Assembly (NCBI GenBank): GCA_964187785.1 | Contig: OZ076409.1 | Span: 15,378,001-15,442,000 of the forward strand | Reading direction: 5' to 3' | From: Amphiscolops sp. MND2022 | Lineage: Eukaryota | Length of the DNA stretch: 64,000 nt | Part shown: positions 1 to 64,000 of the stretch, piece after piece | How the letters are laid out: each line of letters begins with the position of its first letter | Numbering within the stretch: position 1 is the first letter of the stretch | The notes under the pieces: generated by a model | Database searches by the model: none | What the model saw: only the letters and a program-made list of their open reading frames with translations | Told to the model about the DNA's origin: nothing | Translations under genes and position numbers: made by a program

Positions 1-3000
1 GGGGATTGAATTTGTTCCGCACTTGACGTGATAGAGTGTTATTGCTTACACCCAACGTGGTTGTTTAATTCGACACATACCGAATATAGCTTTCTGAATT
101 CGTCCAACAATAGAATTGGAATGCTTACTTTAGAAGGGGCAAATTTTTCAACATAGGGATTTTTGGACTTTTTCCAATAACGTTGTCCCTTTTTTCACAT
201 CTTTTCAACAGTCAATGGCGTAGTGGTTGCGTGTTAGATTTCCATTTCAATGTCTTGAGTTCGATTCCCTCAATCAAAATTTTTTCAAAAACTTAGTCAG
301 CTTGGACAGTCTTTCAAAAGCCCTGGATTATTCTTTTTCCTCAGTGGTGCGCCTAAAACCACTGTTTCGCAAGATATCGTGGCCTAGAGGTTGCGTTGGT
401 GGTTAGGTTTGGTGTAACGTTTTTCAGGTATATTTGGGTTCGGTCCCCGGGGATGGAATATGTTCCCAGTTGAATTGATAGTGTTATTACTTACACCCAA
501 CTTGGATGTTTAATTCGACACATACCGAATGTAGCATTCTGAATTCGTCCACAATTGGAATTGGATTGCTTAATTTGGAAGCAACAAAACTTTCACATAG
601 GGATTTTTGAACTCTTTCCAATAACGTTGTCCATTTTTTCACATCTTTTCAACAGTCAATGGCGTAGTGGTTACGTGTTAGATTTCCATTCCAAAGTCTT
701 GAGTTCGTTTCCCTTAATCAAAATTTTTTCAAAAACTTAGTCAGCTTGGACAGTCTTTCAAAAGCACTGGATTTTTCTTTTCCCTCAGCGGTGCGCCTAA
801 AACCGCTGTTTCGCAAGATATCGTGGCCTAGAGGTTGCGTTGGTGGTTAGGTTTGGTGGAGCGTTGTTCTGGTATCTTTGGGTTCGGTCCCCGGGGATGG
901 CATTTGTTCCTCACTTGATTTGATAGAGTTTTACTGCTTACACCCAACGTGGTTGTTTAATTCGACACATACCGAATATAGCTTTCTGAATTCGTCCAAA
1001 ATTAGAATTGGAATGCTTACTTTGGAAGCCGCAAATTTTCCAAAATAGGAATTTTTGGACTCTGTCCAATAACGTTGTCCATTTTTTCACATCTTTTCAA
1101 CAGGCAATGGTGTAGTGGTTGCGTGTTAGATTTCCATTTCATTGTCTTGAGTTCGATTCCCTCAATCAAAATTTTTTCAAAAACTTAGTCAACTTGGACA
1201 GTCTTTCAAAAGCCCTGGATTATTCTTTTCCCTCAGTGGTGCGCCTAAAACCACTGTTTTGCAAGATATCGTGGCCTAGAGGTTGCGTTGGTGGTTAGGT
1301 TCGGTATAGCGTTGTTCTGGTATCTTGGGTTCGATCCCCGGGGATTGAATTTGTTCCGCACTTGACGTGATAGAGTGTTATTGCTTACACCCAACGTGGT
1401 TGTTTAATTCGACACATACCGAATATAGCTTTCTGATATCGTCCAAAACTGAAATTGAAATGCTTACTTTGGAAGCGGCAAATTTTTCAACGTAGGGATT
1501 TTTGGATTCTTTCCAATCACATTGTCCCTTTTTTCACATCTTTTCAACAGTCAATGGCGTAGTGGTTGCGTGTTAGATTTCCATTTCAATGTCTTGAGTT
1601 CGATTCCCTCAATCAAAACTTTTTTAAAAACGTTGTCAGCGTGGACAGTTTTTCAGAAGCACTGGATTATTATTTTCCCTTAGTGGTGCGCCTTAAACCT
1701 TTGTTTCGCAAGATATCGTAGCCTAGAGGTTGCGTTGGGATTAGGTTTGGTATAGCATTGTTCTGGTATTTTGGGTTCCGTCCCCGGGGATGCAATTTGT
1801 TCCGCACTTGAATTGATAGAGTGTTATTGCTTACACCCAACTTGGATGTTTAATTCGACACATACCGAATATAGCTTTCTGAATTCGTCAAAATTAGAAT
1901 TGGAATGCTTACTTTGGAAGCGGCGAATTTTTCAACATAGGGCTTTTTGGACTCTGTCCAATAACGTTGTCCATTTTTTAACATATTTTCAACAGGCAAT
2001 GGAGTAGTGGTTGCGTGTTAGATTTCCATTCCAATGTCTTGAGTTCGATTCCCTCAATCAAAACTTTTTAAAAAACTTAGTCAGCTTGGAAAGTCTTTCG
2101 AAAGCACTGGAATATTCTTTTCCCTTAGTGGTGCGCATAAAACCACTGTTTCGCAAGATATCGTGGCCTAGAGGTTGCGTTGGTGGTTAGGTTTGGTATA
2201 GCGTTGTTCTGGTATCTTGGGTTCGGTCCCCGGGGATGGAATTTGTTCCGCACTTGACGTGATAGAGTGTTATTGCTTACACCCAACGTGGTTGTTTAAT
2301 TCGACACATACCGAATATAGCTTTCTTAATTCGTCCAAAAATGAAATGCTTACTTTGGAAGCGGCAAATTTTTCAACATAGGGATTTTTGGATTCTTTCC
2401 AATCACATTGTCCCTTTTTTCACATCTTTTCAACAATCAATGGCGTAGTGGTTGCGTGTTAGATTTCCATTTCAATGTCTTGAGTTCGATTCCCTCAATC
2501 AAAACTTTTTTAAAAACGTTGTCAGCGTGGACAGTTTTTCAGAAGCACTGGATTATTCTTTTCCCTTAGTGGTGCGCCTTAAACCACTGTTTCGCAAGAT
2601 ATCGTAGCCTAGAGGTTGCGTTAGGATTAGGTTTGGTAGAGCGTTGTTCTGGTATTTTGGGTTCCGTCCCCGGGGATGGAATTTGTTCCGCACTTGAATT
2701 GATAGAGTGTTATTGCTTACACGCAACGTGGTTGTTTAATTCGACACATACCGAATATAGCTTTCTGAATTCGTCCAAAGTTTTAATTGGAATGCATACT
2801 TTGGAAGTGGCAAATTTTTCAACATAGGGAATTTTGGACTCTTTCCAATAACGTTGTAGATTTTTTCACATCTTTTCAACAGTCAATGGCGTAGTGGTTG
2901 CGTGTTAGATTTCCATTCCAATGTCTTGAGTTCGATTCCCTCAATCAAAACTTTTTTAAAAACGTTGTCAGCGTGGACAGTTTTTCAAAAGCACTGGAAT

Positions 3001-3640
3001 ATTCTTTTCCCTTAGTGGTGCGCCTAAAACAACTACTGTTTCGCAAGATATCGTGGCCTAGAGGTTGCGTTGGTGGTTAGGTTTGGTATAGCGTTGTTCT
3101 GGTATCTTTGGGTTCGGTCCTCGGGGATGGAATATGTTCCGCACTTGAATTGATAGACTTTTATTGCTTACACCCAACGTGGTTGTTTAATTCGACACAT
3201 ACCGAATATAGCTTTCTGAATTCGTCCAAAGTTTTAATTGGAATGCATACTTTGGAAGTGGCAAATTTTTCAACATAGGGAATTTTGGACTCTTTCCAAT
3301 AACGTTGTAGATTTTTTCACATCTTTTCAACAGTCAATGGCGTAGTGGTTGCGTGTTAGATTTCCATTCCAATGTCTTGAGTTCGATTCCCTCAATCAAA
3401 ACTTTTTTAAAAACGTTGTCAGCGTGGACAGTTTTTCAAAAGCACTGGAATATTCTTTTCCCATAGTGGTGCGCCTAAAACAACTACTGTTTCGCAAGAT
3501 CTCGTGGCCTAGAGGTTACGTTGGTGGTCAGGTTCGTTAGAGTGTTGTTCTGGTAGCTTTGGGTTCGATCCCCGGGTTGAACTTGGATCAGCACTTGAGT
3601 TGATAGTTTGGTTTTCCTTTAACCCAACTTTTTTGTTAAA
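1..3640 (+). repeat. tRNA-derived tandem satellite, ~450-bp monomer, about 8 copies, two degenerate tRNA-like modules per monomer
   Basis: The monomer recurs at ~1, 449, 892, 1339, 1786, 2232, 2672, 3123. Modules carry Pol III box A/box B-like motifs (TGGCGTAGTGG...GAGTTCGATTCC; TGGCCTAGAGG...GGTTCGRTCCC) but the stems are broken. Confidence 0.85.
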
Positions 3641-3897
3641 TTTGACATTAATCATATAGGGCAAATATTGTTGAACTATTGAATACCAAAAATTCCTTTG
3701 GACTTCGGCTTTTCCTTTTCTGGATTACTCGAAGGTCAAGACTCTAAATGCTTTTAGAAAGCAATATCCGGATGTTTTCGGAAAAGAGGCATCTACTATC
3801 ATGGATAACAGTTTGGAATTTTCTCATTCACTTTTTGATATCTCATATTTAACAAACCTCTTTAATTAGCCGCCGTAGGCGGCAGCGGGTTTGCTAG
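3640..3897 (+). mobile_element. Helitron-type 3' terminus (hairpin + CTAG), inserted before T in SL exon
   Basis: Hairpin GCCGCC-GTA-GGCGGC (3869-3883), then 10 nt, then CTAG (3894-3897), followed by TTAGGCT, the right half of the target ACAACAA|TTAGGCT. Confidence 0.8.
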
Positions 3898-4199
3898 TTA
3901 GGCTAAAAGCAACGAGTCAATTTTTGGAGCGCGAGACTCCTATCTGCGGTACGGACTTACCATTACCAGCCAACAACTTGTTTTGAGGAGAAATTCTCAT
4001 GAAAAGACGACGTTTCAAGTTATTGACATCTGATGAAACAAAAATATTCCAGAAAAATTGTGAGAAAGCAAAATTTTGACTCTATTACGAAAATGTATGC
4101 TGAAAAGCATAAATTAGTAAGCTTAAAAATGAAATTCCATGTATTATCAAAAGTCGACTCAGGAGTGTGAAAAACACGTTTTAGGGGTAATTTTGGGCC

Positions 4200-4790
4200 C
4201 TCTTTCCAATGCCGTTGTCCGTTTTTTGCTATCTGTTCATTTTGACCCCTTTTGCAAAACTGTCACCGAAGTTAAACCACATTTTGTGAAAATAGTAAAA
4301 ATGACATAACTCAATGAAAATTCAAGTGATGGCGGCGAAAATTTCAGCATGGGGGTTTTTTTGGACGCTCTTTCTAATGGCGTTGTCCGTTTTTTGCTAT
4401 CTTTTCAATTTGACCCCTTTTGCAAAACTGTCACCGAAGTTAAACCACATTTTGTGAAAATAGTAAAAATGACATAACTCAATAAAAATTCAAGTGATGG
4501 CGGCGAAAATTTCAGCATGGGGGTTTTTTGGACGCTCTTTCCAATGCCGTTGTCCGTTTTTTGCTATCTGTTCATTTTGACCCCTTTTGCAAAACTGTCA
4601 CCGAAGTTAAACCACATTTTGTGAAAATAGTAAAAATGACATAACTCAATGAAAATTCAAGTGATGGCGGCGAAAATTTCAGCATGGGGGTTTTTTGGAC
4701 GCTCTTTCCAATGCCGTTGTCCGTTTTTTGCTATCTGTTCATTTTGACCCCTTTTGCAAAACTGTCACCGAAGTTAAACCACATTTCTGA
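4200..4790. repeat. ~168-bp spacer subrepeat, expanded here (four TCACCGAAGTTAAAC motifs versus two in the standard unit)
   Basis: Motif at ~4263, 4431, 4598, 4766; only one in the next unit. Confidence 0.9.
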
Positions 4791-4796
4791 CAAAAA

Positions 4797-4915
4797 AGGC
4801 TACAACACCTGGTGTTCCCAAGCGGTCTCCCATGCAAGTACTAACCAGGCCCTTTGTTGTTTAACTTCGGTGATCGGACGAGAACCGGTGCATTCAACAT
4901 GGTATGGTCGTAGCC
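4797..4915 (-). rRNA. 5S rRNA (variant; box C TTGGATGGG changed to TTGCATGGG)
   Basis: 119-nt GGCTACGACCATACC...GTGTTGTAGCCT followed by a T-run terminator; 2 substitutions versus array consensus. Confidence 0.95.
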
Positions 4916-5007
4916 GATCATTGTAAAATCAATAGCTTTATATGCTTAACAACAAAATTACGTACGATGGTACGAAAATTTTCTCGGTCAAAATACGCGT
5001 AACTTTT

Positions 5008-5142
5008 AAGTTAGTGCAGACTAGCTTGTTCCTTGTTCAAAAATTGGGCAGCAGACCACTTTCGCAGTCTGTTTTCAAATAAAACTTATCAATAGGGTTG
5101 GAATACTTACCTATTTAATAAGTTTATCACAACAATTAGGCT
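5008..5142 (-). ncRNA. Spliced-leader (SL) RNA gene, uninterrupted
   Basis: Exon (A)GCCTAATTGTTGTGATAAACTTATTAAATAG|GTAAGT. AAACTTAT..ATAGG pairs with CCTATTGATAAGTTT across the donor. CAGAC-TGCGAAAGTG-GTCTG stem, Sm site AATTTTTG, 3' stem AAGCTAGT/ACTAACTT. Ends approximate. Confidence 0.85.
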
Positions 5143-5532
5143 AAAAGCAAAGAGTCAATTTTTGGAGCGCGAGACTCCTATCTGCGGTACGGACTTACCA
5201 TTACCAGCCAACAACTTGTTTTGAGGAGAAATTCTCATGAAAAGACGACGTTTCAAGTTATTGACATCTGATGAAACAAAAATATTCCAGAAAAATTGTG
5301 AGAAAGCAAAATTTTGACTCTATTACGAAAATGTATGCTGAAAAGCATAAATTAGTAAGCTTAAAAATGAAATTCCATGTATTATCAAAAGTCGACTCAG
5401 GAGTGTGAAAAACACGTTTTAGGGGTAATTTTGGGCCGTCTTTCCAATGCCGTTGTCCGTTTTTTGCTATCTGTTCATTTTGACCCCTTTTGCGAATTTG
5501 TCACCGAAGTTAAACCACATTTCTGACAAAAA

Positions 5533-5651
5533 AGGCCACAACACCTGGTGTTCCCAAGCGGTCTCCCATCCAAGTACTAACCAGGCCCTATGTTGTTTAA
5601 CTTCGGTGATCGGACGAGAACCGGTGCATTCAACATGGTATGGTCGTAGCC
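5533..5651 (-). rRNA. 5S rRNA
   Basis: 119-nt match to array consensus with 1 substitution; T-run terminator. Confidence 0.95.
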
Positions 5652-5743
5652 GATCATTGTAAAATCAATAGCTTCATATGCTTAACAACAAAATTACGTA
5701 CAATGATACGAAAATTTTCTCGGTCAAAATACGCGTAACTTTT

Positions 5744-5867
5744 AGGTTAGTGCAGACTAGCTTGTTCCTTGTTCAAAAATTGGGCAGCAGACCACTTTCG
5801 CAGTCTGCTTTCAAATAAAACTTATCAATAGGGTTGGAATACTTACCTATTTAATAAGTTTATCACA
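5744..5867 (-). pseudogene. SL RNA gene lacking its first 11 nt and upstream region (replaced by L1/Tx1-like element)
   Basis: SL sequence stops at GTTTATCACA| where the element 3' end begins. Confidence 0.8.
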
Positions 5868-6026
5868 TTAAATAAATATATAAATCAAAATCAATTTACA
5901 CTACAGCTACAAAAATTTAGCATTGTTACAAAATATTCATGGCTGACTTTTCAAAGATAATAGAAACACAGATGAAAAGAATAAAAGAATAGCATCATGA
6001 ATTTGTGTGAAGTTATCGGTCGAGAT

Positions 6027-9000
6027 TTAGACTTGGCATCGAGTTTTGATATATTTCAAGTATTTTCCTTCATATTCCGACCACGATGAAAAAAGTAATG
6101 CTACAACTAGTTTCTGGGCTAGTGGATTTTCGTTTAGCCATATGTCTTGCCAATTTCGTAGGTTAAGAAAAGTTTTGATGTTTTGGATTTTTTCACAATC
6201 AAAGAAAAGATGTTGCCAACTTTCAAATTCGGTTTCACATGCAAAAAAAAGGGGATGAGGTACCAAGTTTTGAAGCCATTTTTCCTGTTTATCAGGGTAT
6301 GCATTCATTATAAAATGATAGATATAGTTTTTGTCAAAGGACTGGAGTTGTGTATTGTTCCATAACTTTTTGACAAACAAATCCAGTATGTTTGTGTCAA
6401 TATTTTGCGAAAAGGCTGTTTTGGCAATTCTTGGCAAGCAAGATATGTTTATCAGGCTAGAATTTAGGAAATCATACACTTCTTTTGATTTCGTGTCAAC
6501 ATTTATGGTGAGATTTTGAAAAAAATAATGGAGAATGATCGTATTATCTGTATTTATAGTCATCTCAATTTTGTCTTTTTTCAGGTCACTTGTTATCATT
6601 TTTAACCATTTCGATTTTTGAAAGTTTTTTTCAGGTTCGTTTGCTAATGAAACTTTAACATTCATTATCTTAGCCACTGATACTGCTTTGTTCAAGTTTT
6701 TTTAAACCTATTCCACCATCTCTTCTTTCCGTGTGTATTACGTCTTGACTAACATTATGTTTTTTCTGTAGCCAGAAATTGTCTACCATTTTGGAATTCA
6801 ATTTTTTTCAAGAACGTCTTTAGTTGTGTAAAATGTCTTAGCTTGTATATTATTTTGGATAGAACGAAAGTTTCGATGTTGATCGCTCTGGCTCTAAATG
6901 AAGTGTTTTTATTAATGAATTTTGGAATTTGGTTGATTGCTTTCCATATTTCATTCCTAGTTTCTGGGTCCATAGTTCCTTTAGTGGTCGTTTTAACTCC
7001 GAGAATTTTCACACAGTCTACTACTTTGATCTGTCTGTTCTCATCAGTATTTGGGATTGTTCTCGTTTTTGCTAAGATCTCTGATTTGTCATAATTGATT
7101 GCTAGTCCAGTTAAAGCTTGGAATTTTTTTGGAAGATTTTTAGTAACCGATTAATTGAAGTAGCTTTCATTGCTACTGTTATATCATCCGCGTATGCAAT
7201 GACTTTTTGTTTTTGACTACTTAATATTTTCTTCGAGTTTTGAATTCTCTCTAAGAGTGGCTCCATTACCAGGTTGAAAAGTAGCGCAGATAAAGGGCAG
7301 CCTTGTCTGACACCTCTAGTGATCTCCAAAATTTCGGAAAATTCAGAATTGAAATCAATAATTGATTTGGTGTCTGCATAGAGAGTTTTTATTAGAGACA
7401 TTGTGCTATTATCAATTGCCAAGTATTCAAGCATTTTCAACATGAAATCTCTGTCTACACAGTCAAAAGCTTTTGAAAAATCAAGGGCACATAATAAATC
7501 ATCTTTTTTCAATTCTATTGAGTATTGTCTAATTTTGGTTAAAGCCGAGTGAATATCTCTTTTTGGGAAATGAGCGTATTGATGATGATTTTCGATTATT
7601 GCGTTGCAGATTGGTTTTATTCTGAACGCTAGAATATGTGAAAGAATTTTTTGATCGGAGTTAATTAAGCTTAATGGTCGAAGGTCCGACACTTTCTTTA
7701 CCATTAAAAATTTTTTGGGAATAAGTTTCATAATAGCCATATTGAAAGATGGAGGAGCCACTCCTGTTTTGATTATATCGTTGAAAACATCTGTCAAAAG
7801 CGGAACAAACAGATCAGAGTACTTTTTATAGAGGTTAGAAGTTAAGCCATCAGGACCAGGAGCACTATCTTTGTTGAGTTTGTTAATTGCTCTTTCAACT
7901 TCAAATTCCGTAATTTCTTCATGTTCTAAGTCATTTGTTTCATGAACTTGACATAATTTTTCTCGTTTTTCCTTAAAAAACATTTCCAAGAATTTATTTT
8001 GTTGTTCATCTGTTTCTTGGTTTTTTGGTCGAGCTTCAAATTGTTTAGTATAGAAGCCTACTAATTCATCAAAGATTTTGCTCTTGTCATTGATTATTGA
8101 TCCATTTGAAGCCTCAAATTCTTGTATTTTGAATTCAGGTCACCTTCATTGGCCTCCATGAAAAGGTTTTTAATTTTTTTATCTCTAATTTTGCCTCAGA
8201 CATTTTTATCTCTGAAAGCGCAGATGTTTTTGAGTCTAAAATTTCCAAAAGTTCAGATTTTTTATGAGAATCATTGGTATTTTTCATATCTGATTCTAGT
8301 TTTTCAATTTCACGTACAAGGTTTTCTTCCGTTATTACTTTTTTACGTTTTTCTTTGATACATAAGAGTCTCAGGGAGTCTCTTAGCCTAGCTTTGAAAA
8401 CATCGTATCTTTTTGACAAACTTATCGTGTTTTCCAATGCAGTCAAGCTCGTTTTCAATATTTCAGTAACAGCCTGTTTATTTTCTAGGACTGAGTCATT
8501 AAGCTTGAAGTATCCATTTTTGAAATTATTTTGGTTCCGATACAAGTGCAAAAGTTTGTGGTCGGAAAAAGGCAAAAACAGAACTGAGAGCTCTAGGTTT
8601 TGTTCATTAGAATTTAAAAAGCAATAGTCAATTCTACTATGTTTTTTAAAACGCCTATCATAATGCGTGGTACTGACTGGGATCTGCTTTTTTCCAATAT
8701 CTTTTAAAACATATTCATTTAGTTTGGTAATGATAGCTCGATGCCTCAATACTCTGATATCGTTTGACTTGACTTTTTCATTCAAATTTTCATAGTCTTC
8801 AAAGTCAATGGCATTGAAGTCACCAGCAATGATGAGATTTTGGTGGTATTCAAGATTCAATTCTTCAATGGAAGCAATGAAGTTTTCTGCTAAAGTGTCT
8901 TTTGGGTTAATATAAGTATTTACTATAGTGGTAGTTTGGTTTTCAACCGTTAGAGTGACAGTGAGACACGTATTAGTTTTTCCAATAACCTCGTATACAC

Positions 9001-9274
9001 AGTGTTCAGGAAATATTGTCATGAGACCACCTGAGTTCATTATTGCTGGTACAGTTTCATACTTCAATTTGTTAAGTTTTAAAATTTTTTCATGTTCTTT
9101 GCGTAATTTCCAAAGTTTAGTTTCTTGTATTAAAATGCAGAACGTTTTCGTCTTCCGATTTTTCTCAATTTTTTCTAAAAGCTGAATTAACTTAGTTGAA
9201 TTAGCTAGACCGCGGACGTTCACACAAAAAATTTCAATCAAATCAGCCATCAGTTTGTAAAGAGGTAGTTCCAT
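6027..9274 (-). pseudogene. ORF2: APE endonuclease + reverse transcriptase + C-terminal Cys/His motif, broken by at least 3 frameshifts
   Basis: APE motifs NVRGL, IQET, GDFN, SRIDY, SDH; RT motifs PGPDG, RPLSL, DFSKAFD, GVRQGCPLS, YADD; C-terminal ESWQHLFFDC. Confidence 0.93.
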
Positions 9275-10510
9275 TGACTTCTTTCGAAAGTTTTTCTATT
9301 TGTTTTTGCAGTTTTTTGGCTCTTTTTATTTGTTTCTTCCTGTTTGAGGAGTTTGTACTGGATTCTTCTCCAATTTCACTTCTATTTCGTTTCGTGGTTC
9401 TTGTAGTTACTTTTGTCCAATCATTAGCAGCCTCGTCTGGTTCCATATTTGTCGTTATTGTGTCATTCGTAGCTTCGGTTTGCTCGTCTTCTTCAGTATC
9501 AGAGCTAGTTTCTGAGTCTGTATGGGTGCTGCTATTTTCATCCTCCACAATTCGTAGTTTCCCTTCCTCTCTTTCCATTTCTGCAGGGTGATCAGTCTCT
9601 GGTTTTTCGATAGGTTTTGGTTTTCGGTTGATTCTACACCAGTCTTCATGGTGTCCTCGGTAGCGTTGTCTCTTCTCTTCTTTGCATTTTTGGCATTCAT
9701 GCAGAGCAGGAATGCTAGCATAGATTGGAAGCTCACACCAGTAAGCAATGTCTGAGGAAGCTCGTGCCTTTGACCAGTTTTCCAATTGTTCTTGCTCTTC
9801 GTGGTTGTTAATTTTAACCGCAATTTTAGCTTTGCCTGTGTAGAACGTGCCGAGTTCAGTTCTCTGACGTTCCCGTTGAATTTCCCCTAGTTCTGCAAAG
9901 TCAGGGACTTGCAGTAGTTCCATTAACTGCTTGTCGTCACAGAGTGCTGGCAAGTTGTTTATTCTGACGTCATGTACTTTTGGGAAGGCAGATGTCCTGA
10001 CTATCCAGGTGTCTTCAGCTGTCGGAAAAACAGTTCGATTCATAATTTTGAGTCCATTTAGCTTAATGCGAGCAACGTCTTCTTCCGCTTCGATTGGGGC
10101 GATTACCAGTAGGACCTGTAGCTTCTTTTCTCCCAGTTTCATGTTAGTTCGTGAAATTGTAATCATTTCCCGGTAACGAGGATTGAACACGCTGAGGATG
10201 TCTTTATAAGCTATTGACATTGCCGTTTCGAGAGCAGCGCCATCGGTGAAAAGTTCCTTCGTTAGTGGAGGTATAATTTTCATTTTCAGCACTTGACGAC
10301 ATGTCTGAATTCGTAAGCAATGTTGGTAACAGCTTTACTGAAGTTCATTGTTTGCGCGGTTTTTTCGGTAATTTTAGTTTCGTCAGGCTGGCGGCTAGCG
10401 AGTTTTTCCTGAGGGTTTTCCGTTGAATTCTCGTTTTCGTTTACTATCGCACAATCAGGTAAAGAGTTTATGTAATCTTGTTGTTTCTGTCTGGCAGCTT
10501 TTTCCGACAT
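9243..10510 (-). pseudogene. ORF1 (RRM-like region + CxxC..H..C zinc knuckle), one frameshift near 10290; overlaps ORF2 start by 32 bp
   Basis: VRINNLP, FYTGKAKI, CQKC..GHHEDWC motifs; position upstream of ORF2; first ATG at 10510 (MSEKAARQ). Confidence 0.8.
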
Positions 10511-10814
10511 TTTTCGTAACAATTGGTAATCGATTCAAAGTAACTGAGGTAAAAAGGAAAATAGGGAGGATTGAAGTAACTTTCGCTAGTTTCAAGAGCC
10601 TCAGAAGGGGAGAAAAAGTAAGACGAGTCTAGGGGGAAACGAACGTTCCAAGGCTTTCCACGGCCGAGGAAACGACGTTAAGACTGGTAGCGTTTTGAGG
10701 ACTGCTAACAGCCACCCGCCAAGGAAGCTTCAACTTGGTCCTCAGGCCTTTGGTCCCCATTTTGACCCCTTTTGCAAAACTGTCACCGAAGTTGAACCAC
10801 ATTTCTGACAAAAA

Positions 10815-10933
10815 AGGCTACAACACCTGGTGTTCCCAAGCGGTCTCCCATCCAAGTACTAACCAGGCCCTATGTTGTTTAACTTCGGTGATCGGACGAG
10901 AACCGGTGCATTCAACATGGTATGGTCGTAGCC
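10815..10933 (-). rRNA. 5S rRNA
   Basis: Consensus 119-nt copy with T6 terminator. Confidence 0.97.
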
Positions 10934-11025
10934 GATCATTGTAAAATCAATAGCTTTATATGCTTAACAACAAAATTACGTACAATGATACGAAAATTTT
11001 CTCGGTCAAAATACGCGTAACTTTT

Positions 11026-11160
11026 AAGTTAATGCAGACTAGCTTGTTCCTTGTTCAAAAATTGGGCAGCAGACCACTTTCGCAGTCTGCTTTCAAATAA
11101 AACTTATCAATAGGGTTGGAATACTTACCTATTTATTAAGTTTATCACAACAATTAGGCT
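11026..11160 (-). ncRNA. SL RNA gene, uninterrupted
   Basis: Same donor/stem/Sm architecture as 5008-5142. Confidence 0.85.
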
Positions 11161-11718
11161 AAAAGCAAAGAGTCAATTTTTGGAGCGCGAGACTCCTATC
11201 TGCGGTACGGACTTACCATTACCAGCCAACAACTTGTTTTGAGGAGAAATTCTCATGAAAAGACAACGTTTCAAGTTATTGACATCTGATGAAACAAAAA
11301 TATTCCAGAAAAATTGTGAGAAAGCAAAATTTTGACTCTATTACGTAAATGTATGCTGAAAAGCATAAATTAGTAAGCTTAAAAATGAAATTCCATGTAT
11401 TATCAAAAGTCGACTCAGGAGTGTGAAAAACACGTTTTAGGGATAATTTTGGGCCCTCTTTCCAATGCCGTTGTCCGTTTTTTTGCTATCTGTTCATTTT
11501 GACCCCTTTTGCAAAACTGTCACCGAAGTTAAACCACATTTTGTGAAAATAGTAAAAATGACATAACTCAATGAAAATTCAAGTGATGGCGGCGAAAATT
11601 TCAGCATGGGGTTTTTTTTGGACGCTCTTTCCAATGCCGTTGTCCGTTTTTTGCTATCTGTTCATTTTGACCCCTTTTGCAAAACTGTCACCGAAGTTAA
11701 ACCACATTTCTGACAAAA

Positions 11719-11837
11719 AGGCTACAACACCCGGTGTTCCCAAGCGGTCTCCCATCCAAGTACTAACCAGGCCCTATGTTGTTTAACTTCGGTGATCGGA
11801 CGAGAACCGGTGCATTCAACGTGGTACGGTCGTAGCC
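11719..11837 (-). rRNA. 5S rRNA (3 substitutions, T5 terminator)
   Basis: 119-nt match with variants cacccgg and caacgtggtacgg. Confidence 0.93.
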
Positions 11838-11929
11838 GATCATTGTAAAATCAATAGCTTTATATGCTTAACAACAAAATTACGTACAATGATACGAAAA
11901 TTTTCTCGGTCAAAATACGCGTAACTTTT

Positions 11930-12065
11930 AAGTTAGTGCAGACTAGCTTGTTCCTTGTTCAAAAAATTGGGCAGCAGACCACTTTCGCAGTCTGCTTTCA
12001 AATAAAACTTATCAATAGGGTTGGAATACTTACCTATTTAATAAGTTTATCACAACAATTAGGCT
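11930..12065 (-). ncRNA. SL RNA gene, uninterrupted (Sm site with one extra T)
   Basis: Same architecture as other copies. Confidence 0.85.
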
Positions 12066-12622
12066 AAATGCAAAGAGTCAATTTTTGGAGCGCGAGACTC
12101 CTATCTGCGGTACGGACTTACCATTACCAGCCAACAACTTGTTTTGAGGAGAAATTCTCATGAAAAGACGACGTTTCAAGTTATTGACATCTGATGAAAC
12201 AAAAATATTCCAGAAAAATTGTGAGAAAGCAAAATTTTGACTCTATTACGAAAATGTATGCTGAAAAGCATAAATTAGTAAGCTTAAAAATGAAATTCCA
12301 TGTATTATCAAAAGTCGACTCAGGAGTGTGAGAAACACGTTTTAGGGGTAATTTTGGGCCCTCTTTCCAATGCCGTTGTCAGTTTTTTGCTATCTGTTAA
12401 TTTTGACCCCTTTTGCAAAACTGTCACCGAAGTTAAACCACATTTTGTGAAAATAGTAAAAATGACATAACTCAATGAAAATTCAAGTGATGGCGGCGAA
12501 AATTTCAGCATGGGGGTTTTTTGGACGCTCTTTCCAATGCCGTTGTCCGTTTTTTGCTATCTGTTCATTTTGACCCCTTTTGCAAAACTGTCACCGAAGT
12601 TAAACCACATTTCTGACAAAAA

Positions 12623-12741
12623 AGGCTACAACACCTGGTGTTCCCAAGCGGTCTCCCATCCAAGTACTAACCAGGCCCTATGTTGTTTAACTTCGGTGAT
12701 CGGACGAGAACCGGTGCATTCAACATGGTATGGTCGTAGCC
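12623..12741 (-). rRNA. 5S rRNA
   Basis: Consensus copy. Confidence 0.97.
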
Positions 12742-12833
12742 GATCATTGTAAAATCAATAGCTTTATATGCTTAACAACAAAATTACGTACAATGATACG
12801 AAAATTTTCTCGGTCAAAATACGCGTAACTTTT

Positions 12834-12968
12834 AAGTTAGTGCAGACTAGCTTGTTCCTTGTTCAAAAATTGGGCAGCAGACCACTTTCGCAGTCTGCTT
12901 TCAAATAAAACTTATCAATAGGGTTGGAATACTTACCTATTTAATAAGTTTATCACAACAATTAGGCT
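12834..12968 (-). ncRNA. SL RNA gene, uninterrupted (17-kb insertion ~240 bp upstream)
   Basis: Same architecture as other copies. Confidence 0.85.
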
Positions 12969-14084
12969 AAAAGCAAAGAGTCAATTTTTGGAGCGCGAGA
13001 CTCCTATCTGCGGTACGGACTTACCATTACCAGCCAACAACTTGTTTTGAGGAGAAATTCTCATGAAAAGACGACGTTTCAAGTTATTGACATCTGATGA
13101 AACAAAAATATTCCAGAAAAAGTGTGAGAAAGCAAAATTTTGACTCTATTACGAAAATGTATGCTGAAAAGCATAAATTAGTAAGCTTAAAAATGAAATT
13201 CCATGTAAGCAGTTGGATTTATTAACGGACCGTGCTAAACACGGGCGGGTTTGAAATTTTACAAAATTTTTGCCAAGTCCCGGATTCGACTGGGGAACTT
13301 CAGGGAAATGGAAGTCAGGGTACAAATGTGATGAAACTCATAATTGGCATGAGATACCCAAAAAAAACTACCGAAAATATGAACACACCCCCCCTCCCCC
13401 ACTCTACATGCTTAAAAATTGAAAAATTTCAAAATTTTCAAAAATACCCGGGAATGATGCGAAACGTGCAAAAATGTTGTTAAAAGCGTGGAATCATCAA
13501 AAATGAGGGGAGAAGGGCCCTGTGAACACTTCCTTAGGGCATATAAAATCTCAAAACACGAAAAAAACAGCTAGGTTCAACTTGAGTTTTTCAGCAATTT
13601 CGAGCAAGTTTTGACCGTGGAAAAGAATTAAATTAAGTTATTAGAAATAAACCCCGTGAACACTTCCTGAGGACATATAAAATCTCAAAAATGGAAAAAA
13701 ATCTGAAACACACTCGGATCAACCTGGAACTTTTTCACAATTCGGTACATGTTTCTGACCGTGAAAGACAACTAAAATCAAATTTTAAGAGATATTTTTT
13801 TTTCTGTAGACCTCATTTCACCGGCAGTCATTCATCCGAAATAAGAAACCCAAGTTCAATAGTGCCCATGACTTGTCAACTCATTTTATACCGCTGACTG
13901 AGTACCTATGAATCGATGCAAAGCCGGATTATGCAAAGTTTGATATGAAGCAATTTATGGTGTTTATTGCACATGACGAAGTCAATGTGCATCGCAGTCC
14001 AGCTAAGAAAGTTTTTTTTTGTAGCCAACACATAATAAGCCAGTAGCCAACTTCATAATAAGCCCCTTTTAGAGAAAAGCCAAA

Positions 14085-14155
14085 ACCCCAGAGAGATTCG
14101 AACCTGCAGCCTCCCGATTGCGCGGCATAAGTGTTAACCACTGTGCCATAAGGAC
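14085..14155 (-). other. tRNA-like / SINE-head segment (left arm)
   Basis: GTCCTTATGGCACAGTGG (box A) ... GGTTCGAATC (box B); degenerate stems. Confidence 0.6.
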
Positions 14156-14448
14156 GTTATTGAATAAAGTTGAACTGTTGAATATATACGCATGCTATTA
14201 AAATAATATATATACGCATATTAAAATAATCGTTGTCTTCGTCATGTGTTGCGAAGCACCGCTTCGCCTCTGTGTACATATCCATACTGAGCAAAGAAGG
14301 TAAATTTGTTGAAACTCTATAACCCTGAAAAGCTTGTCTTCGACCATGAATTTTATGTAAGTCATGTTTATGCAGTTGTTTATGAAATGGAAACAGACTT
14401 ATCGAACAAGGATAACTATAGTAATTGCTTCCAGTATTCATGAAAAAA

Positions 14449-14947
14449 TTGAATATCAGCCATATACGACCGTGTTCATCGAATTTTAGCTACTTTGGAC
14501 CTATAATATGGTCTTGTATATTGAAAGATAGATTCAATATCAGTCCTATACGACTGTGTTCATCGATTCTTAGCTACTTTAGACCTATAGTATAGTCCTG
14601 TAGATTGAAAGATAGGTTGAATATCATTCCTATACGACTGTGTTCATCGATTCTTAGCTACTTTAGACCTATAGTATAGTCCTGTAGATTGAAAGATAGG
14701 TTGAATATCAATCCTATACGACCGTGTTCATCGCTTCTTAACTACTTTAGACCTAGAGTATAGTCCTATATATTGAAAGATAGGTTGAATAACCGCCGTA
14801 TAGGACCGTGGTCATCGAATCTTAGCTACTTTAGACTTATAGTATGGTACTGTATATTGAAAGATGAATTGAATATCAGCCCTATACGACCGTGTTCGTT
14901 GAATCTTGGCTATATTAGACATAAAGTATGGTTCTGTATATTGAAAG
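14449..14947 (+). repeat. 84-bp minisatellite, 6 copies (left arm)
   Basis: TTGAATATCA-like unit start at 14449, 14533, 14617, 14701, 14785, 14869. Confidence 0.9.
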
Positions 14948-16938
14948 AGATGCATCAAAAGATAGACCGGTAACGATGCACCAAAAGTATCTTTTGAAGT
15001 GCCATATGCGATTCAAATGGTAAAACCCATCTTCGGGAAAAACGATTTTTCAAAGATCAAAACAATTAAAATCAAAAATTTCAAAGTGTGCTCCCTGAAA
15101 ATTTGCAAGCAAGTACGGGCTTCACCCCAGCATTTCTGGAAACGATGAATCAAGAAGCGTCTTTTAAAGCTCCATATACGTTCCAAATGCTGAAACCCGT
15201 CTCGGAAAATAACAATTTTGCAAGGTTCAAAAACTTTCTAAAACTTTTCCAAAACTTTCGAAGTGTTCTCTGACAATTTGGAAGCGTGTACGGGCTTCAT
15301 TCTAGCATTTATGGAAACGATGAATCAAATAGTATCTTTTGAAGCACCATGTTTCATCTACGTGAAAAAAGTCATCTCGGAAAAAAGATTTCAAAAGAAC
15401 AAGAAGCGTTTTCAAAAAACGTAAAAAATTCCAAAATGTGCTCAATGAGTGGTTGAGAGTTGATACGGGCTTTTACCCAGCTTTTCAGGAAACGATGGTT
15501 CAAGGAATGTCTATTGAAGCATCATATACAATCCACATGGCAAAACCCTAAACTTTCAAAGTGTGCTCCTTGAAAATTTGGAAGCTTGTACGGGCTTCAT
15601 TGTAGCATTTATGGAAACGATGAATCAAATAGTATCTTTTGAAGCACCAAATTTCATCTAAGTGAAAAAAGTCGTTTCGGAAAAAAGAGGTTTCAAAGGA
15701 ACAAAAAGCGTTTTCGAAAAACGTAAGAATTAAAAAATTCAAAGTGTGATCCCTGAGTAGTTGGGAGCTAATACGGGCTTTTACCCAGCTTTTACCCAGC
15801 AGGAAACGATGGATCAAGGAATGTCTTTTGAAGCATCATATACAATCCACATGGCAAAACCTCAACGCTCAGAGCTCACGGAAAGTAGATCATCTGTATT
15901 TCTCCTCTAGATTACTACATAGCAAGTATTTCCCAATATCTAGAGCTTTACATTATCACGCATTGTTCAATTTTAGAGCTGTACGTTTTCTGCCAATTAT
16001 CTCCCGGTTAATGCCGAGAATAACATGCCAATTAATGCCGAGTTTTGAATATTAAATTTTACTATTTTCAAAAGTCATGCAATCTCAACAACATGAGACT
16101 GACAACATTTGTCAGTTATAAAAGCAACTCTGAAGTGAGTCAGATTGAGTACGAAATAACTCCACTGAAAAGGCTGAGGCACGTTCAACAGCTGTGCTAA
16201 ACATTTACACATACTATGTCGGTACCGCTTTTGAGCTTATCCAGCGTCGCGTTCTACAGAGTCTTTTTGCCTAATTATTTTCAGATTGTTTGACTCACGT
16301 TAAAAACAAATGCCACTGGGGACACGCCTATTGAAGCCACTGTTTAATAATTAATCACAAGTACAAAGGGCTGACGTCGCTTTCATGTTTACACAGCGTG
16401 TCGTTCTGTTTGATCAATCTGGAGTTTGTAACTACGGAGATCTGTATGCCACTCTAGACACGCTCATTTAAGCTACTGTTTAATAAACAATCAATAAATA
16501 CAAAGAACTGGCGTGGCTTTCATGTTTACACAGCGTGTCGCTTTATTTATTCAATGTGAAATTGACAACTTCGGAGATCTATTGATCCAATATCAATCTT
16601 GCATTCGGTCTGCTCGACGAAAACAACAAAAAATCCATACTAAATTTGTTTACGATGAACTAGCAAATGGAAATGTTTTGAATTTTGAGGTCTCGATTCT
16701 GTTTCAAGCATTAGTATCTTGTTTCAAAACATTCATTAACTTTAGTGAATGAAAAAAACTAGGACGTCATTTCGGTGGTGTTAATATTTTGTGCCTGATG
16801 AACATTCTTTTGTCTGCAACAAGTTCTCTGTTGTGTCCAATGCCATTGAGCTTCGGTTTACTTCAAGTATCATGTTAATTTTTTTTTTCAGACGTTTGTC
16901 TTGAGATCACTGGTAGCAAAGCATAATCACCAGTCAAA

Positions 16939-17322
16939 ATGTATCAGAAATCAGCCATGACTTTCAGCTCTCTCACATCCTCAAAAGATCTCGAGTTTGG
17001 AGATGCCCATATTGACGTGGCATCCTCTGATAAACGACTTGTCCGCGTGACCCGAAACACCTATAAAAACAGTGGTCTTACATACATCAACATCAAGTTG
17101 TTCAAGAAAAAAGAGGACCAAGATGACTTTCGCTTGCAACAGAGAGTGGGTCTCACTGTCAAGGAGTTTCAGGAAATGATAGCGAATGTAGAAAACATTA
17201 GCATGGGCCCTCCCAAATCAGACGACAGTGCGGCGGAGAAGAAAATCAAAAAGAGGATTGCTCAAAGCTATACGGGGGCTGCTGACGTCAAGAAACAAAA
17301 AACTGCTGATAAGATGGAATGA
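16939..17322 (+). CDS. PC4-like (ssDNA-binding fold) protein, 127 aa
   Basis: KRLVRVTRNTYKNSGLTYINIKLFKK...RVGLTVKEFQEM resembles the PC4 beta-beta-beta/GISL-helix pattern. Intact in both arms; a splice acceptor (ttttttcag) lies upstream. Confidence 0.65.
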   Translation: MYQKSAMTFSSLTSSKDLEFGDAHIDVASSDKRLVRVTRNTYKNSGLTYINIKLFKKKEDQDDFRLQQRVGLTVKEFQEMIANVENISMGPPKSDDSAAEKKIKKRIAQSYTGAADVKKQKTADKME

Positions 17323-18267
17323 AAAGTTGAACAACTGATTTCAAAAGTAATTACAGCATACAAGTTTTGTTAATGTTCCTAGTTTTAATCTGATTTCATA
17401 TCCATGAAGTGTGATAAAATAGGTTTTTCGAATGTTTTTGATTCTATTTCATTTTTCTTTCATCGGTACATCCCATCTTCTCAATTGCTTTTTGTTTGAT
17501 GTGAACTGTGATGTGATGCTTTCGTTTTGTTTGCCCCTGATTTTGTCTTTTCTTCAATCTACCCTTACCATCATTAGTTATTTTATCATTTATTTCGTTG
17601 TTGTTTCCATTGCATACTCTCCTCTCCTCATTTACGCTCTATCCCATCTTATCCTATAACGTATCGATTTGAGTTTATTTTTGATGAAGTGTTGTTGTCC
17701 CCTTCCTGTGGTATCCGACCTTTAATGCAATACTTACCTCTCATACGTTTGAATTAATTACTTGATTTAACTTTTTAATGTGCTTCATTCTGTTCAATCC
17801 TGTCGTTGTTCCAAATCTGTACGTTAATGGAATATTCAATATTTAGCTAATCCGCACTGTTTCATTTGTTAGTGTGATGCTTCTGTTTAATCTTAAAGTC
17901 CAGTGAAGTAATATATATTTGATATGTACATTTTTTCAACTCGTAGGTTTTTGAATTAGTTTCATCATCCGACTTTTACTTGTTGTTGAGATAGTATTGG
18001 GTGTTGAAAACACTTCGTAAAAAACTACCCAAAAACTTTGTCACAGTTTTTTGTTTCATAGCAACTTTGACGAAAAACATCCATTTTTGAACGTTTTTGG
18101 GTAAAGGAATCTTTTCGGTGGCGTTTCTCAAGAATGTGCAAGCATCTTCAAACTCGAGTTGACTCATGCAACTGTAAAACCCGTGATCCAAGCATCTCTT
18201 TGTTCTTTTATAGTCAATGTGAAGTATTTGTATCAACTTTCCACTACAGTTTTTTTGTAGACAAAAC

Positions 18268-18681
18268 ATGGTGGAAGCAATGCATGAACAGCATCCGGAC
18301 TTTTTCAAACAACATCGGAAAAATTTTCGGTACCTGGTGTTAGAAAAGGAACCAAGGATTGGGCTTGACATTCCTGCAGGATCAAATTACGCATTTGGAG
18401 TTCATTCTTTTACCTCTGATTATCTTTGCGGCTTTGAGAAACAACGACACTACCATGTTCTTTTTGAGTGCGATTCCACTAACAGGAAAGGTTACAATGT
18501 ACCCTGCCTCTATTCAACTTTCTGTCTATTGTTGGCGGATTGTTCGAGTCTCGTCATGCAAGGGGAAATTATGAATCGTCTGCAGGTTGCAATGAAGTAC
18601 AACGTGAAAGAAAACAAAACCTTGCTAGCGCAGGGTCGACGCAAAGTTCCTGTTGTTCAAACGAAATGGATCATTGTGTAG
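18268..18681 (+). pseudogene. HxH-motif protein, truncated by a 433-bp deletion
   Basis: Matches 24460-25038 up to ...KVPVVQ, then joins downstream sequence at a TTCAAA microhomology. Confidence 0.6.
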
Positions 18682-19257
18682 TGGCATTTTAACGCTGTCA
18701 TTAATTCATCAGAATGTTGCGCATATCGTGACAGTGTGACGGAAGCTGTCAAATCTTGAAAAAGCAGGAGTATCAAGTTCGCGACACTCGGAAAGGAGAA
18801 CTGGAATTTCATGCATGTAATTTAGTTCTGTACATGTACTGTCTAGCCAATGAGTCAGGTCAGATATTGAGATATAGTACTCCAGGGTACAAGCGTGGTT
18901 TATTCAAGACTATACACTCAATGATTAAACTGCAACACATGCTTTGTTTGCCGTTGCAAAGTTAATTCTTCCTTTTCAACTCCGTCAAGCAACTCGTTCC
19001 AACCAGTTCTCTCAAGACTCAAAACGTCACGATAGAGCAACAATTTTGATAGAATGTGCCCACTCATACACATCAATTATATTTTGGTTGTTTCTATATC
19101 CAAAGGCTTTCAGTGTTAAGCAGAATTATTAACTCTCAAGCTCAGATATCAAACTAGAGTAGAAATAAGAAACGGTCAAAATGTATATTCGTTTTTGAGT
19201 TTTGATTTTTGGTGAACAATTGGGCACATTCTTCAACTTGTCAGCAATTGAGCTTCC

Positions 19258-19853
19258 GTGAAACTACCAATGCAGACTTTCACTGCTGTGTCTGGCAACT
19301 CGCGGTTCACATTTTATGAAACTTGGTTCAACAAAACAATAGCAATAATTGAAGAGGCATGGTGGGAGGACGTCTGGTCGATCAAAAGCTCAGTTTCAAT
19401 CCCAAAAGATTTGTTTATTCTGCTGCGAGCTCAATGTGTATCGGGGGGTACTAATCCAAACATCTTTAACCTAACGGACACTGTAGAAACGCCATTCACT
19501 ACAACAATAGTTTATGATCGTTTCGAGTTGCCGTATGGTGTACGACAACTCCTGTTTGACATTGACTGTCGAAATATACCCGTTTCAGAAAATCAGTTGG
19601 GTTGCATGACAGACTTGGAAAATTTAGAAAGTTACTGGGATATTAGAGGTACACCTCAATCACCACAAGAAGCTTCGTGTTCTCTGTCACCAAAGATTGC
19701 CGACACAAATCAAGAGCAAATTGCTTTTGACAGTCCAATCAAATCAAAACTAGCCCAGTAAAGGAATGCGCGCCAGCGCCAAAGAAGAATAGAGTTGAAA
19801 AATTCAAAAGGGCGGCATTGGAAATAGCTAAGCTTGATCTCGAAAACGTTTGA
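19258..19853 (+). pseudogene. Frameshifted copy of the 198-aa arm ORF
   Basis: Mirror of 23019-23615 with ATG changed to GTG and a frameshift near 19745. Confidence 0.6.
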
Positions 19854-20949
19854 CAAGCTTTCTTGAAGTGATATTTTATACCTTGTTTGTTTGTATCATC
19901 GTTCAAATCATTGCTTCAACTTTGTCATTCAAGTCATTTTGTAATTTACATTTCAGCCATTCTTTTCCCTAATGCCTAGCTTGATCACCTCACAAGAGTA
20001 AATTTGTGCGGCTTTGAGCGTTTGAATCGCTAAAGAAATTTGATATCGCAGCTTGTCTCAACAATCAGACGCCGAGTGAGAGAAAAATAGCTAAACCTTG
20101 ATGGTGAATTACCCTTTGCTTATGCTTACTCTTCTAGGCTCTAGGCAAAGCCAACTATTTTCAGAAAACGAAAAATGTTTTAAAAAATCTTTTGGAAACT
20201 TAACTTTACAATGTTCATTTGAAATCATCACTTCTCAGACTTTTGTCGTTGAATACAAAATCCAATACGAAGCACTGATTGTTTTTCAAAGAATTGATCG
20301 ATGGTCTCAGTAAAAATTAAATATTTCCTTGCTCGCTCGACGCGGTAACCAGATGGATTCCTTGTCAATTTTGATGATTGCCATGCACTCTCCAATACAA
20401 CTATTCGTCAATATGGGTGTGCGAAAAACCGCAGTCTAGTCCAACAGAATATCGCATAAACGTGTGTGTAGACCACCAGGCATTGTCTGAAGTAGAGCAG
20501 AACTTTTTAAAGCTAATAGTTAAGGTCCATGTTCATTCATGTTCTTTCAAACTTTTGGGAACGACAACCTACTTTCGTACTTTCTATGTGAAGCCAAACT
20601 ATTTTTGATACCCATTTTACTGTTTCACCGGCAAAACGAGGTGAAAATGGTTCTTGAAAAGACATTTCTCTGATGTTATCATTATAGTAACGTATCGGGT
20701 ACGACTGAATATGTAAGTCAAAGCTCTCAGGTTACCAAATTTAGGTTCAAGAAGTCTGAATCGGAAAAAACATAGAATACACCAATAGAAATTCTTTGCC
20801 TATTGAATCTAATCAGTCAACGGACTCATCCCTATAGTCTGTAGCAGCTCAGCTCATGAAAACTAGGTTGGAAATACAGTTTGATCATTAAATTAGTTTC
20901 AAGATTATAAAACAAGTCGAACGTAACAATTGTTCACAGAATAAATACT

Positions 20950-22137
20950 TCATTCTGCTGAAAAGGTAACTTCGATGAACAATGAATCCTCCTTCAGGTA
21001 TCCACGATCTTTGCTGCATCCATGTATCAAGCTTGAAAAAAAATATGATCCCACTTTTCTTCAAACTTACTCAAAACAAAATTTGTTTTAAATTGTCTCA
21101 CCTGTGTGGTAGGAAGTGCAGTATACCAACCGACAAGTTTCCTTTACACGAAGACGGACGCTTGAAGCAGCTCCCAGTTTTTTCAGTAGGGACTATTGAT
21201 CGCGTCCATCTATCAGCAGGATCATGTTGACTAATGACGCTGATTTTGATTGCAGACTTGAAAGGTCATTCAAGAATAGCATCATACATTCCGGGAATTA
21301 GGGCAACAAAAACAGAAACGTGATTGCCAGCTGCCACCTCACATCCAAATGGAAATAGTCTCACATACAAAGAATATCCGGGAGAACCTGTGAGAATTAT
21401 TGGACTACAAAAGTCTGTTGGCACTTTTCAATTTTTGATTTGAATTCTTCAGCACTTTTTCCCGCCTCGAAAATATGGTTGAAGCCACTGAGTTTCCAAA
21501 CAACTGACCCATTACGGCCACATTCCAGACTTTTTATACGCTCAAGCAAATGGCGAGAAAATTGTTCGAGTGGAACAATTTTTTTCGAGTGTCTTTCAAT
21601 CAATTCGTTTTGACGCTTTATGACATCTTCGTTTAGACTTTCTCTTTTCACAGGTTTAACCTCTGAGCTGCTTTCCTTGATATCTCCATTGCTTGCTGCG
21701 TTTTCCTTGACTTCGCCACTGCTTCTTGCTTCATTGAACAAATTAGACTGAAATTTATTTTCTTTTATCCCTTTCCTTTGACTCGAGACCTCCAGAGTTT
21801 CTGTAGAGCCAGAGGTATTTCTTGTTTCACAGACAGTGTTTCCGTTTTTCCTCTCAATCATCTCATTCCTCAGTTCGGATAGCTCTTCTTGCATTCGTGC
21901 TGTAATAGGTTTCATTGAATGGATGTACTGAAATACTTTTACATTGAGTAAGGGGAATTTTTTCGCTAGTGACCACAACTCATTTACTCGCAATTCAGAT
22001 ATTTGAGTTTTCAAGCAAAGAACCTCATCTCGCAATTTGTTGAAACTGGCAATTGGCTCTTCATTTTAATTGATACCCATGTGGTCCTCAGTGTTTCGCT
22101 GCTCTGGCAAGTTTAAAGTTGAAGCGTTGCTTTCCAT
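20950..22137 (-). pseudogene. TRAF-family (coiled-coil + MATH/TRAF-C) pseudogene with retained intron 21032-21101
   Basis: NGSVVWKL..., FCSPIILTGSPGYSLYVRLFPFG...HVSVFVALIPGMYDAILE*PFK..., CFKRP..GNLSVG, then a GT-AG intron and GYLKEDSLFIEV. TGA at the conserved Trp (21266-21268), a frameshift near 21420 and an early TAA near 22067. Confidence 0.9.
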
Positions 22138-23018
22138 AGAGAAACTCTGAAAAAAAGACTTTTAAACGTATGAAACATGGCTTGATGAGAATGCAAGCCT
22201 AGAAAGATGTCTTATCAAGAACCAATTTCACCTCGTTTTGCCGGTGAAACAGTAAAATGGGTATCAAAAATAGTTTGGCTTCACATAGAAAGTACGAAAG
22301 TAGGTTGTCGTTCCCAAAAGTTTGAAAGAACATGAATGAACATGGACCTTAACTATTAGCTTTAAAAAGTTCTGCTCTACTTCAGACAATGCCTGGTGGT
22401 CTACACACACGTTTATGCGATATTCTGTTGGACTAGACTGCGGTTTTTCGCACACCCATATTGACGAATAGTTGTATTAGAGAGTGCATGGCAATCATCA
22501 AAATTGACAAGGAATCCATCTGGTTACCGCGTCGAGCGAGCAAGGAAATATTTAATTTTTACTGAGACCATCGATCAATTCTTTGAAAAACAATCAGTGC
22601 TTCGTATTGGAGTTTGTATTCAACGACAAAAGTCTGAGAAGTGATGATTTCAAATGAACATTGTAAAGTTAAGTTTCCAAAAGATTTTTTAAAACATTTT
22701 TCGTTTTCTGAAAATAGTTGGCTTTGCCTAGAGCCTAGAAGAGTAAGCATAGGCAAAGGGTAATTCACCATCAAGGTTTAGCTATTTTTCTCTCACTCGG
22801 CGTCTGATTGTTGAGACAAGCTGCGATATCAAATTTCTTTAGCGATTCAAACGCTCAAAGCCGCACAAATTTACTCTTGTGAGGTGATCAAGCTAGGCAT
22901 TAGGGAAAAGAATGGCTGAAATGTAAATTACAAAATGACTTGAATGACAAAGTTGAAGCAATGATTTGAACGATGATACAAACAAACAAGGTATAAAATA
23001 TCACTTCAAGAAAGCTTG

Positions 23019-23615
23019 TCAAACGTCTTCGAGATCAAGCTTAGCTATTTCCAATGCCGCCCTTTTGAATTTTTCAACTCTATTCTTCTTTGGCGCTGGC
23101 GGGCATTCCTTTACTGGGCTAGTTTTTGATTTGATTGGACTGTCACAAGCAATTTGCTCTTGATTTGTGTCGGCAATCTTTGGTGACAGAGAACACGAAG
23201 CTTCTTGTGGTGATTGAGGTGTACCTCTAATATCCCAGTAACTTTCTAAATTTTCCAAGTCTGTCATGCAACCCAACTGATTTTCTGAAACGGGTATATT
23301 TCGACAGTCAATGTCAAACAGGAGTTGTCGTACACCATACGGCAACTCGAAACGATCATAAACTATTGTTGTAGTGAATGGCGTTTCTACAGTGTCCGTT
23401 AGGTTAAAGATGTTTGGATTAGTACCCCCCGATACACATTGAGCTCGCAGCAGAATAAACAAATCTTTTGGGATTGAAACTGAGCTTTTGATCGACCAGA
23501 CGTCCTCCCACCATGCCTCTTCAATTATTGTTATTGTTTTGTTGAACCAAGTTTCATAAAATGTGAACCGCGAGTTGCCAGACACAGCAGTGAAAGTCTG
23601 CATTGGTAGTTTCAT
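23019..23615 (-). CDS. Hypothetical protein, 198 aa, basic NLS-like C-terminus (PPAPKKNR)
   Basis: ATG-started long ORF in AT-rich DNA, co-oriented with the other arm genes. Confidence 0.55.
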   Translation of the reverse strand: MKLPMQTFTAVSGNSRFTFYETWFNKTITIIEEAWWEDVWSIKSSVSIPKDLFILLRAQCVSGGTNPNIFNLTDTVETPFTTTIVYDRFELPYGVRQLLFDIDCRNIPVSENQLGCMTDLENLESYWDIRGTPQSPQEASCSLSPKIADTNQEQIACDSPIKSKTSPVKECPPAPKKNRVEKFKRAALEIAKLDLEDV

Positions 23616-24459
23616 GGAAGCTCAATTGCTGACAAGTTGAAGAATGTGCCCAATTGTTCACCAAAAATCAAAACTCAAAAACGAACATACATTTTGACCG
23701 TTTCTTATTTCTACTCTAGTTTGATATCTGAGCTTGAGAGTTAATAATTCTGCTTAACACTAAAAGCCTTTGGATATAGAAACAACCAAAATATAATTGA
23801 TGTGTATGAGTGGGCACATTCTATCAAAATTGTTGCTCTATCGTGACGTTTTGAGTCTTGAGAGAACTGGTTGGAACGAGTTGCTTGACGGAGTTGAAAA
23901 GGAAGAATTAACTTTGCAACGGCAAACAAAGCATGTGTTGCAGTTTAATCATTGAGTGTATAGTCTTGAATAAACCACGCTTGTACCCTGAAGTACTATA
24001 TCTCAATATCTGACCTGACTCATTGGCTAGACAGTACATGTACAGAACTAAATTACATGCATGAAATTCCAGTTCTCCTTTCCGAGTGTCGCGAACTTGA
24101 TACTCCTGCTTTTTCAAGGTTTGACAGCTTCCGTCACACTGTCACGATATGCGCAACATTCTGATGAATTAATGACAGCGTTAAAATGCCACTACACAAT
24201 GATTCATTTCGTTTGAATCTAACGGCGCAATTTCATCATGTACACAAATTTTACTCCTAAGCGTGACCAGCGTTCAGATGAATTTTTGATAGTTCAAACA
24301 TGTCAGTACACAATGATCCAATTTATTTATACCTGACTGCTCAATTTTAATCCTTAATAAATAATTTTTGCTGTCGAGCACTGGCTGACGTTGACAAGGA
24401 AATACTGGTTTGAAGATTATATTCATGCCACATTTCATTCCTCATCAACTATGAAAGCT

Positions 24460-25038
24460 TTACAACGTTTTGGAATTGTCAATCGAAAAATACAAATTAG
24501 TAGTGTCGATGCTTCCGTATCCGTCATTGAGAATGTCTAAGATTCTGTACAAAGTTGCAGCCGATTGGCCTTGAATCAACTGCTGAAATCGGCTAAACGT
24601 GGCAGTCGGTAAGAAACCAGTTTGCACACTTTTGTCTCGTCTGATTTGAACAACAGGAACTTTGCGTCGACCCTGCGCTAGCAAGGTTTTGTTTTCTTTC
24701 ACGTTGTACTTCATTGCAACCTGCAGACGATTCATAATTTCCCCTTGCATGACGAGACTCGAACAATCCTCCAACAATAGACAGAAAGTTGAATAGAGGC
24801 AGGGTACATTGTAACCTTTCCTGTTAGTGGAATCGCACTCAAAAAGAACATGGTAGTGTGGTTGTTTCTCAAAGCCGCAAAGATAATCAGAGGTAAAAGA
24901 ATGAACTCCAAATGCGTAATTTGATCCTGCAGGAATGTCAAGCCCAATCCTTGGTTCCTTTTCTAACACCAGGTACCGAAAATTTTTCCGATGTTGTTTG
25001 AAAAAGTCCGGATGCTGTTCATGCATTGCTTCCACCAT
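24460..25038 (-). CDS. Hypothetical protein, 192 aa, with HUH-like motif PHYHVLF
   Basis: Intact ORF; His-hydrophobic-His followed by three hydrophobic residues; several downstream Tyr. Confidence 0.55.
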   Translation of the reverse strand: MVEAMHEQHPDFFKQHRKNFRYLVLEKEPRIGLDIPAGSNYAFGVHSFTSDYLCGFEKQPHYHVLFECDSTNRKGYNVPCLYSTFCLLLEDCSSLVMQGEIMNRLQVAMKYNVKENKTLLAQGRRKVPVVQIRRDKSVQTGFLPTATFSRFQQLIQGQSAATLYRILDILNDGYGSIDTTNLYFSIDNSKTL

Positions 25039-25981
25039 GTTTTGTCTCCAAAAAAACTGTAGTGGAAAGTTGATACAAATACTTCACATTGACTATAAAA
25101 GAACAAAGAGATGCTTGGATCACGGGTTTTACAGTTGCATGAGTCAACTCGAGTTTGAAGATGCTTGCACATTCTTGAGAAACGCCACCGAAAAGATTCC
25201 TTTACCCAAAAACGTTCAAAAATGGATGTTTTTCGTCAAAGTTGCTATGAAACAAAAAGCTGTGACAAAGTTTTTGGGTAGTTTTTCACGAAGTGTTTTC
25301 AACACCCAATACTATCTCAACAACAAGTAAAAGTCGGATGATGAAACTAATTCAAAAACCTACGAGTTGAAAAAATGTACATATCGAATATATATATTAC
25401 TTCACTGGACTTTAAGATTAAACAGAATCATCACACTAACAAATGAAACAGTGCGGATTAGCTAAATATTGAATATTCCATTAACGTACAGATTTGGAAC
25501 AACGACAGGATTGAATAGAATGAAGCATATTAAAAAGGTAAATCAAGTAATTAATTCAAAGTATGAGAGGTAAGTATTGCATAAAAGGTCGGATACCACA
25601 GGAAGGGGACAACAACACTTCATCAAAAATAAACTCAAATCGATACGTTATAGTATATGGGATAGAGCGTAAATGAGGAGAGGAGAGTATGCAATGGAAA
25701 CAACAACGAAATAAATGATAAAATAACTAATGATAGAAAGGGTAGATTGAAGAAAAGACAAAATCAGGGGCAAACAAAACGAAAGCATCACATCACAGTT
25801 CACATCAAGCAAAAAGCAATTGAGAAGATGGGATGTACCGATGAAAGAAAAATGAAATGAATTCAAAAACATTCGAAAAACCTATTTTATCACACTTCAT
25901 GGATATGAAATCAGATTAAAACTAGGAACCTTAACAAAACTTGTATGCTGTTATTACTTTTGAAATCAGTTGTTCAACTTT

Positions 25982-26365
25982 TCATTCCATCTTATCAGCA
26001 GTTTTTTGTTTCTTGACGTCAGCAGCCCCCGTATAGCTTTGAGCAATCCTCTTTTTGATTTTCTTCTCCGCCGCACTGTCGTCTGATTTGGGAGGGCCCA
26101 TGCTAATGTTTTCTACATTCGCTATCATTTCCTGAAACTCATTGACAGTGAGACCCACTCTCTGTTGCAAGCGAAAGTCATCTTGGTCCTCTTTTTTCTT
26201 GAACAACTTGATGTTGATGTACGTAAGACCACTGTTTTTATAGGTGTTTGTGGTCACGCGGACAAGTCGTTTATCAGATGATGCCACGTCAATATGGGCA
26301 TCTCCAAACTCGAGATCTTTTGAGGATGTGAGAGAGCTGAAAGTCATGGCTGATTTCTGATACAT
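25982..26365 (-). CDS. PC4-like protein, 127 aa (right-arm copy)
   Basis: 2 aa differences from 16939-17322. Confidence 0.65.
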   Translation of the reverse strand: MYQKSAMTFSSLTSSKDLEFGDAHIDVASSDKRLVRVTTNTYKNSGLTYINIKLFKKKEDQDDFRLQQRVGLTVNEFQEMIANVENISMGPPKSDDSAAEKKIKKRIAQSYTGAADVKKQKTADKME

Positions 26366-28656
26366 TTTGACTGGTGATTATGCTTTGCTACCAATGATCT
26401 CAAGACAAACGTCTGAAAAAAATTTAACATGATACTTGAAGTAAACCGAAGCTCAATGGCATTGGACACAACAGAGAACTTGTTGCAGACAAAAGAATGT
26501 TCATCAGGCACAAAATATTAACACCACCGAAATGACGTCCTAGTTTTTTTCATTCACTAAAGTTAATGAATGTTTTGAAACAAGATACTAATGCTTGAAA
26601 CAGAATCGAGACCTCAAAATTCAAAACATTTCCATTCGCTAGTTCATCGTAAACAAATTTAGTATGGATTTTTTGTTGTTTTGATCGAGCAGACCGAATG
26701 CAAGATTGATATTGGATCAATAGATCTCCGAAGTTGTCAATTTCACATTGAATAAATAAAGCGACACGCAGTGTAAACATGAAAGCCACGCCAGTTCTTT
26801 GTATTTATTGATTGTTTATTAAACAGTAGCTTAAATGAGCGTGTCTAGAGTGGCATACAGATCTCCGTAGTTACAAACTCCAGATTGATCAAACAGAACG
26901 ACACGCTGTGTAAACATGAAAGCGACGTCAGCCCTTTGTACTCGTGATTAATTATTAAACAGTGGCTTCAATAGGCGTGTCCCCAGTGGCATTTTTTTTA
27001 ACGTGAGTCAAACAATCTGAAAATAATTAGGCAAAAAGACTCTGTAGAACGCGACGCTGGATAAGCTCAAAAGCGGTACCGACATAGTATGTGTAAATGT
27101 TTAGCACAGCTGTTGAACGTGCCTCAGCCTTTTCAGTGGAGTTATTTCGTACTCAATCTGACTCACTTCAGAGTTGCTTTTATAACTGACAAATGTTGTC
27201 AGTCTCATGTTGTTGAGATTGCATGACTTTTGAAAATAGTAAAATTTAATATTCAAAACTCGGCATTATTTGGCATGTTATTCTCGGCATTAACCGGGAG
27301 ATAATTGGCAGAAAACGTACAGCTTTAAAATTGAACAATGCGTGATAATGTAAAGCTCTAGATATTGGGAAATACTTGCTATGTAGTAATCTAGAGGAGA
27401 AATACAGATGATCTACTTTCCGTGAGCTCTGACCGTTGAGGTTTTGCCATGTGGATTGTATATGATGCTTCAAAAGACATTCCTTGATCCATCGTTTCCT
27501 GCTGGGTAAAAGCTGGGTAAAAGCCCGTATTAGCTCCCAACTACTCAGGGATCAGACTTTGAATTTTTTTAATCTTACGTTTTTCGAAAACGCTTTTTGT
27601 TCCTTTGAAACCTCTTTTTTCCGAAATGACTTTTTTCACTTAGATGAAATTTGGTGCCTCAAAAGATACTATTTGATTCATCGTTTCCATAAATGCTAGA
27701 ATGAAGCCCGTACAAGCTTCCAAATTTTCAAGGAGCACACTTTGAAAGTTTAGGGTTTTGCCATGTGGATTGTATATGATGCTTCTTCAATAGACATTCC
27801 TTGAACCATCGTTTCCTGAAAAGCTGGGTAAAAGCCCGTATCAACTCTCAACCACTCATTGAGCACATTTTGGAATTTTTTACGTTTTTTGAAAACGCTT
27901 CTTGTTCTTTTGAAATCTTTTTTCCGAGATGACTTTTTTCACGTAGATGAAACATGGTGCTTCAAAAGATACTATTTGATTCATCGTTTCCATAAATGCT
28001 AGAATGAAGCCCGTACACGCTTCCAAATTGTCAGGGAACACACTTTGAAAGTTTAGGGTTTTGCCATGTGGATTGTATATGATGCTTCAATAGACATTCC
28101 TTGAACCATCGTTTCCTGAAAAGCTGGGTAAAAGCCCGTATCAACTCTCAACCACTCATTGAGCACATTTTGGAATTTTTTACGTTTTTTGAAAACGCTT
28201 CTTGTTCTTTTGAAATCTTTTTTCCGAGATGACTTTTTTCACGTAGATGAAACATGGTGCTTCAAAAGATACTATTTGATTCATCGTTTCCATAAATGCT
28301 AGAATGAAGCACGTACACGCTTCCAAATTGTCAGGGAACACTTCGAAAGTTTTGGAAAAGTTTTAGAAAGTTTTTGAACCTTGCAAAATTGTTTTTTTCC
28401 GAGACGGGTTTCAGCATTTGGAACGTATATGGAGCTTTAAAAGACGCTTCTTGATTCATCGTTTCCAGAAATGCTGGGGTGAAGCCCGTACTTGCTTCCA
28501 AATTTTCAGGGAGCACACTTTGAAATTTTTGATTTTAATTGTTTTGATCTTTGAAAAATCGTTTTTCCCGAAGATGGGTTTTACCATTTGAATCGCATAT
28601 GGCACTTCAAAAGATACTTTTGGTGCATCGTTACCGGTCTATCTTTTGATGCATCT

Positions 28657-29155
28657 CTCTCAATATACAGAACCATACTTTATGTCTAATATAGCCAAGA
28701 TTCAACGAAATCGGTCGTATAGGGCTGATAATCAATTCATCTTTCAATATACAGTACCATACTATAAGTCTAAAGTAGCTAAGATTCGATGACCACGGTC
28801 GTATACGGCGGTTATTCAACCTATCTTTCAATATATAGGACTATACTCTAGGTCTAAAGTAGTTAAGAAGCGATGAACACGGTCGTATAGGATTGATATT
28901 CAACCTATCTTTCAATCTACAGGACTATACTATAGGTCTAAAGTAGCTAAGAATCGATGAACACAGTCGTATAGGAATGATATTCAACCTATCTTTCAAT
29001 CTACAGGACTATACTATAGGTCTAAAGTAGCTAAGAATTGATGAACACAGTCGTATAGGACTGATATTCAATCTATCTTTCAATATACACGACCATATTA
29101 TAGGTCCAAAGTAGCTAAAATTCGATGAACACGGTCGTATATGGCTGATATTCAA
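28657..29155 (-). repeat. 84-bp minisatellite (right arm)
   Basis: Mirror of 14449-14947. Confidence 0.9.
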
Positions 29156-29448
29156 TTTTTTCATGAACACTGGAAGCAATTACTATAGTTATCCTTGTTC
29201 GATAAGTCTGTTTCCATTTCATAAACAACTGCATAAACATGACTTACATAATATTCATGGTCGAAGACAAGCTTTTCAGGGTTATAGAGTTTCAACAAAT
29301 TTACCTTCTTTGCTCAGTATGTATATGTACACAGAGGCGAAGCGGTGCTTCGCAACACATGACGAAGACAACGATTATTTTAATATGCGTATATATATTA
29401 TTTTAATAGCATGCGTATATATTCAACAGTTCAACTTCATTCAATAAC

Positions 29449-29519
29449 GTCCTTATGGCACAGTGGTTAACACTTATGCCGCCCAATCGGGAGGCTGCAG
29501 GTTCGAATCTCTCTGGGGT
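29449..29519 (+). other. tRNA-like / SINE-head segment (right arm)
   Basis: Mirror of 14085-14155. Confidence 0.6.
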
Positions 29520-30636
29520 TTTGGCTTTTCTCTAAAAGGGGCTTATTATGAAGTTGGCTACTGTGGAAAAAAAAACTTTCTTAGCTGGACTGCAATGCAC
29601 ATTGACTTCGTCATGTGCAATAAACACCATAAATTGCTTCATATCAAACTTTGCATAATCCGGCTTTGCATCGATTCATAGTTACTCAGTCAGCGGCATA
29701 AAATGAGTTGACAAGTCATGGGCACTCTTGAATTTGGGTTTCTTATTTCGGATGAATGACTGCCGGTGAAATGAGGTCTACAGAAAAAAACATATCTCTT
29801 AAAATTTGATTTTAGTTGTCTTTCACGGTCAGAAACATGTACCGAATTGTGAAAAAGTTCCAAGTTGATCCGAATGTGTTTCAGATTTTTTTCCATTTTT
29901 GAGATTTTACATGTCCTCAGGAAGTAGTGTTCACGGGGTTTATTTCTAATAACTTAATTTAATTCTTTTCCACGGTCAAAACTTGCTCGAAACTGCTGAA
30001 AAACTCAAGTTGAACCTAGCTGTTTTTTTTTCGTGTTTTGAGATTTTATATGCCCTAAGGAAGTGTTCACAGGGCCCTTCTCCCCTCATTTTTGATGATT
30101 CCACGCTTTTAACAACATTTTTGCACGTTTCGCATCATTCCCGGGTATTTTTGAAAATTTTCAAATTTTTCAATTTTCAAGCATGTAGAGTGGGGGGAGG
30201 GGGGGTGTGTTCATATTTTCGGTAGTTTTTTTGGGTATCTCATGCCAATTATGAGTTTCATCACATTTGTACCCTGACTTCCATTTCCCTGAAGTTCCCC
30301 AGTCGAATCCGGGACTTCAATCAAAAGTCGACTCAGGAGTTTGAAAAACACGTTTTAGGGGTAATTTTGGTCCCTCTTTCCAATGCCGTTGTCCGTTTTT
30401 TGCTATCTGTTCATTTTGACCCCTTTTGCAAAACTGTCACCGAAGTTAAACCACATTTTGTGAAAATAGTAAAAATGACATAACTCAATGAAAATTCAAG
30501 TGATGGCGGCGAAAATTTCAGCATGGGGGTTTTTTTGGACGCTCTTTCCAATGCCGTTGACCGTTTTTTGCTATCTGTTCATTTTGACCCCTTTTGCAAA
30601 ACTGTCACCGAAGTTAAACCACATTTCTGACAAAAA

Positions 30637-30755
30637 AGGCTACAACACCTGGTGTTCCCAAGCGGTCTCCCATCCAAGTACTAACCAGGCCCTATGTTGT
30701 TTAACTTCGGTGATCGGACGAGAACCGGTGCATTCAACATGGTATGGTCGTAGCC
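30637..30755 (-). rRNA. 5S rRNA
   Basis: Consensus copy. Confidence 0.97.
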
Positions 30756-30847
30756 GATCATTATAAAATCAATAGCTTTATATGCTTAACAACAAAATTA
30801 CGTACAATGCTACGAAAATTTTCTCGGTCAAAATACGCGTAACTTTT

Positions 30848-30982
30848 AAGTTAGTGCAGACTAGCTTGTTCCTTGTTCAAAAATTGGGCAGCAGACCACT
30901 TTCGCAGTCTGCTTTCAAATAAAACTTATCAATAGGGTTGGAATACTTACCTATTTAATAAGTTTATCACAACAATTAGGCT
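30848..30982 (-). ncRNA. SL RNA gene, uninterrupted
   Basis: Same architecture as other copies. Confidence 0.85.
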
Positions 30983-31540
30983 AAAAGCAAAGAGTCAATT
31001 TTTGGAGCGCGAGACTCCTATCTGCGGTACGGACTTACCATTACCAGCCAACAACTTGTTTTGAGGAAAAATTCTCATGAAAAGACGACGTTTCAAGTTA
31101 TTGACATCTGATGAAACAAAAATATTCCAGAAAAATTGTGAGAAAGCAAAATTTTGACTCTATTACGAAAATGTATGCTGAAAAGCATAAATTAGTAAGC
31201 TTAAAAATGAAATTCCATGTATTATCAAAAGTCGACTCAGGAGTGTGAAAAACACGTTTTAGGGGTAATTTTGGGCCCTCTTTCCAATGCCGTTGTCCGT
31301 TTTTTGCTATCTGTTCATTTTGACCCCTTTTGCAAAACTGTCACCGAAGTTAAACCACATTTTGTGAAAATAGTAAAAATGACATAACTCAATGAAAATT
31401 CAAGTGATGGCGGCGAAAATTTCAGCATGGGGGTTTTTTTGGACGCTCTTTCCAATGCCGTTGTCCGTTTTCTGCTATCTGTTCATTTTGACCCCTTTTG
31501 CAAAACTGTCACCGAAGTTAAACCACATTTCTGACAAAAA

Positions 31541-31659
31541 AGGCTACAACACCTGGTGTTCCCAAGCGGTCTCCCATCCAAGTACTAACCAGGCCCTATG
31601 TTGTTTAACTTCGGTGATCGGACGAGAACCGGTGCATTCAACATGGTATGGTCGTAGCC
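31541..31659 (-). rRNA. 5S rRNA
   Basis: Consensus copy. Confidence 0.97.
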
Positions 31660-31751
31660 GATCATTGTAAAATCAATAGCTTTATATGCTTAACAACAAA
31701 ATTACGTACAATGATACGAAAATTTTCTCGGTCAAAATACGCGTAACTTTT

Positions 31752-31886
31752 AAGTTAGTGCAGACTAGCTTGTTCCTTGTTCAAAAATTGGGCAGCAGAC
31801 CACTTTCGCAGTCTGCTTTCAAATAAAACTTATCAATAGGGTTGTAATACTTACCTATTTAATAAGTTTATCACAACAATTAGGCT
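31752..31886 (-). ncRNA. SL RNA coding sequence, complete but separated from its upstream region by element A1
   Basis: Exon regenerated by the TSD 31869-31886. Confidence 0.8.
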
Positions 31887-33867
31887 TTTAAAGAATTTAT
31901 TGAAAACTGAGAATTAACAAGTAAAAAGTAATGAAGTCTAAGGTATATGTATAAAATGAGTATATGAGTAACTGAAGTGTTGAAAAAGCTGAAGTATGTA
32001 GATGAAGATGCTTGGTTATGGCATTTTTGAGAAAGCGCCAAAATGGGAATGTTTTTTTTTGGTATGAAGTTAGTATAATGTAGTTTGGAGAATGTATGAA
32101 AAAAAGATGTTTGCTCCTGGAAGGAGTTTGTTCTCAAAACCCGTTTTTTGCATACAGGTTGCCAACAACTAGTGCTCGAAAAGAATTGGGAATTGGGTTG
32201 ATTGATGATGGTATTGTAGAGATTTAGAACTTTAAAATTCCAGTCAAAAAGGTCCGAAATTTTTCAGTTTAGTTTTTGTTTTCATTGTATAAGTTTTCAA
32301 CTGCAGTGAAAACTTGTACAATTTTATTCTCCAGATTAATAGTGTAAATTTGGTGGTTTGTAGCATCATAGAATGGATCAAACTTCCGGATCAATGAGTA
32401 AAATTCAAAATGAGAAGTTAAAATAGTGTTAGAGTCAGAATGTTTCCAGTTTGATTCAGATAAAAGATCTTTGAGTTTTTCTTTCTTCAGTGGTTGTACG
32501 AGTGAAAAGGTCCTTTGAATTTTCTTTTCCTTGTCTAGTGTATTGATGTAGCCAGAAGTTTGTTGGGTTTTGATCACATGTTCTTTTATAGGAGGTATTT
32601 CGTTGAAAATAGTTTCGGGTGCCAGTATTTTGTTTTGTTTCTTTTCCAAAAAGAATGGGTATTCATGATATCCATGCTTTGCCGTTGACTGTTGGTCATC
32701 TGCTTGATTTCGGGCAAGGTCTGTTGAGGATTCCCATTCAGTTGAGCGATGCATTAGTTTAGGTTTTTGCATAGGAATGGTATCTTTCTTTGAGTTGTTA
32801 ATGCATGGTTGTTCAGTTTCTGCCACGTTGTTATTGCATTCGGTTTCAGTACCATCATCGGTCTGCTTTGGCGCCTTTGAGATTGGTTCAGCATCATCTG
32901 AATCTGACAGTTCAGGTTCATTAGACATTGGCTCTGTTTCTGCAGTTTCCATAACGTAGTCAGTTGTTAACTTCTGGTTCTGAGATTCACTGTTTTTCTG
33001 TATTTGCTGTTCGTCTGATAGTTGTTTTGGGCATCTTGATTGTTGATGAGCACTGGGAAGGTTCTCATTGACGCATAAAGAGCATTCGAGGAGTGGGATA
33101 CAGCAACATTTGAAAAAAATGCCACTGGAACTAAACATTTTGTCATATGCATTATTGGCCCAGTTTTGTAGTAAACTTTCCTCATTCTCATTGTCAATTA
33201 AAACTGTAATTCTTGCCTCTCCTGTATAAAAAAGGCTGCTATCAGGAAGTCGTCGTTGTTGATGAAAAATTTTGCTACTAAATTTGAAGTTTTGAAGACC
33301 ACAGCTACTCAAAATATCCTCATCCGTCAGAAAGTGTGGTAGGTTTCGGAAAGATATTGGTAATCTTTTTGGATAGACATTGTTGTTCGGGTTGGAATAA
33401 TTGACAGAATAAGGCCGTATTTTCCGATTGCGAAGAGTAATGCCATCGTGAATAAGAGAGGAAGCTGCATTTTCAAGTTTGTAAGGAATGATCACAGTAA
33501 TACACTTCAAATTGCCTTTGTTGCGTAAAATTGTAGTTTTGAAGATGGTAATTTCATTGGAGTTAAGTCGGTTTTTGACGGCCATAACAGCTTCCACAAA
33601 CATTGAATCCAGTAATTTGCTGTTTTTGAACATTTCAGATGTCAGTGGTAAGGCAAAGTTGATAATAATTGGTAATTTGTCCATATTTGAGTTCGATTTC
33701 GACAAGGAAATAACTGCATTTTTGTAACAATTTTGCTCAACATTTTCATTATGATGTTGATCAAGCTCACTCGTGTTCAAATTAGTCATTACTTTTGCAA
33801 CTTTTGCTGCAAAATTTGCAAGATGGCGCTGTGCAAACAAAGTTTGCAGGCTGACAGAGTAACGCCG
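31887..33867 (-). mobile_element. ORF1-only non-LTR element A, copy 1
   Basis: 18-bp TSD TATCACAACAATTAGGCT at 31869-31886 and 33868-33885; 3' end AATAAATTCTTTAAA; single ORF. Confidence 0.9.
32269..33789 (-). CDS. ORF1-like protein A1 (506 aa from first ATG): RRM-like/zinc knuckle, acidic linker, unassigned C-terminal domain
   Basis: ISFRNLPHFL, FYTGEARI, IPLLECSLC..H....C align by eye with the L1/Tx1 ORF1 at 9243-10292. Confidence 0.85.
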   Translation of the reverse strand: MTNLNTSELDQHHNENVEQNCYKNAVISLSKSNSNMDKLPIIINFALPLTSEMFKNSKLLDSMFVEAVMAVKNRLNSNEITIFKTTILRNKGNLKCITVIIPYKLENAASSLIHDGITLRNRKIRPYSVNYSNPNNNVYPKRLPISFRNLPHFLTDEDILSSCGLQNFKFSSKIFHQQRRLPDSSLFYTGEARITVLIDNENEESLLQNWANNAYDKMFSSSGIFFKCCCIPLLECSLCVNENLPSAHQQSRCPKQLSDEQQIQKNSESQNQKLTTDYVMETAETEPMSNEPELSDSDDAEPISKAPKQTDDGTETECNNNVAETEQPCINNSKKDTIPMQKPKLMHRSTEWESSTDLARNQADDQQSTAKHGYHEYPFFLEKKQNKILAPETIFNEIPPIKEHVIKTQQTSGYINTLDKEKKIQRTFSLVQPLKKEKLKDLLSESNWKHSDSNTILTSHFEFYSLIRKFDPFYDATNHQIYTINLENKIVQVFTAVENLYNENKN

Positions 33868-34442
33868 TATCACAACAATTAGGCTAAAAGCAAAGAGTCA
33901 ATTTTTGGAGCGCGAGACTCCTATCTGCGGTACGGACTTGCCATTACCAGCCAACAACTTGTTTTGAGGAGAAATTCTCTTGAAAAGACGACGTTTCAAG
34001 TTATTGACATCTGATGAAACAAAAATATTCCAGAAAAATTGTGAGAAAGCAAAATTTTGACTCTATTACGAAAATGTCTGCTGAAAAGCATAAATTAGTA
34101 AGCTTAAAAATGAAATTCCATGTATTATCAAAAGTCGACTCAGGAGTGTGAAAACACGTTTTAGGGGTAAGTTTGGGCCCTCTTTCCAATGCCGTTGTCC
34201 GTTTTTTGCTATCTGTTCATTTTGACCCCTTTTGCAAAACTGTCACCGAAGTTAAACCACATTTTGTGAAAATAGTAAAAATGACATAACTCAATGAAAA
34301 TTCAAGTGATGGCGGCGAAAATTTCAGCATGGGGGTTTTTTTGGACGCTCTTTCCAATGCCGTTGTCCGTTTTTTGCTATCTGTTCATTTTGACCCCTTT
34401 TGCGAAACTGTCACCGAAGTTAAACCACATTTCTGACAAAAA

Positions 34443-34561
34443 AGGCTACAACACCTGGTGTTCCCAAGCGGTCTCCCATCCAAGTACTAACCAGGCCCTA
34501 TGTTGTTTAAATTCGGTGATCGGACGAGAACCGGTGCATTCAACATGGTATGGTCGTAGCC
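34443..34561 (-). rRNA. 5S rRNA (1 substitution in box A region)
   Basis: 119-nt match; tttaaattcgg variant. Confidence 0.95.
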
Positions 34562-34653
34562 GATCATTGTAAAATCAATAGCTTTATATGCTTAACAACA
34601 AAATTACGTACAATGATACGAAAATTTTCTCGGTCAAAATACGCGTAACTTTT

Positions 34654-34788
34654 AAGTTAGTGCAGACTAGCTTGTTCCTTGTTCAAAAATTGGGCAGCAG
34701 ACCACTTTCGCAGTCTGCTTTCAAATAAAACTTATCAATAGGGTTGGAATACTTACCTATTTAATAAGTTTATCACAACATTTAGGCT
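34654..34788 (-). ncRNA. SL RNA coding sequence downstream of A2
   Basis: Same architecture, 1 substitution in the exon. Confidence 0.8.
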
Positions 34789-36769
34789 TTTAAAGAATTT
34801 ATTGAAAACTGAGAATTTACAAGTAAAAAGTAATGAAGTCTAAGGTATAGGTATAAAAAGAGTATATGAGTAACTGAAGTGTTGAAAAAGCTGAAGTATG
34901 TAGATGAAGATGCTTGGTTATGGCATTTTTGAGAAAGCGCCAAAATGGGAATGTTTTTTTTAGGTATGAAGTTAGTATAATGTAGTTTGGAGAATGTATG
35001 AAAAAAAGATGTTTGCTCCTGGAAGGAGTTTGTTTTCAAAACCCGTTTTTTGCATACAGGTTGCGAACAACTAGTGCTCGAAAAGAATTGGGAATTGGGT
35101 TGATTGATGATGGTATTGTACAGATTTAGAACTTTAAAGTTCCAGTCAAAAAGGTCCGAAATTTTTCAGTTTAGTTTTTGTTTTCATTGTATAAGTTTTC
35201 AACTGCAGTGGAAACTTGTACAATTTTATTCTCCAGATTAATAGTGTAAATTTGGTGGTTTGTAGCATCATAGAATGGATCAAACTTCCGGATCAATGAG
35301 TAAAATTCAAAATGAGAAGTTAAAATAGTGTTAGAGTCAGAATGATTCCAGTTTGATTCAGATAAAAGATCTTCGAGTTTTTCTTTCTTCAGTGGTTGTA
35401 CGAGTGAAAAGGTCCTTTGAATTTTCTTTTCCTTGTCTAGTGTATTGATGTAGCCAGAAGTTTGTTGGGTTTTGATCACATGTTCTTTTATAGGAGGTAT
35501 TTCGTTGAAAATAGTTTCGGGTGCCAGTATTTTGTTTTGTTTCTTTTCCAAAAAGAATGGGTATTCATGATATCCATGCTTTGCCGTTGACTGTTGGTCA
35601 TCTGCTTGATTTCGGGCAAGGTCTGTTGAGGATTTCCATTCAGTTGAGCGATGCATTATATTAGGTTTTTGCATAGGAATGGTATCTTTCTTTGAGTTGT
35701 TAATGCATGGTTGTTCAGTTTCTGCCACGTTGTTATTGCATTCGGTTTCAGTACCATCATCGGTCTGCTTTGGCGCCTTTGAGATTGGTTCAGCATCATC
35801 TGAATCTGACAGTTCAGGTTCATTAGACATTGGCTCTGTTTCTGCAGTTTCCATAACGTAGTCAGTTGTTAACTTCTGGTTCTGAGATTCACTGTTTTTC
35901 TGTATTTGCTGTTCGTCTGATAGTTGTTTTGGGCATCTTGATTGTTGATGAGCACTGGGAAGGTTCTCAATGACGCATAAAGAGCATTCGAGGAGTGGGA
36001 TACAGCAACATTTGAAAAAAATGCCACTGGAACTAAACATTTTGTCATATGCATTATTGGCCCAGTTTTGTAGTAAACTTTCCTCATTCTCATTGTCAAT
36101 TAAAACTGTAATTCTTGCCTCTCCTGTATAAAAAAGGCTGCTATCAGGAAGTCGTCGTTGTTGATGAAAAATTTTGCTACTAAATTTGAAGTTTTGAAGA
36201 CCACAGCTACTCAAAATATCCTCATCCGTCAGAAAGTGTGGTAGGTTTCGGAAAGATATTGGTAATCTTTTTGGATAGACATTGTTGTTCGGGTTGGAAT
36301 AATTGACAGAATAAGGCCGTATTTTCCGATTGCGAAGAGTAATGCCCTCGTGAATAAGAGAGGAAGCTGCATTTTCAAGTTTGTAAGGAATGATCACAGT
36401 AATACACTTCAAATTGCCTTTGTTGCGTAAAATTGTAGTTTTGAAGATGGTAATTTCATTGGAGTTAAGTCGGTTTTTGACGGCCATAACAGCTTCCACA
36501 AACATTGAATCCAGTAATTTGCTGTTGTTGAACATTTCAGATGTCAGTGGTAAGGCAAAGTTGATAATAATTGGTAATTTGTCCATATTTGAGTTCGATT
36601 TCGACAAGGAAATAACTGCATTTTTGTAACAATTTTGCTCAACATTTTCATTATGATGTTGATCAAGCTCACTCGTGTTCAAATTAGTCATTACTTTTGC
36701 AACTTTTGCTGCAAAATTTGCAAGATGGCGCTGTGCAAACAAAGTTTGCAGGCTGACAGAGTAACGCCG
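34789..36769 (-). mobile_element. Element A, copy 2
   Basis: Same termini and TSD. Confidence 0.9.
35171..36691 (-). CDS. ORF1-like protein A2
   Basis: Intact; few aa differences from A1. Confidence 0.85.
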   Translation of the reverse strand: MTNLNTSELDQHHNENVEQNCYKNAVISLSKSNSNMDKLPIIINFALPLTSEMFNNSKLLDSMFVEAVMAVKNRLNSNEITIFKTTILRNKGNLKCITVIIPYKLENAASSLIHEGITLRNRKIRPYSVNYSNPNNNVYPKRLPISFRNLPHFLTDEDILSSCGLQNFKFSSKIFHQQRRLPDSSLFYTGEARITVLIDNENEESLLQNWANNAYDKMFSSSGIFFKCCCIPLLECSLCVIENLPSAHQQSRCPKQLSDEQQIQKNSESQNQKLTTDYVMETAETEPMSNEPELSDSDDAEPISKAPKQTDDGTETECNNNVAETEQPCINNSKKDTIPMQKPNIMHRSTEWKSSTDLARNQADDQQSTAKHGYHEYPFFLEKKQNKILAPETIFNEIPPIKEHVIKTQQTSGYINTLDKEKKIQRTFSLVQPLKKEKLEDLLSESNWNHSDSNTILTSHFEFYSLIRKFDPFYDATNHQIYTINLENKIVQVSTAVENLYNENKN

Positions 36770-37345
36770 TATCACAACAATTAGGCTAAAAGCAAAGAGT
36801 CAATTTTTGGAGCGCGAGACTCCTATCTGCGGTACGGACTTACCATTACCAGCCAACAACTTGTTTTGAGGAGAAATTCTCATGAAAAGACGACGTGTCA
36901 AGTTATTGACATCTGATGAAACAAAAATATTCCAGAAAAATTGTGAGAAAGCAAAATTTTGACTCTATTACGAAAATGTATGCTGAAAAGCATAAATTAG
37001 TAAGCTTAAAAATGAAATTCCATGTATTATCAAAAGTCGACTCAGGAGTGTGAAAAACACGTTTTAGGGGTAATTTTGGGCCCTCTTTCCAATGCCGTTG
37101 TCCGTTTTTTGCTATCTGTTCATTTTGACCTCTTTTGCAAAACTGTCACCGAAGTTAAACCACTTTTTGTGAAAATAGTAAAAATGACATAACTCAATGA
37201 AAATTCAAGTGATGGCGGCGAAAATTTCAGCATGGGGGTTTTTTTGGACGCTCTTTCCAATGCCGTTGTCCGTTTTTTGCTATCTGTTCATTTTGACCCC
37301 TTTTGCGAAACTGTCACCGAAGTTAAACCACATTTCTGACAAAAA

Positions 37346-37464
37346 AGGCTACAACACCTGGTGTTCCCAAGCGGTCTCCCATCCAAGTACTAACCAGGCC
37401 CTATGTTGTTTAACTTCGGTGATCGGACGAGAACCGGTGCATTCAACATGGTATGGTCGTAGCC
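37346..37464 (-). rRNA. 5S rRNA
   Basis: Consensus copy. Confidence 0.97.
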
Positions 37465-37556
37465 GATCATTGTAAAATCAATAGCTTTATATGCTTAACA
37501 ACAAAATTACGTACAATGATACGAAAATTTTCTCGGTCAAAATACGCGTAACTTTT

Positions 37557-37691
37557 AAGTTAGTGCAGACTAGCTTGTTCCTTGTTCAAAAATTGGGCAG
37601 CAGACCACTTTCGCAGTCTGCTTTCAAATAAAACTTATCAATAGGGTTGGAATACTTACCTATTTAATAAGTTTATCACAACAATTAGGCT
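37557..37691 (-). ncRNA. SL RNA coding sequence downstream of A3
   Basis: Same architecture. Confidence 0.8.
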
Positions 37692-39672
37692 TTTAAAGAA
37701 TTTATTGAAAACTGAGAATTTACAAGTAAAAAGTAATGAAGTCTAAGGTATATGTATAAAATGAGTATATGAGTAACTGAAGTGTTGAAAAAGCTGAAGT
37801 ATGTAGATGAAGATGCTTGGTTATGGCATTTTTGAGAAAGCGCCAAAATGGGAATGTTTTTTTTTGGTATGAAGTTAGTATAATGAAGTTTGGAGAATGT
37901 ATGAAAAAAAGAAGTTTGCTCCTGGAAGGAGTTTGTTCTCAAAACCCGTTTTTTGCATACCGGTTACGAACAACTAGTGCTCGAAAAGAATTGGGAATTG
38001 GGTTGATTGATGATGGTATTGTAGAGATTTAGAACTTTAAAGTTCCAGTCAAAAAGGTCCGAAATTTTTCAGTTTAGTTTTTGTTTTCATTGTATAGGTT
38101 TTCAACTGCAGTGAAAACTTGTACAATTTTATTCTCCAGATTAATAGTGTAAATTTGGTGGTTTGTAGCATCATAGAATGGATCAAACTTCCGGATCAAT
38201 GAGTAAAATTCAAAATGAGAAGTTAAAATAGTGTTAGAGTCAGAATGTTTCCAGTTTGATTCAGATAAAAGATCTTCGAGTTTTTCTTTCTTCAGTGGTT
38301 GTACGAGTGAAAAGGTCCTTTCAATTTTCTTTTCCTTGTCTAGTGTATTGATGTAGCCAGAAGTTTGTTGGGTTTTGATCACATGTTCTTTTATAGGAGG
38401 TATTTCGTTGAAAATAGTTTCGGGTGCCAGTATTTTGTTTTGTTTCTTTTCCAAAAAGAATGGGTATTCATGATATCCATGCTTTGCCGTTGACTGTTGG
38501 TCATCTGCTTGATTTCGGGCAAGGTCTGTTGAGGATTTCCATTCAGTTGAGCGATGCATTATATTAGGTTTTTGCATAGGAATGGTATCTTTCTTTGAGT
38601 TGTTAATGCATGGTTGTTCAGTTTCTGCCACGTTGTTATTGCATTCGGTTTCAGTACCATCATCGGTCTGCTTTGGCGCCTTTGAGATTGGTTCAGCATC
38701 ATCTGAATCTGACAGTTCAGGTTCATTAGACATTGGCTCTGTTTCTGCAGTTTCCATAACGTAGTCAGTTGTTAACTTCTGGTTCTGAGATTCACTGTTT
38801 TTCTGTATTTGCTGTTCGTCTGATAGTTGTTTTGGGCATCTTGATTGTTGATGAGCACTGGGAAGGTTCTCAATGACGCATAAAGAGCATTCGAGGAGTG
38901 GGATACAGCAACATTTGAAAAAAATGCCACTGGAACTAAACATTTTGTCATATGCATTATTGGCCCAGTTTTGTAGTAAACTTTCCTCATTCTCATTGTC
39001 AATTAAAACTGTAATTCTTGCCTCTCCTGTATAAAAAAGGCTGCTATCAGGAAGTCGTCGTTGTTGATGAAAAATTTTGCTACTAAATTTGAAGTTTTGA
39101 AGACCACAGCTACTCAAAATATCCTCATCCGTCAGAAAGTGTGGTAGGTTTCGGAAAGATATTGGTAATCTTTTTGGATAGACATTGTTGTTCGGGTTGG
39201 AATAATTGACAGAATAAGGCCGTATTTTCCGATTGCGAAGAGTAATGCCCTCGTGAATAAGAGAGGAAGCTGCATTTTCAAGTTTGTAAGGAATGATCAC
39301 AGTAATACACTTCAAATTGCCTTTGTTGCGTAAAATTGTAGTTTTGAAGATGGTAATTTCATTGGAGTTAAGTCGGTTTTTGACGGCCATAACAGCTTCC
39401 ACAAACAATGAATCCAGTAATTTGCTGTTGTTGAACATTTCAGATGTCAGTGGTAAGGCAAAGTTGATAATAATTGGTAATTTGTCCATATTTGAGTTCG
39501 ATTTCGACAAGGAAATAACTGCATTTTTGTAACAATTTTGCTCAACATTTTCATTATGATGTTGATCAAGCTCACTCGTGTTCAAATTAGTCATTACTTT
39601 TGCAACTTTTGCTGCAAAATTTGCAAGATGGCGCTGTGCAAACAAAGTTTGCAGGCTGACAGAGTAACGCCG
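37692..39672 (-). mobile_element. Element A, copy 3
   Basis: Same termini and TSD. Confidence 0.9.
38074..39594 (-). CDS. ORF1-like protein A3
   Basis: Intact ORF. Confidence 0.85.
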   Translation of the reverse strand: MTNLNTSELDQHHNENVEQNCYKNAVISLSKSNSNMDKLPIIINFALPLTSEMFNNSKLLDSLFVEAVMAVKNRLNSNEITIFKTTILRNKGNLKCITVIIPYKLENAASSLIHEGITLRNRKIRPYSVNYSNPNNNVYPKRLPISFRNLPHFLTDEDILSSCGLQNFKFSSKIFHQQRRLPDSSLFYTGEARITVLIDNENEESLLQNWANNAYDKMFSSSGIFFKCCCIPLLECSLCVIENLPSAHQQSRCPKQLSDEQQIQKNSESQNQKLTTDYVMETAETEPMSNEPELSDSDDAEPISKAPKQTDDGTETECNNNVAETEQPCINNSKKDTIPMQKPNIMHRSTEWKSSTDLARNQADDQQSTAKHGYHEYPFFLEKKQNKILAPETIFNEIPPIKEHVIKTQQTSGYINTLDKEKKIERTFSLVQPLKKEKLEDLLSESNWKHSDSNTILTSHFEFYSLIRKFDPFYDATNHQIYTINLENKIVQVFTAVENLYNENKN

Positions 39673-40248
39673 TATCACAACAATTAGGCTAAAAGCAAAG
39701 AGTCAATTTTTGGAGCGCGAGACTCCTATCTGCGGTACGGACTTACCATTACCAGCCAACAACTTGTTTTGAGGAGAAATTCTCATGAAAAGACGACGTG
39801 TCAAGTTATTGACATCTGATGAAACAAAAATATTCCAGAAAAATTGTGAGAAAGCAAAATTTTGACTCTATTACGAAAATGTATGCTGAAAAGCATAAAT
39901 TAGTAAGCTTAAAAATGAAATTCCATGTATTATCAAAAGTCGACTCAGGAGTGTGAAAAACACGTTTTAGGGGTAATTTTGGGCCCTCTTTCCAATGCCG
40001 TTGTCCGTTTTTTGCTATCTGTTCATTTTGACCTCTTTTGCAAAACTGTCACCGAAGTTAAACCACTTTTTGAGAAAATAGTAAAAATGACATAACTCAA
40101 TGAAAATTCAAGTGATGGCGGCGAAAATTTCAGCATGGGGGTTTTTTTGGACGCTCTTTCCAATGCCGTTGTCCGTTTTTTGCTATCTGTTCATTTTGAC
40201 CCCTTTTGCGAAACTGTCACCGAAGTTAAACCACATTTCTGACAAAAA

Positions 40249-40367
40249 AGGCTACAACACCTGGTGTTCCCAAGCGGTCTCCCATCCAAGTACTAACCAG
40301 GCCCTATGTTGTTTAACTTCGGTGATCGGACGAGAACCGGTGCATTCAACATGGTATGGTCGTAGCC
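40249..40367 (-). rRNA. 5S rRNA
   Basis: Consensus copy. Confidence 0.97.
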
Positions 40368-40459
40368 GATCATTGTAAAATCAATAGCTTTATATGCTTA
40401 ACAACAAAATTACGTACAATGATACGAAAATTTTCTCGGTCAAAATACGCGTAACTTTT

Positions 40460-40594
40460 AAGTTAGTGCAGACTAGCTTGTTCCTTGTTCAAAAATTGGG
40501 CAGCAGACCACTTTCGCAGTCTGCTTTCAAATAAAACTTATCAATAGGGTTGGAATACTTACCTATTTAATAAGTTTATCACAACAATTAGGCT
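40460..40594 (-). ncRNA. SL RNA coding sequence downstream of A4
   Basis: Same architecture. Confidence 0.8.
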
Positions 40595-42575
40595 TTTAAA
40601 GAATTTATTGAAAACTGAGAATTTACAAGTAAAAAGTAATGAAGTCTAAGGTATATGTATAAAATGAGTATATGAGTAACTGAAGTGTTGAAAAAGCTGA
40701 AGTATGTAGATGAAGATGCTTGGTTATGGCATTTTTGAGAAAGCGCCAAAATGGGAATGTTTTTTTTTGGTATGAAGTTAGTATAATGAAGTTTGGAGAA
40801 TGTATGAAAAAAAGAAGTTTGCTCCTGGAAGGAGTTTGTTCTCAAAACCCGTTTTTTGCATACCGGTTACGAACAACTAGTGCTCGAAAAGAATTGGGAA
40901 TTGGGTTGATTGATGATGGTATTGTAGAGATTTAGAACTTTAAAGTTCCAGTCAAAAAGGTCCGAAATTTTTCAGTTTAGTTTTTGTTTTCATTGTATAG
41001 GTTTTCAACTGCAGTGAAAACTTGTACAATTTTATTCTCCAGATTAATAGTGTAAATTTGGTGGTTTGTAGCATCATAGAATGGATCAAACTTCCGGATC
41101 AATGAGTAAAATTCAAAATGAGAAGTTAAAATAGTGTTAGAGTCAGAATGTTTCCAGTTTGATTCAGATAAAAGATCTTCGAGTTTTTCTTTCTTCAGTG
41201 GTTGTACGAGTGAAAAGGTCCTTTCAATTTTCTTTTCCTTGTCTAGTGTATTGATGTAGCCAGAAGTTTGTTGGGTTTTGATCACATGTTCTTTTATAGG
41301 AGGTATTTCGTTGAAAATAGTTTCGGGTGCCAGTATTTTGTTTTGTTTCTTTTCCAAAAAGAATGGGTATTCATGATATCCATGCTTTGCCGTTGACTGT
41401 TGGTCATCTGCTTGATTTCGGGCAAGGTCTGTTGAGGATTCCCATTCAGTTGAGCGATGTATTAGTTTAGGTTTTTGCATAGGAATGGTATCTTTCTTTG
41501 AGTTGTTAATGCATGGTTGTTCAGTTTCTGCCACGTTGTTATTGCATTCGGTTTCAGTACCATCATCGGTCTGCTTTGGCGCCTTTGAGATTGGTTCAGC
41601 ATCATCTGAATCTGACAGTTCAGGTTCATTAGACATTGGCTCTGTTTCTGCAGTTTCCATAACGTAGTCAGTTGTTAACTTCTGGTTCTGAGATTCACTG
41701 TTTTTCTGTATTTGCTGTTCGTCTGATAGTTGTTTTGGGCATCTTGATTGTTGATAAGCACTGGGAAGGTTCTCATTGACGCATAAAGAGCATTCGAGAA
41801 GTGGGATACAGCAACATTTGAAAAAAATGCCACTGGAACTAAACATTTTGTCATATGCATTATTGGCCCAGTTTTGTAGTAAGCTTTTCTCATTCTCATT
41901 GTCAATTAAAACTATAATTTTTGCCTCTCCTGTATAAAAAAGGCTGCTATCAGGAAGTCGTCGTTGTTGATGAAAAATTTTGCTACTAAATTTGAAGTTT
42001 TGAAGACCACAGCTACTCAAAATATCCTCATCCGTCAGAAAGTGTGGTAGGTTTCGGAAAGATATTGGTAATCTTTTTGGATAGACATTGTTGTTCGGGT
42101 TGGAATAATTGACAGAATAAGGCCGTATTTTCCGATTGCGAAGAGTAATGCCCTCGTGAATAAGAGAGGAAGCTGCATTTTCAAGTTTGTAAGGAATGAT
42201 CACAGTAATACACTTCAAATTGCCTTTGTTGCGTAAAATTGTAGTTTTGAAGATGGTAATTTCATTGGAGATAAGTCGGTTTTTGACGGCCATAACAGCT
42301 TCCACAAACATTGAATCCAGTAATTTGCTGTTTTTGAACATTTCAGATGTCAGTGGTAAGGCAAAGTTGATAATAATTGGTAATTTGTCCATATTTGAGT
42401 TCGATTTCGACAAGGAAATAACTGCATTTTTGTAACAATTTTGCTCAACATTTTCATTATGATGTTGATCAAGCTCACTCGTGTTCAAATTAGTCATTAC
42501 TTTTGCAACTTTTGCTGCAAAATTTGCAAGATGGCGCTGTGCAAACAAAGTTTGCAGGCTGACAGAGTAACGCCG
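40595..42575 (-). mobile_element. Element A, copy 4
   Basis: Same termini and TSD. Confidence 0.9.
40977..42497 (-). CDS. ORF1-like protein A4 (zinc-knuckle His changed to Tyr)
   Basis: Intact ORF; PSAYQQSRC. Confidence 0.85.
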   Translation of the reverse strand: MTNLNTSELDQHHNENVEQNCYKNAVISLSKSNSNMDKLPIIINFALPLTSEMFKNSKLLDSMFVEAVMAVKNRLISNEITIFKTTILRNKGNLKCITVIIPYKLENAASSLIHEGITLRNRKIRPYSVNYSNPNNNVYPKRLPISFRNLPHFLTDEDILSSCGLQNFKFSSKIFHQQRRLPDSSLFYTGEAKIIVLIDNENEKSLLQNWANNAYDKMFSSSGIFFKCCCIPLLECSLCVNENLPSAYQQSRCPKQLSDEQQIQKNSESQNQKLTTDYVMETAETEPMSNEPELSDSDDAEPISKAPKQTDDGTETECNNNVAETEQPCINNSKKDTIPMQKPKLIHRSTEWESSTDLARNQADDQQSTAKHGYHEYPFFLEKKQNKILAPETIFNEIPPIKEHVIKTQQTSGYINTLDKEKKIERTFSLVQPLKKEKLEDLLSESNWKHSDSNTILTSHFEFYSLIRKFDPFYDATNHQIYTINLENKIVQVFTAVENLYNENKN

Positions 42576-43151
42576 TATCACAACAATTAGGCTAAAAGCA
42601 AAGAGTCAATTTTTGGAGCGCGAGACTCCTATCTGCGGTACGGACTTACCATTACCAGCCAACAACTTGTTTTGAGGAGAAATTCTCATGAAAAGACGAC
42701 GTGTCAAGTTATTGACATCTGATGAAACAAAAATATTCCAGAAAAATTGTGAGAAAGCAAAATTTTGACTCTATTACGAAAATGTATGCTGAAAAGCATA
42801 AATTAGTAAGCTTAAAAATGAAATTCCATGTATTATCAAAAGTCGACTCAGGAGTGTGAAAAACACGTTTTAGGGGTAATTTTGGGCCCTCTTTCCAATG
42901 CCGTTGTCCGTTTTTTGCTATCTGTTCATTTTGACCTCTTTTGCAAAACTGTCACCAAAGTTAAACCACATTTTGTGAAAATAGTAAAAATGACATAACT
43001 CAATGAAAATTCAAGTGATGGCGGCGAAAATTTCAGCATGGGGGTTTTTTTGGACGCTCTTTCCAATGCCGTTGTCCGTTTTTTGCTATCTGTTGCTTTT
43101 GACCCCTTTTGCGAAACTGTCACCGAAGTTAAACCACATTTCTGACAAAAA

Positions 43152-43270
43152 AGGCTACAACACCTGGTGTTCCCAAGCGGTCTCCCATCCAAGTACTAAC
43201 CAGGCCCTATGTTGTTTAACTTCGGTGATCGGACGAGAACCGGTGCATTCAACATGGTATGGTCGTAGCC
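43152..43270 (-). rRNA. 5S rRNA
   Basis: Consensus copy. Confidence 0.97.
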
Positions 43271-43362
43271 GATCATTGTAAAATCAATAGCTTTATATGC
43301 TTAACAACAAAATTACGTACAATGATACGAAAATTTTCTCGGTCAAAATACGCGTAACTTTT

Positions 43363-43497
43363 AAGTTAGTGCAGACTAGCTTGTTCCTTGTTCAAAAATT
43401 GGGCAGCAGACCACTTTCGCAGTCTGCTTTCAAATAAAACTTATCAATTGGGTTGGAATACTTACCTATTTATTAAGTTTATCACAACAATTAGGCT
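43363..43497 (-). ncRNA. SL RNA coding sequence downstream of A5
   Basis: Same architecture, 2 substitutions. Confidence 0.8.
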
Positions 43498-45479
43498 TTT
43501 AAAGAATTTATTGAAAACTGAGAATTTACAAGTAAAAAGTAATGAAGTCTAAGGTATATGTATAAAATGAGTATATGAGTAACTGAAGTGTTGAAAGAGC
43601 TGAAGTATGTAGATGAAGATGCTTGGTTATGGCATTTTTGAGAAAGCGCCAAAATGGGAATTGTTTTTTTTTGGTATGAAGTTAGTATAATGTAGTTTGG
43701 AGAATGTATGAAAAAAAGATGTTTGCTCCTGGAAGGAGTTTGTTCTCAAAACCCGTTTTTTGCATACAGGTTGCGAACAACTAGTGCTCGAAAAGAATTG
43801 GGAATTGGGTTGATTGATGGTGGTATTGTAGAGATTTAGAACTTTAAAGTTCCAGTCAAAAAGGTCCGAAGTTTTTCAGTTTAGTTTTTGTTTTCATTGT
43901 ATAAGTTTTCAACTGCAGTGAAAACTTGTACAATTTTATTCTCCAGATTAATAGTGTAAATTTGGTGGTTTGTAGCATCATAGAATGGATCAAACTTCCG
44001 GATCAATGAGTAAAATTCAAAATGAGAAGTTAAAATAGTGTTAGAGTCAGAATGTTTCCAGTTTGATTCAGATAAAAGATCTTCGAGTTTTTCTTTCTTC
44101 AGTGGTTGTACGAGTGAAAAGGTTCTTTGAATTCTCTTTTCCTTGTCTAGTGTATTGATGTAGCCAGAAGTTTGTTGGGTTTTGATCACATGTTCTTTTA
44201 TAGGAGGTATTTCGTTGAAAATAGTTTCGGGTGCCAGTATTTTGTTTTGTTTCTTTTCCAAAAAGAATGGGTATTCATGATATCCATGCTTTGCCGTTGA
44301 CTGTTGGTCATCTGCTTGGTTTCGGGCAAGGTCTGTTGAGGATTCCCATTCAGTTGAGCGATGCATTAGTTTAGGTTTTTGCATAGGAATGGTATCTTTC
44401 TTTGAGTTGTTAATGCATGGTTGTTCAGTTTCTGCCACGTTGTTATTGCATTCGGTTTCAGTACCATCATCGGTCTGCTTTGGCGCCTTTGAGATTGGTT
44501 CAGCATCATCTGAATCTGACAGTTCAGGTTCATTAGACATTGGCTCTGTTTCTGCAGTTTCCATAACGTAGTCAGTTGTTAACTTCTGGTTCTGAGATTC
44601 ACTGTTTTTCTGTATTTGCTGTTCGTCTGATAGTTGTTTTGGGCATCTTGATTGTTGATGAGCACTGGGAAGGTTCTCATTGACGCATAAAGAGCATTCG
44701 AGGAGTGGGATACAGCAACATTTGAAAAAAATGCCACTGGAACTAAACATTTTGTCATATGCATTATTGGCCCAGTTTTGTAGTAAACTTTCCTCATTCT
44801 CATTGTCAATTAAAACTGTAATTCTTGCCTCTCCTGTATAAAAAAGGCTGCTATCAGGAAGTCGTCGTTGTTGATGAAAAATTTTGCTACTAAATTTGAA
44901 GTTTTGAAGACCACAGCTACTCAAAATATCCTCATCCGTCAGAATGTGTGGTAGGTTTCGGAAAGATATTGGTAATCTTTTTGGATAGACATTGTTGTTC
45001 GGGTTGGAATAATTGACAGAATAAGGCCGTATTTTCCGATTGCGAAGAGTAATGCCCTCGTGAATAAGAGAGGAAGCTGCATTTTCAAGTTTGTAAGGAA
45101 TGATCACAGTAATACACTTCAAATTGCCTTTGTTGCGTAAAATTGTAGTTTTGAAGATGGTAATTTCATTGGAGTTAAGTCGGTTTTTGACGGCCATAAC
45201 AGCTTCCACAAACATTGAATCCAGTAATTTGCTGTTGTTGAACATTTCAGATGTCAGTGGTAAGGCAAAGTTGATAATAATTGGTAATTTGTCCATATTT
45301 GAGTTCGATTTCGACAAGGAAATAACTGCATTTTTGTAACAATTTTGCTCAACATTTTCATTATGATGTTGATCAAGCTCACTCGTGTTCAAATTAGTCA
45401 TTACTTTTGCAACTTTTGCTGCAAATTTTGCAAGATGGCGCTGTGCAAACAAAGTTTGCAGGCTGACAGAGTAACGCCG
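43498..45479 (-). mobile_element. Element A, copy 5 (tandem trimer)
   Basis: Separated from A6 only by the 18-bp TSD 45480-45497. Confidence 0.9.
43881..45401 (-). CDS. ORF1-like protein A5
   Basis: Intact ORF. Confidence 0.85.
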   Translation of the reverse strand: MTNLNTSELDQHHNENVEQNCYKNAVISLSKSNSNMDKLPIIINFALPLTSEMFNNSKLLDSMFVEAVMAVKNRLNSNEITIFKTTILRNKGNLKCITVIIPYKLENAASSLIHEGITLRNRKIRPYSVNYSNPNNNVYPKRLPISFRNLPHILTDEDILSSCGLQNFKFSSKIFHQQRRLPDSSLFYTGEARITVLIDNENEESLLQNWANNAYDKMFSSSGIFFKCCCIPLLECSLCVNENLPSAHQQSRCPKQLSDEQQIQKNSESQNQKLTTDYVMETAETEPMSNEPELSDSDDAEPISKAPKQTDDGTETECNNNVAETEQPCINNSKKDTIPMQKPKLMHRSTEWESSTDLARNQADDQQSTAKHGYHEYPFFLEKKQNKILAPETIFNEIPPIKEHVIKTQQTSGYINTLDKEKRIQRTFSLVQPLKKEKLEDLLSESNWKHSDSNTILTSHFEFYSLIRKFDPFYDATNHQIYTINLENKIVQVFTAVENLYNENKN

Positions 45480-45497
45480 TATCACAACAATTAGGCT

Positions 45498-47477
45498 TTT
45501 AAAGAATTTATTGAAAACTGAGAATTTACAAGTAAAAAGTAATGAAGTCTAAGGTATATGTATAAAATGAGTATATGAGTAACTGAAGTGTTGAAAAAGC
45601 TGAAGTATGTAGATGAAGATGCTTGGTTATGGCATTTTTGAGAAAGCGCCAAAATGGGAATGTTTTTTTTGGTATGAAGTTAGTATAATGTAGTTTGGAG
45701 AATGTATGAAAAAAAGAAGTTTGCTCCTGGAAGGAGTTTGTTCTCAAAACCCGTTTTTTGCATACCGGTTACGAACAACTAGTGCTCGAAAAGAATTGGG
45801 AATTGGGTTGATTGATGATGGTATTGTAGAGATTTAGAACTTTAAAGTTCCAGTCAAAAAGGTCCGAAATTTTTCAGTTTAGTTTTTGTTTTCATTGTAT
45901 AAGTTTTCAACTGCAGTGAAAACTTGTACAATTTTATTCTCCAGATTAATAGTGTAAATTTGGTGGTTTGTAGCATCATAGAATGGATCAAACTTCCGGA
46001 TCAATGAGTAAAATTCAAAATGAGAAGTTAAAATAGTGTTAGAGTCAGAATGTTTCCAGTTTGATTCAGATAAAAGATCTTCGAGTTTTTCTTTCTTCAG
46101 TGGTTGTACGAGTGAAAAGGTCCTTTGAATTTTCTTTTCCTTGTCTAGTGTATTGATGTAGCCAGAAGTTTGTTGGGTTTTGATCACATGTTCTTTTATA
46201 GGAGGTATTTCGTTGAAAATAGTTTCGGGTGCCAGTATTTTGTTTTGTTTCTTTTCCAAAAAGAATGGGTATTCATGATATCCATGCTTTGCCGTTGACT
46301 GTTGGTCATCTGCTTGATTTCGGGCAAGGTCTGTTGAGGATTTCCATTCAGTTGAGCGATGCATTAGTTTAGGTTTTTGCATAGGAATGGTATCTTTCTT
46401 TGAGTTGTTAATGCATGGTTGTTCAGTTTCTGCCACGTTGTTATTGCATTCGGTTTCAGTACCATCATCGGTCTGCTTTGGCGCCTTTGAGATTGGTTCA
46501 GCATCATCTGAATCTGACAGTTCAGGTTCATTAGACATTGGCTCTGTTTCTGCAGTTTCCATAACGTAGTCAGTTGTTAACTTCTGGTTCTGAGATTCAC
46601 TGTTTTTCTGTATTTGCTGTTCGTCTGATAGTTGTTTTGGGCATCTTGATTGTTGATGAGCACTGGGAAGGTTCTCATTGACGCATAAAGAGCATTCGAG
46701 GAGTGGGATACAGCAACATTTGAAAAAAATGCCACTGGAACTAAACATTTTGTCATATGCATTATTGGCCCAGTTTTGTAGTAAACTTTCCTCATTCTCA
46801 TTGTCAATTAAAACTGTAATTCTTGCCTCTCCTGTATGAAAAAGGCTGCTATCAGGAAGTCGTCGTTGTTGATGAAAAATTTTGCTACTAAATTTGAAGT
46901 TTTGAAGACCACAGCTACTCAAAATATCCTCATCCGTCAGAAAGTGTGGTAGGTTTCGGAAAGATATTGGTAATCTTTTTGGATAGACATTGTTGTTCGG
47001 GTTGGAATAATTGACAGAATAAGGCCGTATTTTCCGATTGCGAAGAGTAATGCCCTCGTGAATAAGAGAGGAAGCTGCATTTTCAAGTTTGTAAGGAATG
47101 ATCACAGTAATACACTTCAAATTGCCTTTGTTGCGTAAAATTGTAGTTTTGAAGATGGTAATTTCATTGGAGTTAAGTCGGTTTTTGACGGCCATAACAG
47201 CTTCCACAAACATTGAATCCAGTAATTTGCTGTTGTTGAACATTTCAGATGTCAGTGGTAAGGCAAAGTTGATAATAATTGGTAATTTGTCCATATTTGA
47301 GTTCGATTTCGACAAGGAAATAACTGCATTTTTGTAACAATTTTGCTCAACATTTTCATTATGATGTTGATCAAGCTCACTCGTGTTCAAATTAGTCATT
47401 ACTTTTGCAACTTTTGCTGCAAATTTTGCAAGATGGCGCTGTGCAAACAAAGTTTGCAGGCTGACAGAGTAACGCCG
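45498..47477 (-). mobile_element. Element A, copy 6 (tandem trimer)
   Basis: TSDs 45480-45497 and 47478-47495. Confidence 0.9.
45879..47399 (-). CDS. ORF1-like protein A6
   Basis: Intact ORF. Confidence 0.85.
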   Translation of the reverse strand: MTNLNTSELDQHHNENVEQNCYKNAVISLSKSNSNMDKLPIIINFALPLTSEMFNNSKLLDSMFVEAVMAVKNRLNSNEITIFKTTILRNKGNLKCITVIIPYKLENAASSLIHEGITLRNRKIRPYSVNYSNPNNNVYPKRLPISFRNLPHFLTDEDILSSCGLQNFKFSSKIFHQQRRLPDSSLFHTGEARITVLIDNENEESLLQNWANNAYDKMFSSSGIFFKCCCIPLLECSLCVNENLPSAHQQSRCPKQLSDEQQIQKNSESQNQKLTTDYVMETAETEPMSNEPELSDSDDAEPISKAPKQTDDGTETECNNNVAETEQPCINNSKKDTIPMQKPKLMHRSTEWKSSTDLARNQADDQQSTAKHGYHEYPFFLEKKQNKILAPETIFNEIPPIKEHVIKTQQTSGYINTLDKEKKIQRTFSLVQPLKKEKLEDLLSESNWKHSDSNTILTSHFEFYSLIRKFDPFYDATNHQIYTINLENKIVQVFTAVENLYNENKN

Positions 47478-47495
47478 TATCACAACAATTAGGCT

Positions 47496-49475
47496 TTTAA
47501 AGAATTTATTGAAAACTGAGAATTTACAAGTAAAAAGTAATGAAGTCTAAGGTATATGTATAAAATGAGTATATGAGTAACTGAAGTGTTGAAAAAGCTG
47601 AAGTATGTAGATGAAGATGCTTGGTTATGGCATTTTTGAGAAAGCGCCAAAATGGGAATGTTTTTTTTGGTATGAAGTTAGTATAATGTAGTTTGGAGAA
47701 TGTATGAAAAAAAGAAGTTTGCTCCTGGAAGGAGTTTGTTCTCAAAACCCGTTTTTTGCATACCGGTTACGAACAACTAGTGCTCGAAAAGAATTGGGAA
47801 TTGGGTTGATTGATGATGGTATTGTAGAGATTTAGAACTTTAAAGTTCCAGTCAAAAAGGTCCGAAATTTTTCAGTTTAGTTTTTGTTTTCATTGTATAA
47901 GTTTTCAACTGCAGTGAAAACTTGTACAATTTTATTCTCCAGATTAATAGTGTAAATTTGGTGGTTTGTAGCATCATAGAATGGATCAAACTTCCGGATC
48001 AATGAGTAAAATTCAAAATGAGAAGTTAAAATAGTGTTAGAGTCAGAATGTTTCCAGTTTGATTCAGATAAAAGATCTTCGAGTTTTTCTTTCTTCAGTG
48101 GTTGTACGAGTGAAAAGGTCCTTTGAATTTTCTTTTCCTTGTCTAGTGTATTGATGTAGCCAGAAGTTTGTTGGGTTTTGATCACATGTTCTTTTATAGG
48201 AGGTATTTCGTTGAAAATAGTTTCGGGTGCCAGTATTTTGTTTTGTTTCTTTTCCAAAAAGAATGGGTATTCATGATATCCATGCTTTGCCGTTGACTGT
48301 TGGTCATCTGCTTGATTTCGGGCAAGGTCTGTTGAGGATTTCCATTCAGTTGAGCGATGCATTAGTTTAGGTTTTTGCATAGGAATGGTATCTTTCTTTG
48401 AGTTGTTAATGCATGGTTGTTCAGTTTCTGCCACGTTGTTATTGCATTCGGTTTCAGTACCATCATCGGTCTGCTTTGGCGCCTTTGAGATTGGTTCAGC
48501 ATCATCTGAATCTGACAGTTCAGGTTCATTAGACATTGGCTCTGTTTCTGCAGTTTCCATAACGTAGTCAGTTGTTAACTTCTGGTTCTGAGATTCACTG
48601 TTTTTCTGTATTTGCTGTTCGTCTGATAGTTGTTTTGGGCATCTTGATTGTTGATGAGCACTGGGAAGGTTCTCATTGACGCATAAAGAGCATTCGAGGA
48701 GTGGGATACAGCAACATTTGAAAAAAATGCCACTGGAACTAAACATTTTGTCATATGCATTATTGGCCCAGTTTTGTAGTAAACTTTCCTCATTCTCATT
48801 GTCAATTAAAACTGTAATTCTTGCCTCTCCTGTATGAAAAAGGCTGCTATCAGGAAGTCGTCGTTGTTGATGAAAAATTTTGCTACTAAATTTGAAGTTT
48901 TGAAGACCACAGCTACTCAAAATATCCTCATCCGTCAGAAAGTGTGGTAGGTTTCGGAAAGATATTGGTAATCTTTTTGGATAGACATTGTTGTTCGGGT
49001 TGGAATAATTGACAGAATAAGGCCGTATTTTCCGATTGCGAAGAGTAATGCCCTCGTGAATAAGAGAGGAAGCTGCATTTTCAAGTTTGTAAGGAATGAT
49101 CACAGTAATACACTTCAAATTGCCTTTGTTGCGTAAAATTGTAGTTTTGAAGATGGTAATTTCATTGGAGTTAAGTCGGTTTTTGACGGCCATAACAGCT
49201 TCCACAAACATTGAATCCAGTAATTTGCTGTTTTTGAACATTTCAGATGTCAGTGGTAAGGCAAAGTTGATAATAATTGGTAATTTGTCCATATTTGAGT
49301 TCGATTTCGACAAGGAAATAACTGCATTTTTGTAACAATTTTGCTCAACATTTTCATTATGATGTTGATCAAGCTCACTCGTGTTCAAATTAGTCATTAC
49401 TTTTGCAACTTTTGCTGCAAAATTTGCAAGATGGAGCTGTGCAAACAAAGTTTGCAGGCTGACAGAGTAACGCCG
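47496..49475 (-). mobile_element. Element A, copy 7 (tandem trimer)
   Basis: TSDs 47478-47495 and 49476-49493. Confidence 0.9.
47877..49397 (-). CDS. ORF1-like protein A7
   Basis: Intact ORF. Confidence 0.85.
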   Translation of the reverse strand: MTNLNTSELDQHHNENVEQNCYKNAVISLSKSNSNMDKLPIIINFALPLTSEMFKNSKLLDSMFVEAVMAVKNRLNSNEITIFKTTILRNKGNLKCITVIIPYKLENAASSLIHEGITLRNRKIRPYSVNYSNPNNNVYPKRLPISFRNLPHFLTDEDILSSCGLQNFKFSSKIFHQQRRLPDSSLFHTGEARITVLIDNENEESLLQNWANNAYDKMFSSSGIFFKCCCIPLLECSLCVNENLPSAHQQSRCPKQLSDEQQIQKNSESQNQKLTTDYVMETAETEPMSNEPELSDSDDAEPISKAPKQTDDGTETECNNNVAETEQPCINNSKKDTIPMQKPKLMHRSTEWKSSTDLARNQADDQQSTAKHGYHEYPFFLEKKQNKILAPETIFNEIPPIKEHVIKTQQTSGYINTLDKEKKIQRTFSLVQPLKKEKLEDLLSESNWKHSDSNTILTSHFEFYSLIRKFDPFYDATNHQIYTINLENKIVQVFTAVENLYNENKN

Positions 49476-50051
49476 TATCACAACAATTAGGCTAAAAGCA
49501 AAGAGTCAATTTTTGGAGCGCGAGACTCCTATCTGCGGTACGGACTTACCATTACCAGCCAACAACTTGTTTTGAGGAGAAATTCTCATGAAAAGACGAC
49601 GTTTCAAGTTATTGACATCTGATGAAACAAAAATATTCCAGAAAAATTGTGAGAAAGCAAAATTTTGACTCTATTACGAAAATGTATGCTGAAAAGCATA
49701 AATTAGTAAGCTTAAAAATGAAATTCCATGTATTATCAAAAGTCGACTCAGGAGTGTGAAAAACACGTTTTAGGGGTAATTTTGGGCCTTCTTTCCAATG
49801 CCGTTGTCCGTTTTTTGCTATCTGTTCATTTTGACCCCTTTTGCAAAACTGTCACCGAAGTTAAACCACATTTTGTGAAAATAGTAAAAATGACATAACT
49901 CAATGAAAATTCAAGTGATGGCGGCGAAAATTTCAGCATGGGGGTTTTTTTGGACGCTCTTTCTAATGGCGTTGTCCGTTTTTTGCTATCTTTTCAATTT
50001 GACCCCTTTTGCAAAACTGTCACCGAAGTTAAACCACATTTCCGACAAAAA

Positions 50052-50170
50052 AGGCTACAACACCTGGTGTTCCCAAGCGGTCTCCCATCCAAGTACTAAC
50101 CAGGCCCTATGTTGTTTAACTTCGGTGATCGGACGAGAACCGGTGCATTCAACATGGTATGGTCGTAGCC
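50052..50170 (-). rRNA. 5S rRNA
   Basis: Consensus copy. Confidence 0.97.
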
Positions 50171-50262
50171 GATCATTGTAAAATCAATAGCTTTATATGC
50201 TTAACAACAAAATTACGTACAATGATACGAAAATTTTCTCGGTCAAAATACGCGTAACTTTT

Positions 50263-50398
50263 AAGTTAGTGCAGACTAGCTTGTTCCTTGTTCAAAAAAT
50301 TGGGCAGCAGACCACTTTCGCAGTCTGCTTTCAAATAAAACTCATCAATAGGGTTGGAATACTTACATATTTAATAAGTTTATCACAACAATTAGGCT
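50263..50398 (-). ncRNA. SL RNA coding sequence downstream of B1; exon end mutated AG| to AT|
   Basis: acttacatat instead of acttacctat. Confidence 0.7.
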
Positions 50399-51351
50399 TT
50401 TAAAGATTGTATTGGACCTTTTAATGTATAAATCAAATAGTCTTTATAGTAAGTCTAAGTATAAATTGTATAAAAGATATAAACGGTATAAAAGGTGTAC
50501 AGAGTACTGTATAAGAGTATGAAAAAGTACTGAGTGAAAAATGGAAGCTTGTTTGAAAGTTCAGGCAAAAAAGAACGTTGTTTTTTTGAAGAAATTAGTA
50601 TAATGTAGTCTTGAGTATGTGGGGTAAAAGTGATGTTTGCTCCTGGATGGAGTTATTGGATCAAACTGTTTTTTGGCTTTTTTAATAGCATGGTATTGAA
50701 CTTTACAAGACTTGGGATTTGAGGGTGTAGCATATCAAGGAGTGGGTTTTGAGTTATTTGTGTTGTTACAAAAAATAGCATCAATCTTGTTTTTCAAATG
50801 GGATAAAGTCATATCTAACTTTTCCTTGGAGATTTACTAAATAAATGATGTTCTCGGGTTTGTAAAAGAAGGCATCCAGTCTTCCTTTGATGTATTTGAA
50901 GGCATCGTAGTTGGCGATCTTTGAAGAGGAGGTTCGGCTTCTCCACTCTTTGTCTTCAAACATCTCTTGTTGTGCTGATTCCGATAGTTTTTGGACATAT
51001 CTTAGTTGGTTAACAACAACTTTTTTATCGTTAATGATGTTGATATCACCTCCTTTGTGATCACATTCTGCTAGTTTAGGATATTTTGATTCCATTCTGT
51101 TGACAGTTTGAATAATTTCGTTGTCCACATCGAGGTAAAACGGTAAAAAAGCAAAATCGGGATCCACTTTCGTGGCTTTGTTTTCAGGTTCATCAGCTGA
51201 CTCCTCCTCCTCCTCAGAAGGTATTGGCTCAGTATCTTCATTGCTAAGATTGTTTTTTTGTGTAGAGTGATGTTTGCATTGCTTCTTATGATGGCCCATA
51301 AATTGGCGTTTTCCTTCGTTACAATTCTCACATTTTACAATGTGTTATTGT
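50399..51351 (-). mobile_element. ORF1-only element B, 5'-truncated copy
   Basis: TSD 50381-50398 and 51352-51369; matches the 3' ~935 bp of B2; ORF remnant 50781-51334. Confidence 0.9.
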
Positions 51352-51369
51352 TATCACAACAATTAGGCT

Positions 51370-52988
51370 TTTAAAGATTGTATTGGACCTTTTATTGTAT
51401 AAATCAAATAGTCTTTATAGTAAGTCTAAGTATAAATTGTATAAAAGATATAAACGGTATAAAAGGTGTACAGAGTACTGTATAAGAGTATGAAAAAGTA
51501 CTGAGTGAAAAATGGAAGCTTGTTTGAAAGTTCAAGCAAAAAAGAACGTTGTTTTTTTTGAAGAAATTAGTATAATGTAGTCTTGAGTATGTGGGGTAAA
51601 AATGATGTTTGCTCCTGGATGGAGTTATTGGATCAAACTGTTTTTTGGCTATTTTAATAGCATGGTATTGAACTTTAAAAGACTTGGGATTTGAGGGTGT
51701 AGCATATCAAGGAGTGGGTTTTGAGTTATTTGTGTTTGTTACAAAAAATAGCATCAATCTTGTTTTTCAAATGGGATAAAGTCATATCTAACTTTTCCTT
51801 GGAGATTTACTAAATAAATGATGTTCTCGGGTTTGTAAAAGAAGGCATCCAGTCTTCCTTTGATGTATTTGAAGGCATCGTAGTTGGCGATCTTTGAAGA
51901 GGAGGTTCGGCTTCTCCACTCTTTGTCTTCAAACATCTCTTGTTGTGCTGATTCCGATAGTTTTTGGACATATCTTAGTTGGTTAACAACAACTTTTTTT
52001 ATCGTTAATGATGTTGATATCACCTCCTTTGTGATCACATTCTGCTAGTTTAGGATATTTTGATTCCATTCTGTTGACAGTGTGAATAATCTCGTTGTCC
52101 ACATCGAGGTAAAACGGTAAAAAAGCAAAATCGGGATCCACTTTCGTGGCTTTGTTTTCAGGTTCATCAGCTGACTCCTCCTCCTCAGAAGGTATTGGCT
52201 CAGCATCTTCATTGCTAAGATTGTTTTTTTGTGTAGAGTGATGTTTGCATTGCTTCTTATGATGGCCCATAAATTGGCGTTTTCCTTCGTTACAATTCTC
52301 ACATTGTAACAAGGTTTGAATGTAACATTTGAAGGGAATTTCATTAGTAACAAACTGGTTCAAAAAGGCTTGTTGGTTCCATGATTTGATGTTTTCTAAT
52401 TGGCATTGATTGGCAATCTCTATTTCAGCATAACAGATTCCAGTAAAGGCTTCGATGTCGTCAGAAATTCTTACTCTTTGGTGGCGTAATTTGGAAATTT
52501 TGTACTCTTGCAGATTACAAGCCTCCACAATCTCTCCATCTTCTAAAAAGTGTGGTAAATTGCGGAATTTCAAAGTGAATTGCTTTGGGTAGGAGTTAGA
52601 ACAAACATCACTGTTTTGGAATGCATAAATTATCCGGTTTTTGTAAGGAATTCCTTTAAGAAGTAGGTTTTTGAAGTCGTTTTCTATCGAGTTTGGAGCA
52701 ATAATTTTGATGCATTCAAGCTTCTTTTCATGCTCATGCGCTGGCGCATGTTTGGACACGTACGATTTAATGCATGTCACGCTGTCAATATGAGTAGGCG
52801 ATAAAGCATGTAAAAGCTTGCAAAGGAATTCTTTGTAAACAGCTTGCTTTATGTTTGGGCTGGTAATTTCTTCTTTTGTGTAAGGAATGATGAATTCTGC
52901 TGTCAATAAAGGCATTGTTCAGGTAATTTTCGTCTTCTCTGCCGCAGCAGTGAGAGTAGAGTTAGCAAATAATCGCTGACACACGCAG
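51370..52988 (-). mobile_element. ORF1-only element B, full-length copy (~1.6 kb)
   Basis: Left TSD complete; right TSD (52989-52999) cut by the Helitron-type 5' end. Confidence 0.88.
51754..52915 (-). pseudogene. ORF1-like protein B (~386 aa), one +1 frameshift in a T-run near 51995
   Basis: LKFRNLPHFL, FTG, LLQCENC..GHHKKQC. The truncated copy B1 has 6 T and reads through where B2 has 7 T. Confidence 0.82.
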
Positions 52989-52999
52989 TATCACAACAA

Positions 53000-53170
53000 T
53001 CATATACATATATAAAGGGAGACCGGACAAATTCGCTGATTGGTTGAGATACGCTCGGTGATACGCGCTGCTGCAAAACAGTTCAAAAGAAGATTCCGAG
53101 GTACGCTGTAAGAAAATATGTTGCTGACTTTCGAAATAGACGACGTTTCAGATTATCCAGCTCTAATCAA
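53000..53170 (+). mobile_element. Helitron-type 5' terminus (A|TC...) in SL exon
   Basis: ATCACAACAA|TCATATACATATATAAAGGGAG: TC start after host A, followed by a TATA-rich tract. Confidence 0.75.
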
Positions 53171-56100
53171 CAGTGGATAGCGTAGAGGTTGCGTGTTAGA
53201 CTCTCAACCCAATGTCTTGAGTTCGATTCCCGCCATCGATCGTTTTTCAAAAAAATTGTCAGCGTGAACAGTCTTTTAAAAGCATTCGTGTTCTTCTTTT
53301 CCCCTAATGGTGCGCTTGCAACTACTGTTCAGCAAGATATCGTGGCCTAGAGGTTGCGTTGGTTGTCAGGTTCGTTCGGGTGTTATTCTGGTAGCTTTGG
53401 GTTCGATCCCCGGGATGGACATGGTTTATAACTTGAATTGATGAATTGATAGTGTTATGGTTTAAAGCCAACTTGATTGTTCATTTCGACACAAACCGTA
53501 TATAGGACTCTAAGTTCGTTAGAAATTTGAATAAAATTGCATACTTTGGAAGCGGCAAATTTTTCAATTTAGGGATATTTGGAATCTTTCTAATAACGTT
53601 GTCCATTTTTTCACCTTTTCAACAGTCAATGGCGTAGTGGTTGCGTGTTAGATTTCCATTCCAATGTCTTGAGTTCGATTCCCTCGATCAAGATTTTTTT
53701 AAAATTTCTCCGCGTGGACAGTCTTTCAGAAGCACTGGATTATTCCACTCACTTAGTGGTTTGCCTAAAACCACTGTTTCGCAAGATATCGTGGCCTAGA
53801 GGTTGCGTGTTAGACTCTCAACCCAATGTCTTGAGTTCGATTCCCGCCATCGATCTTTTTACAAAGAAAATTGTCAACGTGAACAGTCTTTTAAAAGCTT
53901 TGGTGTTCTTCTTTTTCCTTAATGGTGCGCTTGCAACTACTGTTCAGCAAGAGATCGTAGCCTAGAGGTTGCGTTGGTGTCAGGTTCGTTCGGGTGTTAT
54001 TCTGGTAGCTTTGGATTCGATCCCCGGGTTGGACATGGTTTATAACTTGAAATGATAGTGTTATGGCTTAAACCCATCTTGATTGTTCATTTCGACACAT
54101 GCCGCGTATGGGACTCTAAGTTCGTTAAAAATTTGAATAAAATTGCTTACTTTGGAAGCGGCAAATTTTTCAACTTATGGATTTTTGGATTCTTTCCAAT
54201 AACGTTGTCCATTTTTTCACATCTTTTCAACAGTCAATGGCGTAGTGGTTGCGTGTTAGATTTCCATTCCAATGTCTTGAGTTCGATTCCCTCGATCAAG
54301 ATTTTTTTTAAACATTTCTCCGCGTGGAAAGTCTTTCAGAAGCAATGGATTGTTCCACTCACTTAGTGGTGCGCCTAAAACCACTGTTTCGCAATATATC
54401 GTGGCCTAGAGGTTGCGTGTTAGACTCTCAACCCCATGTCTTGAGTTCGATTCCCGCCATCGATCTTTTTTCAAAAAAAATTGTCAGCGTGAACAGTCTT
54501 TTAAAAGCTTTGGTTTTCTTCTTTTTCCTTAATGGTGCGCTTGCAACTACTGTTCAGCAAGAGATCGTAGCCTAGAGGTTGCGTTGGTGTCAGGTTCGTT
54601 CGGGTGTTATTCTGGTAGCTTTGGGTTCGATCCCCGGGTTGGACATGGTTTATAACTTGAAATGATAGTGTTATGGCTTAAACACATCTTGATTGTTCAT
54701 TTCGACACATGCCGCGTATAGGACTTTCAGTTCGTTAAAAATTTGAATAAAATTGCTTACTTTGGAAGCGGCAAGTTTTTCAACTTGGGATTCTTGGATT
54801 CTTTCCAATAACGTTGTCCATTTTTTCACATCTTTTCAACAGTCAATGGCGTAGTGGTTGCGTGTTAGATTTCCATTCCAATGTCTTGAGTTCGATTCCC
54901 TCGATCAAGATTTTTTTTAAACATTTCTCCGCGTGGACAGTCTTTCAGAAGCAATGGATTGTTCCACTCACTTAGTGGTGCGCCTAAAACCACTGTTTCG
55001 CGAGATATCGTGGCCTAGAGGTTGCGTGTTAGACTCTCAACCCAATGTCTTGAGTTCGATTCCCGCCATCGATCTTTTTTCAAAAATATTTGTCAGCGTG
55101 AACAGTCTTTTGAAAGCTTTGGTGTTCTTCTTTTTCCTTAATGGTGCGGTGCGCTTGCAACTACTGTTCAGCAAGAGATGGTGGCCTAGAGGTTGCGTTG
55201 GTTGTCAGGTTTGTCCGGGAGTTATTCTGGTAGCTTTGGGTTCAATCCCGGGATTGACATGGTTCAGCAGTTGAATTGATAGTGATATGGCTTTAACCCA
55301 ATTTGATTGTTCATTTTTACACATACCGAATATAGCATTATGAATTCTTCCAAAATTTGAAATGGAATGCTTACTTTGGAAACGGCTAAAACTTCAGCAT
55401 AGTGACTATTTGGACATTCTTTCCAATGACGTTGTCCATTTTTACATCGTTTCAACAGTCAATAGCGTAGTGGAATGCTTACTTTGGAAACGGCTAAAAC
55501 TTCAGCATAGTGACTATTTGGACATTCTTTCCAATGACGTTGTCCATTTTTACATCGTTTCAACAGTCAATAGCGTAGTGGTTGCGTAATAGATTTCCTT
55601 TCCAATGTCTTGAGTTCGATTCCCTCGATCAAGAATTTTTAAAAAATTTGTCCGCGTGGACAGTCTTTCAGAAGCACTGGATTATTCCATTCACTTAGTG
55701 GTGCGCCTAAAGCCACTGTTTCGCAAGATATCGTGGCCTAGAGGTTGCGTGTTAGACTCTCAACCCAATGTCTTGAGTTCGATTCCCGCCATCGATCTTT
55801 TTTTTGAAAAAATTGTCAGCGTGAACAGTCTTTCAAAAGCATTGGTGTTCTTCTTTTTCCTTAATGGTGCAGTGCGCTTGCAACTACTGTTCAGCAAGAG
55901 ATCGTGGGATAGAGGTTGCTTGAGTTCAAATCCCTTAGTCAACTTTTATTTTACGAAGAGAGTGATTGTGGTTCAACAACATTGGCACCGAAGTTAAACC
56001 ACGTTTTTTGACAAAATCGAAAAACCTCAAATTTATAACAACATTAGTTAACGACAAATGCAGATAACAATCTTTGGAGGGCAACATGAATTACATCATG

Positions 56101-59100
56101 GTTTTCGCGGACGCCTTTTCTATAGGCTATGTCTATTTTTTCCATCTTTTCACTTTGATCTACTTTGCAACAGTGTCACCGAAGTTAAAACTCACTTTGT
56201 TACAAAAAGAATATAAGGAATAACTCAGTGAAGTTCCCAAAGAACGCGGCAAAACTTTCTTCGTGAGGGTTTTTCTTACGCTTTTTCCAGTGGTGCTCTC
56301 CAATTTTTCACATCTTTTCAATTTAAAACACTTTGCAAAACTTTCACCAAAGTTAAACCACGTTTCTTGACAAAAAAAGCTACAACAGCGTAGGAGTTTC
56401 CGTGGACGCTCTCTCCAAAGTTGTAGTCTATTTTTTTCCGTCTTTTTAACTTGACTAACTTTCGAAGTAAGTTGAAACCTGTTTGTGTTCACTATCATAT
56501 TTTATTAATTTGAAATCAAGGGTCAATGGTGCAGAGGTTGTGTACTAGGCTCTCATAACAATCGCTTGAGTTCGAAACCCTCAATCAACTTTTTTTTTCG
56601 GAGAATGCGATCGTGATTCTGGAACATTGTCTGCGAAGTTAAACCACGTTTTTTGATAAAGTCGATAAAGTCCACGAATTCAAGTGCAGACTTCATTGTT
56701 TAATGCAATTTTTTGTTACTTAGATAAAGTTTCAGAATTGGGCGCCAGCCCGAAGGCTGGCTTTGTTACCACTCAGGCCTTTGAAAGCTGGTTAAGGCCC
56801 AAAGGATCCTGAGGGTCAAACTTGGCTTTCCGCTTCCGTCGATTCCGCTTCTTTGGGGGAGGCGGTTCTTGGGGAGAGGAATAGTCCAACACGGCTAGAT
56901 TACTATTTTGACTGCGCTTTCGCCTTGCTCTCTTTCGGACTCGAGGATCCTCCAGAGTGTCAGTTGTTGGTTCGAGCGGAATCAATTTCATAGCTAGCAA
57001 AATATGTTTTTGAGGTTTTCAACGCGAGACTTAATTCATCCTTTCTGACATTTCTGGGGCAGCTGCGAGTGATTGGGTATACTTAAACATGTGTAGAGTC
57101 AAAAAAACCTATATTCGACTAGATTATTGTAATGCAGTGATTTCTTTTACATCTGCGTACGTAATGTCTGTGCTTATGTAAAGTCGGAAACAATAGACAT
57201 ACGGGCGATGCAAGTTCGTCATGGTGCAGGCGTTTACCACTATCACGGAGCTTGAATAAACAACCGATAGCGTAGAGGTTGCGTATCAGACTCTGCTTCC
57301 AGTGTTTTCAGTTCGATCCCCTCTATCGCTCCTTTTCTTTCAAATATTGTCAGCGTGAAGAGCCTTCCAAAAGCTCTGGGTTATTCTTTTCTCTTAGTGG
57401 GTCGCTTGCAACGACTGTTTTGCAAGATAACGTGGACTAGAGGTTACGTTGGTCCACAGGTTCGTTAGAGTGTTGTTTTGGTAGCTTTGGGTTCGATCCC
57501 CGTGGTGGACTTGGATGGGCACTTGAGTTGATCAATTTAAAAGTTCTTTCATTATTTGAATACGAATGCTTACTTTGGAAGCGGCAAAATATCAAGATAG
57601 GGATTTTTGGACTCTTTCCAATACCGTTGTCCATTTTTGCAGTCTTTTCAACAGTCAATGGCGTAGTGGTTGCGTGTTAGATTTCAATTCCAATGTCTTG
57701 AGTTCGATTCCCTCAATCAAATTTTTTATAAAAATTTTGTCGGCGGAGACAGTATTTCAAAACCACTGGATTATTCTTCTCCCTTAATGGTGCGCTTAAA
57801 ACCACTGTTTTGCAAGATATCGTGGCCTAGGGGTTGTGTTGGTGGTTAGGTTTGGTTTAGCGTTGTTCTGGTATCTTTGGGTTCGGTCCCCGGGGATGGA
57901 ATTTGTTCCGCACTTGAATAGATAGAGTGTTATCGCTTACACCCAACTTGGTTGTTTAATTCGACACAACTACCGAATATAGCATTATGAATTCGTCCAA
58001 ATTTGAATTGGAATGCTTACTTTGGAAGCGGCGAAAACTTCAGCATAGGGACTATTTGAACGTTTTTTCCAATGACGTTGACGATGTTTTCACATCGTTT
58101 CAACAGTCAATAGCGTAGTGGTTGTGTGATAGATTTCCATTCCAATGTCTTGAGTTCGATTCCTTCGATCAAAATTTTTTTCAAAAAATTGTCCGCGTGG
58201 ACAGTCTTTCGGAAGCACTGGATTATTCCAATCACTTAGTGGTGAGCCTAAAACCACTGTTTCGCAAGATATCGTGGCCTAGAAGTTGCGTGTTAGACTC
58301 ACAACCCAATGTATTGAGTTCGATTCCCCCCATGGATTTTTTTTAAAAATATTTGTCAGCGTGAACAGTCTTTTGAAAGCTTTGGTGTTCTTCTTTTTCC
58401 TTAATGGTGCGATGCGCTTGCAACTACTGTTCAGCAAGAGATCGTGGTCTAGAGGTTGCGTTGGTTGTCAGGTTCGTCCGGGAGTTATTCTTGTAGCTTT
58501 GGGTTCAATCCCGGGATTGACATGGTTCAGCAGTTGAATTGATAGTGATATGGCTTAAACCCAATTTGATTGTTCATTTTTACACATACCGAATATAGCA
58601 TTATGAATTCGTCCAAAATTTGAAATGGAATGCTTACTTTGGAAACGGCTAAAACTTCAGCATAGTGATTATTTGGATGTTCTTTCCAATGACGTTGTCC
58701 ATTTTTACATCGTTTCAAAAGTCCATAGCGTAGTGGTTGCGTAATAGATTTCCATTCCAATGTCTTGAGTTCGATTCCCTCGATCAAGGTTTTTTAAAAA
58801 ATTTGTCCGCGTGGACAGTCTTTCAGAAGCACTGGATTATTCCATTCACTTAGTGGTGCGCCTAAAACCACTGTTTCGCAAGATATCGTGGCCTAGAGGT
58901 TGCGTGTTAGACTCTCAACCCAATGTCTTGAGTTCGATTCCCGCCATCGATCTTTTTTTTAAAAAAATTGTCAGCGTGAACAGTCTTTCAAAAGCATTGG
59001 TGTTCATCTTTTTCCTTAATGGTGCGGTGCGCTTGCAACTACTGTTCAGCAAGAGATCGTGGGATAGAGGTTGCTTGAGTTCAAATCCCTTAGTCAACTT

Positions 59101-62100
59101 TTATTTTACGAAGAGAGTGATTGTGGTTCAACAACATTGGCACCGAAGTTAAACCACGTTTTTTGACAAAATCGAAAAACCTCAAAATTATAACAACATT
59201 AGTTAACGACAAATGCAGATAACAATCTTTGGAGGGCAACATGAATTACATCATGGTTTTCGCGGACGCCTTTTCTATAGGCTATGTCTATTTTTTCCAT
59301 CTTTTCACTTTGATCTACTTTGCAACAGTGTCACCGAAGTTAAAACTCACTTTGTTACCAAAAAAATATAAGGAATAACTCAGTGAAGTTCCCAAAGAAC
59401 GCGGCAAAACTTTCTTCGTGAGGGTTTTTCTTACGCTTTTTCCAGTGGTGCTCTCCAATTTTTCACATCTTTTCAATTTAAAACACTTTGCAAAACTTTC
59501 ACCAAAGTTAAACCACGTTTCTTGACAAAAAAAGCTACAACAGCGTAGGAGTTTCCGTGGACGCTCTCTCCAAAGTTGTAGTCTATTTTTTTCCGTCTTT
59601 TTAACTTGACTAACTTTCGAAGTAAGTTGAAACCTGTTTGTGTTCACTATCATATTTTATTAATTTGAAATCAAGGGTCAATGGTGCAGAGGTTGTGTAC
59701 TAGGCTCTCATAACAATCGCTTGAGTTCGAAACCCTCAATCAACTTTTTTTTTCGGAGAATGCGATGGTGATTCTGGAACATTGTCTGCGAAGTTAAACC
59801 ACGTTTTTTGATAAAGTCGATAAAGTCCACGAATTCAAGTGCAGACTTCATTGTTTAATGCAATTTTTTGTTACTTAGATAAAGTTTCAGAATTGGGCGC
59901 CAGCCCGAAGGCTGGCTTTGTTACCACTCAGGCCTTTGAAAGCTGGTTAAGGCCCAAAGGATCCTGAGGGTCAAACTTGGCTTTCCGCTTCCGTCGATTC
60001 CGCTTCTTTGGGGGAGGCGGTTCTTGGGGAGAGGAATAGTCCAACACGGCTAGATTACTATTTTGACTGCGCTTTCGCCTTGCTCTCTTTCGGACTCGAG
60101 GATCCTCCAGAGTGTCAGTTGTTGGTTCGAGCGGAATCAATTTCATAGCTAGCAAAATATGTTTTTGAGGTTTTCAACGCGAGACATAATTCATCCACTC
60201 TGACATTTCTGGGGCAGCTGCGAGTGATTGGATATACTTAAACATGTGTAGAGTCAAAAAAACCTATATTCGACTAGATTATTGTAATGCAGTGATTTCT
60301 TTTACATCTGCGTACGTAATGTCTGTGCTTATGTAAAGTCGGAAACAATAGACATACGGGCGATGCAAGTTCGTTATGGCGCAGGCGTTTACCACTATCA
60401 CGGAGCTTGAATAAACAACCGATAGCGTAGAGGTTGCGTATCAGACTCTGCTTCCAGTGTTTTCAGTTCGATCCCCTCTATCGATCCTTTTCTTTCAAAT
60501 ATTGTCAGCGTGAAGAGCCTTTCAAAAGCTCTGGGTTATTCTTTTCTCTTAGTGAGTCGCTTACAACCACTGTTTTGCAAGATAACTTGGACTAGAGGTT
60601 ACGTTGGTCCACAGGTTCGTTAGAGTGTTGTTTTGGTAGCTTTGGGTTCGATCCCCGTGGTGGACTTGGATGGGCACTTGAGTTGATCAATTTGAAAGTT
60701 CTTTCATTATTTGAATACGAATGCTTACTTTGGAAGCGGCAAAATTTCAAGATAGGGATTTTTGGACTCTTTCCAATACCGTTGTCCGTTTTTTGCAGTC
60801 TTTTCAAAAGTCCATAGCGTAGTGGTTGCGTAATAGATTTCCATTCCAATGTCTTGAGTTCGATTCCCTCGATCAAGGTTTTTCAAAAAATTTGTCCGCG
60901 TGGACAGTCTTTCAGAAGCACTGGATTATTCCATTCACTTAGTGGTGCGCCTAAAACCACTGTTTCGCAAGATATCGTGGCCTAGAGGTTGCGTGTTAGA
61001 CTCTCAACCCAATGTCTTGAGTTCGATTCCCGCCATCGATCTTTTTTTAAAAAAAATTGTCAGCGTGAACAGTCTTTCAAAAGCATTGGTGTTCTTCTTT
61101 TTCCTTAATGGTGCGGTGCGCTTGCAACTACTGTTCAGCAAGAGATCGTGGGATAGAGGTTGCTTGAGTTCAAATCCCTTAGTCAACTTTTATTTTACGA
61201 AGAGAGTGATTGTGGTTCAACAACATTGGCACCGAAGTTAAACCACGTTTTTTGACAAAATCGAAAAACCTCAAAATTATAACAACATTAGTTAACGACA
61301 AATGCAGATAACAATCTTTGGAGGGCAACATGAATTACATCATGGTTTTCGCGGACGCCTTTTCTATAGGCTATGTCTATTTTTTCCATCTTTTCACTTT
61401 GATCTACTTTGCAACAGTGTCACCGAAGTTAAAACTCACTTTGTTACAAAAAGAATATAAGGAATAACTCAGTGAAGTTCCCAAAGAACGCGGCAAAACT
61501 TTCTTCGTGAGGGTTTTTCTTACGCTTTTTCCAGTGGTGCTCTCCAATTTTTCACATCTTTTCAATTTAAAACACTTTGCAAAACTTTCACCAAAGTTAA
61601 ACCACGTTTCTTGACAAAAAAAGCTACAACAGCGTAGGAGTTTCCGTGGACGCTCTCTCCAAAGTTGTAGTCTATTTTTTTCCGTCTTTTTAACTTGACT
61701 AACTTTCGAAGTAAGTTGAAACCTGTTTGTGTTCACTATCATATTTTATTAATTTGAAATCAAGGGTCAATGGTGCAGAGGTTGTGTACTAGGCTCTCAT
61801 AACAATCGCTTGAGTTCGAAACCCTCAATCAACTTTTTTTTTCGGAGAATGCGATCGTGATTCTGGAACATTGTCTGCGAAGTTAAACCACGTTTTTTGA
61901 TAAAGTCGATAAAGTCCACGAATTCAAGTGCAGACTTCATTGTTTAATGCAATTTTTTGTTACTTAGATAAAGTTTCAGAATTGGGCGCCAGCCCGAAGG
62001 CTGGCTTTGTTACCACTCAGGCCTTTGAAAGCTGGTTAAGGCCCAAAGGATCCTGAGGGTCAAACTTGGCTTTCCGCTTCCGTCGATTCCGCTTCTTTGG

Positions 62101-64000
62101 GGGAGGCGGTTCTTGGGGAGAGGAATAGTCCAACACGGCTAGATTACTATTTTGACTGCGCTTTCGCCTTGCTCTCTTTCGGACTCGAGGATCCTCCAGA
62201 GTGTCAGTTGTTGGTTCGAGCGGAATCAATTTCATAGCTAGCAAAATATGTTTTTGAGGTTTTCAACGCGAGACATAATTCATCCACTCTGACATTTCTG
62301 GGGCAGCTGCGAGTGATTGGGTATACTTAAACATGTGTAGAGTCAAAAAAACCTATATTCGACTAGATTATTGTAATGCAGTGATTTCTTTTACATCTGC
62401 GTACGTAATGTCTGTGCTTATGTAAAGTCGGAAACAATAGACATACGGGCGATGCAAGTTCGTTATGGCGCAGGCGTTTACCACTATCACGGAGCTTGAA
62501 TAAACAACCGATAGCGTAGAGGTTGCGTATCAGACTCTGCTTCCAGTGTTTTCAGTTCGATCCCCTCTATCGATCCTTTTCTTTCAAATATTGTCAGCGT
62601 GAAGAGCTTTTCAAAAGCTCTGGGTTATTCTTTTCTCTTAGTGAGTCGCTTACAACCACTGTTTTGCAAGATAACTTGGACTAGAGGTTACGTTGGTCCA
62701 CAGGTTCGTTAGAGTGTTGTTTTGGTAGCTTTGGGTTCGATCCCCGTGGTGGACTTGGATGGGCACTTGAGTTGATCAATTTGAAAGTTCTTTCATTATT
62801 TGAATACGAATGCTTACTTTGGAAGCGGCAAAATTTCAAGATAGGGATTTTTGGACTCTTTCCAATACCGTTGTCCGTTTTTTGCAGTCTTTTCAACAGT
62901 CAAGGGCGTAGTGGTTGCGTGTTAGATTTCCATTCCAATGTCTTGAGTTCGATTCCCTCAATCAAATTTTTCATAAAATTTTTGTCGGCGGAGACAGTAT
63001 TTCAAAACCACTGGATTATTCTTCTCCCTTAATGGTGCGCCTAAAACCACTGTTTTGCAAGATATCGTGGCCTAGGGGTTGTGTTGGTGGTTAGGTTTGG
63101 TTTAGCGTTTTTCTGGTATCTTTGGGTTCGGTTCCCGGGGATGGAATTTGTTCCGCACTTGTATAGATAAAGTGTTATCGCTTACACCCAACTTGGTTGT
63201 TTAATTCGACACAACTACCGAATATAGCATTATGAATTCGTCCAAAATTTGAATTGGAATGCTTACTTTGGAAGCGGCGAAAACTTCAGCATAGGGACTA
63301 TTTGAACGATTTTTCCAATGACGTTGTCGATTTTTTCACATCGTTTCAACAGTCAATAGCTTAGTGGTTGTGTGATAGATTTCCATTCCAATGTCTTGAG
63401 TTCGATTCCCTCGATCAAAATTTTTTCAAAAAATTGTCCGCGTGGACAGTCTTTCAGAAGCACTGGATTATTCCAATCACTTAGTGGTGCGCCTAAAACC
63501 ACTGTTTCGCAAGATATCGTGGCCTAGAGGTTGCGTGATAGACTCACAACCCAATGTCTTGAGTTCGATTCCCGCCATCGATCTTTTTTCAAAAAAATTG
63601 TCAGCGTGAACAGTCTTTTAAAACCAATGGTGTTCTTCTTTTTCCTTAATGGTGCGCTTGCAACTACTGTTCAGCAAGAGATCGTGGCCTAGACGTTGCG
63701 TTGATTGTCAGGTTTGTCCGGGTGTTATTCTGGTAGCTTTGGGTTCAATCCCCGGGATGGACACGGTTCAGCGCTTGAATTGATCGTGTTATGGCTTAAA
63801 CCCAACTTGATTGTTCATTTCGACACATACCGTATATAAGACTCTAAGTTCGTTCATTATTTGAATACGAATGCTGACTTTGGAAGCGGCAAAAATTTCA
63901 ACATAGTGATTTTTGGACTCCTTCCAATAACGTTGTCCATTTTTTCACATCTTTTAAACAGTAAATGGCGTAGTGGTTGCGTAACAGATTGCCATACCAA
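53171..64000 (+). repeat. tRNA-derived satellite (~610-bp, three-module variant) with higher-order blocks repeated at ~3155- and ~2089-bp spacing
   Basis: Same box A/B modules as 1-3640 plus a TAGACTCTCAACCCAA module; near-identical ORF-track entries at 55656/58811/60900 and 56773/59928/62017. Confidence 0.88.

Follow-up and report, generated by a model that had tools for sequence, protein, structure and literature searches.

The window, a stretch of 64,000 nucleotides from Amphiscolops sp. MND2022, contains a tandem array of 5S and SL RNA genes bordered on both sides by the end of a Helitron at the same A/T step of an SL exon, and raises the question of whether these transposons repeatedly seek one site in a host gene or owe their position to duplication of the array. 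Comparison of copies throughout the genome makes it likely that a Helitron family with its own RepHel protein repeatedly recognises this single step. The features discussed are as follows.

1..3897, + strand: 3' part of a 14,272-bp non-autonomous Helitron; its interior is a tRNA-like satellite, here with a 446-bp period
3869..3897, + strand: Helitron 3' terminus, with a 6-bp GC hairpin (3869-3883) and CTAG (3894-3897)
3898..3910, - strand: beginning of the interrupted SL exon (probably nt 1-13); the SL upstream region comes next on the + strand
4797..50170, - strand: 5S/SL tandem array, unit ~904 bp, with 12 5S genes and insertions of other mobile elements
5035..5148, - strand: intact SL RNA gene, an empty target; exon 5148-5111, donor AG/GTAAGT, stem-loop, Sm-type site 5035-5048
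between 5135 and 5136, - strand: target step in this intact gene
51370..52989, - strand: ORF1-only retroelement B in an SL exon; the right Helitron is inserted in its 5' TSD
52990..52999, - strand: ATCACAACAA, the 10 target nucleotides on the donor side, to the left of the inserted Helitron
53000..64000, + strand: 5' part of a 37,131-bp autonomous-type Helitron, with a TC start and satellite interior
G000:C1:15462755-15467776: RepHel exons of the right Helitron

Helitron ends and the interrupted SL RNA gene

Both borders noted in a preliminary description of the window are real: on the left, a hairpin (GCCGCC-GTA-GGCGGC) and CTAG at 3894-3897 are followed by TTAGGCT, and on the right, ATCACAACAA at 52990-52999 is followed by TCATATACATATATAAAGGG, which starts at 53000. 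They are Helitron ends, as was proposed, with a TC start, a hairpin-CTAG end, a RepHel gene and insertion between A and T without TSD, and the flanking satellites are indeed Helitron interiors. The opposite termini, sought beyond the window, were found on the same contig (C1), 10,375 bp before it (G000:C1:15367626, the 5' end of the left element) and 26,130 bp after it (C1:15468130, where the hairpin-CTAG end of the right element is followed by TCAGGCTAAAAGC). Both elements had been taken for large non-autonomous Helitrons, which holds for the left one (no RepHel match inside its 14.3 kb), whereas the right one (C1:15431000-15468130, with an internal 15.8-kb tandem duplication) carries a RepHel gene. 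ARAGORN predicted 0 tRNAs in the satellites. The proposal that joining the two host halves restores the exon is true of each paired element's own flanks, but the halves in the window belong to two different elements, and the half at 52990, formerly read as the 3' part of an SL gene, is actually the TSD that borders a 1.6-kb ORF1-only retroelement on its 5' side.

The interrupted gene encodes an SL RNA: its leader occurs on the 5' ends of diverse mRNAs, and it has a GT donor and an Sm-type site (AATTTTTGA). The exon is identical over 31 nt to the published acoel leader, which was found in 54 public contigs from related species; 39 of the 54 end no more than 13 nt from the matched leader, and most have unrelated 3' partners. 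Because RNA contigs span 5111-5148 and three public contigs carrying the leader end exactly in ...AAAAGC, the exon is probably 38 nt long and the A/T step lies between positions 13 and 14; loose RNA ends also fall at 5111 (two RNA runs of one study). The step had been numbered 7/8: it is single and fixed, but its number depends on where the leader starts, and it stands 25 nt before the splice donor whatever that start. Rfam gave no SL match for the gene, whose fold z-score is -0.72. A plus-strand Sm-RNA reading was dropped, as the RNA evidence agrees with the minus strand. Intact ATCACAACAATTAGGCT occurs 18 times in the 64-kb window, and 1,155 identical SL target sites are left empty genome-wide. 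At least three other mobile families also use the acoel SL exon.

Junctions across the genome

The termini of the family were tabulated in the whole genome (1.07 Gb; one assembly of one species). The 3' ends are followed by TTAGGCT in 16 of 17 cases (12 exactly, four with one mismatch), and 16 of 17 5' motifs stand directly after [AG]TCACAACAA. Since the A/T junction recurs at these ends, it is not due to chance, and the suspected repeated use of one SL step is borne out: instead of lying mostly at unrelated AT sites, 32 of the 34 end motifs are at this single step, the other two being in array spacer or inside another copy. All insertions at the step are antisense to the SL gene and lack a TSD. 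One 905-bp unit offers 63 AT steps, and the AA^TT site presents A/T on both strands; one step and one orientation are used in 32 of 32 junctions. When the own flanks of the 13 paired elements (6.2-37.1 kb) are joined, the exon is restored (10 exactly, three with one mismatch). The 16 intact 5' ends begin with TCAT, and CTAG ends 16 of the 17 3' termini, with a GCCGCC/GGCGGC hairpin 10 nt upstream. The exceptions are a 3' end fused to spacer, a 5' end truncated into the exon, a divergent 5'-like end that follows a (TTCA)n tract inside another copy, and two truncated 3' ends on contig C2.

A search for other Helitron families at the step returned 13 CTRR/SL junctions, all 13 of which belong to the SL-site family, and 58 SL/TC matches, of which 30 were examined: five belong to the family, and SL variants, dispersed SL copies and fortuitous matches account for the remainder. 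Candidate off-target copies were rejected. Those examined by 5' motif (17 of 42 two-mismatch matches and the sole outside one-mismatch match) comprise six copies of a LINE-like coding repeat and 12 of an unrelated short repeat, none resembling the family; by 3' motif, two of 10 two-mismatch matches were examined and both lack hairpin-CTAG (a control pattern gave 36 matches). The Helitron junction is absent from the 54 leader-bearing public contigs, and it was not seen in three runs on one SL unit, which are uninformative on presence.

Independent insertions or shared descent

The recurrence of the step at both borders of the window had suggested that a >50-kb unit of Helitron plus array was amplified. 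This explanation has virtually no probability left, being refuted by 136 kb of flanking DNA: along C1, lengths, spacers, cargo and subfamilies vary, the five elements measuring 6.2, 15.1, 21.4, 14.3 and 37.1 kb with gaps of 13.3, 1.8, 2.7 and 49.1 kb. The last 250 bp of the left and right Helitrons align at only ~51%, and their flanks are 99% alike, which assigns them to different subfamilies.

Through turnover of the arrays, insertions may be duplicated and flanks converted, and the number of independent events is therefore below 16-17. Carried further, this could mean that one ancient insertion reached an SL unit by chance and that unequal exchange, ectopic recombination or circles of array units then multiplied it, its flanks being converted afterwards and its site simply inherited. 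Every copy is indeed in a 5S/SL array, a kind of DNA subject to turnover, three copies on C1 are spaced by 1.8-2.7 kb, old spacer-derived sequence is present in all 13 elements, and Helitrons can transduce 3' flanks (PMC4778049, available portion). The elements and their flanks nevertheless have conflicting histories. Over 2-7.7 kb, RepHel-type copies on C1 and two other contigs, C12 and C13, share 99.0-99.6% of their sequence, against 88-93% in their 3' flanks. A flank clade joins four C1 neighbours (99/98 support), yet one of them, C1_c, is sister to a C12 copy (96/95), and C1_b has 5-7 differences in ~700 sites from the copies on C12 and C917 (which may be a haplotype of C12) versus 16 from C1_c. 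Element and flank trees gave a Mantel r of 0.06 (p = 0.26). All four combinations of subfamily and flank are present, with diagnostic sites ~22 nt apart across the junction, so that an inherited site would need repeated exchanges within ~22 nt of the 3' junction. Two copies adjoin the 5' ends of two different retroelements, with only TATCACAACAA in common, for which exchanges within 11 nt of the 5' junction would be needed. Inheritance of one old insertion is thus improbable. Because the trees disagree, near-identical copies sit in divergent flanks and two different retroelement ends are involved, repeated targeted insertion at the SL step is likely: on comparative evidence, the insertions appear to be independent and not passively co-duplicated, and nearly all copies occupy one site of a multicopy RNA gene.

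The RepHel gene

The RepHel gene of the right Helitron, inside the termini at C1:15431000-15468130, has 1,420 open codons over eight GT-AG introns with a terminal stop only, according to a predicted splice model and start codon. It encodes an HUH motif (VVEFQKRGLPHAH), a Y2 motif (KHLYLYITK) and a PIF1 helicase, with matches to PF14214, PF05970 and PF21530. That an intact eight-intron RepHel persists with no copy outside the arrays would be left unexplained by an inherited site. Frameshifts are present in two of three full-length RepHel copies, and comparison with older fragments gives a pN/pS of 0.48-0.57 (p 0.03-0.065, for three pairs that are not independent). The closest database RepHels are only 35-43% identical. 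The helicase exon of the family is found at four genomic places, all within or beside SL units; the next RepHels in the genome are 35% identical to it, and of 15 loci with RepHels of other families, 14 lack an SL-core motif. Pfam found no match, and no targeting domain, in the N-terminal exon; an AT-hook-like RGRPR near the N-terminus, a motif of five residues only, is present in 0 of 52 database RepHels.

Proposed recognition of the site

RepHel would recognise the SL step and paste new copies there, antisense and without target duplication. By analogy with Helitron biology, the top strand would peel off as a circle, which would be ligated where the SL template strand is nicked, and non-autonomous copies would move in trans. 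The protein might recognise the site by reading the first ~25 nt of the SL gene asymmetrically, promoter-side bases (TTAGGCTAAAAGC) included, perhaps aided by RGRPR; this is the most tentative step of the model. The benefit would be a safe haven with >1,100 redundant targets. Promoter-side bases seem to be required: occupied array sites number 0 of 26 that lack the promoter and 16 of 133 that have it (p = 0.049), and no family ends occur at dispersed SL copies, all 460 of which are empty (p = 0.005), both being Fisher tests, whose significance array turnover overstates.

These counts are also what would be expected if targeting were indirect, with RepHel tethered to the SL promoter, its initiation complex or a nuclear focus of 5S/SL genes, from which it would insert a set distance away, where transcription has opened the DNA. 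No more than 46 of the 460 dispersed copies extend 9 nt past the step, so the counts do not separate sequence readout from promoter tethering. Tethering would fit the retention of the promoter side at all 16 intact 3' junctions, the cutting of single-stranded DNA by HUH nucleases (PMC4778049, available portion), and the presence in element interiors of A-box-like motifs, all on one strand, and of 70-81% copies of a 5S/SL spacer repeat. It accords poorly with a base-exact position and single orientation in 32 of 32 junctions, since the tethered elements TRE5-A and Tf1 insert near, not at, fixed positions (as described in the available part of PMC3706591), and the template strand, not the exposed strand, would receive the insert. 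Tethering is regarded as less likely than not, and direct readout of the SL site as holding about half of the likelihood given to repeated targeting.

Guide pairing is the mechanism of IS200/IS605, and an element-borne DNA guide could similarly pair bases +37 to +52 (CTGATTGGTTGAGATA) with the target strand across the step. In three of four 5' ends tested, 13 of 16 positions complement the nicked strand and span the step, but shuffled sequences match about as well (p = 0.12-0.16), the divergent C2 copy has lost the match (p = 0.49), no 12-mer of the target occurs in any of the 13 elements, and CTGATTGG doubles as an inverted CCAAT box. A guide of this kind is not supported and is very improbable.

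Comparison with other mobile elements

The comparisons with published systems draw on the available portions of the sources. Like canonical Helitrons (Helraiser/Helibat1, wheat Xuan-Feng), the SL-site family has 5'-TC, a subterminal hairpin (~11 nt before CTAG-3', conforming to CTRR), A/T insertion without TSD, non-autonomous partners and, inside the termini, a RepHel with a zinc-finger-like N-terminus, HUH, Y2 and PIF1; its gene is split by introns, as in Feng8. Helraiser made 1,751 de novo insertions genome-wide, needing only AT in AT-rich DNA, and Xuan/Feng Helitrons also prefer AT (PMC4778049, PMC13286980), whereas the SL-site family uses one step of one gene. Dada, Pokey and CryptonV likewise find a safe haven in repeats or in RNA genes of many copies, and Dada does so at exact sites, but their enzymes are of the DDE or tyrosine-recombinase type (PMC3706591, PMC8869645); Dada makes 6-7-bp TSDs, unlike the SL-site family with its RepHel and no TSD. 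In the available portions of the same accounts of target-specific DNA transposons, no HUH element is named, and SL exons appear only as targets of non-LTR retrotransposons (PMC3706591, PMC8869645).

Retroelements of that kind share the SL exon as target and occur in the same array, but differ in their RNA intermediate, target duplication and unrelated enzyme. The SL-specific forms include NeSL-1 and CRE/SLACS. IS91, IS200/IS605 and Replitron-1 share HUH chemistry and orientation-specific insertion, but their targets are motifs of 2-5 nt scattered in genomes, not a single gene site. AAV Rep at AAVS1 is a site-selective HUH system.

Among the top-listed papers on Helitrons and their targets, no site-specific Helitron was found, Repbase Reports and most subscription papers lying outside the scope of the survey. 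The family is probably the first strictly site-specific Helitron, in which an HUH transposase would have evolved to read a ~25-30-bp site at the SL start and to paste cargo of 6-37 kb in a single orientation, and of which the genome still has an intact transposase. Other transposon classes are known to seek one host gene repeatedly, and the literature, in the portions available, describes strict targeting of RNA genes with many copies for non-LTR retrotransposons and a few DDE and tyrosine-recombinase transposons; with the present family, HUH rolling-circle elements would join them. How Helitrons capture their targets is poorly understood, and a RepHel that is open and has one fixed site would make this step directly testable. 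More speculatively, the family could point the way to inserting large cargo in a set orientation with no double-strand break. As the SL exon is common to at least three other mobile families, it also offers a compact system for the study of competition for a safe haven.

Helitron ends at the spliced leader step

The window holds a tandem array of 5S and spliced leader (SL) units with 12 5S genes, flanked by two satellite blocks. Sequence comparison gives comparatively good support to a Helitron family that is site-specific and has kept one transposase (RepHel) in apparently intact form, its members located antisense to the SL gene at a single A|T step 25 nt upstream of the splice donor. The left border is as first described, with a GC hairpin (3869-3883) and a CTAG ending at 3897 followed by TTAGGCT, and on the right the satellite block opens with TCATATACATATAT at 53000, preceded by ATCACAACAA; this right junction is real, but the 10 nt before it are the 5' target-site duplication (TSD) of a retroelement, not the 3' half of the SL gene. 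The opposite ends, sought beyond the window, were both found, and 13 elements with both ends paired (6.2-37.1 kb) were delimited on contigs C1, C12, C13 and C917. The proposal that non-autonomous Helitrons flank the array holds for the left element and fails for the right one.

Elements bordering the array
5' end at C1:15367626, ending in the window at 3897: left Helitron, 14,272 bp, without RepHel
From 53000 in the window, 3' end at C1:15468130: right Helitron, 37,131 bp, which includes a 15.8-kb internal duplication as well as Helitron_like_N, PIF1 and Pif1_2B exons
51370-52989, minus strand: ORF1-only retroelement, whose 5' target duplication is the 10 nt before 53000

Copies of both termini were gathered genome-wide and their flanks compared. 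A genome-wide pattern for the 3' motif (0-1 mismatch) gave 17 matches, the same 17 as alignment, of which 16 have CTAG followed by TTAGGCT (12 exact, 4 with one mismatch) and one is fused to array spacer. The corresponding 5' pattern gave 18 matches: 16 place the TC start directly after [AG]TCACAACAA, one is the internal duplication of the right element and one an unrelated repeat. Further, damaged ends also lie in arrays without exception: one is 5'-truncated, one lacks the hairpin, two on contig C2 are truncated, and a divergent one follows a microsatellite within another copy. Every intact junction, 32 in total, falls at a single step in a single orientation, despite 63 AT steps per array unit and the symmetry of AA^TT; exact empty target sites number 1,155 genome-wide.

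The family has every testable feature of canonical Helitrons, and its target choice is like that of Dada and SL-specific retrotransposons. In the literature consulted, Helitron targets are described as AT or TT steps, and Pokey, Dada and CryptonV are the named target-specific DNA transposons (PMC4778049, PMC13286980, PMC3706591, PMC8869645, PMC13565253, PMC7175516, PMC9911081, bioRxiv 10.1101/2022.12.15.520654). Among the papers listed in searches of the openly available literature, none describes a site-specific Helitron.

The RepHel gene model comprises nine exons predicted from tblastn matches and splice signals; joined across 8 GT-AG introns, those of the right element form an open frame of 1,420 codons that contains an HUH motif (VVEFQKRGLPHAH) and a Y2 motif (KHLYLYITK). 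The other two full-length copies are disrupted, one by an insertion of 4 bp and one by a deletion of 1 bp. The helicase exon of this family occurs at four genomic places, each within SL units or next to them; the RepHels that come next in similarity within the genome are dispersed and 35% identical, and relatives among the database matches listed are 35-43% identical. In the 15.8-kb duplication (G000:C1:15446910, in the assembly under study), the right element's own 5' end is fused at a TCAT microhomology to the beginning of the first large RepHel exon; the duplication is possibly an aborted rolling-circle product. The Helitron-interior satellite (1-3600 and 53160-64000) contains degenerate 5S/SL spacer repeats and tRNA-like A/B-box motifs, with 10-70 A-boxes per element on the top strand only; ARAGORN found no tRNAs in it.

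The spliced leader gene

Over 31 nt the minus-strand SL exon is identical to the reconstructed leader of another acoel data set, that of Symsagittifera roscoffensis (PMC9911081). The exon is likely 38 nt long, because contigs of two RNA runs from one study cover 5111-5148, running into unrelated sequence beyond 5111, and because of where 54 leader-bearing public contigs end (39 at most 13 nt from the match, 3 exactly at AAAAGC). Rfam gave no SL match for the SL RNA gene, and its predicted fold does not outscore shuffled sequences (z -0.72). Public contig L201, likely from a related acoel, has an identical exon and different upstream sequence. Genome-wide, 460 dispersed SL exon copies lacking the intron are likely retrocopies of trans-spliced RNAs; downstream sequence common to several of them suggests SL-capped mobile elements.

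Repeated insertion or inheritance of the site

The preliminary description offered repeated targeting of the step or amplification of one >50-kb block of Helitron plus array. Amplification is excluded, as element lengths and spacers are unequal along C1, and the left and right elements belong to different subfamilies yet have 99% identical flanks. Harder to exclude is a single origin spread by array recombination, the site being inherited; five results speak against this. RepHel-type copies that are 99.0-99.6% alike have flanks that are 88-93% alike. Compared with 117 empty units, 12 of 16 flanks find their best match in their own region (one tie), and for the other four the own region comes within 0.4 points (three) or 1.9 points (one) of the best match. 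The element and flank trees conflict: the flank tree unites four C1 neighbours (99/98), whereas the element tree, most other branches of which lack resolution, places one of these C1 copies beside a copy from C12 (96/95). How similar two elements are does not correlate with how similar their flanks are (r 0.06, p 0.26), and all four combinations of subfamily and flank type are present, although only about 22 nt separate the diagnostic sites. Finally, two young copies each lie in the 5' TSD of a retroelement; the two retroelements differ, with just 11 nt in common on that side, and we infer that a retroelement could not make a TSD across a pre-existing Helitron.

All 13 elements hold 5S/SL spacer copies (70-81%), which suggests long residence in the arrays, and comparison with older RepHel fragments gives a pN/pS near 0.5, which hints weakly at sustained activity.

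Target recognition

In Helraiser, the top strand peels away, forms a circle and is inserted at a step between A and T (PMC4778049). The SL Helitron would do likewise, the receiving strand at the step being the SL template strand. On the donor side, bases beyond the first 11 nt are dispensable, given the two insertions in retroelement TSDs; promoter-side bases seem to be required. Among array sites, 0 of 26 promoter-less and 16 of 133 promoter-bearing ones are occupied (p 0.049), and no dispersed SL copy is (p 0.005; only 46 of these copies extend 9 nt beyond the step), counts that in both cases are not independent. Direct, asymmetric reading of the site by RepHel is favoured because the position is base-exact. 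An AT-hook-like RGRPR motif upstream of the zinc finger, which none of 52 comparable database RepHels has, is a lead only as to the recognition element. Alternatively, RepHel may be tethered to the SL promoter complex. A DNA guide within the element at +37..+52 is not supported, the match at 13 of 16 positions being non-significant.

Other mobile elements around SL genes

Upstream of an SL gene lies a 17.1-kb element (13208-30319) with inverted arms of about 7.4 kb (96-99% alike), a small palindrome at its left end (13208-13274), an HUH-like HYHVL motif in the arm ORFs and a central ORF that by eye looks TRAF/MATH-like; the element has no significant Pfam matches. A LINE (5868-10757, minus strand) with ORF1, AP endonuclease and reverse transcriptase in split frames ends on its 3' side within the SL exon, at a distance of 4 nt from the step used by the Helitrons, and has its 5' end joined to spacer; relatives (67-84%) occur in SL arrays on C1, C2, C12 and C13. 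Two families of ORF1-only non-autonomous retroelements (31887-49476 and 50399-52989, minus strand), of about 1.98 kb (542-codon frame) and 1.62 kb, lie in the SL exon with TSDs of 17-19 nt, some head-to-tail, and are also present on C12, C13, C917 and two public contigs (L184, L193).

Follow-up and report, generated by a model that had tools for sequence, protein, structure and literature searches.

Spliced-leader RNA genes linked to 5S rRNA genes in the acoel Amphiscolops sp., and retrotransposons of probable L1/Tx1 type inserted in them

Results

Tandem SL-5S repeats

The window, a 64-kb stretch (64,000 nt) of contig OZ076409.1 from the acoel Amphiscolops sp. MND2022, holds an array in which a spliced-leader (SL) RNA gene is paired with a 5S rRNA gene; ranges written with two dots refer to its minus strand. 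In the copy at 5008..5142 the SL exon, counted as 32 nt from an A, occupies 5111..5142 (its start may instead lie at 5148, 6 nt upstream) and is followed by a GTAAGT splice donor at 5105..5110, a boundary that coincides with the leader end on mRNA-like contigs and on dispersed genomic copies. The 5S rRNA gene paired with it was placed by Rfam at 4797..4915, with 11 more in the window. A 24-nt pattern of leader plus donor matched 12 times, always on the minus strand, and never in 100 shuffles; with the 12 Rfam 5S genes this bears out the twelve SL repeats described in an earlier sequence-only reading, which had also correctly placed the SL gene 93 bp upstream of 5S (5008 minus 4915) on the same strand. 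The distance from donor to 5S start was 195-196 nt in all 12 copies, and one SL-5S repeat unit measures 904 bp (11719..12622), a spacing that recurs in the long C1 array. Across the surveyed arrays, 277 of 296 donors had a 5S start within 400 nt. Genome-wide the 22-nt leader core occurred 1,948 times, on 1,206 occasions with GTAAGT, and reversed controls gave none. At a locus from a second organism 5S also lies downstream of SL, with a donor-to-5S distance of 176 nt.

The window copies are not equivalent. Five of the 12 are intact with native upstream DNA (first A at 5142, 11160, 12065, 12968 and 30982, minus strand), and one is broken within the exon at 5867. Others lie behind the tail of an inserted element (first A at 31886, 34788, 37691, 40594, 43497 and 50398, minus strand), the copy at 50398 having T in place of the exon's final G. 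Rfam, at the gathering score and at E up to 10, returned no match to SL1, SL2 or any other SL family; weak matches to SNORD19B and group II were rejected as chance-level, and ARAGORN found no tRNA within the 64-kb window.

Several further features of the window were recorded. A 17-kb spacer insert at 13208-30319 contains long inverted repeats (arms of 2.6, 3.4 and 2.0 kb, 96-99% identity); it is foldback-like, and Pfam finds nothing in its frames. In a 167-bp spacer repeat directly downstream of 5S (4191-4786), 15 nt of the 5S gene recur in inverted orientation. Positions 1-3606 and 53167-64000 are tandem arrays with 446-bp and ~165-bp periods and tRNA-like box motifs, without an ARAGORN tRNA. 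A GC hairpin followed by CTAG at 3860-3898, which we take to resemble a Helitron 3' end, adjoins a truncated SL start. At 52989-53200, and in the C12 array, the leader from about nucleotide 7 on is preceded by another kind of upstream sequence, which contains CCAAT- and TATA-like motifs and may represent an alternative promoter or the end of a further insert.

Structure and length of the SL RNA

In stem-loop I (5082..5125) the 3' half of the exon and the donor G pair with the intron. The GC-rich stem-loop II (5052..5071), present in the MFE and the centroid structure alike, is near-identical in three loci of other organisms. The GT donor thus sits inside a long stem, as had been proposed (stem I contains the AG/G of the donor), and the proposed GC-rich stem-loop II also holds. 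The Sm site fared less evenly: the candidate AATTTTTG is present at 5038..5045, and its form AAT5-6G recurs in 264 of 295 array copies, but the U-rich form is not conserved in related organisms, the same position being pyrimidine-rich with no U-run in loci L215 and L188 of other organisms. The 3' stem-loop was not upheld. A weak third hairpin at 5008..5027 was confined to the MFE structure of this copy, being absent from the centroids, from the MFE structure of a sister copy and from other organisms, and it probably lies beyond the conserved RNA. A third stem-loop after the Sm site is the nematode and flatworm type and is not known to be required in all SL RNAs.

The 138-nt stretch of the copy at 5008..5142, which has one change at the base of stem II, folded no better than shuffles (z = -0.93). 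In the sister copy the 103-nt core gave z = -4.29 (none of 200 shuffles as stable) and a 133-nt version z = -2.23. No covarying pairs were found among the loci compared, and in two loci of other organisms stem I is weakened by two changes. Three loci of other organisms are almost unchanged over about 100 nt and diverge just past the Sm position. Given this limit of conservation, and since other organisms have no U-run at the Sm position and no third hairpin, the earlier length of ~135 nt is not supported, and the RNA is likely nearer 105-115 nt. It would be transcribed by Pol II, carry a trimethyl cap and bind Sm.

The leader is found at mRNA-like 5' ends

A pattern scan of a metagenome collection yielded 110 leader loci forming 107 distinct sequence clusters, on contigs that may derive from related acoels with the same leader. 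In 95 of the 110 the leader core was no more than 45 nt from the 5' end of the contig, mostly with diverse ORFs after it; several of these contigs presumably encode ARF, HSP70 and 14-3-3, judged by eye. In an oligo-dT RNA run, where missing intron cover carries no weight, the listed contigs cover essentially the exon alone.

Papers are cited here for the sections consulted. In the acoel Symsagittifera roscoffensis a leader encoded by multiple SL RNA genes is trans-spliced to 30.2% of genes (PMC9911081; bioRxiv 2022.08.27.505549). It shares with the window leader 31 identical nucleotides, multiple SL genes and a conserved region of ~100 bp, although the 32-mer in print starts without the 5' A and has a final A that the gene does not encode (PMC9911081). 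The contigs and the published leader together place the exon on mRNAs, and the window repeat is therefore supported as an SL gene. Trans-splicing with this leader, predicted from the sequence alone, is thereby supported, as is the expectation that the leader would be found joined to diverse mRNA 5' ends; the gene can no longer be called unannotated, since its leader had been published (PMC9911081). There is next to no probability that the repeat is inert 5S spacer merely resembling SL RNA. Such a spacer would fit the missing Rfam SL match and the shuffle-level fold of the copy at 5008..5142, but it is already contradicted by the published leader, by the exon-only RNA contigs and by the leader on mRNA-like 5' ends, and it leaves about 100 nt identical in another organism amid diverged flanking spacer. 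The SL interpretation is correct and was already known, and the SL RNA itself adds little.

The ends of the leader were not equally firm. The 3' end falls exactly at AG/GT, so that the A closing the published 32-mer comes from the mRNAs; A opens 73 of the 110 sequences downstream of the leader on the metagenome contigs. The earlier estimate of a ~32-nt exon thus stands at its 3' end, and its 5' end may sit 6 nt upstream, at 5148. A 38-nt leader starting at the G six bases upstream, with reverse transcriptases usually halting six bases short, possibly at modified cap-proximal bases, is a serious possibility that falls somewhat short of an even chance. One contig of the RNA run covers exactly 12937-12974 at a depth of ~600, three mRNA-like contigs begin at the same upstream G, and identity with another organism's gene starts there as well. 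Contigs are, however, unable to fix RNA ends, and the dispersed copies speak for the shorter form: the A precedes GCC in 16 of 20 dispersed loci (one target duplication leaves out that A), and TT precedes the A in just 46 of 403 dispersed copies, with 0 of 30 of those extending to the G.

Retroelements interrupt the SL genes of the window

The copies had been described as a unit repeated 12 times. Site-specific retroelements, which that description missed, interrupt half of them. The window contains seven copies of a 1.98-kb family A and two of a family B, all inserted after leader nucleotide 18 and duplicating those 18 bp. Family A copies lie at 31887..33867 (with a 542-aa frame, flanked by the 18-bp duplication of the SL start), 34789..36769, 37692..39672 and 40595..42575, and three more stand head to tail at 43498..49475 with the 18-bp duplication between each. 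Family B is represented by a 5'-truncated copy with the full 18-bp duplication (50399..51351) and by a full-length copy (51370..52988) whose 5' side keeps 12 of the 18 duplicated bp. Each insertion leaves a complete SL sequence downstream, severed from its upstream DNA.

A broken autonomous element of L1/Tx1 type, with ORF1, AP endonuclease and reverse transcriptase (RT), occupies 5868..10757; its 3' end lies within an SL exon and its 5' end in spacer, and its protein is 97-99% identical to an array family. The single frame of families A and B aligns at 27-30% identity with ORF1 of this element (blastp of ORF1-only against autonomous ORF1 protein, E = 1e-18), and Pfam finds nothing in the ORF1 proteins or in nine other window frames. 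Families A and B thus have one ORF homologous to the ORF1 of their partner, no RT and a target duplication, as HAL1-like elements do. HAL1, a half-L1 of mammalian L1 origin, is likewise non-autonomous and carries ORF1 alone; the acoel elements differ in being SL-targeted, in comprising at least four families and in swapping short 3' tails with autonomous partners (HAL1 as described in the part of PMC5753468 consulted).

Two target sites in the SL arrays

An RT search of the genome found many divergent families clustered at few loci. Arrays were surveyed in 400 kb on C1 and 200 kb on C12, picked for clustering of RT matches, and in the window (~660 kb together); gaps of at least 60 nt in the repeat were taken as inserts, after five edge gaps, one N gap and C12 reverse-strand gaps above 9 kb had been dropped. 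Of 108 inserts, 80 have their end at the first A of the leader, 26 at the splice donor and 2 elsewhere, with none in 5S; many are array duplicates (blocks of identical inserts repeat in the C1 array), so 108 is not a count of separate events. Target duplications measured 12-20 bp, usually 18 bp at the leader start, and 5'-truncated copies retain the full duplication, which points to an enzymatic second cut. The inserts comprise nine autonomous families encoding AP endonuclease and RT, at least four ORF1-only families and a donor-site element of ~100 nt. The ORF1-only copies have 20-45 nt of 3' tail in common with particular autonomous families.

In these insertion-rich regions 191 of 296 promoter-linked SL starts are uninterrupted. 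Over the whole genome there are 1,103 uninterrupted SL starts and 127 that are preceded by an A-run, a few of the latter being dispersed; roughly a tenth of SL genes would thus be affected.

The small donor-site element (80-113 nt; L064:1664-1776 and 18 similar copies) is SINE-like; parts of the SL intron occur in it in antisense, and its final bases are the same as those of the autonomous family that targets the donor. At locus L108 the sequence after an off-array autonomous copy matches the 5' portion of ORF1-only family A.

The elements resemble L1 and Tx1

Pfam recognised RVT_1 and Exo_endo_phos in ORF2, with zf-RVT weak and below cut-off; the endonuclease went undetected in one of the four ORF2 scanned. 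The best solved relative of ORF2 was human LINE-1 ORF2p (E = 4e-55), with R2 at E = 6e-21. An ORF1, an ORF2 with AP endonuclease, RT and a weak zinc motif, and a target duplication are features of L1-group non-LTR elements, and a preference for multicopy sequences is a trait of the Tx1 clade. The elements thus appear to be L1-group and Tx1-like, an assignment made with RT trees that contain no named Tx1 reference.

Nine non-array RT loci were characterised. Two lie in U2 genes, one in a U1 and one in a U5 gene, each with duplications; three lie beside tRNA genes, and two are off-array copies of an SL family. The sister families in U2, U1 and U5 snRNA genes or beside tRNA genes (L117, L118, L119, L120 and L112-L114) fall with the SL families in one clade, with support of 97-99 in quick RT trees, in one of which two of 75 rows had no RT match. 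The SL, U2 and U5 sites are alike in having a T-run followed by AGCCTAA, GGCTAA or ACTAAA. A single origin for all nine SL families was rejected (p-AU = 0.0007) and one for the eight leader-start families was compatible with the data (p = 0.18), the groups having been defined by target site after the first tree was seen. In another organism, two loci carry relatives with 68-69% ORF2 identity at the same leader start.

How the elements may find SL genes

The elements are not strictly specific for SL genes; one family has 5 of its 10 closest copies outside the SL arrays. All ten off-array copies examined end in AGCC (one in AGGCC), and of eight off-array 5' junctions seven carry part of the leader start, the eighth being 5'-truncated. 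These ends are most simply read as the product of an element RNA that is initiated at the SL promoter and extends into the duplicated target. We hold it very probable that the locus is an SL-5S gene whose leader reaches mRNA-like 5' ends and whose two insertion sites are used by elements of L1/Tx1 type, likely through guided nicking and transcription from the SL promoter. The element endonuclease would nick at the boundary of T-run and AGCC, with target-primed reverse transcription following. The element RNA, starting at the SL promoter, would read through into the duplicated AGCC(T), which could aid priming at a matching nick. ORF1-only elements would be mobilised in trans, and targets may switch between the similar T-run-containing sites in SL, U2, U5 and U1 genes.

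It could instead be argued that the elements recognise SL genes weakly and prefer a short T-run/AGCC motif, and that they pile up in the arrays through more than 1,000 harmless copies and unequal crossover. The off-array half of that one family sits at AGCC-like sites, as do five examined off-array copies of two other families, and the repeated blocks of identical inserts in the C1 array would also be expected. We consider this improbable, since two positions of a 904-bp unit take 106 of 108 inserts, both sites are used by nine families with ORF2 identity as low as 25-66%, and, even with close to half of the copies off-array, an array of ~1 Mb within a 1.07-Gb genome is strongly enriched. Guided insertion at the two SL sites remains the reading adopted below.

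The leader also heads dispersed LINEs

The full leader followed by a non-G base was found in 403 dispersed genomic copies without a donor, against none in the reversed control. Among the first 100 listed, 20 were inspected by eye, and 19 of these head LINE-like frames of many families. Two leader-headed LINEs were scanned: both encode RT, and in one an AP endonuclease was found as well, with a weak PHD finger in its ORF1. These LINEs may be of CR1/L2 type. Two of three LINE sibling pairs show the junction expected from trans-splicing, with the leader placed directly behind the next AG; in the third pair the shift is at GG. At least nine bases complementary to the leader occur in 6 of 37 LINE heads and in 1 of 95 mRNA-like contigs, related heads not being independent.

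At the LINE 5' ends of L007, L136, L137, L001, L132 and L135 a leader complement of 9-19 nt lies directly behind the leader. This complement mimics stem I of the SL RNA, and the donor-targeting family opens with a similar segment.

The leader might also be a fixed DNA head, captured once per family and perhaps serving as an internal promoter, with no trans-splicing in each cycle. TTTC continues 18 of 37 distinct genomic heads as against 1 of 95 mRNA-like contigs, so many heads retain acceptor-like sequence behind the leader, and the sibling pair that shifts at a non-AG site points the same way. We regard a fixed head as possible but on balance doubtful, since the other two pairs have the leader exactly after the next AG, the 403 heads, drawn from many families, are exact matches to the present leader, and the leader's own terminal AG could act as acceptor. 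Renewed trans-splicing of LINE RNAs is therefore retained as the preferred reading.

Discussion

What is added here to the published SL is its linkage to 5S genes and the retrotransposons with an AP endonuclease that target the SL gene, both judged against a literature search whose scope left out Repbase and subscription journals. Linkage of SL and 5S genes is known in nematodes and euglenozoans. Linked repeats of this kind are mentioned in PMC10946416 (sections consulted), and the acoel array likewise joins SL and 5S genes within one tandem unit. Acoel SL-5S linkage was not found in the literature searched, and the string '5S r' is absent from the consulted main texts of PMC9911081 and bioRxiv 2022.08.27.505549 and from the PMC supplement text. 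Within that same search scope neither SL-targeted AP-endonuclease elements nor leader-headed LINEs were found; the word 'leader' does not occur in the consulted part of PMC4494074, and Tx1 and non-LTR go unmentioned in that of bioRxiv 2022.08.27.505549.

Insertion into SL RNA genes is known from the CRE, SLACS and CZAR elements of trypanosomatids and the NeSL elements of nematodes, which have a single ORF with a restriction-like endonuclease after the RT (PMC3636483, PMC4640811). Like the acoel elements they are non-LTR elements at fixed SL RNA gene sites, and CRE also makes target duplications. Two ORFs and an N-terminal AP endonuclease set the acoel elements apart from the CRE and NeSL clades. 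This contrast of an ORF1 plus AP endonuclease-RT with a restriction-like enzyme argues that SL targeting is convergent. Target-specific AP-endonuclease elements belong to Tx1 or R1 (PMC3636483, PMC4640811, PMC4494074). The Tx1 clade includes Keno (U2), Kibi/Koshi and Tx1-Mar, and the targets named for it are U2, U5, 5S, satellites, microsatellites and transposons (PMC4494074, sections consulted). The acoel elements resemble it in their AP endonuclease and preference for multicopy genes, with sisters in U2, U1 and U5.

A wider account can be given a slightly better than even chance. The acoel AP-endonuclease radiation would be old, and SL genes would have been colonised at least twice, at the leader start and at the donor, by elements sliding among look-alike sites in U1, U2, U5 and SL genes. 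These elements would use the SL promoter and be parasitised by ORF1-only forms. Unrelated LINEs would depend on trans-splicing for their 5' ends, some with an anti-leader with which the leader would form a stem resembling that of the SL RNA.

Targeting of SL genes seems to have arisen once more, by means of another class of endonuclease, in an animal lineage only distantly related to nematodes and trypanosomes. One clade of related endonucleases with differing targets (two SL sites, U1, U2, U5 and tRNA-adjacent) offers a series for the study of how AP-endonuclease specificity changes. The SL-5S pairing provides a simple marker for acoels, and leader-headed LINE copies would be a DNA record of germ-line retrotransposition of trans-spliced RNA that helps to fix the ends of the leader.

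Follow-up and report, generated by a model that had tools for sequence, protein, structure and literature searches.

Junctions of an L1-group retroelement clan and a Helitron-like lineage within 18 bp of the spliced-leader exon in an acoel-type 5S/SL array

The 5S/SL array and its interrupted genes

The window, that is the whole stretch of 64,000 bp that was analyzed, harbors an array with a tandem unit of 904 bp, in which a 5S rRNA gene and a spliced-leader (SL) RNA gene are arranged head-to-tail, both on the minus strand. The 5S gene (4797-4915, minus strand; Rfam RF00001) is present in 12 copies, all of which are full length. A previous reading of this DNA from the sequence alone (the sequence-only reading) had stated that no 5S gene is struck by an insertion. 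This is correct for all 12 copies, but an avoidance of the 5S gene is not significant (probability 0.43-0.65 for 3-6 random events).

The SL exon (nt 1-32, with nt 1 at 5142) runs on the minus strand from 5142 or 5141 to 5111 and is followed by a GT donor at 5110. The leader printed in PMC9911081 for the acoel Symsagittifera roscoffensis has exactly this sequence. The same exon heads eight mRNA-like contigs, which contain long ORFs or the starts of ORFs, and is also present in SL genes with other spacers. As it is common to several hosts, the array is called acoel-type only. In all 11 SL-headed genomic copies the A of nt 1 is retained, with no more than 3 nt of additional sequence upstream. 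The first base of three of the eight mRNA-like contigs lies 6 nt before nt 1, and these 6 bases are conserved across three SL promoters. Judging from the sequences, the exon may begin up to 6 nt earlier, its start being either 5142 or 5148. The SL intron (5043-5110, minus strand) contains the GT donor within a stem-loop, a U-rich Sm-like stretch and a second hairpin. It is nearly invariant in two loci from other samples (L042 and L031). The donor and both hairpins are conserved in three sources, but with fold z-scores of only -0.9 to -1.7 and none of 28 pairs covarying. A plus-strand reading of the SL, with an Sm-like word at 5158, was rejected, as its fold is weak (z +0.78) and the published leader corresponds to the minus strand.

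Genomic sequences headed by the whole or part of the SL exon were observed at L013, L019, L020, L023, L027, L038, L043, L044, L058, L074, L076 and L088. In most of them the exon is directly followed by ORF1 and APE(-RT) frames of CR1/L2-like appearance; L023 harbors an RT-like frame of a different kind. The CR1/L2-like sequences are likely retroelements whose RNA was trans-spliced to the SL and later re-inserted.

Eight of the 13 SL loci in the window are interrupted. The other five (5125, 11143, 12048, 12951 and 30965) are intact, in agreement with the earlier count. The 18-bp target, SL nt 1-18, corresponds to 5125-5142 (minus strand) and is duplicated by two element families, A and B; the bond occupied by Helitron-like ends is 5135|5136, and the 3' junction of an L1-like element is equivalent to 5131|5132. 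Folding of the target DNA revealed no stable hairpin in this stretch. Two array junctions are located in the spacer and not in the SL gene, namely the 5' end of the L1-like element at 10757 and a 17-kb insert (13208-30319, no strand assigned) with long inverted arms of about 7.4 kb, which serves as an internal negative control. The ORFs of this insert gave no usable database match; by eye, HUH-like and Walker-B-like words are seen in both arms and a coiled-coil/TRAF-like frame in the center.

An L1-group clan with junctions at nt 1 and nt 18

Family A comprises seven ORF1-only copies of 1980-1982 bp in five SL loci, one of which contains three copies in tandem. The copies are located on the minus strand at 31887-33867, 34789-36769, 37692-39672, 40595-42575, 43498-45479, 45498-47477 and 47496-49475, and each is bounded by SL nt 1-18 at both sides. 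The ORF of 506 aa is open in all seven copies, which are 98.7-99.8% identical and have identical ends. Three to four of the A units have spacer variants in common, and the two members of one tandem pair are distinguished by 3 bases. The common variants indicate that part of the copy number is due to amplification of the array and that seven copies do not represent seven insertion events.

Family B is represented by a full, ORF1-only copy of 1619 bp with one frameshift (51370-52988, minus strand) and a 5'-truncated copy of 953 bp (50399-51351, minus strand), whose 5' junction contains a short inverted segment and which is bounded by SL nt 1-18. The promoter-side duplication of the full copy is cut by a Helitron-like element, leaving nt 8-18 at 52989-52999. 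The 18-bp duplication (nt 1-18) is common to both copies. Since the truncated copy has its own 5' junction and yet the same duplication, there were at least two independent B insertions, and it can be argued that the enzyme, rather than homology of the RNA, determines where the second nick is made. The duplication of nt 1-18 that had been noted for the two families is thus seen at all seven A copies and as the duplication shared by both B copies.

The ORFs of A and B match ORF1 of the decayed L1-group element in the window (E=5e-17 and 2e-19), to which the proteins are 24-25% identical, and they share 29% identity with each other. Both families combine the 18-bp target duplication with an A-rich 3' end (AAA). 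Their 3' tail, ending in TCTT(T/C)AAA, is shared with two autonomous elements from outside samples, L021 and L031, and so is the insertion site. By their sequence, A and B are HAL1-like relatives of the APE-RT elements of the L1 group that possess ORF1 and lack ORF2, and we infer that they are mobilized in trans by the ORF2 of an autonomous partner.

The ORF1 proteins of A and B, together with P0123 and P0124, carry an extra C-terminal domain of about 120 aa (32272-32670 in A, 50784-51152 in B), which is absent from two aligned autonomous ORF1 proteins. A structure model based on four sequences reached a pLDDT of 88 and a pTM of 0.81. No Foldseek match was found at E<=0.001 and the best VIA Z was 4.1; searches of Pfam, PDB sequences and the Atlas gave no match either, which is not proof of a new fold. 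The protein cluster of family A has 77 member sequences; a full search with P0124 retrieved only 43 relatives.

Relatives of these elements in other samples were located by scanning metagenome contigs for SL nt 2-18, a pattern that misses junctions at nt 7|8 and nt 11|12. The scan yielded 87 loci with 24 real SL copies. An SL-gene context was found in five of the 87 loci, four with an element junction and one (L042) intact. L021 and L031 are elements with an APE-RT ORF2, whose tail TTCTT(C/T)AAA adjoins SL nt 1; the exon and intron that follow are intact. Between the two RTs the identity is 71%, and to the RT piece of the window it is 44%. In L045, nt 1-18 is followed by a 5' UTR, an ORF1 that is 30% identical to that of the window L1-like element, and an APE. 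L084 combines a promoter and nt 1-18 with a new 5' end of an element, of which 41 aa of protein sequence gave no match. In L021, L031 and L045 one side of the insertion is visible in each. In an RT tree with 50 of 51 rows (the too short P0026 being left out), rooted at the midpoint and built without labelled Tx1 references, the RTs of the window, L021 and L031 group together in a starred clade (16 rows, 99/96). To the L045 APE, P0020 is closest (82%), and it lies within the enclosing starred clade (23 rows, 95/94). In viral contigs, neither the SL 3' pattern nor the Helitron 5' motif nor the ORF2 profile had a match.

Four families had been proposed to converge on the site. However, A, B and the L1-like element are homologous in ORF1, A and B share their 3' tail with two outside elements, and the SL-flanked RTs belong to one clade. 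This indicates two independent lineages, a retroelement clan and a Helitron-like one, instead of four. The outside loci were found through an SL pattern and hence demonstrate that the junctions are precise, but not that copies are absent from other places; on the sequences at hand, the retroelement clan is very probably SL-specific.

The contigs of run X1 cover the SL and spacer only, and nothing follows from them on the absence of family A there. One of them (record 1, window position 31885; depth 2.9) joins SL nt 2 to another sequence, the end of which repeats SL nt 5-14 over 10 bases. It possibly represents a further element at the SL site and is regarded as a lead only.

Helitron-like ends and the junction after nt 11

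Both margins of the window are occupied by Helitron-like elements on the plus strand. The 3' part (1-3897) contains 446-bp tandem repeats with tRNA-like motifs, a hairpin at 3869-3883 and a terminal CTAG, which is joined to the T of SL nt 7 (CTAG|T, 3897|3898). The 5' part (53000-64000) starts with TC after the A of SL nt 8 (A|TC, 52999|53000) and consists of tandem tRNA-like repeats. Both ends therefore lie between nt 7 and nt 8, as the sequence-only reading had placed them. The hallmarks of Helitrons (5' TC, 3' CTRR, a hairpin about 11 nt from the end, and insertion into A|T without duplication) are present, with CTAG as the 3' end. The two ends belong to different copies with common internal repeats (up to about 88%), and both copies run off the window. 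No RepHel transposase is encoded in the parts within the window, where no ORF exceeds 127 aa. The two ends may also go back to one insertion that was duplicated with the array.

The interiors (1-3650 and 53140-64000) are tandem arrays of 446 and 610 bp. Their tRNA-like motifs score 26.5 bits with the Rfam tRNA model, below the cut-off of 29, and ARAGORN predicted no tRNAs. At 55977-56659, 59132-59814 and 61221-61903 the right element contains diverged (about 74%) pieces of 5S/SL spacer, which are possibly captured array DNA. Within the conserved 5' end (53000-53075) are words that we take to be CCAAT- and TATA-like and that face outward, to the 3' part of the SL and element B.

A scan of genome contigs for SL nt 12-32 revealed one locus, L088, on a stray eukaryote-like contig that represents a third source. 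Here SL nt 8-32 head a CR1-like element, and a Helitron-like 5' end is joined at nt 8. The first 75 nt of this end are homologous to the window sequence from 53000 onward (score 58, compared with 27 for the best of 2000 shuffles). Bond and orientation are the same as in the window, and the interior is unrelated beyond 75 nt; L088:1-1100 is a repeat that is unrelated to the window arrays and tRNA-like by eye. In the genome behind L088, neither the SL nor the Helitron sequence matched a second time above control level. As the Helitron in the window (53000) interrupts the duplication of B, it arrived after B and had no need for nt 19-32, and L088 suggests that no SL promoter is needed for insertion. 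Both cases thus favor a sequence motif in roughly nt 1-18 over the promoter. Together with the mRNA-like contigs that begin 6 nt upstream of nt 1, they leave the earlier proposal that the start of transcription is targeted without support.

Alternatively, SL specificity is confined to the retroelement clan. The Helitron would then be an ordinary AT-inserter, of which one insertion into an SL unit was multiplied with the array, and L088 would be a coincidence or a chimera derived from a Helitron-interrupted SL transcript that was spliced onto a CR1-like RNA. According to PMC4778049, Helitrons require only AT in AT-rich DNA; two of the 64 AT steps of the unit are located within the 18-bp target, the outside case is a single one, and more searches for the Helitron 5' motif gave no match. 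However, L088 shares bond and orientation despite its dissimilar interior, and even a chimera would place a diverged Helitron at nt 7|8 of the SL gene of another host. The ordinary-insertion explanation is therefore unlikely, though it retains some weight. From its sequence junctions, the Helitron lineage is probably SL-specific, with the one outside locus as support.

The junction after nt 11, which the sequence-only reading had listed as a further target, belongs to the decayed L1-group element at 5868-10757 (minus strand). It is indeed present, the 3' end being joined to SL nt 12 (5867|5868). The element has the layout of the L1 group, with ORF1 at 9243-10334 followed by a frameshifted ORF2 that contains an N-terminal APE, an RT and a C-terminal Cys/His motif. 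Pfam recognizes RVT_1 (E=2e-27) and Exo_endo_phos (E=2e-5 to 3e-5, just below the curated cut-offs). A profile of 15 clade members aligns to residues 8-880 of human L1 ORF2p (E=4e-123) and contains the APE catalytic residues, whereas R2 proteins match the same profile at 1e-49 or worse. With two ORFs and the APE ahead of the RT, this organization is unlike that of NeSL/CRE. The element is the only autonomous copy in the window, a single copy with several frameshifts and without the 18-bp geometry. It is conceivable, if rather doubtful, that it had a specificity of its own and nicked 11 nt inside the exon. Its 3' end adjoins nt 12, its tail is unlike that of A and B, and its RT belongs to a distinct sub-branch with P0011, P0012 and P0024 (the P0011 cluster has 34 member sequences). 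On the other side, its 5' end lies in the spacer about 520 bp away and the promoter-side duplication is absent, as deletions in a single decayed copy predict, and its sister elements use nt 1. Thus, the junction after nt 11 is probably that of one damaged copy with a deletion at the junction and not a separate target.

A guide-type mechanism was also considered, for which IS608 is a precedent. In this case an SL-like motif, located about 36 nt inside the 5' end of the Helitron, would pair with the target and so guide insertion. Tested post hoc against shuffles, the alignment of the window 5' end to SL nt 4-18 has p=0.016, but it is absent in L088 (p=0.56) and the duplex energies are not distinctive (p=0.055 and 0.41), so that pairing is very unlikely. 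The motif is presumably also a CCAAT-box-like word. Least probable is a small number of chance insertions followed by array amplification, with the site being accessible, rich in AT and strongly transcribed but not recognized by its sequence, because the near-identity, identical ends and common spacer variants of the A copies and the two junctions in the spacer are outweighed by RTs of only 44-71% identity that have the same nt 1 and nt 18 junctions in different hosts, by the truncated B copy with its unchanged duplication and by L088, which lies outside any SL gene. For the retroelement clan this explanation is already largely refuted.

Two lineages on one exon in relation to known systems

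APE-type retroelements, not restriction-like ones, and a Helitron-like element recur at fixed bonds of the SL exon, including in other samples, which upholds this part of the sequence-only reading. Direct observations are the junctions, the domains encoded, how the elements are related, and their recurrence in several sources. As relatives from other samples are located at the same positions, both lineages likely recognize the 18-bp SL sequence. We consider it probable (about 0.75) that this stretch bears fixed-position junctions of two unrelated lineages that both recognize a short motif within nt 1-18. We also lean, less firmly, towards the broader view that acoels harbor a Helitron lineage homing to one SL bond and an old APE-type L1 clan, with autonomous and ORF1-only members, on the same 18 bp.

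Nicking and priming in the retroelement clan are modeled on target-primed reverse transcription. First, the antisense strand would be nicked immediately before SL nt 1 by the endonuclease of ORF2. The resulting 3'-OH would serve as primer on the element's short A tail, and a second nick 18-19 nt downstream would generate the 18-bp duplication. A and B, which encode ORF1 with the extra 120-aa domain, would borrow ORF2 in trans. Each insertion separates the SL gene from its upstream region and regenerates the target, which accounts for the tandem arrangements A-A-A and B-B. Probably it also places the element under control of the SL promoter; for R2, PMC4494074 discusses transcription together with the target. 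In the case of the Helitron, a RepHel transposase, not seen here, would read the site and join non-autonomous copies by ligation at the A|T bond that links nt 8 to nt 7. No duplication would result, and the copies would be oriented opposite to the SL. Unequal crossover in the array would then multiply or remove units with their insertions.

If this is true, the Helitron lineage is a eukaryotic rolling-circle transposon with a multi-base specificity for a multicopy RNA gene, and the retroelement clan represents SL targeting by an APE-type LINE. The open-access literature, which was the scope of our search (Repbase and subscription journals being outside it), yielded no SL-specific APE element and no sequence-specific Helitron. 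A clan that keeps its site across RTs of 44-71% identity would provide a natural panel for how APE domains read DNA. A Helitron with a specificity beyond AT would open the question of site choice by RepHel and could give a site-specific integrase for large cargo. R1 and R2 in rDNA are examples of a comparable balance between host and parasite. With eight of 13 SL loci interrupted, and with 30% of the genes trans-spliced in one acoel as given in PMC9911081, the array is a test case for such a balance.

The Helitron-like ends resemble those of Helibat/Helraiser as described in PMC4778049, with 5' TC, 3' CTAG, subterminal hairpin, A|T insertion and no duplication. The preference reported there for Helraiser is only AT in AT-rich DNA, whereas here three ends are found at one bond of one gene and RepHel was not seen. 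Target-specific DNA transposons of eukaryotes include Dada, Pokey and CryptonV (PMC8869645, PMC3706591), which likewise home to multicopy sequences. These use DDE or tyrosine-recombinase enzymes, and the available text of PMC8869645 names no HUH/rolling-circle element among them.

SL-specific retroelements are known from Caenorhabditis (NeSL) and trypanosomatids (CRE/SLACS/CZAR) and belong to the restriction-like group according to PMC3636483 and PMC4640811. Like the clan described here they are non-LTR elements in SL exons, and CRE also duplicates its target. However, as far as these sources describe them, their one ORF carries a restriction-like nuclease at its C terminus, while the present elements have two ORFs, an N-terminal APE and an acoel-type SL as target, and NeSL deletes target bases where A and B duplicate 18 bp. 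Since the SL-targeting retroelements in the cited texts all use restriction-like nucleases, the APE clan would be a further, independent origin of this habit. In its organization the clan resembles the target-specific elements of the Tx1 clade, such as Keno in U2 snRNA genes, Tx1L, Kibi/Koshi and Tx1-Mar (PMC4494074, PMC4640811). As presented in these papers, they are L1-group elements with ORF1 and an APE-RT ORF2, a fixed site in a multicopy small-RNA gene, a target duplication and non-autonomous partners at the same site. Their listed targets are U2, U5, 5S, microsatellites, satellites and transposons, whereas the target here is the SL exon, and the likeness does not imply membership of Tx1. 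Finally, A and B correspond to HAL1 (half-L1) in the description of PMC5753468, a non-autonomous L1 derivative coding for ORF1 only. Unlike mammalian HAL1, they are site-specific and carry an added C-terminal domain of 120 aa.

Follow-up and report, generated by a model that had tools for sequence, protein, structure and literature searches.

Organization of the palindrome and its insertion site

What class of mobile DNA carries its genes twice, in two long inverted arms, and how might such a structure be copied? The question arises from an element in the 64,000 nucleotides of Amphiscolops sp. MND2022 DNA analyzed here (the window). The original prediction favored a non-autonomous or minimal element with a single-stranded DNA intermediate, in the manner of a rolling-circle replicon, and named a decayed Polinton/virus-like or Foldback element as an alternative. 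We consider it about an even bet (probability roughly 0.5) that the element is a helper-dependent Polinton satellite of copy-back-like form whose right end has been damaged. The main features are as follows.

13208..30319, no strand, whole element of 17,112 bp, inserted in a 904-bp host repeat unit
13208..13274, + strand, unpaired left terminus, 67 bases without a partner in the right arm
13275..20671, + strand, left arm, 7,397 bp
20647..20671, paired with 22201-22225, inner arm boundary of 25 bp with 4 mismatches
20672..22200, no strand, unique centre, 1,529 bp
20953..22065, - strand, broken TRAF-like gene in four pieces, with a frameshift and stops
22201..30317, - strand, right arm, 8,117 bp, inverted copy of the left arm
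30290..30319, - strand, right terminus, with the outer 67 bases missing from the arm and 2 extra bases at the end
14448..14948 (mirror 28656-29155), no strand, 84-bp tandem repeat, six units
15249..15861 (two units, left) and 27440-28355 (three units, right), no strand, ~300-bp repeat
16310..16580 (mirror 26722-26992), no strand, 137-bp doublet upstream of ORF1

Global alignment of the arms gave 98.8% identity over 7,374 aligned bases (7,283 matches), bearing out the predicted near-identical inversion. Of the 91 substitutions that separate the arms, 44 are transitions and 47 transversions; there are also 14 indels, and the larger differences are a 433-bp deletion at a 6-bp microhomology and one whole 303-bp repeat unit. 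The subterminal 84-bp and ~300-bp tandem repeats were likewise confirmed in both arms, and degenerate older units of the ~300-bp repeat were seen in the left arm from 14969 onward. The mismatches at the inner boundary depart from the arm-wide rate (P about 2e-4), and this segment is likely a fold-back or conversion boundary. The centre has no long match elsewhere in the window; its TRAF-like gene comprises a coiled-coil-like region and a MATH domain (Pfam TRAF-mep_MATH, E 4.9e-8, above the cut-off). Host DNA is absent between the arms, and the outer ends meet one host site within 2 bp.

All of the uninterrupted host-repeat copies in the window (10/10) read CATGTA-TT-ATCAAAAG, and the host repeat resumes in register on either side of the element; the insertion therefore has no target-site duplication (TSD) and the target TT is missing, as had been proposed. 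The ends are asymmetric, with a 67-base overhang on the left and two non-arm bases on the right. The left terminus starts AGCAGT, a 5/6 match to the Maverick end motif 5'-(AGT)2, which, or else (AG)3, is expected at both termini according to excerpts of PMC8097293. A left-end hairpin (CCGTG-5-CACGG, 13230-13244) folds with z of about -1.4 against shuffles, not beyond them, and bases 30318-30319, which belong to neither arm nor host, extend a 30-nt hairpin at the right end; terminal hairpins at both ends (z -1.1 to -1.4) do not beat shuffles.

Inspection by eye of the listed long stop-free frames inside the element revealed no transposase, helicase or polymerase, in agreement with the original prediction, and no integrase; "non-autonomous" is an apt description of this copy. 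There is no pPolB or retroviral-type integrase ORF in 13208-30319, and the element therefore cannot be an autonomous member of the Polinton/Maverick group. No long ORF for a RepHel transposase is present in the element, and tblastn with proteins of a related locus (L001) as queries found no Polinton-type protease or capsid within the window.

Proteins encoded by the arms

The gene copies are distributed as follows.

16939..17322, + strand, ORF1, 127 aa, PC4-like, whole
25982..26365, - strand, second copy of ORF1, whole
24460..25038, - strand, ORF2, 192 aa, whole
18268..18681, + strand, left copy of ORF2, 137 aa, cut by the 433-bp deletion near 18655
23019..23615, - strand, ORF3, 198 aa, whole
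19258..19761, + strand, left copy of ORF3, broken by a frameshift near 19745 and with its start codon altered

Three ORFs had been assigned to each arm; all three are whole in the right arm, but ORF2 and ORF3 are broken in the left. The PC4-like call for ORF1 agrees, weakly but consistently, with its three best atlas clusters, which carry PC4 (PF02229) at 0.85-0.86 and serve as a lead, but the protein has no Pfam match; ORF1 is likely a single-stranded DNA (ssDNA)-binding protein. ORF3 has an N-terminal domain of four strands and a helix, PUR/PC4-like or RWD-like, and a conserved C-terminal motif, [ST]P-x8-12-CPPAPKK. The ORFs stay open across subfamilies with 56-74% identity, an indication of selection in a replicating lineage.

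The ORF2 family comprises 362 clusters and has no library annotation. A confident structural model of ORF2 contains an HUH-like fold at residues 15-110 and a small C-terminal domain. When this model was compared with 48,161 chains, 14 of the 15 top rows were HUH Rep or Rep-derived origin-binding domains (Z 3.1-4.6), and HUH Reps were the best, though weak, matches in four fold searches (Z 4.0-4.8; rmsd 3.2-4.1 with 73-84 residues aligned; Foldseek E 0.004-0.05). Five residues are near-invariant (H46, C54, H61, H63 and C80; 78-80 of 81-82 rows), so both the H-U-H motif (H61, 78/81; H63, 79/81) and a third metal ligand (H46, 78/82) are present, and the HUH histidines, which fall at strand 62-67 of the model, align with HYHV of RepB.

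No tyrosine is invariant in the family. The best conserved, Y111, occurs in 55/81 rows, and among the 71 rows with all five His/Cys residues intact, 19 lack Y111 and 6 have no tyrosine at either candidate place; ORF2 of the window itself has Y82 and Y111. Y111 aligned with the motif-III tyrosine of RepB in a weak profile match (22.3 versus 6.9-14.3 for 20 shuffles; probability 4%) and is kept in representatives of the five ORF2 clusters with at least 20 members. The catalytic helix was placed at 81-89 from the ends of the structural match ranges rather than from coordinates, and the likely catalytic position so located is Phe in 60/82 rows. A GYxxK motif is absent from the conserved columns. 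The predicted fold thus backs the HUH assignment weakly but consistently, and an invariant tyrosine is lacking. On these counts, ORF2 would more likely be a metal-binding HUH-fold protein that binds ends or repeats rather than cuts them. The rolling-circle replicon preferred at the outset is weakened because the tyrosine is variable and the five His/Cys residues are invariant; Polinton-like linkage and the Maverick-like left end and size weaken it further.

Related loci and recurrence of paired copies

In locus L001, ORF1 and ORF2 are followed on the opposite strand by an adenain-like protease, with a sub-threshold Pfam match to Peptidase_C5 (E 0.0011), and an ORF of 232 aa. Locus L003 carries ORF1, ORF2 and a similar protease piece, and L002 is too short; the ORF1-ORF2 pair therefore faces an adenain-like protease in two of three related loci and a capsid-like ORF in one. 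The 232-aa ORF has 86 homologues of 407-569 aa, one of which is named "F54H12.2-like" (64% identity), and 14 tblastn-confirmed relatives in IMG/VR, with no match in Pfam, NCBIfam, PHROGs or PDB sequences; we take it to be capsid-like from that label and from a presumed likeness to Polinton PY. ORF2 clusters P0147 and P0160 share contig sizes of 12,705, 91,144 and 120,296 with capsid-family proteins. These linked members fall in three separate clades, and the lineage of the window is one nested clade (SH-aLRT 99, quick tree). Contigs of the latter lineage have no size in common with the 140 capsid contigs sampled (a small sample), and linkage of the ORF1-ORF2 family to a polymerase or integrase gene was not observed. 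The PC4-like/HUH-fold pair facing a protease and a capsid-like gene points to a Polinton origin, and we infer that the related contigs with such genes are Polintons.

Two ORF3 copies were found on one contig in 9/54 contigs, from five clusters of the window's lineage, versus 0/55 contigs from four capsid control clusters (Fisher p 0.0012, or 0.0027 with one doubtful ORF3 pair left out), where equal contig size stands in for contig identity, copies rather than orientation are counted, at most 15 members represent each cluster and the capsid controls may come from other hosts. An 8,956-bp contig has two whole ORF2 copies (185/189), and one of 13,085 bp has two whole ORF3 copies (195/197). Five clusters of ORF3 and two of ORF2 contain same-contig pairs, and a further 11 pairs join members of different clusters that overlap at homologous positions. 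The pattern spans the 56-74% identical subfamilies. Pairs were seen on 0/11 contigs of sister cluster P0144 and 0/15 of the window's own ORF2 cluster. In 4/10 alignable within-cluster ORF3 pairs, the identity is below the median to other members. The mirror-image layout likely recurs across the whole family. As for the decayed Polinton named as an alternative, derivation from a Polinton has become better supported, but decay is a poorer description of the doubled layout, which has the look of a trait maintained in the family.

Origin of the element

Under the Polinton-satellite reading, an ssDNA replication intermediate would fold back at the 25-bp imperfect inverted repeat of the inner boundary and copy the Polinton end module, giving two origins and a length that would fit a Polinton capsid; excerpts of PMC8097293 give intact vertebrate Mavericks an average of 16,862 +/- 1,678 bp, as compared with 17,112 bp here. 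Intact Polintons would supply polymerase, integrase and capsid in trans, and fold-back during replication would keep the arms alike while the subfamilies diverge. ORF1 would coat ssDNA, the metal-binding ORF2 would more probably bind ends or repeats than cut, and ORF3 may act on the host cell cycle. At or after integration, damage to the right end would have removed ~67 bases, the TSD and TT, and fold-back repair may have added the two right-end bases. A 6-bp TSD and symmetric ends, both Polinton-defining, are absent from the element, and its ends also fit Helitron2.

The latter resemblance underlies a rolling-circle origin, which we regard as unlikely but still a serious contender: Helitron2-type asymmetric ends would enclose an inverted repeat grown to 7.4 kb around Polinton-derived genes, with ssDNA nicked and pasted either by the HUH-fold protein that the element encodes or, in trans, by the RepHel of a Helitron2. 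Read on the minus strand, the element has T as its first base; two bases precede the repeat and lengthen the 5' hairpin, the 3' repeat is subterminal with a hairpin after it, and T|T flanks the element with no TSD; the fold matches of ORF2 to HUH Reps and the alignment and retention of Y111 also agree. However, the 3' repeat lies 67 nt from the end compared with 20-51 in the published definitions (portions of PMC3627910 and PMC5148889), two target bases were lost, the hairpins do not beat shuffles, the left end matches the Maverick motif, and the two added bases would be equally explained by fold-back repair. The tyrosine counts (19/71 and 6/71) and the inferred Phe position also tell against it. 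More speculative, and rather improbable, is a new class of animal element derived from a Polinton terminal module: a self-mobilising giant palindrome with Helitron2-like asymmetric ends and swappable loop cargo (TRAF), for which its own HUH-fold protein (three His, two Cys and no obligatory Tyr) and two ssDNA-binding proteins would nick and paste a snap-back strand.

It is doubtful that the element descends from a lineage of autonomous Polintons whose giant terminal repeats (7-8 kb) bear genes, this copy having lost its core and gained a TRAF fragment. Linkage of relatives' genes to protease and capsid-like genes and the selection suggested by the open ORFs favor such a lineage, but the window's geometry would leave a centre of at most ~3.3 kb in the 8,956-bp contig and ~10 kb in the 13,085-bp contig, and the capsid contigs sampled, though few, share no size with the window's lineage. 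Published terminal inverted repeats (TIRs) measure 46-1,500 bp, and a core added to two arms of 7.5 kb would take the element far beyond the 13-25 kb size range. We find it harder still to credit a one-off local event, either an in-place inverted duplication of a decayed Polinton end or two neighbouring one-armed insertions: the element is seen as one copy at the DNA level, and single copies characterize 45/54 ORF3 contigs and 15/15 of the window's ORF2 cluster, but the single host site, the absence of host DNA between the arms and the recurrent pairs all oppose it. The palindrome is known from assembled sequence alone, yet an assembly artefact from a fold-back chimeric read is very improbable, as the arm differences argue against duplicated reads and the host repeat is in register on both sides.

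Relation to known systems

Among the closest parallels are the defective genomes, of copy-back or inverted-repeat structure, that arise in linear DNA viruses (the adenovirus delta-Ad.IR type and AAV snap-back genomes). In these, one end is duplicated in inverted form on either side of a small unique centre that a short inverted repeat delimits, and they depend on a helper. The element shares this architecture, but it is host-integrated and appears to persist as a family whose ORFs have stayed open in diverged subfamilies. Like Polintons/Mavericks (adintoviruses), it is ~17 kb with inverted ends, a left end one base from 5'-(AGT)2, and ORF1-ORF2 homologues facing an adenain-like protease and a capsid-like gene; unlike them, it lacks PolB, integrase, ATPase, protease and capsid genes as well as a 6-bp TSD, its ends are asymmetric, and its arms are five times the published TIR maximum. 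Our literature search did not find the PC4-like/HUH-fold pair described for animal Polintons. Non-autonomous Helitron2/Helentron elements share the 5' T, asymmetric inverted repeat, hairpins at both ends, T|T flanks, lack of a TSD, internal tandem repeats and a captured gene fragment, but their repeat is 8-16 bp in the published portions rather than 7.4 kb, and the 3' offset, loss of target bases, lack of RepHel and Polinton-like gene linkage set the element apart. Replitrons, as described in parts of PMC10288648, also have a small helicase-less HUH-fold protein that ends in another small domain and weakly resembles the CRESS and pMV158 Reps, and they too have no TSD; their protein carries a conserved GYxxK tyrosine and mostly HUQ, between short direct terminal repeats, whereas ORF2 has two conserved Cys and no invariant Tyr, and lies in giant inverted arms. 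An HUH gene in a double-jelly-roll virus context is also known from Mriyaviruses and HUH-bearing Polinton-like virus clusters (excerpts of PMC11253617 and 10.64898/2026.06.19.733378), but these are protist viruses with helicases that keep the HUH catalytic motifs, whereas the ORF2 family, with its variable tyrosine, is found in animal-type contigs.

If the satellite reading is correct, animal Polintons have natural copy-back-like satellites, capsid-sized mirror-image genomes that persist as a family. Such satellites would provide indirect evidence for the proposed ssDNA fold-back replication intermediate and the packaging of animal Polintons, both so far mostly inferred. They would escape detection by pipelines that insist on core genes and short TIRs; a coral survey, for example, accepted TIRs of up to 2,500 bp and called for a 15-kb loop. 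The locus also exposes a large family of small proteins with an HUH fold, whose genes pair with PC4-like genes beside Polinton-like structural genes, and offers a testable case in which a Rep domain may have turned from a nuclease into a DNA-binding protein, as in the origin-binding domains of polyomaviruses and papillomaviruses.

Organization of the palindromic element

The features of the element, in window positions, were as follows.

13208-30319: whole element, 17,112 bp, inserted in a single 904-bp unit of a host repeat
Left terminus: 67 bases without a partner in the other arm, beginning AGCAGT
13275-20671: left arm
22201-30317: right arm
Centre, between the arms: 1,529 bp with a disrupted TRAF-like gene (TRAF-mep_MATH in Pfam at E 4.9e-8; the best PDB sequence matches were TRAFs)
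23019-23130 (minus strand): C-terminus of ORF3, with the motif [ST]P-x8-12-CPPAPKK and usually a Cys before it

Alignment of the arms gave 7,283 matches against 91 substitutions and 14 indels, bearing out the original observation of near-identical inverted arms. The left arm has a 433-bp deletion at a 6-bp microhomology and the right arm has one 303-bp repeat unit more than the left; these differences are not those of a duplicated read. Each arm contains repeats of 84 bp, about 300 bp, and 137 bp, the first two as described before, along with three inward-pointing ORFs. The three ORFs that had been claimed for each arm are present in both, but only in the right arm are all three intact. Compared with the sequence CATGTA-TT-ATCAAAAG, shared by all 10 uninterrupted host-repeat units in the window, the junction has lost TT and shows no duplication, as first proposed. 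At the inner boundary, 4 of the final 25 paired positions are mismatches, for which the arm-wide rate gives P about 2e-4. Pfam gave no significant match for an antisense 131-aa ORF or an outward 94-aa ORF, and ARAGORN and Rfam detected nothing. Both arms contain a tRNA-like stretch, GGTTCGAATC (14070-14145, with its mirror near 29450-29525), on which the latter two programs make no call; it may be a SINE remnant or Pol III promoter that the element carries.

The window holds other repeats. Tandem arrays with periods of 2,903 bp and 1,998 bp occupy 32272-49505 (minus strand), each unit having an open frame of 542-555 codons that by eye is LINE ORF1-like and is not accompanied by a LINE ORF2. 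A LINE-like sequence at 6030-10334 (minus strand) has, by eye, an ORF1-like frame followed by frames, split into several pieces, that resemble an endonuclease and a reverse transcriptase. The TRAF-like gene and the LINEs mark the host as an animal. At 1-3606 and 53600-63400 lie a 446-bp satellite (8 copies) and, towards the far side of the window, kindred repeats that interleave with units of about 165 bp bearing a tRNA-like GTTCGATTCCC motif.

Candidate HUH fold of ORF2

ORF2 (192 aa) has 49 close relatives and, at E values up to 0.001, 362 clusters at 50% identity; none of the family members inspected carries a name. Our alignment had 82 mostly near-full-length rows, namely the query, 14 close relatives, two sequences from metagenome loci L001 and L002, and 65 of the 150 listed. 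Residues H46, C54, H61, H63, and C80 were retained in 78-80 of 81-82 rows, and the best-kept tyrosine was Y111 (55/81). Pfam, NCBIfam, PHROGs, and PDB sequences gave no significant match and the atlas nothing notable (best 0.80). The AlphaFold model was confident (pLDDT 90), and HUH Rep domains were its best matches in all four structure searches. Foldseek matched pMV158 RepB at E 0.008; the named viral rows included CRESS, microvirus, and parvovirus Reps with E from 0.004, most rows being unnamed. In a wide search of 48,161 chains, HUH Rep domains took 14 of the top 15 rows (best row Z 4.6, rmsd 3.3, 73 aligned), and a second structure search reached Z 4.8; because a Z under 8 may mean merely a common arrangement, the fold assignment is consistent but weak.

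Compared with five RepB-family proteins, the ORF2 profile was colinear across motif I and HYHV, with Y111 falling on the motif-III tyrosine, in a weak alignment (score 22.3 versus 6.9-14.3 in 20 shuffles, probability 4%). The ends of the structural ranges suggest that the catalytic helix of the model is 81-89, at odds with the Y111 placement; position 85 is Phe in 60/82 rows and Tyr in 19/82. Of the 71 rows that retain all five His/Cys residues, 6 have Tyr at neither candidate place, so no tyrosine is obligatory whichever placement is chosen. The HUH assignment originally made for this protein is backed by the structure rankings, consistently but weakly.

Properties of ORF1 and ORF3

Neither ORF1 (127 aa) nor ORF3 (198 aa) had a significant match in Pfam, NCBIfam, PHROGs, or PDB sequences. 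The three best atlas clusters for ORF1 bear PC4 at 0.85-0.86, in agreement with its earlier description as PC4-like, but Pfam did not add to this. ORF3 has 35 relatives, and its model (pLDDT 64) has an N-terminal domain of four strands plus a helix, for which PUR/PC4 and RWD folds tie as best match (Z 4.5, rmsd 3.7, 63 aligned); the ORF1 and ORF3 profiles showed no similarity to each other. The C-terminal motif was present in 11/11 family members checked and may resemble plant SIAMESE-type CDK-inhibitor motifs. ORF3 may be a cell-cycle effector.

Linkage of ORF1 and ORF2 to protease and capsid-like genes

A metagenome scan yielded three loci (L001, L002, and L003), all with ORF1 immediately before ORF2. 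The two genes abut or overlap in L001 (590-2732) and L003 (424-1837) and are about 950 bp apart in the window. The L001 pair is faced by a protease gene whose Peptidase_C5 match falls under the cut-off (E 0.0011), and by a partial ORF of 232 aa; L003 has a protease piece that is similar by eye, and the L002 sequence stops before this region. ORF3 is missing between ORF2 and the protease in L001 and L003 and therefore seems confined to a sub-lineage. The 232-aa ORF has 86 longer homologues, one of them (64%) named 'F54H12.2-like [Convolutriloba macropyga]', and 14 confirmed relatives in IMG/VR; this family is a candidate Polinton major capsid protein. Scans of Pfam, NCBIfam, PHROGs, and PDB sequences gave it no significant match, and the literature covered on F54H12 did not confirm that the label means a Polinton capsid. 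Capsid and adenovirus-like protease form the conserved Polinton module, according to PMC4028283.

Two other ORF2 clusters share contig sizes with capsid-family proteins (12,705; 91,144; and 120,296). A quick 66-row tree places the linked members in three clades, with the window's lineage forming a single nested clade of 11 (SH-aLRT 99); this suggests that linkage is the older state. No loci came from IMG/VR scans queried with ORF1, ORF2, ORF3, the protease, and the capsid, and prokaryote genomes gave nothing. Palindromic Polinton satellites and the ORF1-ORF2 pair are undescribed in the full-text search listings covered, a scope outside which lie most subscription papers, Repbase, and supplement genome maps, where such elements may appear.

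Recurrence of paired copies

Equal printed contig size (5 kb to 5 Mb) served as a stand-in for the same contig, and pairs were counted as co-occurrence regardless of orientation. For the window's lineage, five ORF3 clusters, with 64 of their 104 members listed, had at least two members on 9/54 contigs, versus 0/55 for four control capsid clusters (59 listed of 112); a sister cluster, P0144, had 0/11. The Fisher p value for ORF3 against capsid was 0.0012, or 0.0027 minus one doubtful pair, for contigs that are partly non-independent and a capsid control that may come from other hosts. ORF2 pairs occurred in clusters P0004 (3/12) and P0012 (1/1), with 0/15 in the window's own cluster and 0/47 in five outside clusters. 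Among 10 aligning within-cluster ORF3 pairs, five were 98-99.5% identical and so exceeded the median identity to other members (92-96%); of the rest, one lay above the median and four below. Eleven more pairs were cross-cluster, with at least 50% identity and overlapping homologous positions.

Termini of the element

The right end has no counterpart of the outer 67 bases of the left and carries two extra bases that match neither the other arm nor the host; these two base-pair with a TG lying upstream, within a hairpin of 30 nt. According to PMC8097293, intact vertebrate Mavericks terminate in 5'-(AGT)2 or (AG)3, carry 6-bp TSDs as well as TIRs of 46-1,447 bp, and measure 16,862 ± 1,678 bp; the left end of the element differs from (AGT)2 by one base, and its 17,112 bp fits that size. 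By composition-based arithmetic, a 5/6 motif match arises by chance at about 0.6% at a given place and about 3% with two ends and several motifs. A 16-nt end pattern had 4 IMG/VR matches with similarity confined to the pattern, which we judged to be chance.

Discussion

The element is real and unusual, and is best filed among Polinton-derived elements rather than in the autonomous family. We put at about 50% the probability that its lineage was born by fold-back of a single-stranded Polinton intermediate copying its own end module. The main rival, an HUH-driven rolling-circle element, appears rather unlikely: read on the minus strand, the end features also fit Helitron2 termini as given in PMC3627910 and PMC5148889, but the giant size of the repeat, its 67-nt offset, and the loss of target bases differ from these, and the terminal hairpins are no better than shuffled sequence. 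The right flank (30320-30345, next to 30297-30317 of the element) ends in TGAT on the minus strand and matches the 'TNAT|T' target of two fungal Helitron2 groups in PMC5148889, an agreement that is probably coincidence, though it bears on this rival. Less likely still is a self-mobilising HUH palindrome.

A giant-TIR Polinton copy with its core deleted ranks lower again, since contigs of 8,956 and 13,085 bp with two whole copies would, if arranged like the element here, offer no space, or not enough, for the core of a Polinton. A one-off local duplication is improbable, to be set beside the paired copies on other contigs. An artefact is very improbable, as the 91 substitutions, the deletion, and the extra repeat unit are unlike a duplicated read.

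For the fold-back origin, a racket-like form of the single-stranded Polinton intermediate is described in PMC4196379. Folded back at an inverted repeat that is short and imperfect, such an intermediate would copy its own end module, giving two origins and a capsid-sized genome. Adenovirus inverted-repeat deletion genomes resemble such a copy-back element. A Polinton origin with a missing TSD requires a damaged right end, and the two added bases would be the outcome expected from fold-back repair of a broken end. Fold-back would keep the arms alike even as protein identity between subfamilies falls to 56-74%. ORF1 would cover single-stranded DNA, and ORF2, with a metal-bound HUH fold that probably does not cut, would attach to the ends or repeats; ORF3 may target the cell cycle of the host. 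Polymerase, integrase, and capsid would all have to be supplied to the satellite by intact Polintons.

Follow-up and report, generated by a model that had tools for sequence, protein, structure and literature searches.

ORF1-only retrotransposons specific to the SL exon of an acoel 5S/SL array, probably mobilised in trans by complete LINEs of the same site

The HAL1 ('half-L1') elements of mammals are non-autonomous LINE derivatives that kept ORF1 without ORF2; their families originated several times over from the L1s of their day, and their copies are scattered without target specificity. HeT-A, of the Jockey group, adds to chromosome ends and not to nicked internal sequence. SLACS/CRE elements are co-oriented with the SL and use the SL promoter, and in R1 read-through target sequence at the 3' end of the RNA guides precise insertion. 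HeT-A, found with TART and TAHRE at Drosophila telomeres, is described in PMC5537684 as encoding ORF1/Gag only, without RT, and as confined to one niche where it outnumbers its partners; according to the same account its RT is presumed to come from autonomous elements of the same niche. SL exons are named as LINE targets in PMC4640811, with NeSL as an SL-specific case, and CRE and NeSL are presented as early-branching clades with a restriction-like endonuclease; for none of the known SL-specific families is an ORF1-only satellite lineage mentioned there. In that source the Tx1 and R1 clades comprise LINEs with APE and RT that insert strictly into particular multicopy RNA genes, and the targets that it names for them do not include an SL gene.

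The two families of elements in the SL array studied here, A and B, encode an ORF1-type protein only, and the identical SL site is occupied in the same genome by complete LINEs (ORF1 + APE + RT) of at least five families (aut1-5). The closest analogues of A and B are HeT-A and HAL1, and features of this kind of element found in them are ORF1 homology, the absence of EN/RT, a target duplication, 5' truncation and a common 3' end. Like HeT-A as presented in PMC5537684, they have only an ORF1-type protein, no RT, one special genomic niche, numbers above those of their candidate partners and a presumed dependence on the RT of those partners; the combination of ORF1-only content with SL targeting, of which an earlier note on this DNA knew no example, has in HeT-A a precedent as regards ORF1-only content and site specificity. 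A and B are unlike HeT-A in their 18-nt-defined site within a small-RNA gene, their L1-like APE partners, the host gene promoter that they appear to use, and an extra C-terminal domain without known fold. They are unlike HAL1 in being site-specific, in forming a diversified lineage of their own, and in having no close resident autonomous ORF1 (20-31% identity between ORF1-only elements and any resident autonomous ORF1). In having the SL exon of tandemly repeated SL genes as their target, A, B and aut1-5 resemble SLACS/CZAR/CRE of trypanosomatids and NeSL-1 of nematodes; unlike CRE and NeSL, A and B lack any enzyme, and the autonomous elements of the SL site carry an APE and an L1-like ORF2. 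Membership of CRE/NeSL, which calls for a restriction-like endonuclease and a single-ORF, early-branching RT, was rejected on these grounds. By domain content alone, aut1-5 are like Tx1-clade LINEs (APE+RT ORF2, RRM+CCHC ORF1). A and B are probably non-autonomous non-LTR retrotransposons that encode only an ORF1-type RNA-binding protein, are specific to the SL exon and co-oriented with it, and are mobilised in trans by the LINEs of the SL site.

The window (the whole stretch of 64,000 nt that was analysed) contains 12 genes for 5S rRNA (Rfam RF00001), which alternate with SL RNA genes in an array; both kinds of gene are on the minus strand throughout, and the unit measures about 904 bp. The sequence of the SL exon is AGCCTAATTGTTGTGATAAACTTATTAAATAG, followed directly by GTAAGT, and is identical from nt 2 onward to the SL given for the acoel Symsagittifera roscoffensis in PMC9911081. 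A and B copies are inserted between SL nt 18 and 19. The 18-mer TATCACAACAATTAGGCT (plus strand), the complement of SL nt 1-18, has 19 exact occurrences on the plus strand and none on the minus strand, with an extra one-mismatch version at 34771, and flanks every A and B element in the window. The array features and the elements are as follows.

30951..30982, minus strand: intact 32-nt SL exon of an array unit without insertion, matching the SL of PMC9911081 from nt 2
43152..43270, minus strand: 5S rRNA gene of an array unit, one of 12 (Rfam RF00001, 117.5 bits)
31887..33867, minus strand: A copy 1, ORF 32269-33789 (18-mers at 31869-31886 and 33868-33885)
34789..36769, minus strand: A copy 2, ORF 35171-36691 (one-mismatch 18-mer on the 3' side, 34771-34788)
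37692..39672, minus strand: A copy 3, ORF 38074-39594 (18-mer brackets, identity)
40595..42575, minus strand: A copy 4, ORF 40977-42497 (18-mer brackets, identity)
43498..45479, minus strand: A copy 5, ORF 43881-45401, reference copy and first of three head-to-tail copies
45498..47477, minus strand: A copy 6, ORF 45879-47399 (18-mer brackets, identity)
47496..49475, minus strand: A copy 7, ORF 47877-49397 (18-mer brackets, identity)
50399..51351, minus strand: 5'-truncated B copy whose 5' junction shows rearranged or additional nucleotides (18-mer, junction comparison)
51370..52989, minus strand: B copy, full length, 310-aa ORF 51983-52915 interrupted by a frameshift

The seven A copies (about 1,982 bp each) are 98.8-100% identical to one another, end in ...TTCTTTAAA, and all carry an open ORF of 506 aa. 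B copies end in ...ATCTTTAAA; B is found with either of two 3' tails, the rest of the element being 98% identical. The full-length B copy of the window lies at the array edge, its upstream SL copy being only 12 nt long (52990-53001), and a frameshift in a T-run shortens its ORF; intact B ORFs of 387 aa are found elsewhere in the genome. The earlier note had described nine insertions of two families, all co-oriented with the SL at one site with one 18-nt duplication, each full-length copy with one ORF. The site, the duplication and the orientation were borne out (19 of 19 exact 18-mers on one strand, all elements bracketed), as were the 3' ends, the split into seven A and two B copies, and the seven open A ORFs; the single-ORF description fits A and not the frameshifted B of the window, the number of independent insertions is uncountable from the mosaic variants of the copies, and the ORF1-only families of the genome number at least eight.

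Genome-wide, 35 of 40 full-length A rows are stop-free, which by our own estimate is close to the expectation for young neutral copies 1-2% diverged. Three of the 49 SL+A-type 5' junctions lie outside the arrays; these off-target copies start with SL nt 1, end in ...AAAAGCC, and carry target duplications of roughly 106-306 bp, at targets with AGCC, TGCC or CGCC at the nick. Such ends point to transcription from the SL promoter and to priming on read-through SL sequence. Element sequence was present in none of the RNA runs listed.

One alternative supposes one or a few old insertions that are now immobile, their present number being due only to gene conversion and unequal crossing-over, whether inside one SL array or from one array to another. 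Four [unit+A] blocks do repeat at a period of 2,903 bp, variants are spread over the seven A copies as a mosaic of mutually incompatible patterns, which indicates recombination, and the proportion of open ORFs is the near-neutral one given above. Since the flanking units carry too few variants, repeated insertion is inseparable from array recombination or gene conversion among these copies, and copy number within one array may come partly or largely from unequal crossing-over. As a full account this alternative is nevertheless unlikely: A copies 5, 6 and 7 stand head-to-tail with nothing but the 18-mer between them, the 5'-truncated B adjoins a full-length B, members of several families are lined up at a single site (E-F in L015, B-aut5 in L025), A-type copies with 97-100% protein identity occur in arrays on three chromosomes, and off-target copies (family C) have long target duplications of their own. 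Moreover, among 14 A copies the ORF holds fewer variable sites than the UTRs (32 of 1,521 nt vs 24 of 461 nt; Fisher p 0.001) and no indel. At least three separate insertion events are certain, namely A, full-length B and 5'-truncated B.

The ORF1-only elements, 1.4-2.0 kb long between their junctions, encode a protein whose parts, with the 3' parts of the element, are placed as follows on the reference copy.

44682..45284, minus strand: A residues 40-240, a pair of RRM-like alpha/beta domains that makes up the core in common with LINE ORF1 (predicted model, Foldseek)
43902..44270, minus strand: A residues 378-500, C-terminal domain of the ORF1-only families alone (confident model)
43649..43757, minus strand: 3' UTR block, ..CCAGGAGCAAACA..ACTACATTATACTAA.., conserved in A, B, C and D/H (motif scan)
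43498..43531, minus strand: 3'-terminal 34 nt of A, matching those of aut5 (locus L025) at 91% identity, candidate recognition/priming tail

In BLASTP, A matched the ORF1s of 7 LINE rows from the same genome at E 2e-9 to 7e-27, and the ORF1-only proteins and LINE ORF1s have the core and a CCHC motif in common; the knuckle, which follows the RRM-like domains, is intact in B and degenerate in A. Foldseek with the model of residues 40-240 returned 83 matches at E<=0.001 to tandem-RRM proteins, among them HuR, HuD, Sxl and NONO/SFPQ (E 3e-5 to 4e-4). The claimed homology to LINE ORF1 therefore stands, though not to the mammalian L1 type: the Pfam scan of the A and B proteins gave no family at E<=1 (Transposase_22 included), the ORF1 profile matched no L1 ORF1p chain in the PDB, and the A model has two RRM-like domains without a long coiled coil, for which reasons the 'Type II' ORF1p of L1 (Transposase_22: coiled coil + RRM + CTD) was rejected. 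The ORF1 of A and B is of the RRM+CCHC kind, called 'Type I' and said in PMC5203782 to be typical of Tx1-like elements. For the C-terminal domain, structure and sequence searches gave no known fold and no known family. The absence of EN/RT was confirmed: besides the empty Pfam scan, a tblastn search with 10 LINE ORF2 proteins found no remnant in 8 ORF1-only elements (best E 0.039). Of the 3' UTR block, F retains ACTACATTATACTAA and E only a 3-mismatch match to CCAGGAGCAAACA; the block was absent from the autonomous LINEs scanned for it.

Of 63 rows from an RT search of the genome, 31 fall within SL-array regions. Nine of the 10 loci examined (L021-L028 and L030) hold a complete LINE between SL nt 16-18 and SL nt 1, with an ORF1 and an APE+RT ORF2 of 983-1166 aa, split in two by one stop in L024; in the tenth, L029, it is the spacer that holds the 5' junction. 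Pfam identified Exo_endo_phos (APE) and RVT_1 in the ORF2s of an aut1-type copy in L012, of autX in L013 and of the aut1 copy of the window, and the ORF2 of aut5 aligns collinearly with human L1 ORF2p (E 4e-55, residues 14-867). Only two aut5-type copies were recognised among the RT search rows. The window holds one autonomous element.

5876..10748, minus strand: defective, rearranged aut1 copy, 99% nt identity to L027 (nt 215-5125), ORF2 in pieces (APE 8135-9295, RT 7111-8139)

Several ORF1-only families resemble resident LINEs at their ends. In A, C, D and H the terminal 34-39 nt match the tail of aut5 at 86-92% identity, A and C have 12 nt in common with aut5 near the 5' end, and G has a 5' end of 22 nt in common with aut2 (91%). 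By these termini, aut5 would be the best candidate partner of A, and the ORF1-only lineage appears to have swapped termini with different autonomous partners, although a four-letter annealing site and a short A/T-rich tail could be convergent. Co-residence and the common tail suggest mobilisation by the ORF2p of such a partner, one machinery being the simplest explanation for identical junctions (SL nt 16-18 and nt 1) together with a common aut5 tail.

Under this scheme, an A copy after SL nt 18 would be transcribed from the SL gene's own promoter, as the 5' ends suggest, so that its RNA would begin with SL nt 1-18 and read through into the downstream SL copy. The ORF1 protein would then be made and would presumably coat its own RNA, while endonuclease and RT would be supplied in trans by complete LINEs of the same site. 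The APE would nick the antisense strand at 5'-..TTAGGCT/AAAAGC-3' (slash at the nick), immediately upstream of SL nt 1; the ..GGCT-3' end released in this way would pair with the read-through AGCC of the RNA and prime reverse transcription, and a second nick after SL nt 18 would give rise to the 18-nt duplication.

The enzyme might come from another LINE lineage (autX relatives or any L1-like ORF2p), with specificity conferred by annealing of read-through SL sequence. The nearest relative of the ORF1-only ORF1s is indeed the ORF1 of autX, a low-copy LINE outside the SL arrays; GCC microhomology suffices for the off-target copies, and the T/AAAA nick site is close to the generic preference of L1 endonucleases. 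This source is distinctly improbable, given that the autX ORF2 is very distant from those of aut1-5 (branch length 3.4), that autX does not occur at SL sites, and that the junctions of ORF1-only and autonomous elements coincide and the aut5 tail is common to both.

Least probable, and very much so, are recent internal deletions of the present SL-site LINEs that kept ORF1 and the termini and lost ORF2, as in the R2 'SIDE' elements, themselves deletion derivatives of a site-specific LINE: site, orientation, the terminal ...TTCTTTAAA and the last 34 nt common to A and aut5 would fit, but the ORF1s of A and B are 20-26% identical to those of aut1-5, from which the ORF1-only group is split at 100/100 support in the ORF1 tree, searches of autonomous elements turned up neither the C-terminal domain nor the 3' UTR motifs, no ORF2 remnant is left, and synonymous sites are saturated between families.

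For the five families seen, identity and tree thus contradict the deletion origin that the earlier note had set out as fatal to its proposal, and its picture of an old RT-less lineage parasitic on SL-specific LINEs is upheld by the partners at the site and by purifying selection. Between families, dN/dS is 0.35 for D/H (dS 0.12), and 0.20 for B/F, 0.14 for C/E and 0.25 for C/G (dS 2.1-3.3), A/C and A/E not being computable; within the family, a pN/pS of 0.56 (p 0.095) is not significant alone. Monophyly of the ORF1-only group against autX was recovered in 52% of bootstrap trees and not rejected by the AU test (p 0.42), and, with roughly 0.2 Mb of array sequence covered, a complete LINE carrying an A-like ORF1 may have escaped notice.

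Mobilisation in trans by SL-site LINEs being the preferred reading, a wider one is put forward more tentatively, at slightly less than an even chance: a self-sustaining, ancient lineage of protein-coding hyperparasites rather than a by-product of its hosts, with an RNA-packaging protein under selection, a private C-terminal fold, and partner switching by short 5' and 3' termini swapped with the SL-specific autonomous family that happens to be active. The private domain would perhaps capture foreign ORF2p or multimerise. Part of this wider reading is the presence of the lineage in at least one other genome, whose protein P0036 is at most 65% identical to anything encoded in this one.

Why ORF1 proteins exist, and how strict LINE proteins are for their own RNA, are questions for which ORF1-only elements are natural experiments. 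With an old selected lineage, a defined target and junctions, and candidate partners at an 18-nt site, trans-complementation, partner switching and the role of the extra domain become testable. An APE-type, L1-like lineage is added to the SL-gene-specific retrotransposons, for which the literature, as far as covered here, had only elements with a restriction-like endonuclease; if the reading is true, an ORF1-only lineage with at least five APE-type SL LINE families would make up a multi-level parasite community, the first to be described from an SL array. Part of the acoel SL gene units are interrupted, which may bear on the maintenance of SL gene dosage: at least 56 interrupted SL starts were counted in the arrays of chromosome C1, and 1,370 SL starts of the uninterrupted type genome-wide.

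The elements lie in a tandem array of 5S rRNA and spliced-leader (SL) RNA genes, whose unit and exon are as follows.

Array unit of about 904 bp, both genes on the minus strand: one 5S rRNA gene and one SL RNA gene.
SL exon, as read on the minus strand: AGCCTAATTGTTGTGATAAACTTATTAAATAG, then GTAAGT.

All 12 matches to 5S rRNA within the window were on the minus strand. The SL of the acoel Symsagittifera roscoffensis, as presented in part of PMC9911081, matches the window SL exon from its base 2 onward, and SL-associated retroelements find no mention in the portion of that paper considered here.

An 18-mer complementary to SL nt 1-18 was found 19 times on the plus strand of the window and never on the minus strand (plus one occurrence with one mismatch), and flanks seven elements of family A (1,980-1,982 bp, 98.8-100% identical) and two of family B. 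All are co-oriented with the SL, whose nt 18 and 19 they separate; a promoter-side copy of SL nt 1-18 precedes them and a complete SL follows, and three A copies follow one another head to tail with the 18-mer alone between them. The single site, 18-bp duplication and common orientation claimed in the earlier note are thereby borne out, but its nine insertions cannot be counted as nine independent events: when independent insertion and array amplification were compared, variants common to several of the seven A copies formed incompatible patterns and the flanking units were nearly invariant, so that recombination within the array is evidently at work. The 506-aa A ORF is open in all seven copies, as had been reported. 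One ORF per full-length copy, also claimed earlier, holds for A and fails for B in the window, where one copy is 5'-truncated and the other, of full length, is frameshifted (310-aa ORF); intact B ORFs (387 aa) are present at five other loci. The A and B proteins share 30% identity over 204 residues (E 2e-26), and neither Pfam nor comparison with ORF2 found an endonuclease or RT in either family, in agreement with the first reading.

Searched in all six frames with the A protein, the genome yielded 89 matches, with 40 full-length A-type rows (97-100% identity, 35 of the 40 without a stop) in SL arrays on contigs C1 (which carries the window), C12 and C13. A weaker match (30% identity) was the ORF1 of autX, a complete LINE outside the SL arrays, on contig C8, whose ORF2 carries Exo_endo_phos and RVT_1. 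Another match adjoined a LINE with the 3' end ...TTCTTTAGAAGCC, similar to that of A; its RT, used as query, gave 63 rows, 31 of them in SL-array regions (own count). Ten loci (L021-L030) each hold a LINE with an ORF1 and a 983-1166-aa ORF2 bearing APE and RT, that of L024 being broken in two by one stop. The 3' ends of these LINEs (...TTTAGA, ...TTCAAA, ...TTTAAA or ...TTTGAA) stand directly before SL nt 1, and their 5' starts follow SL nt 16-18 at nine of the ten loci, the 5' junction of L029 lying in spacer. SL-specific autonomous APE-type LINEs, the hosts that had been supposed for A and B, thus exist in this genome. They form at least five families (aut1-aut5), with RTs 41-52% identical to that of aut1, and the ORF2 of aut5 is collinear with human L1 ORF2p (E 4e-55). 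One copy is in the window.

5876-10748, minus strand: defective, rearranged aut1 copy with APE and RT ORF fragments and 99% nucleotide identity to the L027 copy.

It has lost 214 nt from its start, 27 nt from its end and both clean SL junctions. At L023 (positions 8890-8951, script orientation), nothing but the 26 terminal nt of the aut3 tail separates two copies of SL nt 1-18; this remnant is an extreme 5' truncation joined at a GTGATA microhomology, and adjoins a B copy without its own last 22 nt.

The duplicated segment, SL nt 1-18, is fixed by the junction geometry. Under co-oriented target-primed reverse transcription, the first nick would fall on the antisense strand at 5'-TTAGGCT|AAAAGC-3', the position (GGCT|AAAA) proposed earlier, and the second after SL nt 18. 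Junctions of SL nt 8-18 with an A/C-type 5' UTR (C being a further ORF1-only family) numbered 49, with 46 in arrays and three elsewhere. Each of the three off-array copies belongs to the C family, starts at SL nt 1, give or take a base or two, and terminates in ...AAAAGCC; their flanking duplications measure roughly 306, 106 and 177 bp, and their targets have AGCC, TGCC and CGCC where the nick falls. A full-length aut1 copy, also dispersed, similarly opens with SL nt 3-17. Such off-target copies add independent support. In the simplest reading, the template RNA would begin at the SL transcription start, would hence be driven by the SL promoter, and would continue into the SL copy that lies downstream; annealing of the nicked DNA end (..GGC[T]-3') to the read-through (A)GCC would then prime cDNA synthesis. 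R1-type elements work similarly. Transcription, priming and trans-mobilisation of the ORF1-only elements are inferences, and none of the listed RNA runs contained the A sequence.

On contig C7 (loci L020 and L012, approximately G000:C7:66663083-66670203), an off-target full-length aut1 abuts a 5'-truncated element of the ORF1-only family D at the terminal AGCC, with a 47-nt direct repeat (only about 82% identical) on either side of the pair; it could have arisen from one reverse-transcription event with a template switch or from two nested insertions. The 688 matches to SL nt 1-18 preceded by a base other than T were rejected as a sign of many dispersed elements, given the 3/49 junctions outside arrays and the fact that most dispersed matches are full SL. 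For the full SL copies outside arrays (19 of the 75 rows on C1, with others on C2 and C3), an origin as solitary SL genes or by retrocopying of trans-spliced mRNAs is possible.

The AlphaFold model of the A protein (17-sequence alignment) is confident at residues 40-240 and 378-500, with a disordered acidic linker between them. Residues 40-240 gave 83 Foldseek matches at E<=0.001 to tandem-RRM proteins (HuR RRM1-2, E 4.7e-5; Sxl, TM 0.44 on the target). After this region comes a C-x2-C-x9-10-H-x4-5-C motif, which B, F, autX and every autonomous ORF1 retain intact; A and D/H have a degenerate version, and C, E and G have lost it. The architecture is the RRM+CCHC 'Type I' of ORF1, which a section of PMC5203782 links to Tx1-like elements; the Transposase_22 type of mammalian L1 was ruled out by the lack of a Pfam match, and a PDB sequence search with the ORF1 profile returned weak unrelated rows alone (best E 0.024). 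The model of the C-terminal domain alone is confident, with a pLDDT of 88.6 and a pTM of 0.80. Foldseek gave nothing for this model at E<=0.001 (best E 0.42) and VIA-align none of 48,161 chains at Z>=5 (best Z 3.6), results as compatible with a new fold as with a known one. Pfam gave chance-level rows alone for six such domains (E>=0.046), ESM Atlas gave no usable match, and comparison with the autonomous ORF1s and ORF2s found no similarity.

At least eight ORF1-only families were found genome-wide (A, B with two tail variants, C, D/H, E, F, G and the fragment I), and one SL site sometimes carries more than one of them in tandem, or a tandem that includes an autonomous LINE; genome-wide array counts are lower bounds or pattern counts. 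Recent internal deletion of autonomous elements, which the earlier note had named as the explanation that would undo its reading, is contradicted for the SL-site families aut1-5: the ORF1s of A and B are 20-26% identical to those of aut1-5, as against 35-46% among the latter; in a maximum likelihood tree of 17 ORF1 proteins, a branch with 100/100 support parts A, B, C, D/H, E, F, G and autX from aut1-5 and three other LINEs; and ORF2 protein comparison found no ORF2 remnant in ORF1-only elements. Judged from sequence, A and B are not recent deletion products of aut1-5. An ORF1-only clade excluding autX was recovered in 52% of bootstrap trees, with no rejection in the AU test (p 0.42). Both ORF1-only sub-clades have in common the C-terminal domain (about 125 residues) and a pair of 3' UTR motifs (CCAGGAGCAAACA and ACTACATTATACTAA), found neither in autX nor in the autonomous elements scanned, and these shared characters favour a single origin of the ORF1-only families.

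Between families, dN/dS was 0.35 for D/H, 0.20 for B/F, 0.14 for C/E and 0.25 for C/G, with dS of 0.12 for D/H and 2.1-3.3 for the other three pairs; dS was not computable for A/C and A/E. The seven open A ORFs are weak evidence by themselves, because the copies differ by about 1%. Among 14 A copies, 32 variable sites fell in 1,521 ORF positions versus 24 in 461 UTR positions (Fisher p 0.001), and indels were confined to the A-run of the 3' UTR; the within-family pN/pS of 0.56 (p 0.095) is not significant alone. A profile of the C-terminal domain retrieved 16 proteins among 1.84 billion representatives, all of at most 477 aa and 37-98% identical to ORF1-only families. One of them, P0036, reaches at most 65% identity with any of its 37 matches at E<=1e-40 in this genome, so that the lineage is probably present in at least one other genome. 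P0036 (412 aa) has a B-like N-terminal half and a D/H-like C-terminal domain, which suggests domain shuffling between the two sub-clades.

Coding regions and termini tell different histories. The aut5 tail is matched at 86-92% identity by the last 34-39 nt of A, C, D and H, 12 nt near the 5' end (GGCGTTACTCTG) are common to A, C and aut5, and the 5' ends of G and aut2 have 22 nt in common (91%). The two forms of B are 98% identical up to the last 41-59 nt and wholly different thereafter. Such a pattern would be expected of a non-autonomous lineage that takes over recognition ends from the partner active at the time; alternatively, the terminal likeness may be convergence on short A/T-rich tails. 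Among five predicted pairs in the conserved 3' UTR block, no compensatory change was observed, which indicates conservation at the sequence level. The 3' UTR motif (window 43649-43757, minus strand, and equivalents) holds a branch-point-like TACTAAC/T, followed within about 20-60 nt by a pyrimidine-rich stretch and AG in those families that were examined visually; the 3' UTR of ORF1-only elements could conceivably contain a splice or trans-splice acceptor.

HAL1 is an ORF1-only non-autonomous LINE derivative, and A and B resemble it in this respect. With HeT-A they share ORF1/Gag-only coding, one niche and a presumed reliance on co-resident RT elements, features attributed to HeT-A in part of PMC5537684. 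The SL-specific LINEs named in a portion of PMC4640811 belong to the restriction-like-endonuclease clades CRE and NeSL, whereas aut1-5 are of the APE type, whose target-specific LINEs are placed there in the Tx1 and R1 clades. ORF1-only LINE derivatives, the niche-bound HeT-A and SL-specific LINEs of the restriction-like-endonuclease type are already known; no earlier description of elements like the present ones was found in the main texts of the papers searched. New here are a group of L1-like, SL-specific LINEs of the APE type, an ORF1-only lineage, diversified and under selection, that shares their 18-nt site without being derived from them, the private C-terminal domain of its proteins and, apparently, an exchange of termini between the two kinds of element.

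Both flanks of the array (window 1-3606 and 53100-64000) consist of tandem repeats with 446-bp and about 165-bp periods, which contain tRNA-like 3' halves (..GGTTCGATTCCC..); ARAGORN predicted no tRNA genes in these repeats. The array itself is broken by a near-perfect large palindrome (13388-30204), which may be real or an assembly artefact and in whose ORFs Pfam found no match. Its inverted arms (13388-20671 and 22201-30204) contain blocks that are 97-99% complementary, the longest of 1,648 nt, and it holds 84-bp tandem repeats at 14448-14948 and 28656-29155.

Follow-up and report, generated by a model that had tools for sequence, protein, structure and literature searches.

Within the window, by which we mean the whole 64,000-nt stretch of DNA analysed, lies a tandem array whose 904-bp unit consists of a 5S rRNA gene and an SL RNA gene, with the SL on the minus strand (Table 1). 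Rfam matches 12 5S rRNA genes in the window and returns no SL family match there. The SL gene is recognised by its exon, which matches the leader known from acoel mRNAs; nt 2-32 are identical to the first 31 nt of the Symsagittifera roscoffensis leader (PMC9911081), and the window is thus probably acoel DNA. Because that leader begins at nt 2 of the numbering used in the first-pass annotation and kept here, the true SL +1 is uncertain by one base. The gene also has a GU donor within a stem-loop and an Sm-type site downstream (fold z of -2.7 and -3.4).

Table 1. Positions of the genes, elements and motifs discussed in the text.
Feature	Position	Strand	Basis or remark
APE-RT LINE, L1/Tx1 group, frameshifted here	5868..10757	-	domain search, junction comparison
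Empty, uninterrupted SL gene (reference target)	30866..30982	-	sequence comparison
5S rRNA gene of the 904-bp SL+5S unit	31541..31659	-	Rfam, 117.5 bits
Sequence-complete promoterless SL gene	31770..31886	-	exon 31886-31855, GU donor from 31854, Sm-type site 31789-31781; RNA 3' end predicted
Element A, copy A1 (1981 nt), ORF1-only non-autonomous retroelement	31887..33867	-	copy comparison
AATAAA, 9 nt ahead of the 3' junction	31896..31901	-	motif search
506-aa ORF: two RRMs, CCHC knuckle, disordered linker, C-terminal domain	32269..33789	-	no RT or endonuclease
C-terminal domain, ~125 aa	32272..32670	-	alignment; common to ORF1-only families, absent from LINE ORF1
78-nt 5' UTR without ATG	33790..33867	-	sequence reading
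Candidate trans-splice acceptors: two YAG sites, 73% pyrimidine upstream	G at 33851, 33829	-	5' UTR of A1
SL exon nt 1-18, 5' copy, no donor	33868..33885	-	sequence comparison
5S-to-SL spacer with presumed external SL promoter	33886..34442	-	promoter role presumed
Element A, copies A2 (36769-34789), A3 (39672-37692), A4 (42575-40595), one per unit	34789..42575	-	copy comparison
A5-A7, three head-to-tail A copies with single 18-mers between	43498..49475	-	copy comparison
Element B, same SL site: full copy 52988-51370 (frameshifted ORF), 18-mer, 5'-truncated copy 51351-50399	50399..52988	-	sequence comparison

The window holds 12 SL gene bodies. Five are intact, and the other seven carry an insert that ends at the boundary between nt 18 and nt 19 (nt 18/19). 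Element A occupies five of these seven (seven copies, three of them head-to-tail), whereas element B and a LINE occupy one each. The 3' side of each of the three kinds of insert adjoins SL nt 18/19. Such a frequency of interruption is relevant to SL availability in a group of animals for which trans-splicing of about 30% of genes is reported (PMC9911081). This boundary falls at the base of the donor hairpin (SL nt 19-60, e.g. 30964-30923), an inverted repeat that could form in DNA too.

The first-pass annotation described SL upstream DNA and SL nt 1-18, then an element, then a sequence-complete SL gene with donor and Sm site, and this geometry is confirmed on the minus strand. The upstream spacer (34442-33886) leads into SL nt 1-18 (33885-33868) and the element (33867-31887), after which the SL begins anew with nt 1 at 31886. 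At the empty site at 30982 the same upstream DNA runs straight into an unbroken SL. The spacer is 98.6% identical to that of the empty unit, with few variants in its proximal 190 nt, and the upstream DNA of element-bearing units in general is that of empty units save for scattered SNPs. The SL copy behind A1 is sequence complete, with the donor hairpin and a second hairpin (nt 70-93). It has one loop change (C42A) and has lost the upstream promoter DNA.

It is clear that this geometry is not due to chance, since the start and end bases are identical in all seven A copies of the window. The 18-mer is exact at six of the seven A 3' junctions and has one substitution in the remaining one. The three A residues that precede it are invariant in seven A and two B copies, unlike variable poly(A) tails. 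However, copy number overstates the number of insertion events. The A copies differ by 3-26 nt in mosaic patterns, and array recombination must therefore have made some of them.

The protein of element A and its relatives

The single ORF of element A is intact in all seven copies. It has no match in Pfam, but BLASTP relates it to ORF1 of the LINE (E 5e-17), and it also matches the element B protein (E 6e-27). An AF2 model built on a five-row alignment predicts two confident regions, the N-terminal one being identified as tandem RRMs by Foldseek; a CCHC pattern after the RRMs was read from the protein sequence. The C-terminal domain was modelled from four sequences (pLDDT 80, pTM 0.74). Foldseek finds no match for it in PDB or BFVD at E<=0.001, and the best VIA Z is 4.0 with weak Atlas hits only, although an absent match does not demonstrate a new fold.

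Element A is thus HAL1-like, with one ORF homologous to LINE ORF1 and no ORF2. Like HAL1 (half-L1), it is non-autonomous and encodes only ORF1p (PMC5753468). In contrast to HAL1, it is non-mammalian and site-specific, has an extra folded C-terminal domain, ends in three invariant A residues with no poly(A) tail and has no partner-derived 3' end in common with the local LINE, the window LINE being the one compared.

A profile search returned 103 relatives of the A protein. Seven families contain both parts of it (A, B/P0180, P0181, P0182, P0183, P0003 and P0004) and align over their full length at 21-45% identity. The number is a lower bound, so that at least seven ORF1-only families of RT-less, protein-coding companions have kept one ORF. 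DNA flanks are known for A and B; that the other five families also target the SL is something we infer from contig co-location. Several intact ORF1-only relatives (clusters P0180, P0181 and P0182) lie on 1.4-1.7-kb contigs from several public sources, each about one element long. No flanking DNA of related elements was found in metagenome contigs, prokaryote genomes or viral contigs; ten viral matches to the SL 17-mer were dismissed as chance, since none continues as SL.

The A cluster has 77 members. Among the 15 listed, nine have their start within the SL 18-mer and continue in frame into the element, across at least seven contigs, and two read through SL upstream sequence. These junctions come from gene calls, which reveal in-frame junctions alone, and five of the 15 are uninformative. 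A further listed member, P0011, judged from its protein, passes directly from SL nt 13-18 to element nt 37 and would thus be a copy at this site that lacks the first 36 nt of the element. None of the fetched proteins has the N-terminus expected of a trans-spliced template, and the template therefore looks like a primary transcript.

Element B has a 3' UTR homologous to that of A (0 of 1000 shuffles reach the score), whereas the two 5' UTRs have no significant likeness (456 of 1000). A 7-nt motif near the starts is common to both elements. The new 5' end of the truncated B copy falls on the same SL boundary, as is expected of target-primed reverse transcription.

What if a few old insertions were multiplied by unequal crossing-over alone, with the elements as silent passengers? 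Four consecutive units of 2903 bp, the mosaic variants and a pair of A copies that differ by just 3 nt would fit this scenario, as would the neutral pattern of ORF changes among the seven A copies (20 non-synonymous and five synonymous over 1211 and 307 sites). However, crossing-over does not suit truncated copies, whose 5' ends are new yet fall on the same site, or families so diverged that still have intact ORFs. Nor does it suit the B-like intact ORFs, about 80% identical, that occur on short contigs from other sources. We consider it very unlikely as the whole explanation.

The LINE as a putative partner

The LINE has ORF1 and an ORF2 with N-terminal APE and RT. The RT domain is matched by RVT_1 (E 2e-27) and the endonuclease by Exo_endo_phos at E 2-3e-5, just under curated cut-offs. 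Among solved structures, L1 ORF2p is a better match for the RT (E 3e-42) than R2 is (E 1e-21). A quick RT tree of 47 rows puts the LINE within a 32-row clade at 99% support, with the sole TX1-named row unplaced. The copy in the window is frameshifted, and P0162 is an intact 1092-aa ORF2 member of the family. Among the 15 listed of its 34 members, 11 are on contigs shared with ORF1-only families, equal size being taken as the same contig. Target specificity is seen in DNA for the one copy in the window and by contig co-location for other members.

The junctions of the LINE differ from those of A and B. At its 3' junction, 7 nt match the SL up to nt 18, compared with 18 nt for A and B. Its 5' end (10757/10758) joins the spacer 57 nt past the 5S gene, and about 510 bp are missing, among them the SL promoter together with SL nt 1-11. 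Neither A nor B has a 3' UTR like that of the window LINE (score reached by 774 and 68 of 1000 shuffles, respectively), and the only 3' sequence common to all three is the SL downstream of nt 11. The partnership is therefore putative, and the real partner may belong to a related LINE family; such families exist beside that of the window LINE. It is likely that a LINE ORF2p acts in trans on the A RNA.

Predicted start and end of the element RNA

The first-pass annotation proposed that the SL promoter drives the element. The upstream DNA is intact and the 5' UTR is short and ATG-free (78 nt in A and about 70 nt in B, compared with more than 400 nt in the LINE). Precedent comes from SLACS, for which transcription from +1 of the interrupted SL gene is reported (PMC3447711), and from NeSL-1, for which co-transcription with the SL gene is proposed (PMC7650587, citing Malik and Eickbush 2000). 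Element A is thus probably transcribed from the SL promoter of the gene that it interrupts, with the chimeric RNA itself still a prediction. Pol II would probably start at SL +1 and make an RNA composed of SL nt 1-18, 5' UTR, ORF and 3' UTR. A short internal promoter, or an SL promoter inside the exon, is a possible alternative to the external one. The SL promoter of Ascaris lies inside the exon, and a literature search on exon-internal SL promoters gave nothing relevant. Promoter capture is a known kind of idea, and the new part is likely to be the element families that use the site.

The two YAG sites in the 5' UTR are among seven of the 41 in the predicted RNA that reach their pyrimidine level. 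For translation, the RNA may be a trans-splice acceptor and not a donor. SLACS RNA is reportedly trans-spliced.

Cleavage usually occurs 10-30 nt past a poly(A) signal, and behind the AATAAA of element A this range covers SL nt 1-21, which would place the end in the downstream SL exon copy. Our tentative reading is that the RNA would run at least that far and be polyadenylated there by the element's own signal. In A and in each of the two B copies, AATAAA or ATTAAA lies no more than 30 nt from the junction. When the last 120 nt are shuffled, the signal arises by chance in 6.5% of cases for A, and the figure for B is 13%, so the signal is modestly above chance. It is unlikely that the RNA ends at the element's last base.

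The first-pass annotation went further and had a single SL-promoter RNA end at the SL 3' signal, acquire Sm proteins and a TMG cap and donate a giant leader; by our count that leader would be 2031 nt long. Some observations would suit such an RNA. A cut exactly at the base of the donor hairpin leaves the hairpin, the second stem and the Sm site whole downstream of every element, and both SL stems keep pairing in the predicted fold of the last 700 nt of the chimera. The SL downstream of nt 11 is, moreover, the 3' sequence that A, B and the LINE have in common. However, the poly(A) signals near the junction do not fit, and the Sm site is predicted to be more paired in the chimera (unpaired 0.2-0.5, compared with 0.4-0.95). 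The promoterless 3' SL copies are also no better conserved than intact ones, which argues against an RNA that ends at the SL 3' signal. They have seven changes in seven copies, compared with three in five intact copies, and one of the seven is at the last exon base, adjoining the donor (G32T, in B's 3' SL copy). In addition, Integrator is expected to cleave near the promoter and not 2 kb away. Evidence from Caenorhabditis elegans cuts both ways. SL-promoter read-through RNAs there can be long and translated upon Integrator depletion, but the assayed chimeras are described as polyadenylated (PMC6390993). On balance, an Sm particle ending at the SL 3' end, with a TMG cap, seems doubtful, the full proposal is improbable, and donation of the element as a leader exon in trans-splicing is extremely so.

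Insertion, known systems and other inserts

The geometry, the absence of RT, the homology to LINE ORF1 and the common nt 18/19 boundary are direct observations. Element A would accordingly be described, in an account that we regard as evenly poised, as an SL-promoter-driven 2-kb ORF1-only element for whose insertion into new SL genes an L1/Tx1-group LINE of the same site supplies the endonuclease and RT. The consensus cut of L1 is described as 5'-TTTT/A-3', and an L1-like TTT/A step is found on the bottom strand between SL nt 18 and 17, so that the cut is perhaps nearly blunt. The 3' 18-mer is perhaps RNA-borne and not a fresh duplication. One bottom-strand cut at nt 17/18 together with an RNA-borne SL stretch accounts for both the 18-nt match of A and B and the 7-nt match of the LINE, and we slightly favour such a stretch over classical duplication. 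SL sequence at both RNA ends would then anneal to the cut target, which would give exact junctions and regenerate the target, and a regenerated target allows tandem stacks. Target homology at both ends was also part of the first-pass annotation; it is plausible under a published R1 model (PMC2718515), with the RNA itself predicted.

Might the insertion instead be plainly R1-like, with a short internal promoter, an SL-free RNA and the 18-mer as a target-site duplication left by staggered cuts, one ahead of nt 1 and one following nt 18? The 5'-truncated copies too join after nt 18, which means that RNA homology is not required for cutting the top strand at that point, and the 7-nt motif at the starts of A and B could be an initiator. 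Ancestral R1 is described as having a fixed 14-bp duplication, tandem arrays with one duplication between copies and no upstream target in its RNA (PMC2718515), and A5-A7 and B show the same tandem pattern. However, this explanation requires different bottom-strand cuts for the LINE and for A and B, it does not fit the lack of variable poly(A) tails in the seven A and two B copies, and the 5' UTRs are very short. We therefore think it unlikely.

A more elaborate scheme goes beyond the account with an RNA-borne SL stretch. The RT-less radiation may have swapped ORF2 for the domain of unknown fold and may use the host SL RNA module as a tail. The SL promoter would start the RNA and the regenerated SL gene would end it, the LINE RT would recognise the SL stem-loops, nuclear import of the particle would depend on Sm/TMG maturation, and the role of the C-terminal domain would be to recruit ORF2p or the target. 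This scheme is a long shot.

R1 (insect 28S) and the Tx1-clade APE LINEs resemble the present system in their APE endonuclease, fixed site in a multicopy RNA gene and fixed duplication, but the target here is the SL gene. Read-through experiments are said to exist for R1Bm. Tandem R1 arrays share one duplication, and target sequence has been proposed at R1 RNA ends (PMC2718515). Like SLACS, CZAR and CRE of trypanosomatids, A inserts at a fixed site in the SL exon, theirs being between nt 11 and 12 (PMC5814959). The SL +1 start that is reported for SLACS (PMC3447711) is only predicted for A. However, those elements are autonomous and belong to the restriction-like endonuclease (RLE) clade (PMC4640811), whereas A has neither RT nor such an endonuclease and the LINE here is APE-type. 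NeSL-1 of nematodes likewise sits in SL1 genes with co-transcription proposed (PMC7650587), but it is an autonomous RLE-type element with a protease domain (PMC4640811) and a protein unrelated to that of A.

No acoel or APE-type SL-targeting element was found in the literature search, which had most subscription papers and Repbase outside its scope, and novelty is thus provisional. What looks new is an APE-type LINE that targets SL genes, together with a radiation of ORF1-only companions that share an unknown domain. Known SL-gene targeting is by RLE-type retroelements in trypanosomes and nematodes, and the present case would add a further, independent animal origin through an APE-type LINE. 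It also offers a compact test system for how a 2-kb coding RNA arises from an snRNA-type promoter, how an element that is not autonomous gains access to an RT without a common tail and what function the C-terminal domain has.

A second kind of element also strikes one fixed SL position, nt 7/8. Its ends, which we take to be Helitron-like, lie in two SL genes, at 52999/53000 and 3897/3898 (+ strand), without duplication; the details are A/TC at 53000 and a GC hairpin with CTAG/T at 3897. The insert separates element B from the SL promoter. Two readings of the 190 nt upstream of B, an SL promoter that has diverged and the 3' end of a fourth retroelement, were considered and rejected, this being the Helitron-like 5' end. 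Within it (53126-53156), a 24-nt block matches SL upstream DNA from about -119 to -96 (0 of 1000 shuffles) and may be captured or a shared promoter element. A satellite of about 450 bp (1-3550 and 53200-64000) lies inside the insert; pieces of it are 72-86% like the SL spacer, and its resemblance to tRNA is weak, at 19-24 bits with Rfam tRNA, which is below threshold, and with none found by ARAGORN. The array spacer also contains a large inverted duplication (13388-30204), with arms about 98% complementary and a 1.5-kb spacer. Four of its ORFs had no Pfam match above cut-off; by eye, its ORFs contain what are presumably PC4-like and HUH-like motifs.

Follow-up and report, generated by a model that had tools for sequence, protein, structure and literature searches.

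An Uncatalogued C-Terminal Domain in the ORF1 Proteins of ORF1-Only L1/Tx1-Type Elements in a 5S/Spliced-Leader Gene Array

The only protein of two elements, A and B, ends in a domain of about 120 residues. The domain is real and uncatalogued, and the elements that carry it are of a known kind (HAL1-, HeT-A- or TRE5-A.2-like). In A it comprises residues 376-506 of the ORF1 protein and is encoded at 32272..32664 on the minus strand of the window, i.e., of the whole 64-kb stretch of DNA that was analyzed. It was characterized by BLASTP and shuffles, and its fold was predicted on the B homologue. The domain extends the small set of known ORF1p modules by one that is uncatalogued; if it turned up in autonomous ORF1s, it would be just a new lineage-specific module.

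Elements A and B in the Spliced-Leader Genes

On its minus strand, the window contains an array of 5S rRNA genes (12 Rfam matches) and spliced-leader (SL) genes. Rfam placed the 5S gene of the host repeat unit at 31541..31659 (minus strand). The 31-nt SL exon matches the leader of the acoel Symsagittifera roscoffensis published in PMC9911081, and the host is thus probably this acoel or a close relative of it. The first copy of element A (1981 bp, 31887..33867, minus strand), delimited by its junctions, is flanked by an 18-bp target duplication, which consists of one base plus nucleotides 1-17 of the leader. The 5' copy of the duplication is located at 33868..33885, and the 3' copy at 31869..31886 (both minus strand) runs into a complete SL exon, a donor site and an Sm-like site. 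The same duplication flanks each A copy, in one case with a mismatch, and, given its composition, the whole SL exon is rebuilt downstream. Similar short 5' motifs open A (33850-33867) and B (52975-52988, both minus strand), right behind the target duplication.

Element A is present in the window in seven copies of 1980-1982 bp each, which are about 99% identical and all have an intact ORF of 506 codons. The six further full-length copies (35171, 38074, 40977, 43881, 45879 and 47877) lie within 34789..49475 (minus strand), and the last three are arranged head to tail, with one target duplication between neighbours. The variable codons among the seven copies (20 nonsynonymous, 5 synonymous) are uninformative on selection. 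Seven copies of 99% identity with precise junctions suggest that A is mobilized in trans, although array homogenization could also have produced the copies.

Element B has a longer copy at 51370..52988 (minus strand), with an ORF at 52915-51754 that is frameshifted inside the domain near position 51995, and a 5'-truncated copy at 50399..51351 (minus strand), with the domain at 50784-51146. The initial annotation had cited the latter (50781-51150) for the domain of B; the domain is indeed there, but the copy is truncated and is not an intact B. The intact B ORF1 has 387 residues (P0020) and is represented by 11 of the 15 listed members of a 36-member cluster. The 3' junction is identical in both B copies, and A and B are inserted at one common site in the SL exon.

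ORF calling revealed a single ORF in A, which encodes a protein of 506 residues (32269..33789, minus strand). Tandem RRMs (about residues 40-128 and 140-230; 33100..33672, minus strand), whose limits were taken from the alignment to B and which correspond to a Foldseek match of the B model, are followed by one CCHC zinc knuckle that is evident in the sequence (C-x2-C-x8-H-x4-C; 33031..33084, minus strand). An acidic linker, recognized from the charge profile (32665..33030, minus strand), connects the knuckle to the C-terminal domain, and its counterpart in B (residues 228-265, pLDDT <50) is predicted to be disordered.

The A 3' UTR (382 nt, 31887..32268, minus strand) ends in CTTTAAA and was found by UTR comparison to be collinear with that of B. 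It contains a core of 77 nt (A 32053..32128, B 51552-51626, minus strand) that is 83% identical in A and B, compared with about 29% overall identity of the two proteins, and that is not found in T, the autonomous-type element described below. The score of the A/B 3' UTR alignment was 239 versus a maximum of 174 in 200 shuffles, and that of the domain DNA was 143 versus a maximum of 150. The fold of the core RNA was not notable (z -1.8 and -1.1). The core is a candidate signal for the ORF2p of a partner element.

A and B are ORF1-only elements of the L1/Tx1 type, because seven ORF2 queries matched the 64-kb window only inside T. DNA context was seen for A and B only, and the absence of ORF2 therefore applies to these two alone.

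Homology, Predicted Fold and Family Searches of the Domain

In the BLASTP alignment, residues 378-498 of A matched the B piece at 50781-51299 with 25 identities in 121 positions (21%), one gap of four residues and an E value of 9e-8. The local score of the two domains was 98, the mean of the shuffles was 29 +/- 5, and none of 2000 shuffles reached 98. In contrast, the 130-residue tail that follows the knuckle of T matched the domains of A, B and two further proteins, C and D, only at chance level (z -0.8 to 1.2), and none of 15 T ORF1 proteins scored above 3.9 bits with a 14-row domain profile. Thus, the initial proposal of a C-terminal domain of about 120 residues that is common to A and B, and absent from T, was confirmed, including the significance of the A/B alignment. 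The acidic linker that had been noted ahead of the domain is also present, but it is not peculiar to A and B, since the T ORF1 protein likewise has an acidic linker, in its case followed by a basic tail.

The B domain is predicted to fold independently. Prediction with a 4-row alignment resulted in a pLDDT of 87.8 and a pTM of 0.82, and the five models ranged from 86.8 to 87.8. In the full-length B model (overall pTM 0.50) the domain stands behind the linker of low pLDDT, and the N-terminus matches tandem RRMs (Foldseek, E 1.1e-4).

The initial view that the domain cannot be assigned to a family also held, as searches of Pfam, PHROGs, and PDB sequences and folds gave no family. With 14 domain members, ten Pfam families were each matched by a single member (best E 0.016), and PHROGs yielded matches of single members only (best E 0.0055), none of them useful. 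Among PDB sequences there was one partial match (E 0.011); further matches, to designed beta-propellers, were sums over repeats in which each blade contributed 2.6-4 bits. The ESM Atlas gave no usable match, a result that bears on neither absence nor novelty. The CTD of the L1 transposase_22 family was matched by none of the 14 members in Pfam and is not among the fold matches listed, which leaves room for a relation to it. In the titles and abstract openings that were covered, neither the domain nor such elements in acoels were described.

Several specific candidates were rejected or found no support. The type II ORF1p organization (coiled coil, single RRM, CTD) does not apply, because the B model has two RRMs, plus a knuckle. 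A PHD or esterase module, which would have conserved Cys/His ligands or a Ser-Asp-His catalytic set, was rejected, as conservation stays below 60% in every Cys, His and Ser column and Pfam gave no match. For the RNase H1 hybrid-binding domain (Cauli_VI, PF01693), the hhalign probability was 0.1% and the score 8.0 versus a shuffled mean of 8.6, with a template of 17 rows, one of them in the wrong frame. The NUMOD1 or I-TevI-type HTH module, a DNA-binding module with a beta-beta-alpha-alpha-beta fold, was at shuffle level in the domain profile test, and an internal two-fold repeat was unsupported (hhalign probability 2%). PD-(D/E)XK nucleases have an invariant Asp and a (D/E)xK motif; in the domain, D94 is present in only 8 of 13 members, and the second motif position reads N-L-x, without Lys.

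Distribution and Divergence of the Domain

The domain is not confined to A and B, and profile searches revealed it in C, D and further proteins. C (P0048) and D (P0049), with seven members each (five and six of them full-length, respectively), both end in the domain and both lack the CCHC knuckle. For five of the six pairs among the four domains, at most one of 2000 shuffles reached the observed score; the pair A-D was weak (60/2000). A search of 1.84 billion representatives with the 4-row profile yielded 12 matches, i.e., two pieces of B and C, three new full-length ORF1s (B2, E and F) and seven fragments, three of which have an acidic linker upstream of the domain. In one fragment, P0300, the domain is found behind an unrelated N-terminus, which we take to recall a bacterial FG-GAP repeat, and the gene call is possibly chimeric. 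In all seven full-length proteins that have the domain, including the knuckle-less C and D, it is C-terminal.

The domain diverges faster than the N-terminus across the family pairs. The identities of N-terminus and domain were 88% and 75% for B-B2, 53% and 31% for B-E, 67% and 24-26% for B-F, 67% and 30% for C-D, 46% and 22% for A-C, 49% and 18% for A-D, and 31% and 20% for A-B. In the N-terminal tree, which has a midpoint root only, A, A2, C and D form one group and B, B2, E and F another, and the branch of T is long. The domain tree was poorly resolved and rejected neither the N-terminal topology nor vertical descent (p-AU 0.63 and 0.28; seven full-length families), and the AU tests thus gave no support for domain shuffling between families.

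At least 60% conservation was seen in 22 columns of the domain, which are mostly hydrophobic, and the sole invariant residue is N108 (13/13). The net charge varies from -8 to +9 across the members, with values of 0 or +1 for A, B and C. The mostly hydrophobic nature of the conserved columns, together with the variable charge, speaks against a catalytic role and against a nucleic-acid ligand that is fixed. None of the basic residues is invariant, the best being K45 (7/11) and K100 (8/13), and each domain has 14-18 aromatic residues.

Element T and Further ORF2 Families

APE-type elements and ORF1-only dependants crowd this one SL/5S array, the host of which is probably an acoel. T (5868..10760, minus strand) has an ORF1 and an APE-RT ORF2, both frameshifted here, and served as a comparator only. 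The intact T ORF1 has 424 residues (P0033), and the copy in the window is frameshifted upstream of 10283. The N-terminal 200 residues are shared by T as well (22-27% identity). In the one, degraded T copy, the 3' junction lies deeper in the SL exon than that of A and B, by about 11 nt, the 5' junction is in the spacer, and the 160-nt 3' UTR matches that of A and B at chance level only. Because of the differing 3' junction and 3' UTR, T is probably not the partner of A and B.

An RT search revealed many related ORF2 clusters. Seven of the nine clusters examined besides that of T appear to share contigs with A and B among the listed members (at most 15 per cluster), with contigs equated by their lengths only. 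The seven ORF2 families that were compared are 31-66% identical to one another. At least eight L1/Tx1-type ORF2 families (P0062-P0088) appear to share the same contigs, and a guild of APE elements that target the 5S/SL array is possible. An origin of the domain as an ORF2p remnant was ruled out, since none of 227 ORF2-type proteins carries it (best score 4.8 bits). A metagenome motif search for the 3' end of a partner gave no related sequence among 20 matches, and scans of viral and metagenome sequences revealed no relatives.

The initial annotation had also proposed that the domain is specific to the non-autonomous lifestyle. Both A and B indeed lack an ORF2, but specificity is not established, as T is a poor comparator and other ORF2 families are apparently on the same contigs.

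Possible Origin and Function of the Domain

The domain could be a protein-binding adaptor that docks the RNA particle of the element onto the ORF2 machinery of a partner element, a role that we propose tentatively and regard as possible, if on balance doubtful. In such a mechanism, the element would be transcribed from the SL gene interrupted by the insertion, ORF1p would package its own RNA via the RRMs, and the conserved 3' UTR core would be read by the ORF2p of an unseen partner. The tethered domain would bind the ORF2p or ORF1p of the partner, and target-primed reverse transcription would rebuild the whole SL exon downstream, allowing repeated insertion. A folded unit behind a disordered linker, which is kept at the C-terminus in all seven full-length proteins and diverges faster than the N-terminus, is consistent with an adaptor, as is the diversity of the candidate partners. 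A precedent is HeT-A Gag, which cooperates with TAHRE, i.e., an ORF1p-ORF1p interaction between an ORF1-only element and its partner (PMC6719617). An adaptor is favoured over RNA binding, a host tether or decoy, and self-oligomerization because the domain is tethered, neutral and non-catalytic, and varies whereas the RNA and DNA ligands do not. Among the functions proposed initially, partner capture is the candidate role that fits best, and binding of the SL target or of Sm proteins seems to fit least, since the insertion site of A and B is identical, yet their domains are about 20% identical and share no basic patch. There are also points against an adaptor. Relaxed constraint or an escape from host defence would explain the fast divergence just as well. 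The common target site and the 3' UTR core of A and B suggest one partner, and domains of such low identity would go awkwardly with a single shared partner surface. By analogy with the C-module of TRE5-A.2, the 3' UTR alone could recruit ORF2p (PMC3159450).

Concerning its origin, the domain may be an ordinary lineage-specific ORF1 module that came from an unseen autonomous family with the 3' UTR and nick site of A and B and has the same job there, an explanation to which we give not quite an even chance. The differences between T and A/B and the further ORF2 clusters that appear to be on the A/B contigs leave room for such a family, DNA context is visible for A and B and not for C, D and ten further proteins, and recently derived ORF1-only telomeric elements have the UTRs of their progenitors (PMC13534243). 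The same source, however, reports that new ORF1-only lineages can also arise from ORF1-only lineages, and six of the seven C contigs are without a listed member of ten ORF2 clusters, compared with one of nine T ORF1 contigs (eight have one). In addition, the reading frame of a stop-loss variant of C continues into four residues that match the start of the A 3' UTR (chance 53/5000), as would be seen with an A-like UTR rather than an ORF2. The contig pattern and the read-through are hints that C is also ORF1-only. C is mainly on contigs other than those of A and B, and it may have another target site.

An accessory RNA-binding domain, which would support the RRMs in binding the RNA of the element itself (perhaps at the 77-nt core) and make the knuckle dispensable, is unlikely. 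The CTD of L1 ORF1p has a similar role and assists the RRM (PMC4120745), domain and core are both present in A and B and both missing from T, C and D have kept the domain despite the absence of a knuckle, and the aromatic residues would suit RNA contacts. However, the RNA core is much better conserved between A and B than the domain, the net charge of A, B and C is near zero with no invariant basic residue, and the RNase H1 hybrid-binding and NUMOD1 profiles were at shuffle level. Even less probable is that the domain tethers the element to a host component of the 5S/SL locus (Sm core, snRNA promoter factors or TFIIIB/C) or acts as a decoy that counters host silencing; the rapid change would be compatible with an arms race. 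In TRE5-A, protein contacts of ORF1p aim integration; it binds TFIIIB subunits, and TRE5-B ORF1p does so as well with only 25% identity (PMC3159450), so that a conserved host ligand is compatible with low identity. A read-through transcript would, moreover, include the Sm-like site. Yet the base-precise site is more simply set by the APE endonuclease of the partner, as in the Tx1-type specificity described in PMC4640811, a conserved surface motif was not found in the domain, and C is mostly on other contigs. A self-oligomerization module in place of the short, basic, heptad-like tail of T ORF1p is improbable. It would occupy the same position as that tail, whose last 35 or so residues have L/I/V at a spacing of 3-4 (judged by eye), and the B model is devoid of a long N-terminal coiled coil, but the domain is confidently predicted to fold as a monomer, and self-association needs no fast divergence.

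For non-autonomous elements, mostly RNA features have been invoked to explain how they overcome the preference of ORF2p for its own RNA. With a small, separable domain that is predicted to fold well and is found in many families of ORF1, a route based on protein can be tested directly. The adaptor reading has a bolder form, which we consider quite improbable, namely a long-lived guild of ORF1-only elements with a dedicated hijacking domain of new fold that occurs in no autonomous element, the surface of which would be in a race to fit the ORF2p particles of rival partners that target SL genes, as a protein-level counterpart of the ribosome trick of Alu.

Comparison with Known Systems

HAL1 is likewise a non-autonomous derivative of the L1 group with ORF1p only (PMC5753468). 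Its ORF1p has a coiled coil-RRM-CTD organization, in contrast to the tandem RRMs and CCHC knuckle of A and B, which in addition are site-specific in SL exons and have an extra domain that is missing from the sole autonomous ORF1 seen. HeT-A and the ORF1-only telomeric elements of Drosophila, which account for about 40% of 396 telomeric families, are target-restricted, form head-to-tail arrays and need a partner ORF2 (PMC13534243), and HeT-A Gag associates with partner particles (PMC6719617). Unlike A and B, which belong to the L1/Tx1 group and reside in a 5S/SL array, they are of the Jockey clade and reside at chromosome ends, and an added globular domain is not described for them in the available parts of these two sources. 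TRE5-A.2 of Dictyostelium has kept ORF1 together with the 3' module but not ORF2 and is mobilized in trans; however, it arose by deletion from a known parent whose ORF1 is the same (PMC3159450), whereas the N-terminus of A and B is 26% identical to that of T, and elements of the A/B kind have diversified into many families.

With two RRMs directly ahead of a CCHC knuckle, A, B, B2, E and F resemble type I ORF1p as defined in PMC4120745. The differences are that there is only a single knuckle, which C and D lack, and that the domain appears, judging by the Pfam and fold searches, to be none of the modules CTD, PHD, esterase and coiled coil. CRE, SLACS and CZAR are SL-targeting non-LTR elements. 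Insertion into SL exons is also known for NeSL (PMC4640811). All of these elements have a restriction-like endonuclease, in contrast to the APE of the autonomous elements here and to A and B, which encode no enzyme.

Further Features of the Array

Positions 1-3606 and 53000-64000 contain a 446-bp tandem repeat as well as a degenerate satellite that includes tRNA-like segments, for which neither ARAGORN nor Rfam gave a match. A conserved stretch (30985-31045) directly precedes each SL exon; its minus strand has a donor-like sequence and its plus strand an Sm-like site. It had no notable fold on either strand and is possibly the promoter. The 5S/SL array is interrupted by a 17-kb insertion (13275-30317), which is a nearly full palindrome with a short self-complementary terminus and with arms (about 13275-20671 and 22201-30317) that are 96-99% identical. 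The Pfam matches of its mirrored small ORFs were unconvincing; the ORF at 24460-25038 presumably contains an HUH-like motif. At the palindrome centre there is an ORF (21397-21915, minus strand) with only weak Pfam matches, the end of which we take to resemble a TRAF coiled-coil/MATH junction.
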